A stretch of 64,000 nucleotides of DNA from Mizuhopecten yessoensis (taxonomy: Eukaryota): NCBI RefSeq assembly GCF_002113885.1, contig NW_018405583.1, positions 384,781 through 448,780 of the forward strand, written 5' to 3'. Of the stretch, positions 1-64,000 are shown in pieces; positions within the stretch are counted from its first letter, which is position 1; each line of letters starts with the position of its first letter. A program made the position numbers and the translations under genes. A model generated the notes under the pieces. It searched no databases. It had not been told where the DNA came from and was given only the letters and a program-made list of their open reading frames with translations.

Positions 1-180
1 TACTCTACCTGGTATAATATCGGATAATTATTGGTAAACATGTATACTCTACCTGGTATAATATCGGATAATTATTGGTAAACATGTATACTCTACCTGG
101 TATAATATCGGATAATTATTGGTAAACATGTGTACTCTACCTGGTATAAAATCGGATAATTATTGGTAAACATGTATACT
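1..180. repeat. 44-bp minisatellite (TACTCTACCTGGTATAATATCGGATAATTATTGGTAAACATGTA)n
   Basis: About 4 units; the same array occurs at 3603-3782 and 31742-32049. Confidence 0.95.
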
Positions 181-827
181 CCATAACATTTCTTACATAT
201 GGATCGGGGCCATAAGTAAATATATAAGATGACCAAGTGTTCCTACATGCTCATTGGTTGGACCCTAATTACATTGTGGTGGGTGATTTGGTCTTTATGA
301 CGTCCTCTTCTATTGAAATATCACAAAACTATGTGCCAAATCTTGGGTTCTTTCTTTTTGTCAATTATCAAAACAGCAGCAGCACATCATACACAATAAC
401 TACATACTTTAATTGCTGAATATCACGTGATTTGGGCATGGAATTTTAAATTTTAAAAGATAACAAGTTTTATAATACTTTTACGGGTTACTAACGAGTT
501 GTGATTATATCTGGAATTACTTTGTAAAATATGCTATAATATACCTTATGCATTACCAGAAGAGGAATTAAACTAATCGACGCATTGATTTTCAGCCAAG
601 TGTGACATAGGAGGCAACTCTAATATTAATCAATTCGCAAATCAAATCATGACTAATAAACTCTCACCGGATGGTTTTCCACAATTTAGAGGATGTCAAG
701 CCTTCATTAAGATATTACCTTTGCAAAGTCCATAAAAGGATTTACAACATTTTAACCAATGAAATATCGGAAATTATTCTTTAAAGAATGACTTAAATCC
801 ATTGAATATGTAAATAAGTGTACTTAC

Positions 828-2367
828 CACGTGTAGGAAATTCAAACTGTACGTTAATTTCAATATAACGGACTTCATTCTGTCCTCTGTCGTCCGTCTC
901 AAAATTTCGACCAATCACCTAATCATACAAAAGTACTAGTTTGAATACGGTATACCGGGAAAATTTCGCCGCAGTGTAACTGTCGCCCTTTTCGCCCTCC
1001 GTAATAAGGGAGAATCTGTCACGACATTGAAAATAAATACACAACCTAATACACATAGTAAAAACATATAAAGGGCGAAATTAATACTGAGCGAAAACCG
1101 TTTTACCAGTGAAAGGCGAAAAATTGACTGGGCGAATAAATTTCACGTGAGTAATCATTTATGCATAGCAAGAGACATGTAGGCCGAGAGTAAAACATGC
1201 ATCATTGTCATTGCGAGAAAAAAGTAAGATATGCAAGCTCGAGAAATGAAACGTGCGCTAATCATAAGAAAACTAGAATTGATTTTTACCGAAACATTTA
1301 TAATATATCCTACCATTTTGAAGAATCCGCTGTCTTCTCCATAGATATGTTGTAAAACGGAGACCAATATGTGATGGTCGTATAGACGAACGTCCACGTT
1401 TTTGACCCCAACGATTGAGTCACCAGTCCTAAAAACGACAACAAGAGTTAACCGAAATGTCAACAATACCGTCATAAGAAAGTTCATATGACGATCGGGA
1501 TTAAAACCTGGACCCGTATTCGTGAACCGCTCTCATGTGTAAGCGTGATTCTGTGTTCAAAGCAACTTTCCTGTTGCTCGCTAAAGTGATGTTACCAAAT
1601 TAAAAAATAACTGTAAAGTAGAAAAACGATATCAGGCTTCACGATTCTCCTAAAGACTTTCATAAATACGGTAAGGTGCTCCGAAAGCGTACTATTCCCT
1701 GTAGCGCCATTCTCGATATTCAGGGGGTTACGCTCACTTTCGCTCTCTGCACCCCTGGGATATGACAGCAAAATTGAAGGCTCAGTGTGCGCCACTTTAT
1801 TGATGAGACAAGAAGACTAGTTTGATCCTTTGATATACATCAAAAGAATCGTGCGGTCACGTAACGGTAAACATTGACAGGCTTTGAAGTCGGGCGTTTC
1901 TCCTTTGTAGTCTTTAAAGGACAGGCATCAGTCTAGCGACTGGTGAGTTTTTTTACCCGAGACCAATCATACAGCTATTTTCGTGCCTTCAATTTTGCTA
2001 TGACATGTTCCAAGGGTGCAGAGAGCGAAAGTGAGCGTAACCCCTGGATAACGTGGATGCTGTAACGCATTTTCTTTTGCAATAAAAGCCGAATAACATA
2101 GTGATAGTCTAGGGTTTGTAATTGGAGTCAGTCAGTAGGCCACACGAAATGTTATTATTATTCCTTTCTGAATCAGTACAATACCATATTGGAAAGGTTG
2201 AATACTTACTGAAGACTCATGTGCTGCACGTGGCTGTTATCATTGTCGTTTACACAAATCGTGTGACCAGATAATCGTGATGACGTCAGAGAAAACCCAG
2301 CATTTTCTTTGTGTGATCTAGTTAGTTGAAACTCGATATGAGTTTGACGTTCTTTGAAGTCGTCATT
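828..2367 (-). CDS. Near-identical repeat of three type-2 PDZ exons (2367-2210, 1428-1314, 918-828); probably redundant assembly
   Basis: Bases 1-2652 equal 3603-6254 (offset 3602) apart from isolated SNPs (e.g. 402, 1533). The block starts and ends in minisatellites and is separated from its twin by an N gap. Confidence 0.5.
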
Positions 2368-2476
2368 CTAGAAAAACAGAATTCTTTTAAAATAAGACTG
2401 ACATTTATTTTATTTAGTTCGACATGATGTCCACTACATCACGGTACGTTTGCACTATCAATGCTTATATGCTTGA

Positions 2477-2652
2477 ATATTTTCTGTTTAGTTCTACATG
2501 ACGTTAAATATTGGTAGATATTTTCTGTTTAGTTCTACATGACGTTAAATATTGGTAGATATTTTCTGTTTAGTTCTACATGACGTTAAATATTGGTAGA
2601 TATTTTCTGTTTAGTTCTACATGACGTTAAATATTGGTAGATATTTTCTGTT
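2477..2652. repeat. 41-bp minisatellite running into the N gap
   Basis: Unit TATTGGTAGATATTTTCTGTTTAGTTCTACATGACGTTAAA. Confidence 0.95.
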
Positions 2653-3602
2653 NNNNNNNNNNNNNNNNNNNNNNNNNNNNNNNNNNNNNNNNNNNNNNNN
2701 NNNNNNNNNNNNNNNNNNNNNNNNNNNNNNNNNNNNNNNNNNNNNNNNNNNNNNNNNNNNNNNNNNNNNNNNNNNNNNNNNNNNNNNNNNNNNNNNNNNN
2801 NNNNNNNNNNNNNNNNNNNNNNNNNNNNNNNNNNNNNNNNNNNNNNNNNNNNNNNNNNNNNNNNNNNNNNNNNNNNNNNNNNNNNNNNNNNNNNNNNNNN
2901 NNNNNNNNNNNNNNNNNNNNNNNNNNNNNNNNNNNNNNNNNNNNNNNNNNNNNNNNNNNNNNNNNNNNNNNNNNNNNNNNNNNNNNNNNNNNNNNNNNNN
3001 NNNNNNNNNNNNNNNNNNNNNNNNNNNNNNNNNNNNNNNNNNNNNNNNNNNNNNNNNNNNNNNNNNNNNNNNNNNNNNNNNNNNNNNNNNNNNNNNNNNN
3101 NNNNNNNNNNNNNNNNNNNNNNNNNNNNNNNNNNNNNNNNNNNNNNNNNNNNNNNNNNNNNNNNNNNNNNNNNNNNNNNNNNNNNNNNNNNNNNNNNNNN
3201 NNNNNNNNNNNNNNNNNNNNNNNNNNNNNNNNNNNNNNNNNNNNNNNNNNNNNNNNNNNNNNNNNNNNNNNNNNNNNNNNNNNNNNNNNNNNNNNNNNNN
3301 NNNNNNNNNNNNNNNNNNNNNNNNNNNNNNNNNNNNNNNNNNNNNNNNNNNNNNNNNNNNNNNNNNNNNNNNNNNNNNNNNNNNNNNNNNNNNNNNNNNN
3401 NNNNNNNNNNNNNNNNNNNNNNNNNNNNNNNNNNNNNNNNNNNNNNNNNNNNNNNNNNNNNNNNNNNNNNNNNNNNNNNNNNNNNNNNNNNNNNNNNNNN
3501 NNNNNNNNNNNNNNNNNNNNNNNNNNNNNNNNNNNNNNNNNNNNNNNNNNNNNNNNNNNNNNNNNNNNNNNNNNNNNNNNNNNNNNNNNNNNNNNNNNNN
3601 NN

Positions 3603-3782
3603 TACTCTACCTGGTATAATATCGGATAATTATTGGTAAACATGTATACTCTACCTGGTATAATATCGGATAATTATTGGTAAACATGTATACTCTACCT
3701 GGTATAATATCGGATAATTATTGGTAAACATGTGTACTCTACCTGGTATAAAATCGGATAATTATTGGTAAACATGTATACT
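3603..3782. repeat. 44-bp minisatellite
   Basis: Same unit as 1-180; borders the N gap. Confidence 0.95.
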
Positions 3783-4429
3783 CCATAACATTTCTTACAT
3801 ATGGATCGGGGCCATAAGTAAATATATAAGATGACCAAGTGTTCCTACATGCTCATTGGTTGGACCCTAATTACATTGTGGTGGGTGATTTGGTCTTTAT
3901 GACGTCCTCTTCTATTGAAATATCACAAAACTATGTGCCAAATCTTGGGTTCTTTCTTTTTGTCAATTATCAAAACAGCAGCAGCACATCATACACAATA
4001 ACTGCATACTTTAATTGCTGAATATCACGTGATTTGGGCATGGAATTTTAAATTTTAAAAGATAACAAGTTTTATAATACTTTTACGGGTTACTAACGAG
4101 TTGTGATTATATCTGGAATTACTTTGTAAAATATGCTATAATATACCTTATGCATTACCAGAAGAGGAATTAAACTAATCGACGCATTGATTTTCAGCCA
4201 AGTGTGACATAGGAGGCAACTCTAATATTAATCAATTCGCAAATCAAATCATGACTAATAAACTCTCACCGGATGGTTTTCCACAATTTAGAGGATGTCA
4301 AGCCTTCATTAAGATATTACCTTTGCAAAGTCCATAAAAGGATTTACAACATTTTAACCAATGAAATATCGGAAATTATTCTTTAAAGAATGACTTAAAT
4401 CCATTGAATATGTAAATAAGTGTACTTAC

Positions 4430-7400
4430 CACGTGTAGGAAATTCAAACTGTACGTTAATTTCAATATAACGGACTTCATTCTGTCCTCTGTCGTCCGTC
4501 TCAAAATTTCGACCAATCACCTAATCATACAAAAGTACTAGTTTGAATACGGTATACCGGGAAAATTTCGCCGCAGTGTAACTGTCGCCCTTTTCGCCCT
4601 CCGTAATAAGGGAGAATCTGTCACGACATTGAAAATAAATACACAACCTAATACACATAGTAAAAACATATAAAGGGCGAAATTAATACTGAGCGAAAAC
4701 CGTTTTACCAGTGAAAGGCGAAAAATTGACTGGGCGAATAAATTTCACGTGAGTAATCATTTATGCATAGCAAGAGACATGTAGGCCGAGAGTAAAACAT
4801 GCATCATTGTCATTGCGAGAAAAAAGTAAGATATGCAAGCTCGAGAAATGAAACGTGCGCTAATCATAAGAAAACTAGAATTGATTTTTACCGAAACATT
4901 TATAATATATCCTACCATTTTGAAGAATCCGCTGTCTTCTCCATAGATATGTTGTAAAACGGAGACCAATATGTGATGGTCGTATAGACGAACGTCCACG
5001 TTTTTGACCCCAACGATTGAGTCACCAGTCCTAAAAACGACAACAAGAGTTAACCGAAATGTCAACAATACCGTCATAAGAAAGTTCATATGACGATCGG
5101 GATTAAAACCTGGACCCGTATTCGTGAACCGCTCACATGTGTAAGCGTGATTCTGTGTTCAAAGCAACTTTCCTGTTGCTCGCTAAAGTGATGTTACCAA
5201 ATTAAAAAATAACTGTAAAGTAGAAAAACGATATCAGGCTTCACGATTCTCCTAAAGACTTTCATAAATACGGTAAGGTGCTCCGAAAGCGTACTATTCC
5301 CTGTAGCGCCATTCTCGATATTCAGGGGGTTACGCTCACTTTCGCTCTCTGCACCCCTGGGATATGACAGCAAAATTGAAGGCTCAGTGTGCGCCACTTT
5401 ATTGATGAGACAAGAAGACTAGTTTGATCCTTTGATATACATCAAAAGAATCGTGCGGTCACGTAACGGTAAACATTGACAGGCTTTGAAGTCGGGCGTT
5501 TCTCCTTTGTAGTCTTTAAAGGACAGGCATCAGTCTAGCGACTGGTGAGTTTTTTTACCCGAGACCAATCATACAGCTATTTTCGTGCCTTCAATTTTGC
5601 TATGACATGTTCCAAGGGTGCAGAGAGCGAAAGTGAGCGTAACCCCTGGATAACGTGGATGCTGTAACGCATTTTCTTTTGCAATAAAAGCCGAATAACA
5701 TAGTGATAGTCTAGGGTTTGTAATTGGAGTCAGTCAGTAGGCCACACGAAATGTTATTATTATTCCTTTCTGAATCAGTACAATACCATATTGGAAAGGT
5801 TGAATACTTACTGAAGACTCATGTGCTGCACGTGGCTGTTATCATTGTCGTTTACACAAATCGTGTGACCAGATAATCGTGATGACGTCAGAGAAAACCC
5901 AGCATTTTCTTTGTGTGATCTAGTTAGTTGAAACTCGATATGAGTTTGACGTTCTTTGAAGTCGTCATTCTAGAAAAACAGAATTCTTTTAAAATAAGAC
6001 TGACATTTATTTTATTTAGTTCGACATGATGTCCACTACATCACGGTACGTTTGCACTATCAATGCTTATATGCTTGAATATTTTCTGTTTAGTTCTACA
6101 TGACGTTAAATATTGGTAGATATTTTCTGTTTAGTTCTACATGACGTTAAATATTGGTAGATATTTTCTGTTTAGTCCTACATGACGTTAAATATTGGTA
6201 GATATTTTCTGTTTAGTTCTACATGACGTTAAATATTGGTAGATATTTTCTGTTTAGTTCTACATGACGTTAAATATTGGTAGATATTTTCTGTTTAGTT
6301 CTACATGACGTTAAATATTGGTAGATATTTTCTGTTTAGTTCTACATGACGTTAAATATTGGTAGATATTTTCTGTTTAGTTCTACATGACGTTAAATAT
6401 TGGTAGATATTTTCTGTTTAGTTCTACATGACGTTAAATATTGGTAGATATTTTCTGTTTAGTTCTACATGACGTTAAATATTGGTAGATATTTTCCGTT
6501 TAGTCTTACATGACGTTAAATATTGGTAGATATTTTCTGTTTAGTTCTACATGACGTTAAATATTGGTAGATATTTTCTGTTTAGTCCTACATGACGTTT
6601 AATATTGGTAGATATTTTCTGTTTAGTTCTACATGACGTTAAATATTGGTAGATATTTTCTGTTTAGTCTTACATGACTTTTAATATTGGTAGATATTTT
6701 CTGTTCAGTCCTACATGACGTTAAATACACTGTATTGGTAGATATTTTCTGTTTAGTCCCACATTACGTTAGATATTGGTGGATATTTTCTGTTTAGTAT
6801 TACATGACGTTTAATATATGTAGCTAATTAGATACTACTACTTTATTCTACCTTTGATAATTACTAATTAACCTGTTATATACCTATTGAATGAAATTGG
6901 CTCTGGGCAGCTTAGATGGGGTTTCTTTTTTGTTAGCTTACATCATGATATTAAATAACACCTTTCAGTTTAAATAAAGAATTATCATATTATTTGCAGG
7001 AGTTGGTGTAACCCTCCTGACAAATTATATATCTATTTGCTGAAATTGGCTTTTGATTCTCAACAGTGTATGGCTAGTGTGTTATACATATGGACTGTAC
7101 GGCCTGTATCTATTAATTGAATAAATCCAATATCACCAAATATTTATACAGATTACTTTATATGAATACCAGTAACGCATTGTCTAATACATTATTCACT
7201 GGAGATAATAGTCTAGTAAATATCTCAAATTAAATATCCCTAGTGAAAGGGTTACTATCTCAGGAATATTGAACAGGTCTGTTTACATCAAGGAGTTACT
7301 TCCCCTTATCCCAATCATCGTATCAATGCATAAATATATGTCTGTGTTACTTACCATCTGATGTCCCCTCAAGGAGAGGACTTAGGCAGGCTATGCCTGA

Positions 7401-9704
7401 TGTCTGATCCTATTGACTATTGCTTAAATTGTCAATAGGAAATTGTTGAAATTGAAATATATTTACACATAAGTGGTATTATATAATTAATAAAACAGAT
7501 TTTGCACAAATGATGACACTTGGAATAAGTAGTTTCTTTAATTTCAGGTTGATGTTGCTAATTTACAACACTACCTAAAAGATATATTGTAAAATATTAT
7601 AGTCCTGTAAGTATACCTGGGGTTTAATAGGCTATAAAAATTGTCATTACCACATTCTCAGGCGATCCACATTCACAATCATTGATTTCATTTTCAGAAG
7701 TATCATTGCTTGTATCGATGTGGCAATTCCCAGACTCACGTGCTACTGGGACGTGTGTAGGACTGCTTGTATGCTCCTACAAAACGACAATGGAATTTCA
7801 AAGTAAATAGATATGCAGATTGTTTGATTTTTAAACAAGAAAACGGAAATATTTCAATAACCGGACGTGTAACTTTCTAAACACAAAATGAGAAAGCAAA
7901 CATAATGAATCCAGTTAAGAGAATTGGTCGAACCTTTGTTGATTTCGTTGCGTTAGTAAATATATCAAGTAATAAAAATACAATTTGAATTTGCAAAAGG
8001 GCAAATCTAGAGCCGCCGCGGTAAAGTTTCCACATCCTGTATGTATGCCTAATGATATATAAAACGACCAGTACCTTGTCTCCGGTTGGTACACTTCCAC
8101 GAGCATCGGATAGGTTGGCATAATTATCAGAGTTTGTGTCAGGGTTGTTATAGTCAGAGTCGGCACGCGGCATCTCATGTTCTACTGGACCGCTTGTAGG
8201 CCTACGCGTCGTACCCTAGACAAAAAAAAAATGTTATCACGAAAAATCTCAGAATTCGTTATATTATATAAATACTACATTTATTTGTATATGACAGTGC
8301 CTAGGATCAGCCCGAGGATATCACTGTCACCCTCGGTTTCGACGCCGGTGACAGTGATACCCAAGTGGTGACTCTAAGCACTGTCACACTCTTATGAATG
8401 TAAAAGATATTTTATTATACTGGAAGTCAATATGGCAGCTGAAACAAACCGTACGCACATCTTCTTTGCGCGCGATTACTACTTTGCACAGTCACATATG
8501 CTGTCACTCGTTGGTAGGGCGTTGGAAAGCAACCTTCCATTGACCCAATTTCAAAGTGAATGTAACAGTGTGAAATGAACAATTTGTCTCTACCTATCAG
8601 ATTACAAGGTTTAGCTAGAGATATAATTATTTGAAATGTCAATTTCAGAATTTTAATGTTGCTTTGAGACAATAGAGAGACAATACTTCACAATATCGGT
8701 ATTAACAGCGCATACACACCAGACTTATATACACTGTTATCTAAGCACAAATGGAACGAAATAAATTTTGCATATATAATGTTTCATATATTTAACGCAC
8801 GACGAATATATGTGCGTATAGGTTGACAATAAAAAGGGCGACATACCGTTGACGTAAAGTCGGATTCGTTCACAGACAATGTTGAGATCCTGCTTATGAC
8901 ATTGTCAGAGCTGAAGTCAGGCTCTGTTGTAGGCGAATAGTTAGGCACAGCAAACCCGAAAAACTGAAGGAAAAGTGGTCTTTGTCAACGTCATTTACGC
9001 CGTTGTTGTACTTCTTTAATCATCTGACTACGGAATTATGCTTGCCAACAGTGCGTTTCAAACTTTGATCAAATAGGTTAAAATTATGTTTACAGAATGT
9101 CTTAACAATAACAAAACAAACGTAGTGTAAAGGTTATCAAAAGGGCAAAGCACCATTCCATTTTTTATTTTTCCGACTCGTTAAGATTTATGACAAGGTT
9201 TTTGCCTCCATGGCAGCTGATTAAGTGACATTACTTGTGTTTGGTGAAACAGCTTTGGTATTTGTACTTTATTGTGTGAAGTAATTTCATTCAGTAAATA
9301 GTAGCTGCGTTAAATTTTAATGAGCTATAATAACTTAAAAAGTAGAAAAAAAATACGGAATTGACTGGAATATATCATTTACCACTTGGTGTATAATATA
9401 GAGATAACTTAAATAAATTTAATGCAATGACGAAATACAGAAATAGAAAACACTTTAGGAAGAAAATATATAACGAAATTAATGCAAAATCAAAAAAATA
9501 AGTCAAACGTTTTCGTCCCTATTCACTAATTCATATAGTGTTATCTTTATCTGGAAGCATTGTTGAATACATTTAATTACCAATGCTTTTGTGTGTATTT
9601 TTATTCTTTATGTAACATAATGCACTGTTTCTAGAATCATTAAACTCACTCAAGATACTAAAGAAACATACCTCATCGGAAAATATCTCGACATCTGCCA
9701 TCAT
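4430..9704 (-). CDS. PDZ + IL-1-like protein, type 2 copy A (5' partial: N-terminal and PDZ exons only; trefoil exons absent from the window)
   Basis: Exons (minus): 9704-9672 (MMADVEIFSDE), 8963-8847, 8215-8075, 7776-7651, 5969-5812 (..ENAGFSL..), 5030-4916 (TGDSIVGVKNVDVRLYDHHILVSVL..), 4520-4430 (VIGRNFETDD..). Colinear with copy B and open. In copy B the next exon follows the 44-bp minisatellite, which here abuts the gap and the window start. Confidence 0.8.
6079..6815. repeat. 41-bp minisatellite (about 18 units) in a type-2A intron
   Basis: Tandem units of TATTGGTAGATATTTTCTGTTTAGTTCTACATGACGTTAAA, degenerating towards 6815. Confidence 0.95.
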
Positions 9705-12299
9705 TGATGTTTCAGGATTCTAAGCCGTTGTGCCCAATCCTACCTGAAATAAATTTATTAAGAAACTATTCTGGATAAAGTCATGAGAAAATAAGAAAAT
9801 TCCGAAGTTTATACAATTGAACTCAAAATTGATGAAACCAGGGTCCATTGTGTAAAATATGAAAAAAGGACAAATTTTAAGACGGGTGTTCCGGAAGGGT
9901 AAGCGTCTTCTGTTTCATCTATGACACCAATCATACCAATCTGGTCCATATCTACACAATGTAACGTTCCACAAGGTGACACCCGGGTGATAAACTCTGT
10001 AAGCTTTGTAATCTTATATTATTTTGAATTTGTCTAAAGACCCTATTCATTTATAAACCATGAACTTCAACAGAGCGAGATTCAATATCTTAATTTCCGT
10101 TGAAACCTTAATGTACTAGTCAGTAGTAAATATATTAAAAACTTCAGGAAGATATCTATTAATAATAGCACATATAAGTGATAGTGACGAAATTACCTAC
10201 AGTGGTTTATATCCAGTTGCTAAACAAAACGTACATGTAATCGTATCCAAAACCTTATGTAGAATATCAGCAAATCACTAAGCCTTTCTCACATTCAGTA
10301 GATTTCCGTTCCGTAAACAACATTTTCTGGACGTTCAGAACAATTTCCTGTTGTTTTATACTATCACTTAACGACATGTTGGGGTCCTAAGATTAAGTAA
10401 CTATTGCCTGAGAAGGTATTGCTCAAATGATATACACGTCAAAGTTGAATTAGATAAGGAAAATTGTAATTTTGATAAATTATTAATTCTTAATGTTATC
10501 AGGTTTTGTTTTTTTTCAATTTTAATCGCTCTTCCTGACGTTATTTCCGTTGCGATAGTTAATATACAGCGCTCCATTTAAATAGAAAACACGTTTTCTT
10601 AAGTACGTCCTGTCAAAGTAAGGTTGGTACTCTAATATATGAATGAAATGTAGATCAGATGTGCTTTTACCTTAAGGGCTAAATACGAGGGCGTGTATAT
10701 AGGTGTTTTTACGGTATTTTACAATAAAGTTGTCAGGAAGATTATATAGAATGAGACATACTACAATCCATCAGGTTTAAGTTTAGTTAATAAGGAAGTA
10801 CCAACGCTTCCTTGTGTTATCACCCATTTAAGACGTTATCCATAGATAAACTTTAAAATGAATTTGTCTTGTCATGCGTGACAGTACGGGCTTATATGAC
10901 CTCAATGATCATACATACCTTCTTACTGTTCATTTCTGGTTTATTTCCGTGTAGGAAACTATGTGTCTATAGTGCAATTTCATTTGAATATTGACAAAAT
11001 TGACCTGTTACGTATATACTTAAAAGTAGGGCTCAGAAAATAAAGCTATTGGATAAATAATAATACATCTTAGAGAACTGCCTGCTTTACCTAAATTTCA
11101 GTTTAAGTTCATTTTTATCAATTTTATAACATACTACTCGTCCATACAGGACATAGGTGATATATGTCATCATACTTTAATGAATTTTACACAAGTGTTA
11201 TGTCACTTCCTATTATTCAGACGTTTCGCACAGGTTTAGACTTGGCGGTGCATTGTACGGTAACATTGGTCAAGGAGAGTGGTAACATCCCTATTACAGA
11301 TAGGATATTATGCACACTAGATTTGCTAAATCTTATCTCGAAGATATATTTTGATCACATAATGTATTGTTATCCAGTGAGTATACCAATGTCATATTTT
11401 ATGCGAATTAACCCATGCAATATGACCTATCAGCCCTGTGATTGGTTGTAAGTTTCAGTTATTTCAATTGTGACATCACGCCTAGGACAAGTATATGGCA
11501 TCACAGATTTACGCACTGGAGTCAAAATGGCTTCTTTTTTATTTCAAGGTTGCATGAAAATCGTCGTTTTACACGAATTAATGCCACAAATTTTGATTAT
11601 TTAATAATAAGGATCTTACGCTCGTTTTCATTTCATATGAAATTTATAAATCTCGTCACGAATTTTCATTTTAGCTCGCCTCAATTGAAAAACATTCTAA
11701 GACTAGTTTCATAATCACATATGAAATGGAAACTCATGTAATATCCTATATATATTACACGCATATATGTGCGTATAGGAATGTGTGCACTTTCTCTTTT
11801 ACGACTATTATCGATCAATGCACCGCTAAGGAAAACCCTATATGATACATATATAGTGCACCAAGTAAACCCGAATCCGTCCTTATCAAATGACCTTACC
11901 ACTCAGTGTTTTTTTTGGAGATTCTATTAACAGTTATGGGGGTACTTTGAATCTCTGTGTAACTTAAAAAACCCTGTTGTGACAAAACCATTTGGAACAC
12001 CAGTCATTTCATATTGTAAAATTACCATTTCATTTAAAGAACTTTAATATATATTTATATATTTACCATAATATCTCTTTTAATAATCATATCATGACTA
12101 TAGGGTTTACCTGTTCATTATTTACAATCTGGATTAACATATATTCGAAACAGATTTTAATCAAAGATCGATAAAGGACAGTTATCAAATATCTCATTTT
12201 CAAAATTTGCATTAATGTTTCAGCAACTTAATAAGAGTTTGACAAACATTTTCTTTGTTTTCCATCTTCCACAATAATTATTTGCTTTCGTTTACTCAC

Positions 12300-12420
12300 C
12301 TTATAATAACCTTTGATGTAATGGCTAATATATACTCAAGTTCTACTTCCTGTTGACGGAAAGAAGGGAATACCGGAGTGTCTTAATCTTCCGCATTTCT
12401 AATGCAAATAAAGAAGGAAC
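12300..12420 (-). promoter_or_regulatory. Putative first exon/promoter of type 2A
   Basis: Donor AG|GTGAGT at 12300, next to a motif block: ACTTCCTG (ETS), GGGAATACC (kappaB-like), ATGCAAAT (octamer). The block is kept in three copies in unit B. Confidence 0.4.
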
Positions 12421-13459
12421 TGATATTTCTCAATATCATTTATAACCATGTATTTATTGTTTAGGAAGTACACGCCTTTATCATATTCCATTATAGATGT
12501 ATTAGATGCCCTATCACTTGTAAATCTTTATTTGACACATGTCATTCATTTATTTGACGTAACAAGAATTGAATACCTTTACCAAGGCCAACCATATCAT
12601 TGGCTGTTATATTACACCAATATATATCATGTATATTGTGAATTATTTTCCTTGTCAGGAAAGCGATGCATTTTTAACAAAGAAATAACTGCATCAGAAC
12701 TTTATGGATATTCATTAAAACTTCTTTATAGTTCACTTCCGCGACGTCAAAAATACTTCCTTAAAGAAAATGTTTGTTATATGATATCTTTTATAATTAT
12801 TGAAAGAAATGCCTGTCATTTGTGGGTCTTTTTTGACAGTGTACATAACTTTCGGAAATCGATATACGGACATAGTATATATGAATACATCTCTTCAACT
12901 CTTAATTTAAATTATTTAGAAGATGTGTTAATTTTGTAAACAATCATGTTGACGGAGAAATAACAACACAACACAAACAATGCTGAAGTTATGATTAGTA
13001 ATATATTATGACTTCACAACACAAATTCACAACAGGAATGACTCCAAAATAAGCTTTGATGCCAAAATTTAAACGGCAACAAAAGTGATGTTACAATATA
13101 TTTTATAATACAAAAACATATATTTAGATAATGACATGACATGAAATGATTCTGCATTCACTTACTTATATGTTTCACCAAGGGCCTTATCTCGAAAATA
13201 TAGGTGTATCGGCAAACTTGTCAGAAGCATTAACTTTAGAACTCTAACTCTAGTGTAACTCTAGCACTTTAGAACCATTTTAAGGAGAGATATTTAAACC
13301 ATTTTATCATATATTGATTAGCATTGATTATTTTGACCCTCTTTGCATAATATTGTCTGCTGCTGATTATGTTGGTATTTCATGTAAATTATCAAATGAA
13401 AACAAATATACATGCTTGTTAACAGTTAAACATAATAATACTAGTATTAATACTAATAA

Positions 13460-13780
13460 TTTGAGGTTCTTATATACCGCTTTATCACAACCTTGTTCGT
13501 AGGTCGTCTCAAAGTGGTTCACAAATTATTATCCGTGTTTACAGGGCCTTTGCAATCAGCCAATATCTTTCTCAACTCGATGGGGAGCATACAGCCGCTG
13601 CTGCCAATTCGGCATTCACAGCTAGCATTCTACAGTTCTAGCACTGCCCAAACACGTACTCATTTACAGCTGAGTAGATTGGAAAAAAGAGGAATAAATT
13701 ATCTTGCTAAAAGATACAACGCAGTGCCATGACGTGACTCGAACCCGTAACCCTTCGGTCACGAACCCGGCGTCCTGATA
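13460..13780 (-). mobile_element. tRNA-derived SINE (CORE/Deu-like body)
   Basis: B-box reverse complement GACTCGAACCC at 13736-13746, then a body (..GGGGAGCATACAGCC..; ..TACTCATTTACAGCTGAGTAG..) resembling conserved invertebrate SINE domains. The family assignment is from memory only. Confidence 0.6.
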
Positions 13781-14617
13781 GTCCTTTTTTGTCTATTGAT
13801 TGTGAAGCGTCACTCGTTGTCGCAATTCATAACCAATTTGACCCTGTCAAATTCAGAACAATCACCCAAGATAATAACATTAATATTATACCAACATCAT
13901 ATACAGTTTTTGCAAGGAATATTTCTCATATAATCGCCCGTTATACACATTTTTCATATCGTTTGATATCAGGGAAATGTAAATGTTAGATGGGTTGTAA
14001 GTAACAAAAACGTATGATATCAGATTTATCGTTTATTTCTATATAGCAGATGAAAGTGCCTAATCCATGATTTTTTCAGTGTCGACTTCATTTAGATGTT
14101 TGTATATAACAAGCGATCAGAGAGATATTTTTAGGAAGTTGTCATTTCCTCTAAAAAGTTTGTTTTCAGATCAACAACATAACATTTTTATCATTATTGT
14201 CGAATATGAAAGCACACGTTTAACAAAAAAAAGTACATTACCCATGATAGTGAAAAAGAAAGAACTTACACAAAACACAGAATATGTACAGAATAAACAC
14301 TATTTAGTTGTTCATTTATGTTCATCAATATTTCATGCGTAATAAAATCGTAAGCTGTTATTAAAATACTGCAAACTTACATACATGTATCTTAGCGGTA
14401 ATCTTGGTTTATCGCTTTTGGCGATTTAATAATTGCGTTAAATTATTGTTGTGATAATTTACGTGTCTGTATATTGTTTCTTTATTGCATATATTGTAGG
14501 TGCGTCAATTCAATAATGACGAAACCTGCAAAAATGATATGCGCTAAAATTTGATTGCGTTAAAGAATGGAAATTTACAGTAGTTAAAATAATCAAATTT
14601 ACTCGAGACAATCTGCG

Positions 14618-15091
14618 TCATTCAAACGTTATTATATAGATAGAGTCACATCAAAACCTGTTCGTGGTTGAGCAGATGGTTTGGGTTATAAACAGTATCA
14701 TTGCACACCTCCCTACAATAAAGATAGACAAGTGTGGGTGGACGTTGGGGATGTCTTTCTAAAACCACTTCTTCAAAAGGTCTTGTCGCGACCTGCAAGT
14801 CCACAGAGTACGAACATTTCATTTTATATCCGTAGTGGCAGAGACGAAAAACAACTCATTCAAACGTTATTATATAGATAGAGTCACATCAAAACCTGTT
14901 CGTGGTTGAGCAGATGGTTTGGGTTATAAACAGTAACATTGCACACCTCCCTACAATAAAGATAGACAAGTGTGGGTGGACGTTGGGGATGTCTTTCTAA
15001 AACCACTTCTTCAAAAGGTCTTGTCGCGACCTGCAAGTCCACAGAGTACGAACATTTCATTTTATATCCGTAGTGGCAGAGACGAAAAACA
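14618..15091. repeat. 238-bp direct tandem duplication (2 copies)
   Basis: TCATTCAAACGTTATTATATAGATAGAGTCAC... repeats at 14618 and 14856. Confidence 0.92.
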
Positions 15092-15483
15092 TGTCGGTTC
15101 CGTTGATTCAACATTATACACTCGGTGAAATTGTTCACATATATTTTTCGAATGACATATATTTCGTATTGGTTTAACTTGAGATAACTTCGTCAAAAAA
15201 TGTACAGTTTTAGTATATATTAATATGTGATGGCGGATTTATATGGCAGTCAAAAGTCAGGAGTTGTTCTCGTCCGCTTAGCCCAATTGGCTTGTAAACT
15301 TCGGGTTATCAAATGTTGAAGCCTGTAGCGCGCTTATATCCCATTTAAAATAGCAAGGCATTTTTTACTTTTTTTATCTATGAATCTAGACAGCTGTCCC
15401 AAGTGTTGAACTTCCTCTGTTAAAGGTCTTTGGTTAAAAGCTAGGAAGTAACTTATAGAAAATGATTAAGTTGTACGAGTCCT

Positions 15484-18400
15484 TTATAGAGAATAAATGT
15501 GAAAAGTTGAATTTAATGCTGAAAAGGGAACAGAAGAGTCCGAAGAATCTTTCAATTTCATCTCCTTCTTTGTGTTATCCCATGTGAGGCACATGCCTGT
15601 TTATAAACAAATAAAAAGAATGAATCACTTTACATACATGTAGCACCTACTTCAAAATTCGAAATCGATGCCAAAAGCCAAACAAAGTTAACATTTACTT
15701 CAACATTTCGTCCATTCAGGACGACTCATCAGACGTTCTAAAGATCACATGAACAAAAACCCATATCCTAAGTATTTAAAAACATATACAGAAATATCGC
15801 TTAAGGGGAATGGTATATATATAAACTTTTATTATGTAACTATCGTATAGCTTTTAGATTCATTTCTTTTACAAAATTTCATTTAAACCACTCTAGAATA
15901 AATTTCAGCGCTAACTTAACGGTCAACATCGGTAGCACAGATAGTCTATTTGTCAGATAATGATGTATATTTTTATGTTAAATCGATGAGATAATGGGGA
16001 AATATGAACAAACGAACGATTTACATGGAGATTCGTAAAAGGATAAGGAAAAAAGACCAGGTGTTCCAGAAGGAAAAGCGTCTTCTACTTCATCGACCGC
16101 ACTTGTGTAAATCTAGATCAGATCTAAATAATGTCACTTTCTATAATAGATAAAGAGGTCGAGAAGGAATGTCTTTTCCCGCACCACAAACGTTATCAAA
16201 TGATTTGAATTTACATGAACGGCTTCAGTGCATATTTTTCTGCTGAAGTGTTTTAATTGAAAGTCAAAAGTACCTTTTATAGGCCATATTTGACAGGTCA
16301 ACTTACCTTTTAAGATGACAGATTCAAACATATATTCATTTTTTTCCCTCACGTTCTTCAATTTCAAGAGGAAAAACCTAGGATCAGCTTCTTGTAAAGA
16401 CGTCATCGATGTTATGTCCTCCGAGCCAACGGGGCAATTCTTCGTTTTGAAAGAGAAAATTACATTTTGTTATCAATTAATGTTTACATATAGAACCATC
16501 ATGTGAATTAAGGTAGTTGTTTGCTCATCGGGCCAGTATAGCCGTGCACAACATCTGATAATGTGTATCATGCAACTGCTCATTTGTAAAAATAAATTGG
16601 AACAGGCAAGGAATGAAAATGAGAATACTGCTTTAATGGCTGGGACGCGCTCACTAGTATATCAACGTTGAGCGTGGTCAGGGGCTTGATGGTTGCCTGT
16701 TCGCATGTTACAAAACTATGAAAACCAAATTTACCTCATTACCTAAATGATGTTCATTCATTTAGTTGCATTTTGTACGAAGTTTGTTGTGTGACATTTT
16801 TGAAAGTTAAGATATTTCAATCAGATAGTGCCTGTGTCTAATGTTATCCATCATGCAATGATAACACCTGTCAAATCAAGGAAAGCATACCGGTTGCTAC
16901 TATAATTTATATTTAACATAAATCAGTCTAAGTTACTATGTTAAGTTTCTCTTAATTTATAATTAATCACTTAAATTAGTTACATGCAGATTACATGAAT
17001 AATTACATTGGGTTCGAGATCACTTTCCCTAAGTTAAATACTAGCACTTAATTGTTTTTTAACAGTCGATTTAAGATAATATGTATCTGTTATCAACATG
17101 AAACTTACCGAGAGGTCAACAGACGACCGGTTTTTGACTGAAACGTACTTCTCCGTTCCTACCGGCTGCAGAATACATAGGAAGCAACTTTGATTTTCAC
17201 TATGCTGTTTTTGAAAACCATGAAATATACTTTTTCTGAAATGAACTGAAAGAAAATAAATTTTGTTTTTGCCATTACTGCTTTTTCAGCTTTAAGAAAT
17301 ATGGTCTCTGCATTCTGTCATCATTCAAGTAAATCGAAAGTTATAGTATCATGTGTTTTGTTATATGTTCCTTTATTTAAATATAGATAACAAAGTTACC
17401 AACTTCAATATTGATTGAGCCTCAATATTACTTTTTGTTCCCAATTAGAACTGTCTAACACAGAATTGACATATATTTGAGACTATTATGAAGGAATGCC
17501 TCATCACATGTTGGTCTGGTTTTTAATTGCTATCAACTCAACCAAACAAAAACACAAACAATAAATAAAAAATATATAGAACATTTGAAATAGCGAAATA
17601 CTATATAACCAACAAACCCCGGCTAAATAGCTAGACAACTAGGCCATTGAAGCCTGAGGTAATGTGATATATTACATGATGTGTCGGTTCGGGAAGGGAG
17701 ATTACTCATGGTCAGCTTTCCGTCTGTCCCACATTCCAGGTAAAGCTGGGATATCGGCGTGTCTATAGCTATCAGACATACATCTGTCCCCTTATGATGT
17801 ATACAGTAGACAGCGGAAAAACCAGAGAATCTGCTCAAAATTGTGGTTCTTGTAAACAAAGCAAAAGCTGAGCCACCACCTACAAAACACAACCAGTCTT
17901 ATTTTTTTAAACGGTTTATATCTTCTGTAATTAACAGAATTAAATATCATTTAAAAGGTCCAGCTGCACCATTGTGCATACAGACCAGGAGTTGAACTTT
18001 AGATTAACTTTTTTCGACTTTAAGCATTTTCCTTTTTTTATATTACACATTTAATGGTACTCTTATCTTAATGCATATATTACAAAGTAGTAAAACGTGA
18101 TGTTGTCACTGAAAATCACATATTTTCCCAATTGAATTATGTATGTAATATTATAGGCCTTAAACATGCATTTTATTCAATATTTTCATTAAAGATATCT
18201 ATTCCTTTTTGGTTCTCTCTGCAAATATTCAAAAACAAAATCTAATTTACGAAAGATGTTTATTATGGCATAAATATTTTTCTATTCAGATAATTTAAAA
18301 AAGATCTATGAAATTAAAATCTCTCGTTCACGATGATGAAAGTTTACCCCGAGATATCAAATAGTCCACCTCTATTTCAAAGGTCGTAACGGTGTCTTTA

Positions 18401-21400
18401 TCTGCATCGGTCCATTCTTTTCTTTCAATTACCTATAATTAGAAAAATTCTTATAAGAGACGAGACATAGTTGTGTAGTTGGAGCGGTTTTAGGATGTCC
18501 TATAAGAGATGAGTTGTAGTTGTGCGCTTGTAAGGATTTAAGGATGTCATATCAGAAATGAGACATAGTTGTGTAGTTGGAGGGGTTTTATGATATCCTA
18601 TAAGAAATGAGACAAAGATGTGCAGTTGAAGTGGTTTAAGGATGTCATATAAGAAATGAGGTATAGTTGTGTAGTTGGAGGGGTTTTATGATGTCCTATA
18701 AGAAATGAGACAAAGTTGTGCAGATGAAGTGGTTTTAGGATGTCCTATAAGAAATAAGGCATAGTTGTGCAGTTGGAACAGTTTAAGAATGTCTTATAAG
18801 AGAAGAGTTATAGTTGTGTGTGTAGTTGGAACGGTTTCAGGATGTCCTATGAGAGATGGGGTATACTTGTGTAGTTAGAGAAGTTTTAACCAACCCAATA
18901 ATGTTGACCAATACTTTAATTGAGTGGAGACACTCATTCTCTTGTTTCCAAATATAATCACAGGCTTGGCGGTAAAACTACGTTATTGAGCAAAGTACCA
19001 TTTTAACGCTCGTCTCAATTCCGTCCCAACAAGTAGGTATAACACTGTATGAAAATACCTCATTAGAGCGGATATCAATCATGTCAAGTATCCTGAACAC
19101 TGAACCTCGTTGAATATGATGAGGCTTTCATCATAATAACTGTAGTCACTTTGGACTAAAATATAAATTTTACCCTTATTGTATACATAGGCGTATATTG
19201 TCGTGACAGTCTTATTATCATATATAGACAGGCAGAAAATAACAAACCAGACATGGCCCAATTGAAATTAGACCACCTGTCCCATGGTTACTTAAGGATT
19301 TTGTACCGCTACAAAAAAAACTGTCAATATGTAATGGAATGTGTTTTCCCAGCATGGCTACAGCTTTGATAGATTATTACTGAAACGAACCCCATGCCTG
19401 GCGGGTATTTAATGCAAAACAAGGGATGATGAAATAAACTATATATAATCGACAACAGTGTATGAATGTAAAAATACAAAGTGGTAATTGAATTCTGGAC
19501 CTCAGGTTGTTATAATGTCGCTCTAACCAATAAACGAACGTGTTTGTTTACCAATAGCACAGCAGCTATATCTAAAACAAACTTAAAGATAGGTTACTGT
19601 GTATACAAAAAAGGAACCCTGGTGGAATTTTCAGTGTTTTGCATTCGATGGAACAGGAATGCTCAAGTGGTAAGATTTAAAAGTTCTTTGGGATACAAGG
19701 ATATATGGACATGTAAATCGTCAACTTCACTCTCGTGCGTTCTAGCATTCGATCAGAGCTTAATCTCAAACAGCAGCGGCGATAAGCTATTATTAATACA
19801 CAATGACCAATCAAATTTGTTGTAGCAAACACATCCACATAAACCGCCCATTATTAACAACAAACAGACTACACATTAGGTCATGATTACAAGCGTTGCA
19901 GACGCTCTCCCTAGAAACAAATTATTTTGATCATGGGAACATCAGAAATGGTAAAAACGCAACGAAAATAAAATCTTAAAAAAAGAGAAAGTAAAATATG
20001 AAAAAAGTGAAAGGTTCAAGAAAAACTGAAACAAAACGGCCCTCATAATATAAATACTAAGCCAAACCTCCTATAAAATGTAGTTTGCTATAATTACAAT
20101 GGACAGACGACTTCGTTCTGGGTGAAACATCTGTTGGAGAAACTCCACAACTTCATGATGTTCCCTGCAGCTTACAGCGATGTTATTGATGGCTAAGAGT
20201 TTGTCATTTTCCCTGTAAGATAATTTAAAGAAAAAACATAAATTCATATGTAAAAACGCCTTTCATAAATGAGAAAATTGTTCTACAACTAATCCCGGCA
20301 TTCTAACTAGGTAGAATTGTCTTTTATTGAGGACACCTTTGTCTCGTCTTTGCATTGGTTAATGCAAATGAGCATTTACTTTTGGCGAACGTTTTACGTT
20401 CCGATATCAAATGTCCTCAACAGAAAAGAACCATGTCTTCAGAATTTTTTTCAAAAGTACTAAAAACATATTAGTTTTTATTGTTATACTTATGAGAAAT
20501 GCTCATGTGTAACATTCACATATAAATAATGAAATGAAATTTTCATTTAGTTTATATTTCAATTAAAAGAAAAAGAAAAAATTCCAATGTTTGTTTGCTA
20601 TTTACAAGGTTAAATGTATCATATCGGACACTAGATAACATTACAATCAACGCAAATCAAAACTGATAATACGCTTAGCACTACGAAAGTCTTGGACAGT
20701 TATAGCCGTATGATTGGTGAGTTAGACAATACTTGATAATTTGACATGAAGATAGTGTGCTAGTAAGAGGGTTTCCTAGTATAAAAAGTATTATTCAGGC
20801 ACTCAAATAACAACGAAAATGTAACTAAGCAAAATGGCAAATGATATCAAAGGTATCCGGAAATGACGACATAGCATCGGCATATAAATTGCATAATGGA
20901 AAAACGGCAACTGACACCATTTACTCACGTTAGTTGTAATTCGGAAACTATGTAGTTATTTAAATCCAGTTCTACGATCCTAAATCCGGATTCACTTTGC
21001 TTAATCTTGAATCCAGCTTCCACTAACTCTCCAGCAGCCGTCTTGATCCAAATATCTGACTTTTTCCCACACAACCCATCGGTTTCTTTTACTTTATCCT
21101 TCAAAAAAAATCGAGACGTAGATTTCTTCCATTTGTATAAAAATTTGTATAACGTTTAAATCGTATACTGTGCAGATTGAAAATCAAAGAAATATTTATA
21201 AAAGGCAGGTTTCCACAGTTTTTCTCGTTGGGATTGCCCCAGCTGATAGCGCAAAGCCTTTTACCAAGACGGGTTCGGACATGAAAAGGTATGGGTCACC
21301 TTCCCAACCAAACATGTTTTCTCCGGACACTCCGGATTCCCCCAACATTAAGACCCCTTGCGTGCTTCCATGTACACTTTGGGCAACAAATGTGACCATA

Positions 21401-21934
21401 ATAGCTGATTGTTTTCTTTTCATATTTTTTTGTAAAATAAATAAACTTATAATTTAACTTACATCACATGCATACAGTCGTGTCAAATATAGATATGATC
21501 TCATATAGTTAATTTTACAATTCCATACGGAGCAGGATAAGGGTTTTTATAACTTTTAAGAGCTCTGAGAATGACGCATACACACCTTGACAAAAGTCAC
21601 AGCTTTGTGTGGTTTATAAAAAAGTGGACATGTTAACGGGTTTGGTTTTAGAGTCCGAGACTAAAACATGTACACTTAAACTTAAAAATGACTAGTTTGT
21701 TGTTTGGCTGGCAGACACGGAAGTCCGTCTGACTATCTTTTATATGTCATACAGATTGCTCATTAAAAGGAAAATAATCTGTCTTTGTGCAATTATCATC
21801 CATTTCGTATGAATTCTAACTTTATGATAGCATCGAGTGCCAAGTAATTGATTAGGCCAATATCTTACCTTAATCGATGTATCGGAAGGTAGCTTGTTGT
21901 GATCTGATACAGGATAGTGTAAAATGCCACCCAT
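15484..21934 (-). CDS. PDZ + IL-1-like beta-trefoil protein, type 1 copy A (8 coding exons, 340 aa)
   Basis: Exons (minus): 21934-21869, 21098-20929, 20212-20098, 18432-18348, 17879-17676, 17245-17109, 16439-16307, 15596-15484. All introns are GT-AG with compatible phases (0,2,0,1,1,0,1), giving a 1023-nt open frame. Protein: MGGILHYPVSDHNKLPSDTSIKDKVKETDGLCGKKSDIWIKTAAGELVEAGFKIKQSESGFRIVELDLNNYIVSELQLTENDKLLAINNIAVSCREHHEVVEFLQQMFHPERSRLSIVIERKEWTDADKDTVTTFEIEVDYLISRGGGSAFALFTRTTILSRFSGFSAVYCIHHKGTDVCLIAIDTPISQLYLECGTDGKLTMSNLPSRTDTSFHFRKSIFHGFQKQHSENQSCFLCILQPVGTEKYVSVKNRSSVDLSNCPVGSEDITSMTSLQEADPRFFLLKLKNVREKNEYMFESVILKGMCLTWDNTKKEMKLKDSSDSSVPFSALNSTFHIYSL*. PDZ hallmarks: AGFKI loop and NDKLLAINN..V....HHEVVEFL. 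IL-1 hallmark: DPRFF...YMFESVILKGMCL. Confidence 0.85.
18460..18885. repeat. ~49-bp minisatellite in a type-1A intron
   Basis: Units like GAGACATAGTTGTGTAGTTGGAGGGGTTTTATGATATCCTATAAGAAAT. Confidence 0.9.
21228..21372 (+). mobile_element. Degenerate copy of the SINE at 29223-29440 (also at about 51458-51600)
   Basis: Shares GGGTCACC..CC.AAC..GTTTTCTCCGG.CACTC.GG.TTCC..C.ACATTAAGA.CCC with the intact copy. Confidence 0.7.
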
Positions 21935-23109
21935 TGCTGCAATATATATATATATATATAGTATTACAATTTTAACCTTAAAAATAAAAAGTAAAATAGG
22001 TGAATTGCATAAATATATCGAAAGGAAAATGAGCAGCCCTTGACGCTTGAACCGCATCATATTTCTGTACCTGTTGTTATTCTTTTCTATATATTAACTA
22101 TCAGGTGGATGTTTGATGGTTTTAGATATTACCAAGGTCGATACGGACTCAAAACCGAACCGAAGGAAAATCAAAACGGGAAGAAAAATAGCAATACTAT
22201 CACCCAAAGGAAATTCGTCATGAATTACAAAGCCTCACAGGCAAAACTGGTTGTTAGGTTGTTCAATTAGGTTTCCCGTCATGGGGTAGGTTTTCAACGA
22301 TTTTAGACACGGAAACAATATTCCTTAAGTAACGTCAACGACCCAGTGTTCTACGCCGGTAAGTAACCATCGTATAAGCAAATCACGGGCGCATCATGTA
22401 AAGATTATAAAGCGCGAAATAAAGGATTTGAAAATTTTCTTTACATCTTATCTGAGATAACAAATCGCTATACAAGAAAATATCAGCCGCCAATTTAAAA
22501 AAAAGCAAATAAATTCTAAATAATAATGTGGTGAAATAAGATACAATCTTGAATCTCAAAAAGCCACACCGTCCGATAAGTAGAACGCCCAGTAGTCCCT
22601 CGTCGTTACACTGTCTAGACTCCAATTCAAAATTCTAGCTGGTCGTCCGGCGAATGCCCCGGTAAGCACAAATCGAGCAGCCCCTCGGTGAACATCTCAA
22701 TGATTAATTAAACTAGTTCTGACCGTTTTAACGATCATGTGAGGCATTGCGATGGTGACTCTGGTCAAACCGAGGTAAATATATTTGTCATCAACTATCT
22801 AGGACTAAGGCAGCATGTCTTTAAAAATATTTTTATTGAAATTTGAATAGGGTTAGGATGACGATCGTTAAATTGCCTCCTCTTTTCATTTTCAAAATAA
22901 AAAATTATAGTGACAATGCGGTAACAAAATGTAATTTGTTTCGACACCCCTCCTTTTTATCAAGACATAAACATGAAATCTTTATATCGATATTTAAAAA
23001 CAAAAACAGTATAAATACGTTATCATACCAATAAGACATGAACATGTAAAATAACGTATGCGATTAATTAAACATACCTCATTAAAAATATTCACCATTC
23101 ACCGATAGT

Positions 23110-23156
23110 GGGAAATTTCCGCAGAGTCAAATAATTGCCCTTCGCCGGGAAAATCC
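23110..23156. promoter_or_regulatory. Two NF-kappaB-like sites in the 5' intron of type 1A
   Basis: GGGAAATTTCC (23110-23120) and GGGAAAATCC (23147-23156). The second is conserved in copy B (53309-53318); the first is mutated there. Confidence 0.45.
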
Positions 23157-23763
23157 ATATCCGCCCAATGTTTTGGTTGTTAGTGTGATCGCATTGAAAC
23201 TATTATGGTTGGGTAGCCCTGGGTTCAGGAAAATAAAATATCCCTACAGAGTTGTCAGATACCACTGTGTTAGGAAGTAAATATAGGTCTAGTAAACAAA
23301 GACAAGGAACTTCGTAAAACTTACCTGTGTAAACTAGCTATCATTATCACTACCTTACAAGATTCATACAGAAACACATGGAAGGCTCTATACAATGACG
23401 GCGTTAACAAGGTAGCTCAAACGGTTAGTGCTAAAGTATAACAATCTGTGGTCCAGGATTCGCATCCTGAATGCAGGAATGTTTACACTCAGAACACTTA
23501 GTTGTTAACTAATTTTTCATTAATTACCTTGGTGTTTATAAATATAATGATATACGATCATGATAAATTAGCACGATCACACAGTGGACGGAACTTTGCT
23601 ATAGAACAATTTTAGAAATAAACTCACATTGTCATAGAAAGAAAGAAAAAATACCGAGACGTATTATTCACAAACACTATCCAATAGGTACGAATGTGCC
23701 CTTATGAAATAAGTTATGTATTTCATGTGTTACCATGTTGTGGTGATATATAAGGACACTTAC

Positions 23764-23840
23764 CGTGCTTTTTCTCCACCTCCTAGAAAATTGAATCGGA
23801 ACTCGTTTGAAACGAACCTTACGAATAAATACTTCCTGGT
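23764..23840 (-). other. Putative non-coding first exon of type 1A (copy B: about 53922-54000)
   Basis: Strong donor CACG|GTAAGT conserved in both copies; ETS-like CAGGAAGT just upstream. The 5' end is uncertain. Confidence 0.45.
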
Positions 23841-24674
23841 TTTAATAATAAAAAAAAAATACTTGTGCCTGTGTCTGTTGATTCTTAATTCAAAATACAA
23901 CACACCTCTGTATCAGGTAGTATTATCAATGTACCCAGCGACTTCGTATATGGTATGTTGTAGTTTACTATGTAATGTTCTATTAAGTATTAAATACCTT
24001 AAGTGTTCTCATCAAAATTCCCTGGGGGTGGGGGTTCCATGTTGGGGAAAATTGAGGGAAAATGGTGAAAGTGAAAATACATGATTTCAAAAGAAAATTC
24101 GCAAGGTGGGATGGTTTCCTGAAGCCAAAGNTTTAAGTTGGTGTACAAAGGACATTGGAAAACAAAAACATTCTGAAAAGAAACTCAGAATTATAAAATT
24201 TATTACTTACGATAAGACAATGATCCATATATGCCGACCTATAAACAACCCTTTGTTTATCTATAACGGTAGTTGACATGTCTATTGTTATCACTGTGTA
24301 TCATTGTGTTAGCGGATAATGACACCAGGATTGATATCAACGTCCCTTATCTGTTTCGTCATAAAGTTGAGCAGTACATTTTAAACACATTTATAACGTG
24401 TCGTCAAATTGTTTTTTACGGTCAATAAATTTGATATTAAGCACTCAAATTTTATCATTTACTTTCTTTATTGATATGATAATTATGTATGCTAATTATT
24501 TTTATGAATTTTGAAGTGTCAATAAAGTCATTTTACATGTACATATATAGCAGACTCACTCAATAGCACATCCGCATATTCAAATCAGCACTTTGTCGTC
24601 CTTGTAATCCTCCCCCTCCTCCTCCTTATTCCATCTTTCATAATAAAATCTTCATTAACATATCATTGGTTGAG

Positions 24675-24705
<31 letters not shown>

Positions 24706-24706
24706 G
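24675..24706. repeat. (CAT)n microsatellite
   Basis: About 10 TCA units. Confidence 0.9.
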
Positions 24707-27524
24707 AATTATTAGAATAGCCAAAGTAAGTGTAGCATGTCCACTGTAAAAAATGCCACTTACACTGAGAAAGTTAGATTTTACTAGTGAAGGGCGAATA
24801 TTCCACCGAACACATTTGTTACCACAGACGTGTTTCGTACACTATTTTGTGTTAGGTAAAAAGTGCTATTTTTTTGTATTAAGATTATTTTTATATCTTT
24901 ATTATTGGACTTGTTCCCCTTTTAACTAGTTTGCTTATTAAGATGTTAATAGCAATGTATTTATCCAGTTAATTTGTATCTTTTTCATATTTTTCTAATT
25001 TAGTTACAATGTAAACTATACAAATATATCAGTTTTAAGTATCAACCTGTGAAGCTTGTATAGTTTTCTTCATTTATAAATTACTTTCCGAAACTATATT
25101 AGTCTTCTCCCTTGGTTTAATCATTTGTATACATAACCATTAGTTTAGGACAGTATACAATGAAATGTTAATTTTATCCCTCTGGGTAATCTATAAATCA
25201 ACATAAACCCAGTTTACTTTACATATACGAATTATAATAACGAACGAAGACTATTTCAAATAATCAATTAGTAAGCAAACAGTAATCGAGAAATATAAAA
25301 TAAAGTCTTTTTGATTGATTTTTCGTTTTTATTATACAACCAATGAAACATATAAAACTGAACAATCAATACGCTAAACATAAATGAAATGCATATTTTA
25401 ACCATTTTACAAACTTAATTTAACAATCATATTAACAAGAAAACGTCTCACCTGAATAAAATACATAATAATAAACCCTTCTAAAACTCAAGCACGAGTT
25501 CTGGCCTTAATTCGGGCAACACCCTGAAGTACGTTACATACTGACAAAACGCATAGTCTTTAGACAACGATATCGGTTTTAATGTTTCCAAAGCCTTCAA
25601 ATTGTAGGGAAAAAGTGTTAAAATTGATAACTGAAATTGTGTGTGAGAATGCAGGCCTGGATTTACTTTAAATGTGTAATGAAATGGAAATTCCCCAAAG
25701 CTCCTATATATATATATACAATACACACAATACACTTACTTTTATTGTAAATTGAGGAAAAAGGTGGAAAGAAAATGTTACGTGTATCACAAAGACATTA
25801 GTGGTAGTGAGACAATGTATGGTATGATAAAATCGCAATGGTCCATCAACAGAAAATGTATAAGAACTCAGTAGAAAACAGACAAAAGGCTTTGTGTCAG
25901 AAGAGACATGGCAATTCAAAGAAGGATAGACAAGGGGATAAAACGGGAGGGGGGGGGAACGATTCAGACAGAAACCTCTTTTTTATGTCTTAAATGAATC
26001 CTAGTTAGGGGGTACTAGAGAAAAACCCTACTTCTGAAACGCCTTTTGATAGGTGCTTCCATACAGTTTTGCAGTGTGTTAGAGAAGGATTAGCATTCCC
26101 GAAATCTGCACAGATAATATATTAATATATACATGGGAGTACACATGAAAGTTCTAGAAACTTGTATATATACTTTACGTCTCAATACAATTGTTAATTC
26201 TAGTTTAACAGAACAGGAGGCAGTCTTTGAGATGTACGGTTAAGGTGTATTACAATTTGTTTAAAAACATCAAATAGTATATGAGATAAAGCTGAATATA
26301 TAGAATTTCTGCTTTTGGACAAAACATTTTTATGTTACAAAATTTAGAAATTGATTTCGGTACAATTAATGGTTTCCTTCGACTCTTTCATATACATGTA
26401 CATTCACACTGGCAAATCTTTTCGCACTTCCCTTAGTTACAACAGTGACATAACTCCAGGTCTGTAGCACTTATCTCCCCTCGTACGTCGACTTGTACAA
26501 TCTCTACGCAGAGTTGTCGTTCCTTTTCAATTAAAGGGATTGCAAGGACCGTAACTCTACGTGGAGATTTGGACTCGTAAAGAGGGATATAAACTTATTT
26601 GAGTTATTGCCCTTCTTTACCATCATCTTAGTGTGTCTCAGACCACAGAATAAGATTATCTGAGTCCGTTGTTGTGAGACTCATCAAGTCATGTCAATCT
26701 AATTTCCTTATGCGTCGGTACATGGTTAAATACACAAAAATGTTAAAGTCGGCTGTGAAAACGATGGATCAAAAAGTTAAAAAAAAAAAACACAAAAAAA
26801 ACGTATGAGCATTGAAAACAATATACGTAAACATTAATGTATGTTGCTATAAATACATTGCCGGGGCAACTGTTTACATGTAGGTCACACATGGGTTTTA
26901 AACATTGATTCAAGTTTATAGTGTAATGTGACATTATTGCAGTTTTTGGACAATGATGCAGTGAAAATAAATGTATCGGTCGTTGTATATATATAGATTG
27001 ATCTAGGTCATCAACGAAGACATGGAGGGTACGAATGTTTGTTAATAAAAGATTGAGATGAGTAATTTATGGCTGATGAGTTTGTTCGTTTTACAAGGGA
27101 TATACTATACATACATTATATTATACATTTTATTATATTGGTAGTACATGTATATATATAGTATTCACCGTGTAGATAATACACATATGCATGTATTCCA
27201 AGTGGTAATACATTTATTATATTCTATAGATAAATATAGTCACGTAATTTATTGATGCACATGATACATACGTGGTGTATGCGTACATATACATACACGA
27301 TTCTGCTATAAATACAAGTACATCTCCAGTTAGAATGCATCAATTGTGTAAATAATAATTTATACTAAAGTCAAGTTACACAATATGAATGACTTGACAG
27401 CATCAGGATGACATACACATGAGTCGGTTAGAATAATACATGTAAACATTGCCTGTAACTAGGGCATAAGTTTAATAAGAATATATTCAAAACAGTATAC
27501 AGTATCCATGTATACTATTAGTTA

Positions 27525-28100
27525 TATAGTCAGTTACTGACCCTCTACAGAACCATAGAGGGTCAGTAAGATTTATAGGGGGCGAGGGTGGAGCCCGAGC
27601 CTCCTATACATCTTACTGTATCGCAGTATCGCAGTATTCGATAATTTATCGCATCGAGGACCCTTTTTGCTTAAAATGATAGTGATGTAATGCATAACAA
27701 AACAATATGAATATTTAACAAATTTAATCAACTTTTATAAAGGAAAATAATATTAGTTATATAACAAAAACATAACAATCCTGATGTTTCTCCATGAGAA
27801 AATCCTTAAAACACTTCACACACGTCTTGTTGGCCTTTTGCGTTTGGGCAGACTGACTGTTTAGTCGCTTCTTGTCTATTTCTTCCGTTGTCGTCTGCCC
27901 AAATCTCTCCATGTTGTTGTTGTGCTGTTGTCTCTCAATGTCACCGAAACGCTTAGATAAGGGGACGGCACCCACGCTAAAACAAAAGACGGTCGCTTGC
28001 GACAGCGTCTTACTAATTTTGCCTGGCGTAGGGGAAGCAACTCCTATCATTTTACGATACAATGTATGATACAATGTGAGATGAATCAGTGGACGACGTG
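27525..28100 (-). mobile_element. Truncated Crypton-like (DUF3504 tyrosine recombinase family) element fragment
   Basis: ORF 28113-27757 contains MERFGQTTTEEIDKKRLNSQSAQTQKANKTCVKCFKDFLMEK, resembling the RF..xxxEE....N..S.NT.K.....K.F.D.L N-terminus of Crypton/DUF3504 proteins. Adjacent hairpins: TTACTGACCCTCTA..TAGAGGGTCAGTAA and CGAGGGTGGAGCCCGAG. Confidence 0.5.
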
Positions 28101-28440
28101 TACATGTATACATGTATATATTTTAACGAAACATGGCGACTTCTCACTGGACTACGGTGACCGCTAATCACATGTAGAGAACGAAGAATGAAGAATATCC
28201 GTCTTCAAAATTACGATGAATGTGGAGTAGTTTGACCAGTGGTATCCATTAATATGTAGAGGCAACCAAGTAGATCATGATGAGTCAAGTAGAGGTTAGG
28301 GTTACATTATTATACGAGAGATCGCCATTGTCCGTCCACTCGCTTCGGCCACCGGAAGTTTGTCTAATCATGTGATGTTTGTCCTTCAGAACGATCTGCT
28401 TGGCGTATCTTGAAGAATTTTACATCAGTGCATTGCCGTT

Positions 28441-31400
28441 TCACGTGAATATATCAAACTGCAGTTCTGGCGAGATTTGGTAGAAATGGTTTAAATCTGA
28501 TTTTGGCTTTTTCATCGATAATCCATTTTTTCCACATCTTAAGTACACACCTAAAATATAACAACATTTTTAATCTTTTTATTATTTTGCCATGTTAAAG
28601 ATATACTTTTGCATTAATTCGCAAGCAGAATAAATCTTAAATTGAAATAGATTACGATAATCAATTTCACATACATATTCAAATAAAATATATTGTGAAT
28701 GAACATATTACGAAAACCAATCGTGAAATTGAATATTCACGAAACAAAATGATATAAAGCTGTCAGAGAGAGGAGGGACAAGATTTTAATAATTGAATAA
28801 ATTGATATGAAGAAAACCCAATAGAATTATCATTTGCAAAAAAACACGAAAAACAAAATCAAAATCAAACGTCAATGCATCAGCTGACATGACGTCATGA
28901 GTTTTTGTTTATTAAACCAACCATACATGTAACAGATATATCTGTATTAAGTACGTATAAGGTATAATTGTATGCATCATCATTAACAAAATCATGTAAA
29001 ATTAGATTAAAAATCTAAAAATATTTAAAAAGGTCCAGACACAAAGTCAATGGGTGACTTACCTTCATATACCAGTGACTCCAAAAGATATTTGTGGTTT
29101 TTCATCAGACGGACCTTGAAGAACCGACAGTCCGGTTTCCGTACCGTTGAGATATCACGAGAAAGAGAGGAACTCTCCTGTAAACATTTAATAGGAATCA
29201 TATATAATTTATCATTAGTGTTGGTCGGGTGGCGCAGTGGAAAACGCACTCGCTTTTTACCAAGGCGGCCGGGGTTCGATTCCTCGATCGGACGTGAACA
29301 GACATGGGGTCACCTGCCCGAACACGTAGGTTTTCTCCGGGCACTCAGGTTTCCTCTCACATTAAGATCCCCCGTGCGCGAACATCCGGGCCAGCAAGAG
29401 TGATTAATATAAGTTGAAATCAATTGTTTCATAACTGTTGTATATATATTTATATAAAAATGTTACTTACTCCTATCGCGACTCTGTTCCCACCCTAAAT
29501 AGTAAGAAATGTAATATGTTTATACCGACACAAATGTTACTTACTCCTATCCCAACTCTGTTCCCACCCTAAATAGTAAGAAATGTAATATGTTTATACC
29601 GACACAAATGTTACTTACTCCTATCCCGACTCGATTGCCACTCTGTACTGTGACAAATGTGTTGCTGTCTAAAGATCTGAAGGCGCAGAAGAAGACTGGT
29701 GGACACATTGAGTTACTGACCGTCCGAGCCTCCAGTCCATGAAAGGTCCACCATTGGAACTGAACTAAAGACAAATAGAAGATATGTAACATCTCATATA
29801 CCTAGGAGCTATATATACTCTATTAACCACATCTTCAGAACACGAGAACCCGGAGTCAAAACAGAAGGGCAATAATACGAACTTGGAAACACGGAAACGG
29901 AACCAGGGTTTAGGTAAGGGTAAGTTTTTTGTCTAAGTGCAATTCGTAGCACAAAAAGAAATCAAAAGAAATCAACATCATATCAAGTAACATCAAAAAC
30001 AAATCAAATTGCAACAAATTTGTATAAATACAGTATACACCTTGTTATACTGCCACCATTTTTCCAGAGAAAGGGTGACGTTATGAAAGAGTTTGGCGTT
30101 AATTGAGGGAAATGTGTTTGTGAATTCTTAAGAAAACGAGAATAAAAGACACTAAAATATGTAGGCGGTAATCTAACCAAAATCTACCGAGGTGCACCAT
30201 ATCAAGGTTTTAATGTAACACCAAAACCACATCACAATCAAATGGTTTTTTCATGGCAAAGATTGTTTATAGACTGTCATCATGAATCACTCAGTTGACG
30301 TATTTTGTGACACAAAGTCCCTTGATGGGTGCCACATGTAATGAAAAAAGTTCATTTTTGCGTAAAGTAATGGAACGTTTAATACGTTGGTTATTTTCTT
30401 AGAGGAAATGACAGATATTTTCTAAAAATGTTAAATTAAATTGGACCTTGAAAGTACATGCATGGTAGGCATGCAATCTATGAATGATTTTAACGTGGCA
30501 AATTATCTCCAAAATTCTTTCTCAAATTATTATGATTCGAGTAAGTTTTAAAATATCTCTCTAGAGATAAATATTGCAAAGTTAATATGAATGAGTTCAC
30601 AATATAAATATAATTTATATGAATCTTCATTGGATTATAATTACTTAAATAGAACAGATAACGCGTGATGTGTTTTTAAATATTGAATATACAATATAAC
30701 CTCGACTTAACGTCACAAGCTGAAATATCAGTATAACATCCATATATTTACAAACGATAAATATGCAATATGACCTATCTCTATTGATATTCGATGTTGA
30801 CAGAGTAAAGCCTTTATTTAGCGTCAGCCATACTATTTATAGTAAGACAAATACCAACAGTTATATTAAAATATTAATATAATATTATTAAGTTCCATGT
30901 AGACACTTTTTTGATAGACACAAAGTATGATACTTAGCTAGGAACCACATACTACTGTAACAGGAAAGAAAATAGTGTGCTTTCACCGGGAATCGAACCC
31001 TCGATACCACCCTCTAACTCGAAGCTAGAAGGCGACCGTAATCCTATGTACAATTAAAACCTGGCACACTACTCCCCTCTTTTTAAATGTGTTCGCCCTC
31101 GAACACCACAACCAAGGTTCTAACTCCCTGTCACCACAGGGTGAGCCATGGACACCATTTGTAACAGGAAAGTGAATAGTGTGCTTCCACCAGGTATCAA
31201 ACCCCAATCCCTAGGTTCCTAGTCGGACGCTCTACCACTGAGCTAAAGGGAAATTCCCTTTAGCTCGAAGCTAGAAGGCGACCGTAATCCAATGTACAAT
31301 TATAACCTGCCACACTTCCATTGAGTTTGTTTTACTTTCTCCCGATATAAGACATATCCCCCCACCCCCCACCCCCACCCCCCACTTCTATAGATCGCTT

Positions 31401-34400
31401 TTAGTTTTAAGTGTTACTAGTAAACAATCAACCCCTCTCTATGACGTCAAAATATGTCAAGGAACATGGTGGTAGTATATGGAGTATTCCATGAACATGT
31501 TCACTTGCAGCATCCTTAGAGTAACAAAACAATATTACTTACATTTGACGTCACTTTTACCGGTGAAGGGGTTACTCGTGGTCAGTTGTTTATCCTGGAC
31601 ACTCAAGTGTTGGTCATTGTTCTTGATCCAACACACCTTGGAGCCTTTAAACTCCACACAAATAATTTTGGTGAACGTCAAATATGGGCAAGTGACGACA
31701 TCGACGGTCATTCGTAGAATAGTATCTCCTTCAAAGGAAATGTAAACATGTATACTCTACCTGGTATAATATCGGATAATTATTGGTAAACATGTGTACT
31801 CTACCTTGTATAATATTGGATAATTCATGGTAACAATGTATATTCTACCTGTTATAATATCGGATAATTATTGGTAAACATGTATACTCTACCTGGTATA
31901 ATATCGGATAATTATTGGTAAACATGTATACTCTACCTGGTATAATATTGGATAATTATTGGTAAACATGTATACTCTACCTTGTATAATATCGGATAAT
32001 TCATGGTAACAATGTATACTCTACCTGTTATAATATAGGATAATTATTANGATTGGGGCCATAAGTAAATATATAAGATGACCAAGTGTTCCCTACATGC
32101 TCATTGGTTGCACCCTAATCACATTGTGGTGAGTGATTTGGTCGTTATGACGTCCCCTTTAATTGAAATATCACATAATTGTGTGCCAAATCTTACGTTC
32201 TTTCTGTTTGTCAATTATAAAAACAGCAGCAGCACATCATACGCAATAACTGCATACTTTAATTGCTAAATATCAGGTGATATGGGCATGGAATTTGTTT
32301 TGTTTTATGATACTTTTACGGGTTACTAACGAGTTGATTATATCTGGAATTACGTTGTAAAATATGCTATAATATACCTTTTGCATTACAAGAAGACGAA
32401 TTAATCTAAACGACGCATTGGTTTTCAGCCAAGTGTGACATAGGAGGCAACTCTAATATTAATCAATTCGGAAATCAAATAATGACTAATAAACTCTCAC
32501 CGGATGGATTTCCACTATTTAGAGGATGTCAAGCCTTCATTAAGAGATTACCTTCGGAAAGTCCATAAAAGGATTTACAACATTTTAACCAATGAAATAT
32601 CGGAAATTATTCTTTAAAGAATGACTTGAATCCATTGAAAACGTAAATTAGTGTACTTACCACGTGTAGGAAATTCAAACTGTACGTTAATTTCAATATA
32701 ACGGACTTCATTCTGTCCTCTGTCGTCCGTCTCAAAATTTCGACCAATCACCTAATCATACAAAAGTACCAGTTTGAATACGGTATACCGGGAAAATTTC
32801 GCCGCAGTTTAACTGTCGCCCTTTTCGCCCTCCGTAACGAGGGAGAATCTGTCACGACATTGAAAATAAATACACAACCTAATACACGTAGTAATAACAA
32901 GTAAAGGGCGAAATTAACCCTGAACGAAAACTGATTCTACCAGTGAAAGGCGAAAAATTGACTGGGCGAATAAATTTCACGTGAATAATCATTTATACAT
33001 AGCAAGACACATGCAGGCCGAGAGTAAAACATGCATCATTGTTCTTGCGAAAAAAAGTAAAACATGCAGGCTCACTCAATGAAACATGCGCTAATCCTGA
33101 GAAATGTAGAATTGATTTTTACCGAAACATTTATAATATATCCTACCATTTTGAAGAATCCACTGTCTTCTCCATAGATATGTTGTAACACGGAGACCAA
33201 TATGTGATGGTCGTATAGACGAACGTCCACGTTTTTGACCCCAACGATTGAGTCATCAGTCCTAAAAAAGACATAAGAAAGTTCATATGACGATCGGGAT
33301 CAAAACCTGGACCCGTATTCGTGAACCGTTCTCATGTTTAAGCGTGGTTCTGTGTCCAAAGCAACTTTCCTGTTGCTCGCTAAAGTGATGTGACCAAATT
33401 AAAAAATAACTATAAAGTAAAAAAACGATATAAGGCTTCACGATTTTCTTAAAGCCTTCCAAATCACTGACGAAATCTTATTTTGAAAAAAAGAATGGTT
33501 TCATAAATACGGCAAAGTGCTCAGTGTGCGCCACCTTGTTGATGAAACAAGAAGACTAGTTTGATCCTATGATAAACATAAAAGAATCGCACGGTCACGT
33601 AACAGTAAAAATTGACAAGCTTTGAAGTCGGGCGTTTCTCCTTTGTAGTCTTTAAATGACAGGCATCATTCTAGCGATTGGTCAGGTTTTTTTTACCCGA
33701 GACCAATCAAACAGCTATTTTCGTGCCTTCAATTTTGCTATGACATGTTCCAAGGGTGCAGAGAGCGAAAGTGAACGTAACCCCTGTATATCGAGGATGC
33801 TGTAACGCATTTGCTTTCGCAATAAAAGCCGAATAACATAGGGATAGTCATGGGTTTGTAATTGGAGTCAGTAGGCCACACGAAATGTTATTATTATTCC
33901 TTTCTGAATCAGTTCAATACCATATTGGAAAGGTTGAATACTTACTGTAGACCCATGTGCTGCACGTGGCTGTTATCATTGTCGGTTACACAGATCGTGT
34001 GACCAGATAATCGTGATGACGTCAGAGAAAACCCAGCATTTTCTTTGTGTGATCTAGTTAGTTGAAACTCGATATGAGTTTGACGTTCTTTGAGGTCTTC
34101 ATTCTAGAAAAACAGAATTCTTTTAAAATAAGACTGAAATTTATATTTTTCTGTTTAGTCCAACATTACGTTAATATTGGTAGATATTTTCTGTTAAGTC
34201 CTACATGACGTTAAATATTGGTAGATATTTTCTGTTAAGTCCTACATGACGTTAAATATTGGTAGATATTTTCTGTTCAGTCCTAGATGACGTTAGATAT
34301 TGGTAGATATGTTCTGTTTAGTCCCACATGTTGTTAGATATTGGTAGATATTTTCTGTTTAATCCCACATGACGTTAGATATTGGTAGATATTATCTATT

Positions 34401-37400
34401 TAGTCCTACATGTTGTTAGATATTGGTAGATATTTTCTGTTTAGTCCTACATGTTGTTAGATATTGGTAAATATTTTCTGTTTAGTCCTGCATGTTGTTA
34501 GATATTGTTAGATATATCTATTTAGTCCTACATGATGTTAGATATTGGTAGATATTTTCTGTTTAGTCCTACACGACGGTCAATATTGGTAACAGGTATT
34601 TTAGATAACTGAAAGTTTTCATGCACAATTTCTAAACTACGTTAAAATAAATTCATACCATAATGTTTCTATTAACAGATGAAACAAGGCAAACTATTCT
34701 TATTAATCTTTTGTTTAGCAAGCTGATTCTAATTATAGTAGGAAGCATACTCTGAGACTGTAATATCTCCTACTTTTGATTCTTCAGATAATTCAAATTG
34801 AAAACAGATATTTGGGGCATTTCATTTATAGCCTTAGTGTTAATCGGAATGAAATGGTAAGTTTGTTTTTGAGCACAGAAAAGTTATTAAAAACTGATTT
34901 TACGAGCTTTCGAAAACGTCTGTTTCCTTTATCAAGCAAAAAGTTTAAATGACCGGTGCCTCGACTCTTAATCGCTGAAAATATGTCACTAAACTACAAT
35001 GTGCCGAATCGGTCAAGTCAGCTGTCAGCAAATAAAGATATATTTTGTCCATATAGCACTCTAACAATGCAGCCAGCCAGAGGGACGGGTGATATATGTA
35101 CACATACAATTTTACATTTTGTTTCATGTTATATGCATTTAAGCTTTATAACCCCCGAAGAACTACAATGATACAGCAGTACAATATATACTTAATGTAA
35201 TATGATATGGAATCAATTAGATACTGCTACTTTATTCTACAATTGGTAATTACTTATTTACCTGTTATATACTTATTGAATGTGTGAATTTGGCTCTGGG
35301 CAGCTGAGATGTGTTTTTTTTTTCTTTTAGCTTATATGACGATATGAAGTAACTCCTTTCAATTTAATTAAAGAATTATCATATTATTTGCAGGAGTTGG
35401 TGTAACCCTACTTCCAAATAATATATCTAATTGCTGAAATTGGCTTTTGATCCTCAACAGTGTATGGCTAGTATGTTATATATATGGACTGTATGGCCTG
35501 TATCTGTTTGGAAAATAAATCCAATATCACCAAATATGTATACTCAACAGTTTACCTTATATGAATACCAGTAACGCATTGTCTAATCCTTGAAATTATT
35601 CACTAAAAATAATAGTCTTGTAAATATCTCAAATTAAATATCCCTAGTGAAAGGGTTACTATCTCAAGGGTATTGAACAAATCTGTTTAAATCAAGGAGT
35701 TATCCCAATCATCATATCCTTACCACCTGATGTCCCCTCAAGGAGAGGACTTAGGCAGGCTATGCCTGATGTCTGATCCTATTGACTATTGTTTAATTTG
35801 TCAATAAAATTTGTTAAAATTGAAATATATTAACACATTCCGCCCCTTAGTGGTATTAATATAGAATATAGTTAAGAAAACAGATTTTGCGCAAATGATG
35901 ACACTTGGATAAAGAAGTTTCTTTAATTTCAGGTTTGATGTCTTGAATTAACAACACTACCTAAAGGGGCAAACACGGAAGCAGCAGATATATAGTCAGT
36001 ATAGTTCTGTAAGTATACTTGGGGTATAATAAGCTATACAAAATGTCATTACCACATTCTCAGGCGATCCACATTCACAATCATTGATTTCATTTTCAGA
36101 AGTATCCTTGCTTGTATCGATGTGGCTATTACCAGAGTCACGTGCTACTGGGTGGTGTGTGGGACTGCTTGTATGATCCTACAAAACGACAATGGAATAT
36201 CAAGGTCAATATCTGATATGCAGATTGTGTGATGTCTAAACAAGAAAAACGGAAATTTTTCAATTTCCGGACGTGTACCTCTCTATGCCATATGCATAAA
36301 CACAACATGAGAAAGTACACATAATGAAATCGAAAAATTAAGACAATTGGCCAAAACATTTGTTTCTATTTTTGTGTGATTAAATATATCATGTAACAAA
36401 AATAAATATAATTTGAATTTGCAAAACGGCAAAGTTAGAGCCGCCGCGGTAAAGTTTCCACGTCCTGTATGTATGCCTAATGATATATAAAATGAACAGT
36501 ACCTTGTCTTCGGTTGATACACTTTTACAATCATCCGATAGGGTGACAGAAGCGTCAGAGTTTGTGTCAGGGTTGTTATAGTCAGAGTCGACATGCGGCA
36601 TCTCATGTTCCACTGGACCGCTTGTAGGCCTACGCGTCGTACCCTAGACAGAAAAAGACTATTATCACGAAAACTCGCAGGATTCTTAATATTATATAAA
36701 TACTGCATTTATTTGTATATGACAGTGCCTAGGATCACCCCGAGGATATCACTGTCACCGGAGTCGAAACCGAAGATGACAGTGATATGTTGTGTAAACT
36801 ATAAAAAACGGACAAACTGACACGGAATTTTTTTAAGACGTACAAGGAGTATAAAAACTAGGACCAGGTGTTCCGAAAGGGAAAGCGTCTTCTGCTTCAT
36901 CTATGACACCCATCATACCAATATTGGCCATATCTACACAATGTAACGTTCCACAAGGTGAAACCCGGGCGAATGTAGTATTTATTTTATTATACTGAAA
37001 GTCAATATGGCAGCTGAAACGAACCGTACGCACATCTTTTTTGCGAGCGATTACTATTTTGCACTGTCACACATGGTATCACTCGTTGGTAGGGCGTTTG
37101 GAAGCAACCTTCCATTGACTCAATGTCAAAGCGAATGTAACAGTGTGAAATGAATAATTTGTCTCGACCAATCAGATTACAGGGTTTCGCTTGAGATATA
37201 ATTATTTGAAATGTCAATTTCAGAAACTTAATGTTGTTGTGAGACAATAGAGAGACAATACATCACAATATCGGTATTAACAGCGCGTAAACACCAGACT
37301 TATATACACTGTTATCTAGGGCACAAATGGAACGAAATAAATTTTGCATTTATGACGTTTTATATCTTTAACGCACGACGAATATATGTGCGTAAAGGTT

Positions 37401-38307
37401 GACAATAATAAGGATTACATACCGTTGGCGTTAAGTCGGCCTCGTTCACAGACAACGTTGAGATCCTGCTTAGTACATTGTCCGAGCTGAAGTCAGGCTC
37501 TGGTGTAGGCGAATAGTTAGGCACAGCAAACCCGAAAAACTGAAGGAAAAGTGGTCTTTGTCAACGTCATTTACGCCGTTGTTGTACTTCTTTAATCATC
37601 TGACTACGGAATTATGCTTGCCAACAGTGCATTTCAAACTTTGATCAAATAGATTATAATTATATTTAAAGAATGTCAAAACCGAAACAAAACAAACATA
37701 GTGTAAAGGTAACTTATATTATCAAAAGGGCAAAGTACCATTCCATGTTTTATTTTTTCGACTCGTTCAGATATTTATTTTGATTTTATGACAATGTTGT
37801 TGCCTCCAGGGCAGCTGATTATATGACATTACTTGTGTTTGGTGAAACAGCTTTGGTATTTCTACTTTATTGTGTGAGGTAATTTCATGAAGTATAAAAT
37901 TGCCACGTTAAATTTTAATGAGCGATAAATACTTTAAAATTAGAAAAAATAAAGGAATTGACTGGAACATATCATTTACCGCTAGGTTTATAATATAGAG
38001 ATGACGTAAATAAGTTAAATGCAATGACGAAATACAGAAATAGAAGACACTTTAGGAAGAAAATCTATACCAAAATTAATGCAAAATGAAATAAAAGTCA
38101 AACTTTTTCGTTCTTATTCACTAATACAGATAGTGTTATCTTTACCTGGAAGCATTGTTGAATACATTCACATACCAATGTTTTTTGTGTGATTTATTTT
38201 CTTTAGGGTACATAATGCACTGTTTCTAGAATCAATAAACTCACACTGTTAATCACGATTATATAGAAACATACCTCATCGGAAAATATCTCGACATCTG
38301 CCATCAT
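28441..38307 (-). CDS. PDZ + IL-1-like beta-trefoil protein, type 2 copy B (11 coding exons, about 445 aa, long acidic S/T/P/D-rich N-terminus)
   Basis: Exons (minus): 38307-38275, 37539-37423, 36643-36503, 36178-36053, 34103-33946, 33261-33147, 32751-32661, 31728-31543, 29764-29619, 29177-29063, 28550-28441. All GT-AG, with an in-frame TAG upstream of the ATG. Protein: MMADVEIFSDEFFGFAVPNYSPTPEPDFSSDNVLSRISTLSVNEADLTPTGTTRRPTSGPVEHEMPHVDSDYNNPDTNSDASVTLSDDCKSVSTEDKDHTSSPTHHPVARDSGNSHIDTSKDTSENEINDCECGSPENVNEDLKERQTHIEFQLTRSHKENAGFSLTSSRLSGHTICVTDNDNSHVQHMGLQTDDSIVGVKNVDVRLYDHHILVSVLQHIYGEDSGFFKMVIGRNFETDDRGQNEVRYIEINVQFEFPTRGDTILRMTVDVVTCPYLTFTKIICVEFKGSKVCWIKNNDQHLSVQDKQLTTSNPFTGKSDVKFQFQWWTFHGLEARTVSNSMCPPVFFCAFRSLDSNTFVTVQSGNRVGIGESSSLSRDISTVRKPDCRFFKVRLMKNHKYLLESLVYEGVYLRCGKNGLSMKKPKSDLNHFYQISPELQFDIFT*. 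The last 7 exons have the same phases as type 1. A possible extra 55-nt exon (35778-35724) is unresolved. Confidence 0.82.
29223..29440 (+). mobile_element. tRNA-derived SINE (V-domain-like) in a type-2B intron
   Basis: A-box GGTGGCGCAGTGG, B-box GGGTTCGATTCC, central GGGTTTTCTCCGGGCACTCAGGTTTCCTC. Confidence 0.8.
29461..29634. repeat. 74-bp tandem repeat (about 2.3 units) that duplicates an exon end and splice donor
   Basis: TGTTACTTACTCCTATC.. at 29461, 29535 and 29609; the last unit overlaps the 3' end of exon 29764-29619. Confidence 0.9.
30956..31314 (-). mobile_element. TRIM-like miniature LTR retroelement with tRNA-derived LTRs
   Basis: Direct repeats 30956-31068 and 31160-31314, both with TG..CA ends. 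The 91-bp interior has a PBS-like TGGTGTCCATGGCTC after the 5' LTR and a polypurine tract AAAAAGAGGGGAGTAG before the 3' LTR (minus strand). Flanks CTAC/CTTC form an imperfect 4-bp TSD. Confidence 0.75.
31742..32049. repeat. 44-bp minisatellite in a type-2B intron
   Basis: About 7 units, some with 1-bp deletions; abuts the acceptor of exon 31728-31543. Confidence 0.95.
34144..34590. repeat. 41-bp minisatellite (about 11 units) in a type-2B intron
   Basis: Diverged variant of the 6079-6815 array. Confidence 0.92.
36860..36970 (+). mobile_element. Short dispersed repeat remnant (Penelope-like terminus); also at about 9885, 16055, 38530 and 46355
   Basis: Shared motif GGTGTTCCG.AAGGG.AAGCGTCTTCTG.TTCATC. 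The family label is from memory. Confidence 0.45.
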
Positions 38308-40009
38308 TGATGTTTCAGGATTCTATGTCGTTGAATCCAATCCTACCTGAAATACATGTATTAATAACTATTCTGGATAAAGTCATGAGAAAACAAGAGA
38401 ATGCCGAAGTTAATACAAAATGTATTTAAACTCAAAATTGATGAAACCAGGGTATATTGTGTAAACTATAAAAAACGGAAAATTTTACAAGGACTGTTTG
38501 TTTAAGACGTACAAGGAGTATATAAACTAGGACTAGGTGTTCCGAAAGAGTAAGCGTCTTCTGCTTCATCTATGACACCCATCATACCAATCTTGGCCAT
38601 ATCTACACAATGTAACGTTCCACAAAGTGAAACCCGGACGATAAACTGTGTAAGCTTTGTAATCTTATATCATTTTAATTTGCCAAAGACCTTATATTAT
38701 AAACCCTGAACTTCAACAGAGCGAGATTCAATACCTACATTTCCGTTAAAGATATTAATGTACTAGTAAGTAGTGAATATATTAGAAACTACAGGAAGAT
38801 GTATATTAATATCAGCACATATCAGTGATTGTGACGAAATTTCCTACAGTGGTTTATATCAAGTTCCTAGACAAAACGTACATGTAATCGTATCCAAAAC
38901 CTTATGAAGAATATCAGCAAATAACTAACAAAGCCTTTCTCACATTCAGTAGATTTGCATTCCGTATACAAACTTTTCAGGACGTCAAATGCTGGAGATG
39001 ACCAACACTGGTTTTCAACAATTTCCTGTTGTTTTATACTATCACTTAACGACATGTTGGGGTCCTAAGATTAAGTAACTATTGCCTGAGAAAGTATTGC
39101 TCAAATGATATACACGTCAAAGTTGAAATCGATAAGGAAAATTGTAATTTTGATAAATTATTCATACTTAACGTTATCAGATTTTTTCTTTCAAATTTAA
39201 TCACTCTTCCTGACGTTGACGTTATCTCCGTTACGATAATTATTATGCAGCGCTCCATTTAAATAGAAAACACGTTTTCTTAAGTACGTCCTATCAAAGA
39301 AAGTTGGGTACTCTAATATATGAACGAAATGTACAGGTGTTTTTATTGTAATTTACAATAAAAATGTCAGGAAGATTATATAGAATGAGACATACTACAA
39401 TCCATCAGGTTTAAGTTTAGTTAAGATTAAACAGTTGTGTGTTCACTACGCTAACACAATAGTAAAATACATACAACTCCCAAAGGGGTTGTAATCAGGC
39501 TTAGATGATCTTATATCAATTCCTCTTCCAATTTCAGTAAATAAGGAAGTACCAACACTTCCTCGTGTTATCACCCTATTTAAAATGTTATCCATAAATA
39601 AACTTTAAAATGAATTTGTCTTGTCATGCGTGACAGTACGGGCTTATATGACCTCAATGATCATACATACCTTCTTATTGTTCATTTCTGGTTTATTTCC
39701 GTGTAGGAAACTATGTTTCTTTACTTGAAATGTCTTAACAACATATGTGCAATTTCATTGGAATATTGACATAATTGATATGTCACGCATATATTTAAAA
39801 GTAGGGCTCAGAAAATAATGCTATTGGATAAATATTAATACATCTCCAGCACATACGCAGGCATACACACATAGGGAGATATTAGTCAGGTGGTATAGGA
39901 CTAGTAGTTAGCGCCTGATAAGGCAGCTCCTGTCAATTTCTCAATATTGTATTGATTAATGTATATGCTTATTCTATTCATTGTATTAAATTGTATATAT
40001 ATGTAGTGT

Positions 40010-43000
40010 AGCTCGCCTCAATTGAAAAACATTCTTAGATTAGTTTCATGATTCCATATGAAATTGAAACTCATGTAAGATCCTATATATATTACACGTA
40101 TATATACATTTATGTGTATAGGAATGTCCTTTACGACTATTATCGAACAATGCACCGCTAAGGGAAACCCTATATGATACATATATAGTGCACCAAGAAA
40201 ACCCGGATCAGTCCTTATCAAATGACCTTACAACTCAGTGGTTTTTACGAGATTATATTAAGTTATTGGGGGTACTTTAGGCTCTGTATAACGTTAACAA
40301 TCTTGTTGTGACAAAACCACGTGAAACACCATAATAATTTCATACCATAATATCTATTTTAATCATCATATCATGACTTTGATGTTAACCTGTTCATTAT
40401 TTACCATCTACATTATCATATATTCAAAAATGTATTCGATGATTTTAATCAAAAATCGATAAAGGACAGTTATCAAATATCTCATTTTCCAAATTTGCAT
40501 TAATGATTTTGACAAGAGTTTGGCAAACATGGCCTTTGATTTCCATTTTTAACCAAAAATATAGTAACTTTCGTTTATCCGACTTGTTTAACATGTAAAT
40601 CGAATGCAAAAAAAAGACTTACCTTGATATGAAAATGTCATGCGTTGTAGCTTATGTAAAACTAATCTGTTGACGGCGGACGTCGTCTTGCCTGTCCTAT
40701 AATGTAAACTTTGAGTTAATGACTAATATATACTGGAGTGGTATTTCCTTAGGACGGAAAGACGGGAATACCTGAGTGTCATAATCTTCCCCATTTCTAA
40801 CGCAAATAAAGAAGGACGGGATATTTCTCATAAACATGTACACCTACATGTTTTCAATGTATTAAATTACATATATATGTACTGTAAAGCGCTTTAGAGT
40901 GGCTTATGTTAGCTAGATAGGACGCTAAACCAAATGTTGTATATTTATTTATTCTATTTATAGGATTTTCCTTTTCTATGGCCGGTTGATGAAATGTATC
41001 GGTGTCGGAACTGTATTTTTCTGCACTTTCTGACGTTCGTTGATAAGGCGCTGTAATTATGGGTACTTGTTGTCAACGAAGCGAACAATTCCCGAATCTT
41101 TTTTCATAACATGTTCCTACACTAAATATTTCTATGTTGGTGGTTTGACTCCATTTCAACTTTTCCCGAGAATATGGAAAACGTTAAGTTGTTCCATGAA
41201 CCTCATAAACAAAAAGTGTACGCATTTAGAAACGAAGAATTTAAAATCACAAATACATTTGCAATCTGTTGAAGACAACCACATACACGAGCATGTCTCA
41301 GTAAATGTTTCTTGTATGAACTAAACACCTTGATAGTTATGCTTATATGTCGCAAGTCTATCAATTGCACAGATTAATAAATCAGACAGAGAACTGTGTG
41401 CATTACCTGAACTTCATTTTAAGTTCATTTTTTATCAATCTTATGACATACGTCTCGTCCATACAGGACATAGGTGATATATGTCATCATACTTTAATGA
41501 ATTTTACACAAGTGTGTTATTTCACTTACTATTATTCAGACGTTTCGCACAGGCTTTGACTTGGCGGTGCATTGCACGGAAACATTTGTCAAGGAGAGTG
41601 GTAACATCCCTTTTATAGATAGAATGTCATGCACACTTCATTTGCTAAATCTTATTTTGAAGATATATTTTTATCACATAATGTATTGTTATCCAGTTAA
41701 TATACCCATGTCATATTTTTAGCATATTAACCCATGCAATATGACCTATCAGCCCTGTGATTGGTTGTAAGTTTCAATTGTTTCAATTGTGACGTCACGC
41801 CTAGGACAAGTATATGGCATCACAGATTTACGCACTGGAGTCAAAATGGCGGCTTTTTGATTTCAAGGTTGCATGAAAATTGTCGTTTTACACGAATTAA
41901 TGCCACAAATTTTGATTATGTAATAATAAGGATCTTACGCTCGTTTTCATTTCATATGAAATTTATAAATCTAGTCACGAATTTTTCATTTTAGCTCGCC
42001 TCAATTTAAAAACATTCTTAGACTAGTTTCATAATCCCATATGAAATGGAAACTCATGTAAGATCCTATATATATTACACGTATATATATGTGTATAGGA
42101 ATGTGCGCACTTTCTCCTTTACGACTATTATCTAACAATGGACCGCTAAGGGAAACCCTATATGATACATATATAGAGCACCAAGAAAACCCGGATCTGT
42201 CCTTATCAAATGACCTTACCACTCAGTGGTTTTTACGAGATTCTATTAACAGTTATGGGGGTATTTTGAGTCTATGTGTAACGTAAACAACCTTGTTGTG
42301 ACAAAACCACGTGTAACACCATAATAATTTCATACCGTAAAAATGAACTTATATATATTTATATATATTTACCATAATATCTATTTTAATCATCATATCA
42401 TGACTTTGATGTTAACCTGTTAATTTTTTACCGTATGCATTAACATAAATTCGAAAATGTATTCGATGATTTTAATCAAAAATCGATAAAGGACAGTTAT
42501 CAAATATCTCATTTTCCAAATTTGCATTAATGATTTTGACAAGAGTTTGGCAAACATGGCCTTTGGTTTCCATCTTTAACAAAAAAGATAGTTACTTTCG
42601 TTTATCCGACTTGTTTAACATGTATATCGAAAGTAAAAAAACAACTTACCTTTGATAAGGAAGTGTCATGCGATGTAGCTTATATAAAACTTATCTGTTG
42701 ACGGCGGTCGTCTTCTTGACTGTCCTATAATGTAAACGTTGATGTAATGGCTAATATATACTGAAGTGGTACTTCCTGTTGACGGAAAGACGGGAATACC
42801 TAAATGTCTTAATCTTCCGCATTTCTTATGCAAATAAAGAAGGACGGGGTATTTCTCATAAACATGTACACCTACATGTATTCAATGTATTAAATTACAT
42901 GTATATGTACTGTAAAGCGCTTTAGAGTGGCTTATGTTAGCTAGATAGGGCGCTAAACCAAATGGTGTGTATTTATTTATTTTATTTATTGGATGGGTTT

Positions 43001-44640
43001 TTTTCTATGGTCGGTTGTTGAAATGGATCGGTGTGGGAACTGTGTTTTTCTGCACGTTCTAATGTTTGTTGATAAGGCCCTGTAATAATTGGTACTTGTT
43101 GTCAACGAATCGACAATTTCCCGAATCTTTTGTCATAATATGTTCCTACACTAAATATTTCTATGTTGGTGGTTTGATTCCTTTTCAACTTTTCCCGAGA
43201 ATATGGAAAACGTTAACTTGTTCCATGAACCTCATAAACAAAAAGTGTACGCATTTAAAAACGAAGAATTTAAAATCACAAATACATATGCAATCTGTTG
43301 AAGACAACCACATACACGAGCATGTCTCAGTAAAGTTTCTTGTATGAACGAAACACCTTGATATTTAAGCTTATATTTCGCAATTCTATCTATTGCATCA
43401 GATTACTAAATCAGACAGAGAACTGTCTGCATTACCTGAACTTCATTTTATGTTCATTTTTTATCAATCTTATGACATACGACTCGTCCATACAGGACAT
43501 AGGTGATATATGTCATCATACTTTAATGAATTTTACACAAGTGTGTTATTTCACTTACTATTATTCAGACGTTTCGCACAGGCTTTGACTTGGCGGTGCA
43601 TTGTACGGTAACATTTGTCAAGGAGAGTGGTAACATCCCTATTACAGATAGAATGTCATGCACACTTTATTTGGTAAATCCTGGTTGGTTGTAAGTGTTA
43701 ATTGTTTTATTTGTGACGTCACGTCTAGGACAAGTATATGGCATCACAGACTTACGCACTGGAGTCAAAATGGCGGTTTTTTACATTTCAAGGTTGTATG
43801 AAAATTGTCGTTTTACACAAATAAATGTCACATTTTTTTATTATGCGATAAAAAGGATCTTACACTCGTTGTCATTTCATGTGAAATTTATAAAACGTCA
43901 GGATTTTTAATATATATGTATTAGAATGTGCGCACTTTCTCCTTTACGACTATTATCGAACAATGCACCGCTAAGGCAAACCCTATATGATACATATATA
44001 GTGCACCAAGTAAACCCGAATCCGTCCTTATCAAATGACCTTACCACTCAGTGTTTTTTTACGAGATTCTATTAATAGTTATGGGGAGTACTTTTAGTCT
44101 ATGTGTAACGTTAACAACCTTGTTGTGACAAAACCACGTGGAACACCATAGTCATTTCATACTGTAAAATTACCGTTTTATTTAAAGAACTTTAATATAT
44201 CTTTATATATTTACCATAATATCTCTTTTAATAATCATATCATGACTATCGTGTTTACCTGTTCATTATTTACAATCTGGATTAACATATATTCGAAACA
44301 TATTTTAAACAAAGATCGATAAAGGACAGTTATCAAATACCTCATTTTCAAAATTTGCATTAATGATTCAGCAACTTAATAAGAGATTGACATCTTCCAC
44401 AAAAAATATTTGCTTTCGTTTACTCACCTTGATCAGAAAATGTCATTATATACATTAACTTGTTGACGGCGGAGGTCTTCTTGAATGGCCATTAACTTTT
44501 GATGTAATGGCTAATATATACTTTAGTGCTACTACCTGTTGACGGAAAGACGGGAATACCATGAGTTCCTTAATCTTCCGCATTTTTAATGCAAATAAAG
44601 AAGGACGAGATATTTTTCAATATCATTTATAATCATGTAT
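40010..44640. repeat. ~2-kb tandem triplication upstream of the type-2B start exon
   Basis: Units start near 40010, 41995 and 43910. Each carries the donor (40623, 42650, 44428) and the motif block seen once in copy A (about 11050-12450). Confidence 0.85.
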
Positions 44641-45531
44641 TTATTGTTTAGGAAGTACACGCCTTTATCATGTTCCATTATAGATGTATTAGATGCCCTA
44701 TCACTTGTAAATCTTTATTTGACACAGGTCGTTCATTCATTTGACGTAACAAGAATTGAATACCTTTACCAAGGTCAACCATATCATTGGCTGTTATATT
44801 ACACCAAAATAATCATGTCTATTGTGTATTATTTTCCTTGTCAGGACAGCGAGCAATTTTAACAAAGAAATAATTGCATCAGAACCTTATGGATATTCAT
44901 TAAAACTTCTGAATAGTTCCCTCCGTGACGTCAAAGACATTCCCTTAAAGGAAAGGTTTGTTTTATATCTTTTACATTATTGAAAGAAAACCTGTCATTT
45001 TGTAACGTTGGTTCCTAAAAAAATCAATCCAATTATCCATATGGTTCTTTTTTGACTGTGTACATATCACTTTCGGAATTCGATAAACGGACATAGTTTT
45101 TAATTACATTTCTCCAACTCCATAACGTGTGAAAACTTTGTTATAAAGAGGTGATGGCACTGAAAGAGACAGTCAGAAAAACACGCATAGAGACACAGAG
45201 AAAGACTATAACAGCTCTTAGCCCTTTAACATATTCAGAAGATGTGTTAATTTTGTAGACAATCATGTTGACGGAGAAAAAACAACACAACACAGACAAT
45301 GCTAAAGTAATGATCAGTAATATATTATTCATAACACAAATGACAACAGGAATGACTTCAAAATTTAAACGGTAACAAAAGTGATGTTACAATATATTTT
45401 ATAATACATTTTTGTTACGTTTTTATCTATGAATCTAGACAGCTGTCCCAAGTGTTGAACTTCTTCTATTAAAGCTCTTTGGTTAAAAGCTTAGAAGTAA
45501 CTTATAGAAACTGATTAATTGTACGAGTCCT

Positions 45532-48500
45532 TTATAGAGAATAAATGTGAAAAGTTGAATAAAATGCTGAGTCCGTAGAATCTCTCAATTTCATCTTCTT
45601 CTTTTTGTTATCCCATGTGAGGCACATTCCTGTTTATAAATAAACAAATAGAATTATTCGATTTAAATACAACGTTATGTAGCACCTACTTCAAAATTTG
45701 AAATCGATGCCAAAAGCCAAACAAAGTTAACATTTACTTCACCATTTCGTCCATTCAGGACGACTCATTAGACGTTCTAAAGATCACATGAACAACAAGG
45801 TTACCGCGAGCGGTATATAATACGCCCGTCACTCATTGAATGAGCAGTTGTTTGTATGATTGAAATATATGAAGTATTTGTGAGTAATTGATATTAAAAG
45901 AGAAATCATTCAACATAACTGGTAGATCAATGAGTGCAATACAACATCATCGAACGCATGCATCGCATTAATGAAACCAAGGGGAATAACTCCAATAATT
46001 ACGGTCGGATAATGGCGGTTATCGAACTTGTCCGAGGTTTCATGGTAATTAACCTTGTTGTGAAGTTTGAAGTTAATCCGTTAATAATNNNNNNNNNNNN
46101 NNNNNNNNNNNNNNNNNNNNNNNNNNNNNNNNNNNNNNNNNNNNNNNNNNNNNNNNNNNNNNNNNNNNNNNNNNNNNNNNNNNNNNNNNNNNNNNNNNNN
46201 NNNNNNNNNNNNNNNNNNNNNNNNNNNNNNNNNNNNNNNNNNNNNNNNNNNNNNNNNNNNNNNNNNNNNNNNNNNNNNNNNNNNNNNNNNNNNNNGGGAA
46301 ATATGAACAAATGAACGATTTACATGAAGATTCCTAAACGGATAAGGAAAAACGACCAGGTGTTCCAGAAGGATAAGCGTCTTCTACTTCATCGACCACA
46401 CTTGTGTAAATCTAGATCAGATCTGAATAATGTCACTTACTATAATAGAGAAAGAGGTCGAGAAGGGAAGTCTTTTCCTGCATCACAAACGTTATCAAAT
46501 GATTTGAAATTACGTGAACGGTTTCAGTTTTCTTCGCTTAATTTTTTAATTGAAAGTCAAAGTACCTTTACTATGCCATATTTTACAGGTCAACTTACCT
46601 TTTAAGATGACAGATTCAAGCACATATTCATTCTTTTCCCTCACGTTCTTCATTTTCAAGAGGAAAAACCTAGGATCAGCTTCTTGTAAAGACGTCATCG
46701 ATGTTATGTCTTCCGAGCCAACGGGGCAATTCTTCGTTTCGACAGAGAAAATTACATTTTGTTAGCAATTAATGTTTACATATAGAACCATCATATGAAT
46801 TGAGGTAGTTGTTTGCTCATCGGGCCAGTATAGCCGTGCACAACATCTGATAATGTTTATCTTGCAACTGCTTATTTGTAAAAATAAATTGTAACAGATA
46901 ATGAATGAAAGTGAGAATACTGCCTTACTGGCTGGGACGTGCTCACTAGTATATCAACGTCGAGCATGGTCAGGGGCTTGAAGGGTGCCTGTTCACATGT
47001 TGCAAAACAAACTATGAAAACCAAATTTACCTTCTTACCTAAATGATGTTCATTCATTTGGTTTTATTTTGTACGAAGTTTGTTTTGCGACATTTTTGAA
47101 CGTTAAGATATTTCAATCAGATAGTGCCTGTGTTTAATCTTATCCATCATGCAACGATAACACCTGTCAAATCAAGGAAAGCATACCGGTTGCTACCATA
47201 ATTTGAATTTAACATCAATCAGTCCAAGTTACTATGTTAAGTTTCTCTTAATTGATAATCAATCACTTAAATTAGTTACATGCATATTACATGAAATAAT
47301 TACATTGGGTTTCTCTAAGTTAAATACTCTGGCAATGACAGTAAAAAATACTAGCACTTAATTGTTTTATAACAGTCGATTTAAGATAATATGTATCTGT
47401 TATCAACATGAAACTTACCGAGAGGTCAACAGACGACCAGTTTTTGACAGATACGTACTTCTCCGTTCCTACCGGCTGAAGAATACATAGGAAGCAACTT
47501 TGGTTTTCACTATGCTGTTTTTGAAAACCATGAAATATACTTTTTCTGAAATGAACTGAAAGAAAATAAATTTTGCTTTTGTCATTATTGCTTTTTCAAT
47601 TTTAAGAAATATGGTCTCTGCTTTCTGTCATCATTCATGTAGATCTAAAGTTATATTATCATGTGTTTTGTTATATGTTCCTTTATTTAAATATAAATAA
47701 CAAAGTTACCAATTCAATATTGGTTGAGCCTCAATATTACTTTTTGTTCCCAATTATAACTGTAAAATACAGAATTAACATATATTTGAAATTATTATGA
47801 AGGAATGCCACATAACATGTTGGTCTGGTTTATAATTGCTATCAACTCAACCAAACAAAAACACAAACAAATATATAAAAAATATATAGAACATTTAAAA
47901 TAGCGAAATACTATATAACCAACAAACCCCGGCTAAATAGCTAGGCAACTAGGCCATTGAAGCCTGAGGTAATGTGATATATTACATGATGTGTCGGTTC
48001 GGGAAGGGAGATTACTCATGGTCAGCTTTCCGTCTGTCCCACATTTTAGATAAAGCTGGGATATCGGCGTGTCTATGGCTAGCAGACATACATCAGTCCC
48101 CTTATGATGTATACAGTAGACAGCGGAAAAACCAGAGAATCTGCTCAAAATTGTGGTTCTTGTAAACAAAGCAACAGCTGAGCCAACACCTCCTACACCT
48201 CCTACAAAACACAATCAATCTCATTTTTCTAAACGGTTTATATCTTCTGTACTTAACAGAATTAAATATCATTTAAAAGGTACAACTGTACCATTGTGCA
48301 TACAGACGAGGAGTTGAACTTAAGAGTAATTTTTTTTCGACTTTCAGCATTTTCCTTTAATATATTACAGATTTAATGGTACTCTTATCTTAATGCATAT
48401 ATTGCAAAGTAGTAAAACGTGATGTTGTCACTGAAAATCACATATTTTCCCAATTGATTTATGTATGTTATATTATAGGCCTTATGCATGCATATTATTC

Positions 48501-51500
48501 GATATTTTTATTAAAGATATTTATTCCTTTTTTGTTCTCTCTGCAAATTTGCAAAAACGAAATCTAATTTACGAAAGATGTTTATTATGGTATAAATATT
48601 TCTATTTAGATAATTTAAAAAGATCAATTAATTTGTTTATCGGCTCTGGGTCTACGAAATTAAAATATCTCGTTTATGATGATGAAAGTTTACCCCGAGA
48701 TATAAAATAGTCCACCTCTATTTCAAAGGTCGTAACGGTGTCTTTATCTGCATCGGTCCATTCTTTTCTTTCAATTACCTATAATTAGAAAAAAACCGTA
48801 TGAGAGACGAGACATAGTTGTGCAGTTGAAGTGGTTTAAGGATGTTATATAAGAAATGAGGTATAGTTGTGTAGTTGGAGGGGTTTTAGGATGTCCTATA
48901 AGAAATGAGACAAAGTTGTGCAGTTGGAGCGGTTTTAGATGTCATATAAGAAATAAGGCATAGTTGTGTAGTTGGAGCGGTTTTAGGACGTGCTATAAGA
49001 GATGAGTTGTAGTTGTGCGCTTGTAAGGATTTAAGGATGTCCTATAAGAAATAAGGTATAGTTGTGTAGTTGGAGCGGTTTTAGATGTCATATAAGAAAT
49101 AAGGCATAGTTGTGTAGTTGGAGCGGTTTTGGATGTCATATAAAAAATAAGGCATAGTTGTGTAGTTGGAGCGGTTTTTTGGACGTGCTATAAGAGATGA
49201 GTTAGTTGTAATTGTGCGCTTGTAAGGATTTAAGGATATCCTATAAGAAATAAGGTATAGTTGTGTAGTTGGAGCGATTTTTGGGATGTCCTGTGAGAGA
49301 TGAGGTATACTTGTGTAGTTAGAGAGGTTTTAACCAACCCAATAATGTTGACTAATAATTTAATTGAGTGGAGACACTCGTTCTCTTGTTTCTATATATA
49401 ATCCCAGGCTTGGTGGTAAAACTACACTATTGAGCAAAGTACCACTTAAACGCTCTTCTCGATTCCGTCACAACAAGTAGATATAACACTGTATGAAAAT
49501 ACCTCATTAAAGCGGATATATTTTACGTCAAGTGTCCTGAACACTGCACCTCGTTCAATATGTTGAGACTTTCATCATAATTACTGTAGTTACTTTGTAC
49601 TAGAATACAGATTTTACCCTTATTGTATACGTAGTGTATACTGTCGCGACAGTATTATTGTTATATCTAGCCAGACAAAAAAATAACACACCAGACATGG
49701 CCCGATCGAAATAAGACCACCTGTCCAATGGTTACTTAAGGATTTTGTACCGCTACAAAAAAATGTCAATATGTAATGGAATGTGTTTTCCCACGAAAGT
49801 GTTTGTTTAACAATAGCACAGCAGCTATATCTAAAACAAACTTAAAGGCAGGTTACTGTGTATACAAAAAAGGAACCCTAGTGGAATTTTCAGTGTTTTG
49901 CATTCGATGGAACAGGAATGCTCAAGTGGTAAGATTTAAACGTTCTTTGGGATACAAGGATATATGGACATGTAAATCGTCAACTTCACTCTCGTGCGTT
50001 CTAGCATTCGATCAGAGCTTAATCTCAAACAGCAGCGGCGATAAGCTATTATTAATACACAATGACCAATCAAAATTGTTTTGGCAAACACATCCACATA
50101 AACCGCCCATTATTAATAACAAACTGACTACACATTAGGTCATGATTACAAGCGTTGCAGACGCTCTCCCTAGAAACAAATTATTTTGATCATGGGAACA
50201 TCAGAAATGGTAAAAACGCAACGAAAATAAAATCTTAAAAAATGAGAAAGTAAAATGTGAAAAAGTGAGAGGTTCAAGAAAAACTGAAACAAAACGGCCT
50301 TCATAATATATATAGTTTACTATAATTACAATGGACAGACGACTTCGTTCTGGGTCAAACATCTGTTGGAGAAACTCCACAACTTCATGATGTTCCCTGC
50401 AGCTTACAGCGACGTTATTGATGGCTAAGAGTTTGTCATTTTCCCTGTAAGATAATTAAAAAAACATAAATTCATATGTAAAAACGCCTTTCATAAATGA
50501 GAAATTGTTCTACAACTAATCCCGACATTCTAACTGGGTAGAATTGTCTTGTATTGAGGACACCTGAATCTCGTCTTTGGTTAATGAAAATGTGCCTGTG
50601 CTTTTGGCGAGCGTTTTACGTTCCGAGACCAAATGTCCTCAACAGAAGAGATATATGTCTTAAGAAAATTTTAGATTTAAAAGTACTTAATAATATGATT
50701 TTGTATTGTTATACTTATGAGAAATGCTCATGTGTAACAATCACATATAAATAATGAAATGAAAGTATCTTTTAGTTTAGATATCAATTAAAGGGAAAGG
50801 CTAATTTTCCAATGTTTGTATGCTATTTACAAGGTTAAATGTATGATATCGGACACTAGATAACATTACAATCAACGCAAATCAAAACTGATACTGCGCT
50901 TAGCACTTCGAAAATCTTGGACAGTTATAGCCGTATGATTGGTGAGTTAGACAATACTTGATAATTTGACATGAGGACAGTGTGCTAGTAAGAGTGTTTT
51001 CTAGTATAAAAAGGATTATACGGGCAGTCAAATAACAACGAAAATGTAACTAAGCAAAATGGCAAATGATATCAAAGGTATCCGGAAATGACGACATAGC
51101 ATCGGTATATAAATTGCATAATGGAAAAACGGCAACTGACACCATTTACTCACGTTAGATGTAATTCGGAAACCATGTAGTTATTGAAATCCAGTTCTAC
51201 GATCCTAAATCCGGATTCACTTTGCTTAATCTTGAATCCAGCTTCCACTAACTCTCCAGCAGCCGTCTTGATCCAAATATCTGACTTTTTTCCACACAAC
51301 CCATCGGTTTCTTTTACTTTATACTTCAAACAAAATTGAGACGTAGATTTCTCCCATTTGAATATATACATATATAACAACATTTTTAATCGTCATCTGT
51401 GCAGATTTAAAATCAAAGAAATATTTATAAAAGGCAGGTTTCCACGTTTTTATCGTTGGGATTGCCCAGCTGATAGCGCACAGGCCTTTCACCAAGAAGG

Positions 51501-52293
51501 GTTCGGGTAGAAAAGGTATAGGTCACCTGCCCAACCAAACATGTTTTCCCCAAACACTCCGAATTCTCCCACCATTAAGACCCCCTGCGCGCTTCCATGT
51601 ACACTTGGGGAAACAAATGTGATTATTATACCTGATTGTTTTCTTTTCATATTCATTGTAAAATAAAACAAATAAAAATTCAATTTACATCACATGCATA
51701 CAGTCGCGTCAAATGTAGATATGATATCATTGAGTTAATTTTTACAATTCCATATGCAGGAGGATTAGGGTTTTTATAACTTTTAAGAGCTTTGAGAATG
51801 ACGCCTACACACCTTGACAAAAGTCACAGCTTTGTGTAGTTTATAATAAAGCGGACATTTTAATGGTTTGGTTTTAGAGTCCGAGACTAAAACATGTACA
51901 CTTTAAAAGCAGTCTCGTTTATGCTTGGTTTATAGCAATAATAGGAAAACGTTGACATTTACAACAATTGTGTATAAATTGTGGCACGACGACTATTTCA
52001 AGCTCTCAAAAATGCCTAGTTTGTTGTTTGGCTGGCAGACACGGAAGTTCGTCTGACTATCTAGTATATGTCATACAGATTGTTATTGCATTTCATTAAA
52101 GGGGGAAAATCTGTCTTTGTGTAATTGCCATCCATTTTGTATGAATGCTAACTATATCATAGCATCGAGTGCCAAGGAATTGCAAGTTCAATGTCTAATC
52201 TTATTCATGATAAGGCCAATATCTTACCTTAATCGATGTATCGGAAGGTATCTTGTTGTGATCCGATACAGGGTAGTGTAAAATGCCAGCCAT
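45532..52293 (-). CDS. PDZ + IL-1-like beta-trefoil protein, type 1 copy B (8 coding exons, 339 aa)
   Basis: Exons (minus): 52293-52228, 51323-51154, 50444-50330, 48778-48694, 48201-47986, 47555-47419, 46731-46599, 45629-45532. Splice sites match copy A. Exonic indels versus copy A keep frame (+12 nt GGVGGVGS; -15 nt in the last exon, GMCLTWDNKKKKMKLRDSTDSAFYSTFHIYSL*). Several substitutions are synonymous (e.g. TAT/TAC, TCA/TCG in the start exon). An assembly gap lies in the last intron. Confidence 0.85.
45793..46088 (+). mobile_element. Helentron/HINE-like non-autonomous insertion in the last intron of type 1B (runs into the N gap)
   Basis: Starts with AACAAG at the point where homology to copy A (about 15755) breaks; absent from copy A. 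Confidence 0.45.
48805..49330. repeat. ~49-bp minisatellite in a type-1B intron
   Basis: Homologous to 18460-18885, with more units. Confidence 0.9.
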
Positions 52294-54141
52294 TGCTGCA
52301 AAATACATATATATAGTGTCACAATGTTAACCTTAAAGATAAATAGTAAAATAGGTGTATGCATACATATATCGTAAGGAAAACAACACGATTCAGAGCA
52401 GCCCTAAACGCTTGAACCTCTTCAACTTTCTGTACCTGTTGTTATTCTTTTCTATATATTTACTACCATGTGAATGTTTGATGGTTTTATATATTACCAA
52501 GGTCGAAACCGAAACCGGTTGTTAGGTTGTTCAATTAGGTGTCCGTCATGGGGTAGGTTTCCAACGATTTTAGACACAGGGAAACTTTATTCCTTATTTG
52601 AGATAACAAATCGCTATACAAGAAAATATCAGCCGCCAATTAAAAAAATACCGAACAAATTCTTAATAATAATCATGTGGTGAAATAAGATACAATCTTG
52701 AATCTCAAAAAGCCACACCGTCCGATAGGTAGAACGCCCAGTAGTCCCTCGTCGTTACATTGTCTTTACTCCAAATGAAAAATTTAAAATCCTAACTGGT
52801 CGCCCGGCGAATGCCCCGGTAAGCACACATCGAGCAGCCCCTCGATGAACATCTCAATGATTAATTAAACTAGTTCTGACCGGTTTAACGATCATGTGAG
52901 GCATTACCATGATGGCTCTGGTCAAACCGAGGTAAATATATTTGTCATCAACGATCTAGGACATAGGTAACATGTCTTTAAAAATGGTATTTATTGAAAT
53001 GTGAATAGGATAAGGATGACTGTTAAGTTGCCTCATCTTATTAGAAATAAGTTTTTATTTTCAAAATAACGAATTATAGTGACGATGCGGTAACAAAATA
53101 AAATTTGTTTCGACAGCCCTCCTCTTCATCATGACATGAAACCTTTAAATAAATATTTAAAAAAAAAACAGTTTACATACGTTATCATACCAATAAGACA
53201 TGTACATGTAAAATAACGTATGCGATCAATTAATAATACCTCATAAAAAATATTCACCATTTACCGATAGTAGCAAATTTCCGCAAAGTCAAATATTCGC
53301 CCTTCGCCGGGAAAATCCATATCCGGCCAATGTTTTGATTGTTAGTATGGTCGCATTGAAACTATTACGGTTGGGTAGCCCTGGGTTCAGGAAAATAAAA
53401 TATCCCTACAGAGTTGTCAGGTATCAACTGTGTTAGGAAGTAAATATACGTCTAGTAAATAAAGACAAGGAATTTCGTAAAAAACACTACCTTACAAGAT
53501 TCATACAGAAATACATGTAAGTCTCTACACAATGACGGCGTTAACAAGGTAGCTCAAACGGTTAGTGCTATAGTATAACAATCTGTGGTCCAGGAATCGC
53601 ATCCTGAATGCAGGAATGTTTACACTCAGAACACTGTTGTTAACTAATTTTTCATTAATTACCTTGGTGTTTATAAATATAATGATATACGATCATGATA
53701 AATTAGCACGATCACACAGTGGACGGAACTTTGCTACAGAGCAATTTCAGAAATAAACTCACATTGTCATAGATAGGAAGAAAAAATACCGAGACAAATA
53801 ATGCACTAACACTAAAACATTCAGATATCCAACAGGTAAGAATGTGCCCTTATCAAGGCTTATGAAGTAAATTATGTATTCCATGTGTTACCATGTTGTG
53901 GTGATATATAAGGACACTTACCGTGCTTTTTCCCGACGTCTATGGACATCGACTCGGAACTCGTTTGAAACAAACCTTCCGAATAAATACTTCCTGGTTT
54001 TAATGAGAAAGGAAATACCTCATGAGTCTGTCGATTCGTTATTCAAAATACAACACTCCCCTGTATCAGGTAGTATTATCAATGTACCCAGAGACTCCGT
54101 AAATGGTATGTTGTAATTTGCTATGTAATGTTGTATTGAGT

Positions 54142-54891
54142 TGTAAAAGGATTGGGTTTTGAACACTTGCTTGTTGTATATATTTCCGAATTTACAGTGC
54201 GTGTTGTGATCATCGGCTCCATATTGTTTTCCTGGGGTATTCCCGTTGGGGATTTCCTTCTGGTATTATATTTAGACGTTTCTGATTGGTTACTATTTTT
54301 GGGATATGTTACCTTACCTGTACAGCACTCTACACTCAGGTATGGGTCAGTATCGAGTTCAAATACTACATTTCACCTGCATTTCAAGGCACACTATTAA
54401 ATTTGGCTATATAGCTGGGTGTTTTGGTATTGCAAATCAGTCTGGCAGATGCTTACATGTAGCTGGCCGGCTCGTCTTCTCCCTTCTTACCGGCAGGTAT
54501 GTAGGAGTGTATTTCGGCCTTAGACCTCAAAATTATTCCGGGATGGGTGGTATTTTCCCATTGAAGGCATGTTGTAATATATTATTAGGGTGTGTTTGAA
54601 CTTATTCCCCGGGGTGGGATACCGGGTGGTCATTTTTGAGAGGACATATTTTACCCAGATATGCTGTTTTAAGTATGGACCGGTCGAGTGGTTGACGTTC
54701 TGTAGCATTGTGCATATCTATTCATCATGTTTCATCTAATGTACTTCACTGTTTCATTTTGTACATAATAAATTGTTGAATTTTATAAAAATTGTTGTCA
54801 TTCATTGACCTGTAGCCAGCTGAAATTAAGTCGAGACTGAACCACAGAGTTGACGAACGAAAAATCACTATAAGAGGACAACACCTTTACA
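54142..54891. mobile_element. 750-bp solo LTR (Gypsy-like) just upstream of the type-1B first exon
   Basis: Ends TGTAAAAGG...CCTTTACA (inverted termini, TG..CA) with a 4-bp TSD GAGT (54138-54141 and 54892-54895). Copy A shows the empty site near 23985. AATAAA at about 54767. Confidence 0.8.
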
Positions 54892-55735
54892 GAGTATTAA
54901 ATTACATTAAGTGTTCTCATCCATATCGGGCGGTCTTATGTGGTACGGAGACTTCGTATTCACAGCGTGTCAAGGAGCACCTCTTCAACAGCATCCACAC
55001 GTTTGTTTATGTAGATAACCTTCTTTTCAACTAATATGTTTTTTTCATGGAAAACAGATTAAGCAAACAACACATACATGCTATCAATTTAACAAATCAT
55101 AAAACTCATCGGAAATAAAAGTAGGTGATGCAAATGGTGATTAGCTATCAACGATAAACGAATGCTTTGTTTTCCTACAAGGATATTGATTAAATAATCT
55201 GTCTGCGCGCGGTGGCGAAAGCTTCTTATATGTAAACATACAAGGACACTGGTTGGAAAGTACGCTATATATATAGACAACCTGTACAAAAAGTAACAGC
55301 TTGTTTTTGAAGAGTCATAAGTAGATGGACATAAATGTTAACGTAGAGGAAAACACGTCTTGCGATAATGACGAAACACCAGGAAAAGATTCGGGTGGAA
55401 ACTCTTCATGACCGGGAATACGACTTTCCCTTATCTTTCTAGTTCCTTTTTTATGAACAAGACATTGTACTTGCAAATGTTCAAAATATGTTCCATTCAT
55501 CATGAAAAGAAACAATGTGCATTTAAGTTAACAATTTTACCATTTATCTTCATTTTATTTCAAATAATTCTTTTGGGAAACATTTTTATCAATAGAAACA
55601 TATGAAAAAGAATTATTTGTATATGTTATGTAACTTTGTGTATTTTATATTTACATTTACTGTATTTATGATTGCAATGAATACGTCCCTCAAGATGAAT
55701 CGACCACGAATGTGTATGGATGCGATGATGAGTGG

Positions 55736-55736
55736 A

Positions 55737-55796
<60 letters not shown>
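55736..55796. repeat. (ATG)n microsatellite
   Basis: About 20 ATG units; explains the poly-M/I/H ORFs in the track. Confidence 0.97.
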
Positions 55797-57729
55797 CAAA
55801 TAATTTTTAAGAGAGTATAAAAATAATGAAAGTAAATATACATGTCGGAAAAAGAGAGAGATGTGAATAGTCGTATTTATGTAATTTAACAAACAAAAAA
55901 TGAGTAAGTAAAAAGTGAGTGAAAGAGGTATCTACATTACGTATGGCGAACGAAAACCCTCCTACGTTGAGGGCAATCATTGTTCGGGGATTGAACCCAG
56001 GGCCCTTCAACCCTGGTAATCCTTATACCAACTATTACTGAAGAATTAAAAAAAACACAGTTAGGAGAGCATTTTTTTTTTAATGAATCTTGGTTACATA
56101 AACACTCACACATGTGGAAAAAAGTTGCACGAATTCAACAAAGACACGCTTTATGTGCCTATTGAAGTGACCCTTTTTAACCGTTCAGAAGTTACAGTCT
56201 GCATGGCGAACTAAATAGTTTACAAACGAATATACGCACATCCCCGGTCTAAATTGTCCACGTGCTCATCTCCAAATTATGGCTTTTTGTATAATATTTG
56301 ATACAGCAAATGTTTTTCGACGGCTCTGTCCTACCACACTTGCACTGCATTGCACCACACACATGCATCTTTTATCACACGACTACACTATATTTCTTAC
56401 CCCTTATGTAATACTTGGAGGGAAAATATTATGCTATAATGTATCATTTGCCCTTTTGTGATTTGGGTCCCAGAACAGTGTTCAGTGAGCTGATATTTGA
56501 GTCTTTTGTATATTCCTGCCTAGATAACTTTTAGAGAGGCTAACGTTGGAGTTTTCTAAACACTTACTTCAGGTTGGTAAGTATGGGTTATGAAAAGTTC
56601 TTTTTACACAACCAATGAAAACGTCTATGTGACGTTTCGATGACCAGTATGATATGTACATTGTCATCTTCATCAGACAAATGACCAGTGAAGCGAATGC
56701 ACGAGAAGGTGTAAAATGTGTACGAGTTGTCAACAAAATTTATGTCGATTTCGGCTACGCTGTAAGCGTATACAATAGTTGTTATATATGTACCGAAATG
56801 ACTCGATTCAGCTACGTTTAATACTTGCTCATAGATGAATTTTTATTTATTTATTATTTAGATTTTTTTATTACTCAGCATTGGAAAACATTTGTCTAAT
56901 GTTGACAACAACATATTACTTATGATCGATATGTCCATGGTTGCCATAGGACTTTAACACATACAGTTTGTAATTAAACTTTTAAATGACATTTACATGA
57001 GATTGTATAAATATAGTTCACCTGTAATATACAGGTTCACCTGTAAGTGATAACAGATAACTTAACGTAAAACGTACTGAGACATATATGTCAACATACT
57101 GTTTCGTAACCTAAAAAAGTAATAAGGGAAATACACTGTCAACATAATCGTATAACTTAAAGTAATACGATCATAGTTATTTCCTCTTTGAATTTGTGAA
57201 TTGATAACCGGATCAACAAAGAAAATTTCAGATTGTTGATCGGGTATAAAATTACTGATTATGAGTCTGAATAGAAATCTCATATCTTATCTATTGAAAT
57301 GAGACATTTTTTAAATATCAAAATTGTTGTCATTGTTTTGTAAACAAGTGCGGTAAATCCAGGTACTTGGAGTTAGGTAAGTGGAGGACTTTGATTTTTC
57401 CAGGGCAATGCTCTCAGAAAGTAATCCGGACTAGTGAATTGTTCAGACAGTGATGCTCGTAAAGTATCGGAATGACACTTAGGTATTTGTATAGAAGGAC
57501 ACAGTTATTTCTAGGCTGGTTAGTTTAATGGCAATAAAACACAAAACTTTCATCGTTTGCATTTTATAAAAATATTTCAAGAAACTAAACTTTAATGAAA
57601 CACGATTCAGGTATTCACCTCATAACGAAAACAACGGAAAAATGATTTAAATGTTTTCTCAAAAACGAATATTTGAGTCTGATCGTTAAGCTTATCTTGC
57701 TCAGAATAACTGGGCCAAGCAGCAAGAGC

Positions 57730-58125
57730 CTCTTATATTTCATATGAAATTTATGAAACTAGTCTAAGATTTTATACAATTTAGCGAGCCTATGGCGAGC
57801 TAAAATGAAAAATTCTTGACGAGTTTCATAAATTTCATATGAAATGAAAACGACTGTAAGATCCTTTTTATCATATAATCAAGATTTGTGGCATTTATTT
57901 GTGTAAAATGACACTTTTCATGCTGCTTTGAAATGTTAAAAGTCGCCATTTTGACTCAAAAAAGTAATTTTGTCATGTACTTGTCCTAGGCGTGATGTCA
58001 CAATTAAAACAATTGAATCTTACAACCAATCACAAGGCTGATATTTCATATAACGTGGGTAAAATACGCAAAAAAATATGACATATGTATATTCAATGGA
58101 TAACACTGTACATTATGTGATAAGA
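57730..58125 (-). mobile_element. Dispersed non-autonomous repeat with internal inverted repeat; inverted relative to copies at about 11350-11680, 41660-42000 and 43685-43900
   Basis: 57800-58120 is the reverse complement of 11350-11680; TTTCATATGAAATTTATGAAACT arms flank a GAGCCTATGGCGAGCT centre. Confidence 0.65.
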
Positions 58126-59425
58126 TAAAGTGCTGAGCTTATCTTTAATTTTACCGTGTGTGATATGAATTCACGGAATGAACATGTATGGAAACTTATA
58201 TTAAATCGTTCATTAAATAAATCTCCATACTATACGAGTAGGAATGATAATATATGTATATTAAGATTGTAATATCAACAAGATGATTATCTCTATACAC
58301 GCACTTAATAAATGGTGTAACAAAGCATTTACAAATATCATCACTATTTAGACGATTGGACAAAAACTATAGGCGACAAAACAAAGATAACTAATCTAGG
58401 ATATTGCTTCTATATGTACTTTAAACATTAGCAGGCCATGTAAAAAAAATGTTGGGGGGGGGGGGGATAGGGGATGATGTTCCAGTCACAAACTAGGTCA
58501 TTATGTTTTACTAAATTTATATTGGTTTCTTTTCTGTAAATTTCCATTGTCCTATATATCAAAATATGTCGGAAAGTGTACATTATTGATTATAGACTTC
58601 GTGCATATCACCAGGCTTACTCAGTACAAATATTTCATGGATCATAAAAAAATCTACGACATGTTACACATAGCTTTTTTATTGAAATTGTATAGATAAA
58701 AGTTACTATATACAAGCTCAAAGCAAACAGCTTACTCAGTACAACTCTACTTAAGGAGGCTCCACCCTTTCGCAATTAACCAGCAGAGTTCAATGAAAGT
58801 TTCACATAATGGTTATTTAACTATGTAGAGATGATTTACTGGAGATTTTTTTGTAAAAAATACCGAAAAAATGGTTTTTATCAAATTTAACACTTTCTCA
58901 TGTTTTGAGTGTATGGCATTGTTCAAAACTATTACCACAATAAAATAATGAATAGAAGCATTGCTAATCAGCCCTACAAATATTTTATTTATCATAAAAT
59001 ATCTACAACATGTTACGCAAAGCGTTTTTTATTGAAATTGTATAGATAAAAGTTACTATATACAAGCTAAAAGCAAACAGGACACATAGTTTCATACAAA
59101 AAGAGTGAAAAATTGAACCAAATACACACAAAGTCTTTATATTTCGTTTATTTTACATTTTACAATAAGTTTGATCCTGATGAGAGTTGTCTACCTTGAA
59201 AAAAATCGGAACTTTTTGTAGAGGGATAGAATTTATACAATGACAGCTATTTTCTTTTCTATACCAAAAACGAAGGAAATGCATTAAATTACTATATCAA
59301 ATTATCAATTTACTGTTCTTTTACGAAACAAAATTTCTCTTAATCATGTACATTGGACATCATTCCATAGGCCGCTTACGCATGGTATGCATAGACTATC
59401 GCATGGAATGCCGTTATCACGCACT

Positions 59426-59538
59426 GGGGCATGGATCGCTCTACTTGTAATATTAAAAAATAGGGGTCTCCTATACTAATATTTATTAGTATAGGAGACT
59501 CTATTTTTTAAAATTACAAGTAAAGCGATCCATGCCCC
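59426..59538. repeat. ~113-bp near-perfect palindrome (MITE-like hairpin)
   Basis: GGGGCATGGATCGCT.TACTTGTAAT...CTCCTATACTAAT / ATTAGTATAGGAG...ATTACAAGTA.AGCGATCCATGCCCC. Confidence 0.85.
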
Positions 59539-60856
59539 TGTGATCACATTAAACAAAAATATATAAGCTTGTCAGTACACGCTGCCGTAGTTCAAATTCA
59601 AATTCATTTATTGACTTAANAACACAATCTGGAAATGTTAGTCATGATCTAGACTGGTGGCCAGTACGTAAAATAGATAACATAGTTAAGGTCATATGGA
59701 CAGGAATACGTACAGCGGAAGTGTTTGTGTGGTCATTCTTTTTGTTTGATATACATGTATTTATGTGTACACGGTTCAATATTATACTAGGACACTAGAT
59801 GATGTCGACAGTGTGGACAAAATATAATCGAATTACTGAGGGGACATCATATCCTGTAAGTTACCACTGTTTGTTTATGTAGTTGTTTTTTTTATTTCAT
59901 TGTGACTGTTTATCTCTGTTATCTGTTGTGATATGTACATTTCCATGTTGATAAAGCGGCGGATAGACCTTACAAATTTGACAAATTGCTTTGTCTGCAC
60001 TGTCGTTATGACCCATATATCTATTTAAGTAATACGCATCCAACCAGCAATCGTATGTTCGGATCCAGTGCCAATATTGGATGATACTGTCGTTATTACT
60101 TATGAGACCTATATTTTCATATAAGTTATATTATATGGTTCCATTGCAAATATTGAAATGCACTGGTATCATGATATCTATATGAAAAATTATGAATGTT
60201 GAAAGATGCAAGTTTTAAGTCGTTCGTTATATCTTATTTATTCTATAAATATTATCAAGATGAACTCCTTTAGAGGGTTCTGCGATATGAATAATCTATA
60301 GCTACAGATATATTATTATTGTTCTTAAAAAAGTCTACTTGTGTTGAAACTATTCCTTATTATATCGTCAACACTATGAATATTACACCTATATTGTGTA
60401 TATACTCTTTGTCTGATATATGAAATGTATAGTTATACTGTTAATGTTAATCATGACATTATAATTGTTTGAAAATAAATGTATAATGATCATACATGAT
60501 CATCCAATTGCTTATACAAGTATAACGTATAAATATTATATACTCAATGTAATTAAGAAAGTAGTACATATCAAATTTGTCTCAAAAACTGTTTAGGTTT
60601 GTACTTCCATTAGCCTCAACAGACCAGGATTAAATTCTCATATCAAACTTTTGGTGCAATTTTTGATATTTTTCTGATTACTTCTAAAAGATCGGACTTA
60701 GGCAAGTCTAATACCACGGAAGGCGCCAATGCACGTGACGACATCTTTTCTTGTGTGATGTCATTTTGTTAGATAAACAACTGTTTTGTATTAATCAATC
60801 AACGCTAAAACAATATGATATATAACTTAATGTCTATTTTAATCCAAAACTTCTGA

Positions 60857-61738
60857 AAACAAGAGGCCCAAATGGCCTGGACCTGGTATTAATCTCACAC
60901 TTGTAACCTTAAAATTGATCTAAAATAAAGCTACAATCAAAATTTCAGTATTTATGACTATAAGTCATTCCAAAGAACCTGTTAAAAGATTTTAAAACGT
61001 TTGACCCCTGTGACCTTGAAAGTTGAACAAGGTCATTACGTTGAACAGGGGTTATAGCCCTTCACCTCAGCATGCAGCTTGAAAAATGTCACCACACTAG
61101 ACATTTTGTTTGTTGAGATTACGTCATTTCAAACATATTGACCCCTGTGACTTTGAATATTAGTCAAGGTCATTACGTTGAACAAACCTGGTAGCCCTTC
61201 ATCCTAGCATGTTACTGGTCAGATATTATCACCCTGTGCCTTTGGTTAACAGAAGAAGTCGTTTAAAGATTTTAAATATATTGACCCTATGACCTTGAAT
61301 ATAGGTCAAGGTCATTCATTTGAACAAACTTGGTAGCCCTTTGTCAAAGCTTGTTACTGACCAACTATCATTATCCGGCACCTTCTAGTTCATCAGAAGA
61401 AGTTGGTTTAAGATTTTAAACATATTTGACTCCTGTGACATAGGATATGAGTGAAGGTGATTCATTTTAACAAACTTGATAGCCATTCATGCTAGTATGC
61501 TACTGGCTAGGTATCACCATCCAAGTCCTTATGATTATTCAGAAGAAGTTGTTTGAACTTTTTAAAGAGAATTGAACCCAGTGACCTTGGATATAGGTGA
61601 AGATCATTCATTTGAACAAAGTTTGTAGTGCTTTATCCCAGCATGCTACTGCCCAAATATCATCATCCTGGGCATTTCGGTTATTCAGAAGAAGTTGTTT
61701 AAATTAAAATCTTGACGCCGGACGACGGGTGAGCTTAA
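60857..61738 (+). mobile_element. Helentron/HINE-like element with internal ~140-146-bp tandem repeats
   Basis: 5' AAACAAGAGGCCC, five TGACCCCTGTGACCTTGAA..GGTCAAGGTCATT..TTGAACAAACTTGGTAGCCC units, 3' GGACGACGG..GTGAGCT. This architecture is typical of bivalve satellite-bearing non-autonomous elements. Confidence 0.75.
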
Positions 61739-62804
61739 AGCATTTGTAACAGTTTATAGATGTTTAACTATTTCCCGCACTGATTATCTGACATATTTAT
61801 ACACCAACCGAAAAGTTATGGAAAATAATCCTCGTAATCTTTATTAGGTATATTGAATCCAAGTTCAAAACAAAATATATTATTTATATTTTACGTCTGA
61901 GATATGTTACATATGATAAATGTACACAGCTAGATAAATAGCCTATAGACCACATTTTTAACATTTATAGAAAAAAAAATAGATTTTTTTTTATAAACAT
62001 TTAGGTTAGTGTTGAATATCGTCAATCAGTCGTGTATGGTTTGGATATTTATGTCGACTATCATGCTGATTTGATTTTTTTCCAACTTTACTGTCCGTTT
62101 CTTGTTTCATCGTGTACACGCCGTATATAAACTGTTTCAGTGACATTAGGGAAACTTTTTACGTCCTCATTTCTAGTAAATGTCACTAGTGGGTTTTGCA
62201 TTATGATTTTAAAATGCGGTACTCGACCGTATTAAGTGTATTACTTCTATTGTATGAACAAAATATAAGTCATAACAGGAAATAACAAAATATGGTTACA
62301 AGTACAACCCTTATGTAACGTTATATCAATAAATGATGCTATGTAAACAAAGTATAACTATTTTCCTCTCTTGCCAACAGGAAACTATGAAACCGTTTAG
62401 AAATTATAGTATATTATTGCACGAGGATAGTGATGGGTACCATAGTTTTTACCCTCCAGAATACATGTTTCGTTTTTGCTTCTATAACACTTATGATATT
62501 TTATGCTGGTATCCCTTCAAATCTTCTGATTACGTTTCAATGTTATTTTCTATTTACTATGATAAATTATCTAAACGTCATTTGTTAATGATTTTGATGA
62601 TTTTTGTTTACATGTTGTATGCCGGATATCACTTTCAATGACTAGACAAATGCTTATGGCTATGTCACATGATTTCAGCAAGTTAAAAGAAATCCGGTTT
62701 GAGCACAGAACCCATTATTTAGCATGAGAAAGGAAACGGACACTTGGGCATGTGTCCATGTAATTTACCATTGTTTTACTACCTTTACTTAACGTTAAGG
62801 AACG

Positions 62805-64000
62805 ATACACAAGCTATATAATTATGGAATCAGCGCGAAAACTGTTAAATGGATAGAAAACTTTTTAAGTGATAGACATCAAAAAGTAGTGGTTAACGGA
62901 TCTACATCCAAATTACAGAACGTCTTAAGCGGAATTCCTCAGGGGAGTGTTTTAGGACCAATACTATTTGTTATGTATATCAATGACATGCCCGAGAACA
63001 CTGCGTCATCGTGCCCTCTATTCGCGGATGATACTAAATTATACCGCAAGATACGAACTGATGAGGATAAGGAAATTCTACAAGCAGATTTGAATAATCT
63101 TCAAAAATGGTCTGATGATTGGCTTCTGAAATTTCATCCGAATAAATGCAAGGTTCTTCAGGTTAAAGGATCACCAAACAATAATAGAACATACCGTCTC
63201 GCGAGCAAAACTGGAGAAGTCGTACTTGACAAAATCAACAGTGAAAAAGATTTAGGAGTAACGGTGGATGCAAACCTGGACTTTCGGACCCACATTCAAA
63301 ACTCAATAAATAAAGCTAATTCAGTACTCGGGATTATTAGAAGATCATTTACTTTTTTTGGACGAATCGATTTTTAGACAGTTATATAAGGCTCTGGTAA
63401 GACCGCATCTAGAATAGCAGCCAGTGCGTGGAGTCCGTATAAACTTAAAGATATCCAGATGATAGAGAATGTACAACGGAGAGCCACTAAGCTTCTACCT
63501 GGATATAAAAAAAATCTCCTACGAAGAACGTTTAGAAAAATTAAAACTACCGACACTAAAACACCGAAGGACTAGAGGTGATTTGATTAACGTTTTCAAG
63601 ATTGTGAAGAGAAAGTTTGATTAGAAAGTCACGTCAGACATATTTGTCTACGATAATAACGAAAGAACATGAGGACATAAATTTAAGCTGTATAAACAAC
63701 GATGTAGTACAGAGCTAAGGAAAAACTCTTTCACGTTTAGGGTAGTTGATATCTGGAACGGTCTACCGGAATCGGTTGTAAATGCAGAAACCACGAAGGA
63801 CTTTTAGATCCTGTTGGATAACCATCTGAAGGACACTATTTACAATAATTACTGATAATGACTTTTAAAATGACTCTTTTGGGAAAGTTTATATATGTTA
63901 ACCAGTGACAATACAATATTTGTATACTATGTTTTGTGATATGGACTTAGATGCTTTCAGCCTGCGTCCATTATTTTTCAATTAAATCAATTAAATTCAA
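62805..64000 (+). mobile_element. 5'-truncated, degenerate CR1-clade LINE (reverse transcriptase C-terminal half and 3' tail)
   Basis: ORF 62889-63377: SGIPQGSVLGPILFVMYINDM, LFADDTKLY, LQKWSDDWLLKFHPNKCKVL, EKDLGVTVDANLDF. Continues through frameshifts and stops (LYKALVRPHLE*A, IENVQRRATK) to an ATTAAATCA-type tail. Confidence 0.92.

Follow-up and report, generated by a model that had tools for sequence, protein, structure and literature searches.

The interval from 15484 to 17879 on the minus strand of the window (the whole stretch of 64,000 nucleotides of Mizuhopecten yessoensis DNA that was analyzed) contains the last four coding exons of the gene LOC110449157. We consider it quite probable that this is a Yesso scallop gene of the IL-1anc family, encoding a PDZ-like domain and an IL-1-like trefoil, and that its central trefoil introns come from a common ancestor of IL-1 and FGF genes. 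The pair formed by a phase-1 intron before strand 4 and a phase-0 intron after strand 7 is common to IL-1, IL-1anc, and FGF genes; being shared with FGF, it means that gene structure alone does not exclude FGF. The assignment to IL-1 is based on a putative fusion to a PDZ domain, on the presence of F/LES, on an intron of phase 1 at the N-terminal edge of the trefoil, and on the structural neighbours.

The RefSeq protein of LOC110449157 (P0007, 340 aa) tiles the window residue for residue with no mismatch. The gene has eight coding exons, with intron phases 0,2,0,1,1,0,1, and the last four of them are called exons A to D. The exons of this gene (type 1A) are as follows:

21869..21934, minus strand: coding exon 1, 66 nt, with the start codon, ends in phase 0 (P0007 tiling)
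20929..21098, minus strand: coding exon 2, 170 nt, followed by a phase-2 intron, encodes the first half of the PDZ-like domain (P0007 tiling, weak Pfam PDZ match)
20098..20212, minus strand: coding exon 3, 115 nt, followed by a phase-0 intron, encodes the second half of the PDZ-like domain
18348..18432, minus strand: coding exon 4, 85 nt, linker between PDZ-like domain and trefoil, ends in phase 1 (codon Gly146)
17676..17879, minus strand: exon A, 204 nt, phase 1-1, tail of the linker and predicted trefoil strands 1-3 (motifs and a low-confidence model)
17109..17245, minus strand: exon B, 137 nt, phase 1-0, predicted trefoil strands 4-7
16307..16439, minus strand: exon C, 133 nt, phase 0-1, a loop, the DPRFF strand (predicted strand 8), and the FES strand (predicted strand 9)
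15484..15596, minus strand: exon D, 113 nt including TAA, predicted strands 10-12

All acceptors of exons A to D are AG and all donors are GT, and the window is AT-rich, with a GC content of about 34%. The introns of the trefoil fall at Gly146 (phase 1), Phe214 (phase 1), Ser259/Asn260 (phase 0), and Gly304 (phase 1), and the first two bases of exon D complete the split codon of Gly304.

A tandem duplication of about 30.5 kb was found inside the window. The sister copy (type 1B) is LOC110449155, which encodes the protein P0004; its four boundaries are as in type 1A, and exon A alone is longer (216 nt). A divergent paralog (type 2) lies at 28441-31728 and shows 22-27% identity per exon to type 1. 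The trefoil exons of these two genes are:

47986..48201, minus strand: type 1B exon A, 216 nt, phase 1-1 (P0004)
47419..47555, minus strand: type 1B exon B, 137 nt, phase 1-0
46599..46731, minus strand: type 1B exon C, 133 nt, phase 0-1
45532..45629, minus strand: type 1B exon D, carries the stop codon
31543..31728, minus strand: type 2 exon A', 186 nt, phase 1-1
29619..29764, minus strand: type 2 exon B', 146 nt, phase 1-0
29063..29177, minus strand: type 2 exon C', 115 nt, phase 0-1, with the DCRFF and LES motifs
28441..28550, minus strand: type 2 exon D', 110 nt including TGA

For type 2, the analysis covered single exons rather than a joined spliced model. In exon-by-exon alignments, the first three type 2 pieces coincide with the type 1 exons in the columns where they start and end; the fourth was placed by the aligner on the first hairpin of the domain instead. 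Every trefoil intron position and phase is common to type 1A, LOC110449155, and type 2. A preliminary description of this DNA had proposed, for both paralog types, a phase 1-1 exon (204/186 nt), a phase 1-0 exon (137/146 nt), and a phase-0 start before D-x-R-F-F, with one more phase-1 intron in the Gly that follows the ES motif, and our exon maps of type 1 and type 2 confirm this layout in full. Exon C of type 1 has 19 codons ahead of the D-x-R-F-F motif, and that of type 2 has 15; in both types, an intron interrupts the codon of the Gly five residues past F/LES, behind the first base (G/GC, G/GT). The three paralogs are 25-95% identical, their frames are all open, and their splice sites are all canonical. 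LOC110449155 also has an isoform X2, with an alternative terminal exon after exon B.

An exhaustive protein search done with exon A alone recovered LOC110449155 isoform X2 and the Ylistrum balloti orthologue, and a word search recovered LOC110449157 (P0007) and the Pecten maximus orthologue. These word and exhaustive searches returned pectinid orthologues only, apart from a match to P0003 (insect Nup214 repeat) that was judged spurious. The orthologues are P0008 (Pecten maximus), P0002 (Ylistrum balloti), and P0009; P0008 is 52-54% identical to the Yesso scallop proteins. Orthologues from two other scallops are colinear with type 1, and the A/B and C/D junctions are gap-free in P0008, P0002, and P0009. 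One orthologue has an uninterrupted, colinear ORF of 343 aa on a Logan contig of 1130 nt, which is the only transcript-type support.

The N-terminal part of the protein weakly resembles a PDZ domain. Pfam PDZ/PDZ_6 gave a weak match (E 0.004-0.06, below the curated cut-offs) that covers residues 51-106 and falls in the same place in four of five orthologues. The 15 matches obtained in a PDB profile search with the N-terminal part were all PDZ chains, at weak E values of 0.04-1. The first 30 residues of P0007 and P0004, on direct reading alone, are hydrophilic and have no hydrophobic core, as expected of proteins without a signal peptide. The other mark of the family is found in exon C: the motif is FES in type 1A and LES in type 1B, type 2, and the three orthologues, and the E-S pair is invariant.

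Sequence methods gave no link between the scallop protein and IL-1. The Pfam IL1 profile (PF00340) matched neither single trefoil exons nor full proteins up to E 10, and a scan of the genome with PF00340 gave no match at this locus. The Pfam FGF profile (PF00167) was equally silent up to E 10, both on the single trefoil exons and on P0007, P0004, P0008, P0002, and P0009. A PDB profile search with the trefoil alignment produced chance-level matches only, with no IL-1 or FGF chain among them. The PROSITE signature of IL-1 has a Pro after F-x-S-x-x-x, and direct reading of the scallop sequence shows that this Pro is replaced by Lys/Glu. A comparison by hhalign among the three putative trefoil units was not significant, and the sequence gives no internal three-fold symmetry.

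Structural comparison pointed to IL-1. The best structural neighbours of the ESM Atlas model of P0002 (pLDDT 0.64) were two chordate 'Interleukin-1' clusters with PF00340, at TM 0.70 and 0.67 over residues 144-332; ricin-type trefoils came next, at TM ~0.6, and no FGF cluster was present among the neighbours listed. This closest match to IL-1 belongs to the model of the orthologue P0002, not to the window's own protein. The language-model features of P0007 and P0002 were nearest to IL-18, IL-33, and IL-1 clusters, with scores of 0.83-0.87, and Atlas feature scores below 0.9 rank as leads only. AlphaFold2 models of the P0007 trefoil reached a pLDDT of 31 with five orthologues and of 35 with the type 2 exon pieces as added rows, a low confidence caused by an alignment that is too shallow. 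Because these models are unusable, the strand positions rest on motifs, on the Atlas model of the orthologue (pLDDT 0.64), and on the published family description (PMC13736523).

Strands were counted backwards from F/LES, which was taken as strand 9, and equivalence was judged by strand order and motifs only. By this count, the R-F-F strand would be strand 8 and S-V-D-L-S strand 7, and exon B would hold strands 4-7. The DSSP strands of the low-confidence model (pLDDT 35), at residues 246-252, 255-260, 280-289, 292-301, 305-310, and 315-320, agree with this numbering. This would put the phase-1 intron of Phe214 at strand 4 or immediately ahead of it, and the phase-0 intron where strand 7 ends; the extra phase-1 intron would separate strand 9 (F/LES) from strand 10. 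Strand 1 can be read in either of two registers, with no effect on where the introns fall.

The last three exons of human IL1B measure 165, 131, and 213 nt. Strand 4 starts at a phase-1 intron, located at mature Val40, and strand 7 ends at a phase-0 intron, located behind Glu83 and 13-14 residues ahead of K-R-F-V-F. Vertebrate IL1B resembles the scallop genes in having introns of phases 1, 1, and 0, in encoding all 12 strands downstream of the first of these introns, in having a middle exon of comparable size with strands 4-7 and a next exon that opens 13-19 residues ahead of an x-R-F-[VF]-F strand, and in the FES motif. It differs from them in that it has no PDZ domain and its last exon is undivided, whereas the scallop genes have the extra phase-1 intron in the Gly after F/LES and their protein is missed by Pfam IL1. 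The coding introns of IL-1β genes have phases II,0,I,I,0, and the twelve strands are encoded in the last three exons (PMC4880838). The 1/1/0 layout that the preliminary description had attributed to IL1B agrees with these phases, with the positions matched by strand order, and the first three scallop trefoil introns probably correspond to the last three introns of IL-1β genes. Among teleost nIL-1F genes, the lumpfish one is described in PMC7144542 as a multi-exon gene for a leaderless PDZ plus IL-1 protein of about 350 aa, comparable to the one predicted in the scallop. It has seven coding exons versus eight in the scallop (PMC7144542), a difference that fits one extra intron without showing which one.

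The family to which we assign these genes was described recently under the name IL-1anc (Fontenla-Iglesias et al., Nat Ecol Evol 2026, PMC13736523; preprint 2025). According to the text of that study, IL-1anc proteins combine a PDZ domain with an IL-1 trefoil and carry F/LES in strand 9; the family spans Eumetazoa, with several genes per bivalve species and three in Pecten maximus (PmaxIL-1.1-1.3). Its trefoil is encoded by 3-5 exons, and two central introns are conserved in phasing, protostomes included (PMC13736523, Extended Data Fig. 7). The study also reports the PDZ-plus-trefoil architecture in IL-1 family genes of fish and lamprey and synteny across phyla (PMC13736523). As far as the text describes them, IL-1anc genes are like those of the scallop, whose PDZ domain is putative, in their N-terminal PDZ, C-terminal IL-1-like trefoil, F/LES in strand 9, lack of an obvious signal peptide, tandem arrangement in bivalves, and phasing of the two central trefoil introns. 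This phasing was compared with the text of PMC13736523 and with the IL-1β phases of PMC4880838; relative to F/LES, P0007 has its phase-1 intron in codon 214 and its phase-0 intron behind codon 259, a pattern repeated in type 1B and type 2. The argument from intron phasing for IL-1anc is already in print (PMC13736523), so the new part here is only the membership of these 'uncharacterized' Yesso scallop genes. They are absent by name from the main text of that study, and RefSeq labels them 'uncharacterized'. Two such genes and a third, divergent paralog are hereby placed in IL-1anc, and their exons are mapped exactly.

FGF genes of the same genome were used as a control. They were located exon by exon through a Pfam FGF scan of the scallop assembly (988 Mb, 82,659 contigs). 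The exon at C3777:280183-280293 has 107 nt; it is entered in phase 1, behind a pyrimidine tract and AG, with two bases that finish a split codon, and left in phase 0, its last codon being complete where GTAAGT begins. The exon at C5574:220461-220559 has 128 nt and is likewise entered in phase 1 and left in phase 0. Both exons score above the Pfam FGF cut-off, at profile positions 35-66 and 43-68 of 124. That region of the FGF profile (about 34-67 of 124) corresponds to strands 4-7 in established FGF structures. A simple motif search within 10 kb found neither exon 1 nor exon 3 of these FGF genes, and only the central exons are documented. We know of no intron at the N-terminal border of the trefoil in canonical three-exon FGF genes. 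The final base of exon 2 of human FGF16 is the third base of codon 126 (PMC4190875), and the intron that follows is therefore in phase 0. Two core introns are regarded as ancestral in Fgf genes (PMC11733497). The FGF genes, namely the scallop loci and human FGF16, thus resemble the genes of the window in having a β-trefoil with phase 1 and phase 0 core introns, and differ from them in having no PDZ domain and no F/LES motif; the central exons of the two scallop FGF genes measure 107 and 128 nt, versus 137 and 146 nt in the PDZ-IL-1-like genes.

This control had been set beforehand as the one on which the intron argument would turn, and the two central introns match the two FGF genes equally well. 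The preliminary description had taken the shared introns as independent evidence of true homology to IL-1 rather than of convergence in fold. The argument stands against the convergence of an unrelated trefoil; as a means to tell IL-1 from FGF it fails, since the control leaves the two inseparable. Because the central intron pair occurs in FGF genes too, what it supports is ancestry within the IL-1/FGF superfamily and not within IL-1 specifically.

It could be argued that the trefoil is on the FGF side, or equally near to it, and that the intron match with IL1B reflects a gene structure common to FGF and IL-1. In favor of this are the central introns, equal in phase and bounding strands 4-7 in two FGF genes of this very genome, and the similar sizes of the exons between them. 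We nevertheless find it improbable, given that Pfam FGF does not detect the proteins up to E 10 while true scallop FGF exons pass its cut-off, and that the neighbours listed in the Atlas, by structure and by features, are IL-1, IL-18, and IL-33 and include no cluster of FGF. A further point against it is the border intron of phase 1 on the N-terminal side of the trefoil, which is present in IL-1β and, to our knowledge, absent from canonical three-exon FGF genes. Finally, F/LES and the PDZ fusion mark IL-1anc, including the vertebrate nIL-1F, in the accounts given by PMC13736523 and PMC7144542.

A different objection is that both the fold and the intron positions are convergent, with an unrelated trefoil whose introns arose by chance or through a bias of proto-splice sites. 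Homology to IL-1 is indeed undetectable in the sequence by Pfam or PDB profile search, β-trefoils are widespread (the ricin-type ones reach TM ~0.6), the internal-repeat test was not significant, and phases 1 and 0 are common. Against this, two phase-matched positions bound an exon that in IL1B (131 nt) is nearly as long as in the scallop (137 and 146 nt), and a third phase-1 intron is found at the border of the domain. The chance of finding two introns within about three codons of given strand ends and in the right phases is, by a rough estimate rather than a computation, about 1 in 100 to 1 in 1000. With the PDZ-plus-trefoil architecture of fish and lamprey IL-1 genes and the synteny across phyla reported in PMC13736523, convergence appears quite improbable. 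We judge it very improbable that the gene is an annotation artefact or a pseudogene and that its true splicing differs from the exon map. RefSeq obtained these proteins by automatic prediction and gave them the name 'uncharacterized', and isoform X2 of the sister copy departs from the others after exon B; however, splice sites are canonical and frames open in three paralogs with 25-95% identity, orthologues are colinear in two other scallops, and one orthologue is an unbroken ORF on a contig of 1130 nt, as would be expected of a spliced transcript.

Under the IL-1anc assignment, the stretch would be the trefoil-coding 3' half of a gene for a leaderless protein composed of a PDZ-like domain, a linker, and an IL-1-like β-trefoil, and this gene would form a tandem cluster together with a copy nearly identical to it and a paralog that has diverged. 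Four introns would cut the trefoil: at the linker border (phase 1), at the start of strand 4 (phase 1), at the end of strand 7 (phase 0), and between strands 9 and 10 (phase 1). The border intron may mark the junction of pro-part and trefoil, as in IL1B. The middle two would be the core introns of FGF genes as well, passed down from an ancestor that the IL-1 and FGF trefoil cytokines share, and the fourth is probably older than the split of the two scallop paralog types. By analogy with the sea urchin and lamprey members described in PMC13736523, the product may be a leaderless pro-cytokine, and its trefoil could be freed by cleavage in the linker encoded by exon 4 and exon A; a cytokine function and this mode of release are suggested by the analogy.

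The common origin of IL-1 and FGF is a long-debated question. We propose, tentatively and as one possibility, that the phase-1/phase-0 pair around strands 4-7 is the inherited mark of one pre-bilaterian IL-1/FGF trefoil cytokine gene. If this is true, a single scallop genome keeps the pair in both families, and a survey of introns across trefoil families could test the common origin directly. The result also adds a caution to the published argument: trefoil phasing supports a deep common origin, yet FGF genes carry both introns, and gene-structure calls of invertebrate IL-1 homologues need FGF and other trefoil genes as controls. If the proposed history holds, the extra phase-1 intron behind strand 9 would have one of two origins: either the ancestral IL-1anc gene had it and vertebrates lost it, or molluscs gained it.

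Both type 1 genes, LOC110449157 (type 1A) and LOC110449155 (copy 1B), are borne by a tandem segmental duplication (~30.5 kb), the copies of which are 88-91% identical. An array of ~49 bp repeats is common to both, in the intron that separates the linker exon (coding exon 4) from exon A, the first of the four trefoil exons (A-D). The features, in window positions, are:

15361-20500 and 45410-50725: tandem segmental duplication
18449-18888 and 48799-49332: array of ~49 bp repeats
46089-46295: N run inside the C/D intron of copy 1B
46875-47063 (-): alternative terminal exon of LOC110449155 isoform X2, within the B/C intron

Isoform X2 (P0001, 311 aa) departs from the trefoil past exon B, and its predicted product would comprise the PDZ domain and trefoil strands 1-7 only.

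An open frame resembling the PDZ exon of type 2, the divergent paralog, occurs in three near-identical copies:

1158-1532 (-)
4760-5158 (-)
33075-33299 (-)

Two of the three flank an N run (2653-3602). The arrangement suggests either an additional type 2 copy that extends beyond the first base of the window or a duplicate created in assembly.

The M. yessoensis assembly (G000) also contained the following pieces on other contigs:

C50775:290-403 (-): exon-C-like piece on a small separate contig, 56.6 bits against the trefoil profile
C3777:280183-280293 (-): central exon of an FGF gene (L002), 107 nt, phases 1-0
C5574:220461-220559 (+): central exon of an FGF gene (L001), 128 nt, phases 1-0

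The exon-C-like piece may represent another gene copy or an unplaced haplotype. For the two FGF central exons, which served as the control for intron phases, no flanking exons were found within 10 kb.

Other sequence in the window was as follows:

24641-24717 and 55629-55931: long trinucleotide runs
62799-63374 (+): 192-aa open frame with a reverse-transcriptase-like motif (...FADD...)

The trinucleotide runs are microsatellites rather than genes; the frame decides whether they translate to poly-His, poly-Asp or poly-Ile. The 192-aa frame probably represents a non-LTR retroelement fragment.

What the first reader, a model, noticed from the sequence alone, without database searches (positions are those of the whole stretch)
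15484..38307. Two anciently diverged paralog types sit head-to-tail with identical core exon architecture
Seen: types 1 and 2 show no obvious nucleotide similarity, yet share seven core exons with the same phases (0,2,0,1,1,0,1), an equal 115-nt second PDZ exon, and sparse motifs (AGF, HH, VI.R....TD, C...KG..VC.I, F.F....FHG, D.RFF, ES....G..L). Inference: an old duplication produced the pair, and a recent duplication copied the pair. This parallels clustered vertebrate IL-1 genes, where neighbours can be agonist and antagonist.
Basis: partly seen in the sequence, partly recalled or inferred. Interest (0 to 1): 0.7.

Follow-up and report, generated by a model that had tools for sequence, protein, structure and literature searches.

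The report
Tandem scallop IL-1-like (IL-1anc) gene pairs

Summary
The window is Mizuhopecten yessoensis contig C2256. Its minus strand carries four genes in the order 1B, 2B, 1A, 2A.

This model equals RefSeq LOC110449157 (340 aa). Type 2 (LOC110449154) has the same seven core exons, cut at the same alignment columns and phases. That includes a 115-nt second PDZ exon. It also has three extra phase-0 N-terminal exons.

The two types share no nucleotide similarity but are clearly homologous:
- BLASTP between orthologues gives E = 8e-28.
- The profile-profile comparison gives 99.6% probability and E = 7.6e-25.

The type-1 to type-2 order on one strand is also seen in Ylistrum. In Pecten the two genes lie 27 kb apart on one chromosome. 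The A and B copies differ by dS 0.06-0.08 and about 8% in introns, and they sit in a clean tandem unit of about 30 kb.

The PDZ + IL-1-trefoil family (IL-1anc) was published in 2025-2026, with several genes per bivalve and conserved intron phases. This is therefore a new member of a known kind. The agonist/antagonist idea is untested.

The parts
15484..21936 (-). Type-1A gene (RefSeq LOC110449157, 340 aa). Coding exons: E0 21936-21869 (ATG at 21934), E1 21098-20929, E2 20212-20098, E3 18432-18348, E4 17879-17676, E5 17245-17109, E6 16439-16307, E7 15596-15484. PDZ = E1-E3; beta-trefoil = E4-E7; FES motif at the end of E6.
   Evidence: RNA-seq junctions; splice sites and phases; the chain translates to P0006 exactly; named by NCBI.
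28438..38307 (-). Type-2B gene (RefSeq LOC110449154, about 446 aa). E0 38307-38275; three extra phase-0 N-terminal exons 37539-37423, 36643-36503 and 36178-36053; core E1 34103-33946, E2 33261-33147, E3 32751-32661, E4 31728-31543, E5 29764-29619, E6 29177-29063, E7 28550-28438. LES motif at the end of E6.
   Evidence: Colinear scan for same-phase exons; the chain reproduces P0009 up to E5; E6 and E7 are conserved in the orthologues P0002, P0007 and P0008 and in copy 2A. No reads were laid on this gene.
45532..52293 (-). Type-1B gene (RefSeq LOC110449155; intact, about 339 aa). E0 CDS 52293-52228, E1 51323-51154, E2 50444-50330, E3 48778-48694, E4 48201-47986 (12 nt longer than in 1A), E5 47555-47419, E6 46731-46599, E7 45629-45532.
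   Evidence: Mapping of the 1A exons; open frame through E1-E7. P0001 is its RefSeq isoform X2, whose 3' end is read into an intron. 25 of the 35 variant letters in the RNA reads are the 1B base.
1..9704 (-). 5' part of the type-2A gene. E0 9704-9672, E1 5969-5812, E2 5030-4916, E3 4520-4430. E1-E3 appear a second time at 2367-829, inside the 99.9% repeat around the N gap. E4-E7 lie left of the window, at about -3948 to -11745 (loci L003 and L002).
   Evidence: tblastn of exon peptides on the extended contig; splice sites; self-blastn 1-2652 = 3603-6254.
23994..24128 (.). Junction between the two tandem units. The head of unit A ends its similarity to 54147 at 23994. The tail of unit B is similar to the stretch downstream of 2A from 24128 on.
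   Evidence: blastn of the unit ends.

Best explanation
The stretch is part of a four-gene cluster of 'ancestral IL-1' (IL-1anc) genes in the Yesso scallop. Each gene encodes a leaderless protein with a diverged N-terminal PDZ domain, a short linker and a C-terminal IL-1-type beta-trefoil of 12 strands, with an (F/L)ES motif in strand 9.

An old tandem duplication, older than the split of the scallop genera sampled, produced two types. They now share about 25-28% of their residues but keep all seven core exons at the same positions and phases. Type 2 later gained (or type 1 lost) three phase-0 exons that encode an acidic, probably disordered N-terminal extension.

In the Mizuhopecten lineage a unit of about 30 kb holding one gene of each type was then duplicated in tandem (dS about 0.07). 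All four copies keep open frames and evolve under purifying selection.

By analogy with the tested sea-urchin and lamprey members and with IL-1beta/IL-18, the products are most likely intracellular pro-forms. Their trefoil would be released by proteolysis or cell damage and would signal through Ig-TIR receptors. The gene structure, the homology, the fold and transcription are shown here. The cytokine function, the processing and any division of labour between the types are inferred.
For: Gene models: RNA-seq junctions. The 1A chain equals P0006 and the 2B chain equals P0009 up to E5.

Homology of the types: BLASTP E = 8e-28; hhalign 99.6%, E = 7.6e-25; exon-wise sum 13 SD above shuffles; identical intron columns in alignment A3.

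Age: two clades at 100/100. Type 1 then type 2 lie on one strand in Ylistrum, and 27 kb apart on one Pecten chromosome.

Recent unit duplication; dS 0.064 and 0.080 with dN/dS 0.36 and 0.18; intron p-distance 0.086 and 0.078.

PDZ: sub-threshold Pfam PDZ hits. Nearly all of the 36 weak PDB profile hits are PDZ domains. The model shows a PDZ-like order of strands and helices in residues 35-140.

Family: PMC13736523 describes PDZ + IL-1 trefoil genes, several per bivalve, with three in Pecten maximus.
Against: - The AF2 model is only moderate (mean pLDDT 60.5, trefoil blocks 46-82). The type-2 model failed (pLDDT 41), so the fold of type 2 rests on its homology to type 1.
- The lead of IL-18 and IL-33 over lectin and FGF trefoils is only about 2-3 Z units.
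- The PDZ hits do not reach Pfam's cut-offs.
- No sequence search links these proteins to vertebrate IL-1 or to any homologue outside Pectinidae.
- I could not check the paper's supplementary tables, so I cannot show that the Pecten orthologues are its PmaxIL-1 genes.
- No TIR-domain match lies on this 618-kb contig.
- No functional data exist for any mollusc member.
Confidence: 0.85

Rival explanations
1. The proteins are PDZ-linked beta-trefoil proteins with an intracellular role, such as scaffold, lectin-like or FGF-homologous-factor-like. They are not cytokines, and the likeness to IL-18 is only the common trefoil fold.
Against: The twelve best VIA rows are all IL-18 and the next are IL-33, covering 144-149 of about 156 residues. 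The (F/L)ES motif sits in strand 9, as in IL-1 (PMC13736523). The architecture and intron phases are those the paper uses to define IL-1anc. Its sea-urchin and lamprey members are induced by immune challenge, and one is cut by caspases. IL-1beta and IL-18 also lack signal peptides.
Confidence: 0.1
2. The A and B copies are not two loci. They are two diverged haplotypes of one type-1/type-2 pair that the short-read assembly placed in tandem.
For: The assembly has local faults here: 1-2652 repeats 3603-6254 at 99.9% around an N gap, and single N's sit near the unit junction. Bivalve haplotypes can be very diverged. The RNA runs show mixtures of 1A-type and 1B-type letters, which alleles would also give.
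Against: About 8% substitutions in introns, plus many indels of kilobase size. That is far above usual allelic divergence, which I judge from general knowledge and did not measure here. The unit junction is clean, with a unique sequence order. RefSeq annotates separate genes. Ylistrum has an extra partial type-2 copy of its own, so the locus does duplicate.
Confidence: 0.07
3. The two types are a working pair in the way of vertebrate IL-1 neighbours: one an agonist and the other an antagonist, or one an inducible IL-1beta-like form and the other an IL-1alpha/IL-33-like alarmin with a long pro-domain.
For: The pair has been kept side by side in at least Mizuhopecten and Ylistrum, and both types are under purifying selection. 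Only type 2 carries a roughly 130-residue acidic N-terminal extension, encoded by three extra exons and E0.
Against: Nothing here bears on receptor binding. Neither type has a signal peptide like IL-1Ra's, judged by eye from the N-termini. Keeping two old paralogs needs no antagonism.
Confidence: 0.12

Closest known systems
IL-1anc family (PDZ + IL-1 trefoil), Fontenla-Iglesias et al., Nat Ecol Evol 2026 (PMC13736523; preprint PMC12338702)
   Same: N-terminal PDZ and C-terminal 12-strand IL-1-type trefoil, (F/L)ES in strand 9, under 500 aa, no signal peptide, introns with conserved phases in both domains. The paper reports several genes per bivalve, including three in the scallop Pecten maximus on chromosome 14. 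The Pecten orthologues found here lie on LR736851.1, which should be chromosome 14 by the order of the accession numbers; that is my inference.
   Different: The main text does not describe the head-to-tail pair of two deeply diverged types in scallops, its conservation between genera, or the recent duplication of the whole pair in Mizuhopecten. I could not read its supplementary tables. The linkage to an IL-1R-like gene reported for cnidarians and ambulacrarians was not seen on this contig.
Human IL-18 and IL-33 (IL-1 superfamily)
   Different: Sequence identity is 12-15% and no sequence search finds them. The vertebrate proteins have no PDZ domain. Processing and receptors are unknown for the scallop proteins.
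Vertebrate IL-1 gene clusters (for example the human 2q14 cluster with IL1A, IL1B, IL1RN and the IL36 genes)
   Same: Tandem arrays of diverged paralogs with a shared exon structure, made by repeated local duplication.
   Different: The scallop array arose independently. Its members keep the PDZ exons. No member is shown to be an antagonist.

Membership tests
IL-1anc (PMC13736523) | N-terminal PDZ domain | tested here: inconclusive
   Pfam PDZ and PDZ_6 hits are all below the curated cut-offs: E = 0.0035 for exon E2, 0.019-0.23 for whole proteins, and 4 of 8 members hit PF00595. Nearly all of the 36 weak PDB profile hits are PDZ domains, best E = 0.028. The AF2 model of residues 35-140 (pLDDT 72-87) shows a PDZ-like order of strands and helices. 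The evidence is consistent, but no single test passes a threshold.
IL-1anc (PMC13736523) | C-terminal IL-1-type beta-trefoil of 12 strands | tested here: met
IL-1anc (PMC13736523) | (F/L)ES motif in beta-strand 9 | tested here: met
   FES in 1A, LES in 1B, 2A and 2B, and E-S invariant in all seven aligned proteins. In the model, FES (residues 297-299) ends the ninth trefoil strand, E292-299.
IL-1anc (PMC13736523) | Conserved intron phases in the PDZ and trefoil domains | tested here: inconclusive
   Phases 0,2,0,1,1,0,1 are identical in types 1 and 2. The same exon boundaries appear in the Pecten and Ylistrum loci. The paper's phase figure (Extended Data Fig. 7) is not held as text, so I could not compare with its values.
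IL-1anc (PMC13736523) | Shorter than 500 aa and without a signal peptide | tested here: met
   The proteins are 340, about 339 and about 446 aa. By inspection the N-termini are polar or acidic and have no hydrophobic core. No signal-peptide predictor was run.
IL-1anc (PMC13736523) | Immune-induced expression, caspase processing, release | not testable with these tools
   Only baseline transcription of type 1 was seen, in two public RNA runs.
Pfam IL1 (PF00340) / vertebrate IL-1 by sequence | Significant sequence match to IL-1 family profiles | tested here: not met
   There is no IL1 hit in Pfam scans at E up to 1, and no IL-1 chain in the PDB profile search at E up to 10. The paper reports the same for all invertebrate members.

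The most novel reading that the evidence does not exclude
The type-1/type-2 pair is a conserved two-component cytokine module of scallops. Type 1 would be a compact IL-1beta/IL-18-like pro-cytokine. Type 2, with its long acidic pro-domain, would be an IL-1alpha/IL-33-like alarmin or a competitive antagonist. Selection would keep them adjacent for co-regulation, which would make this an independent invertebrate parallel to the vertebrate IL-1 agonist/antagonist cluster.
Probability: 0.12. Interest if true: 0.6.

Novelty: new member of a known kind. Interest (0 to 1): 0.3.

Why it matters
The report gives exact, RNA-supported gene models for four IL-1anc genes in a farmed bivalve. It shows that RefSeq calls all of them 'uncharacterized protein', and that two of its isoforms (LOC110449155 X2 and LOC110449154 X2) lose the end of the trefoil by reading into an intron.

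Scallops turn out to keep two deeply diverged IL-1anc types side by side, and the locus still duplicates. This provides a natural set of paralogs (1A/1B, 2A/2B, and type 1 against type 2) for testing how invertebrate IL-1-like signalling works and diversifies.

It does not change the published picture of the family.

Tried and rejected
- Pfam on single exons found only a weak PDZ hit.
- The tRNA scan found nothing.
- tblastn of type-1 exon peptides did not find the type-2 exons at E = 1e-3 or better, and the reverse also failed. Exon-versus-exon blastn gave only noise. Homology therefore had to be shown with full-length database proteins and profiles.
- A word search with the mixed profile A3 found no relatives outside Pectinidae. 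The all-against-all representative search with the E4 profile found only three proteins.
- A profile search of the scallop's own genome found the family only at this locus, plus two tiny contigs.
- The AF2 model of the Pecten type-2 protein was too poor to use (pLDDT 41). Its Foldseek search gave nothing significant.
- The PDB sequence search gave no IL-1.
- Supplementary tables of the paper and of the preprint are not held, so I could not match LOC numbers to the PmaxIL-1 names.
- The TIR search found no receptor gene on this contig.
- I could not determine the orientation of the two Pecten genes relative to each other, because the fetched loci do not overlap.
Searches were made exon by exon by reference, and whole-protein work used database proteins. 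The full-length 2B model (446 aa) was therefore never searched or folded. In the sandbox, exon chains were only compared for equality with P0006 and P0009.
Full report
WHAT IS THERE

The window is G000:C2256:384781-448780, from a 987.6-Mb, 82,659-contig eukaryotic assembly. Database proteins that map to it at 100% are named by NCBI as Mizuhopecten yessoensis LOC110449157, LOC110449155 and LOC110449154. The organism is therefore the Yesso scallop.

Self-comparison shows a tandem repeat with a period of about 30 kb at 82-91% identity: 1-15759 matches 31841-45798, and 15997-23994 matches 46296-54147. All genes of interest lie on the minus strand.

TYPE-1 GENE MODEL

I laid raw RNA-seq reads of the same species on 15400-21300. 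Two runs from two studies gave seven junctions, all GT..AG on the minus strand. They define these exons:
- E1 21098-20929 (170 nt)
- E2 20212-20098 (115 nt)
- E3 18432-18348 (85 nt)
- E4 17879-17676 (204 nt)
- E5 17245-17109 (137 nt)
- E6 16439-16307 (133 nt)
- E7 15596-15484 (113 nt, with the stop)

Loose read ends at 21101 lead to a start exon at 21936-21869, with the ATG at 21934. The exon chain translates to P0006 (LOC110449157, 340 aa) without a difference.

Of the 35 positions where the reads differ from 1A, 25 carry the base of copy 1B. Two forms of the E3/E4 junction are seen, one of 1A type and one with the extra bases of 1B. Both copies are therefore transcribed, and 1B dominates in these samples.

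TYPE-2 GENE MODEL

First, I scanned 27.5-38.4 kb for open AG..GT exons with the phases of type 1. The scan found a colinear set:
- E1 34103-33946 (158 nt)
- E2 33261-33147 (115 nt)
- E3 32751-32661 (91 nt)
- E4 31728-31543 (186 nt)
- E5 29764-29619 (146 nt)
- E6 29177-29063 (115 nt)
- E7 28550-28438 (113 nt)

E2, E4, E5 and E6 score 41-52, against about 24-28 for the best chance candidates. E1 is marginal. E3 and E7 are placed by position, by splice sites and by the motifs at their starts.

Second, RefSeq LOC110449154 isoform X2 (P0009) is reproduced by the chain E0 38307-38275, three further exons 37539-37423, 36643-36503 and 36178-36053 (all phase 0 on both sides), and E1-E5. That isoform then reads into the intron after E5.

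Third, E6 and E7 are conserved in the full-length orthologues from Pecten, Argopecten and Ylistrum and in copy 2A.

The full 2B product would be about 446 aa.

The only slip is one dot too many in VI.R....TD.

ARE THE TWO TYPES HOMOLOGOUS?

At the nucleotide level nothing beyond noise is shared. tblastn with exon peptides does not cross between the types either.

Exon-by-exon local protein alignments give scores of 31, 52, 24, 45, 50, 41 and 21. Their sum is 13 SD above shuffled controls, and each exon matches its own counterpart best, apart from E7. The type-2 exons were chosen partly by these scores, so independent evidence was needed.

A profile of the E4 peptides, searched against 1.84 billion representative proteins, returned three proteins. 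Word searches then gave nine scallop proteins in all:
- Type 1 from Mizuhopecten (1A and 1B), Pecten maximus, Ylistrum balloti and one Logan transcript-like contig.
- Type 2 from Mizuhopecten, Pecten, Argopecten irradians and Ylistrum.

BLASTP of the Pecten type 2 against the Ylistrum type 1 gives E = 8e-28, with 28% identity over 298 colinear residues that span the PDZ, the linker and the trefoil. hhalign of the type-1 alignment A5 against the type-2 alignment A6 gives probability 99.6%, E = 7.6e-25 and 253 columns.

In the joint alignment A3 all six internal core introns, and the intron before E1, fall in the same columns.

AGES OF THE TWO DUPLICATIONS

In a maximum-likelihood tree the two types are separate clades (100/100). 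Each contains several genera. The branch between the clades is about 2.9 changes per site, against 0.3-0.4 for terminal branches. 1A and 1B are sisters.

In Ylistrum, type 1 (record 320213-330931) lies upstream of type 2 (345341-355554) on the same strand. A further partial type-2 copy lies 7 kb downstream. In Pecten the two genes are 27 kb apart on LR736851.1, and I could not establish their relative orientation. The pair therefore predates the split of these genera.

The recent event copied one unit that holds both types. Unit A runs from about -15157 to 23994 and unit B from 24128 to 54147. The two gene pairs show the same divergence:

| Pair | dS | dN/dS | intron p-distance |
|---|---|---|---|
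| 1A vs 1B | 0.064 | 0.36 | 0.086 |
| 2B vs 2A | 0.080 | 0.18 | 0.078 |

All four copies keep open frames. E7 carries in-frame indels in 1B and 2A. No further copy lies within 30 kb to the left or 20 kb to the right. A profile search of the whole genome finds the family only here, plus two tiny contigs.

A haplotype mis-assembly is a minor rival. It is unlikely given about 8% intron divergence and kilobase-sized indels.

WHAT THE PROTEINS ARE

Sequence methods see only a weak PDZ:
- Pfam hits are below the cut-offs.
- Nearly all of the 36 weak PDB profile hits are PDZ domains.

An AF2 model of P0006, built with the seven-sequence alignment, has mean pLDDT 60.5. The PDZ part (residues 35-140) scores 72-87. 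The C-terminal part scores 46-82 and has 12 strands, and the FES motif ends the ninth strand.

Foldseek against the PDB ranks human IL-18 first (E = 2.6e-4, TM 0.72), followed by designed and FGF trefoils, IL-33 and IL-38. VIA-align gives these results:

The type-2 model failed (pLDDT 41), so the type-2 fold is inferred from homology.

COMPARISON WITH WHAT IS KNOWN

Fontenla-Iglesias et al. (bioRxiv 2025, PMC12338702; Nat Ecol Evol 2026, PMC13736523) define 'IL-1anc'. It has an N-terminal PDZ and a C-terminal IL-1 trefoil, an (F/L)ES motif in strand 9, usually no signal peptide, and conserved intron phases. [quoted passage not shown] The paper models PmaxIL-1.1 to 1.3 from Pecten maximus and places the Pecten genes on chromosome 14.

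The Pecten orthologues found here lie on LR736851.1. By the order of the accession numbers that should be chromosome 14; this is my inference. The supplementary tables are not held, so I could not confirm a one-to-one match.

The architecture, the fold call and the phase conservation are thus already published. What this window adds is modest:
- exact models for four Mizuhopecten genes;
- the demonstration that scallops keep two very diverged types head to tail;
- a recent lineage-specific duplication of the pair;
- two RefSeq isoforms whose trefoil is cut short by read-through.

MECHANISM AND ITS LIMITS

By analogy with the tested sea-urchin and lamprey members (immune induction, cytoplasmic or nuclear location, caspase cleavage of SpurIL-1.3) and with IL-1beta/IL-18, the likely working is as follows. 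A leaderless pro-form has its trefoil freed by proteolysis or cell damage, and the trefoil then signals through Ig-TIR receptors. All of this is inference for the scallop genes.

No TIR match lies on this contig.

It is replaced in the Pecten and Logan type-1 proteins.

The agonist/antagonist parallel is untested. The only structural hint of different roles is the acidic N-terminal extension of type 2.

PROCEDURE

Exons were searched by reference, and whole-protein analyses used database proteins. In the sandbox, exon chains were only compared for equality with P0006 and P0009. N stretches were left as they are.

Noticed in passing
window 1-6254: 1-2652 repeats 3603-6254 at 99.9% identity on either side of a 950-base N gap (2653-3602), so exons E1-E3 of gene 2A appear twice. 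This is most likely an assembly artefact, not a real duplication.
   Followed up: partly
window 46875-46988 and 29550-29618: RefSeq isoforms LOC110449155 X2 (P0001) and LOC110449154 X2 (P0009) end by reading into introns. They lack the last trefoil exons, including the (F/L)ES motif. They could be true short isoforms or annotation errors.
   Followed up: partly
window 6079-6829 and 34147-34591: A minisatellite with copies about 41 bp apart sits in the intron upstream of E1 in both type-2 copies. The array is longer in 2A.
   Followed up: no
window 18449-18888 and 48799-49331: A tandem repeat with copies about 49 or 98 bp apart sits in the type-1 intron between E2 and E3, in both copies.
   Followed up: no
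window 62799-63374 (+): An open frame of 192 aa looks like a reverse-transcriptase fragment of a non-LTR retroelement, judged by eye from the sequence. No family scan was run.
   Followed up: no
window 27760-28122 (-): A 121-aa open frame lies just downstream of gene 2B and is not part of the IL-1anc genes. It may be a remnant of a mobile element. It was not scanned.
   Followed up: no
L008:27593-30166 and L007:23314-23433 (Ylistrum balloti JAUZWB010000060.1): Ylistrum has a second, partial or diverged type-2 copy 7 kb downstream of its type-2 gene. It also has a duplicated last exon of type 1, 2.6 kb downstream of that gene. So the locus duplicates independently in other scallops.
   Followed up: partly
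G000:C50775:1-403: A 403-bp contig carries a third, diverged copy of type-1 exon E6 (76% amino-acid identity). It is either an unplaced allele or a fragment of a further copy.
   Followed up: no
L003/L002 (left of the window, about -4131 to -11061): Two introns of gene 2A are several kilobases longer than in 2B: 4361 against 441 nt, and 2425 against 1778 nt. This points to insertions after the duplication.
   Followed up: no
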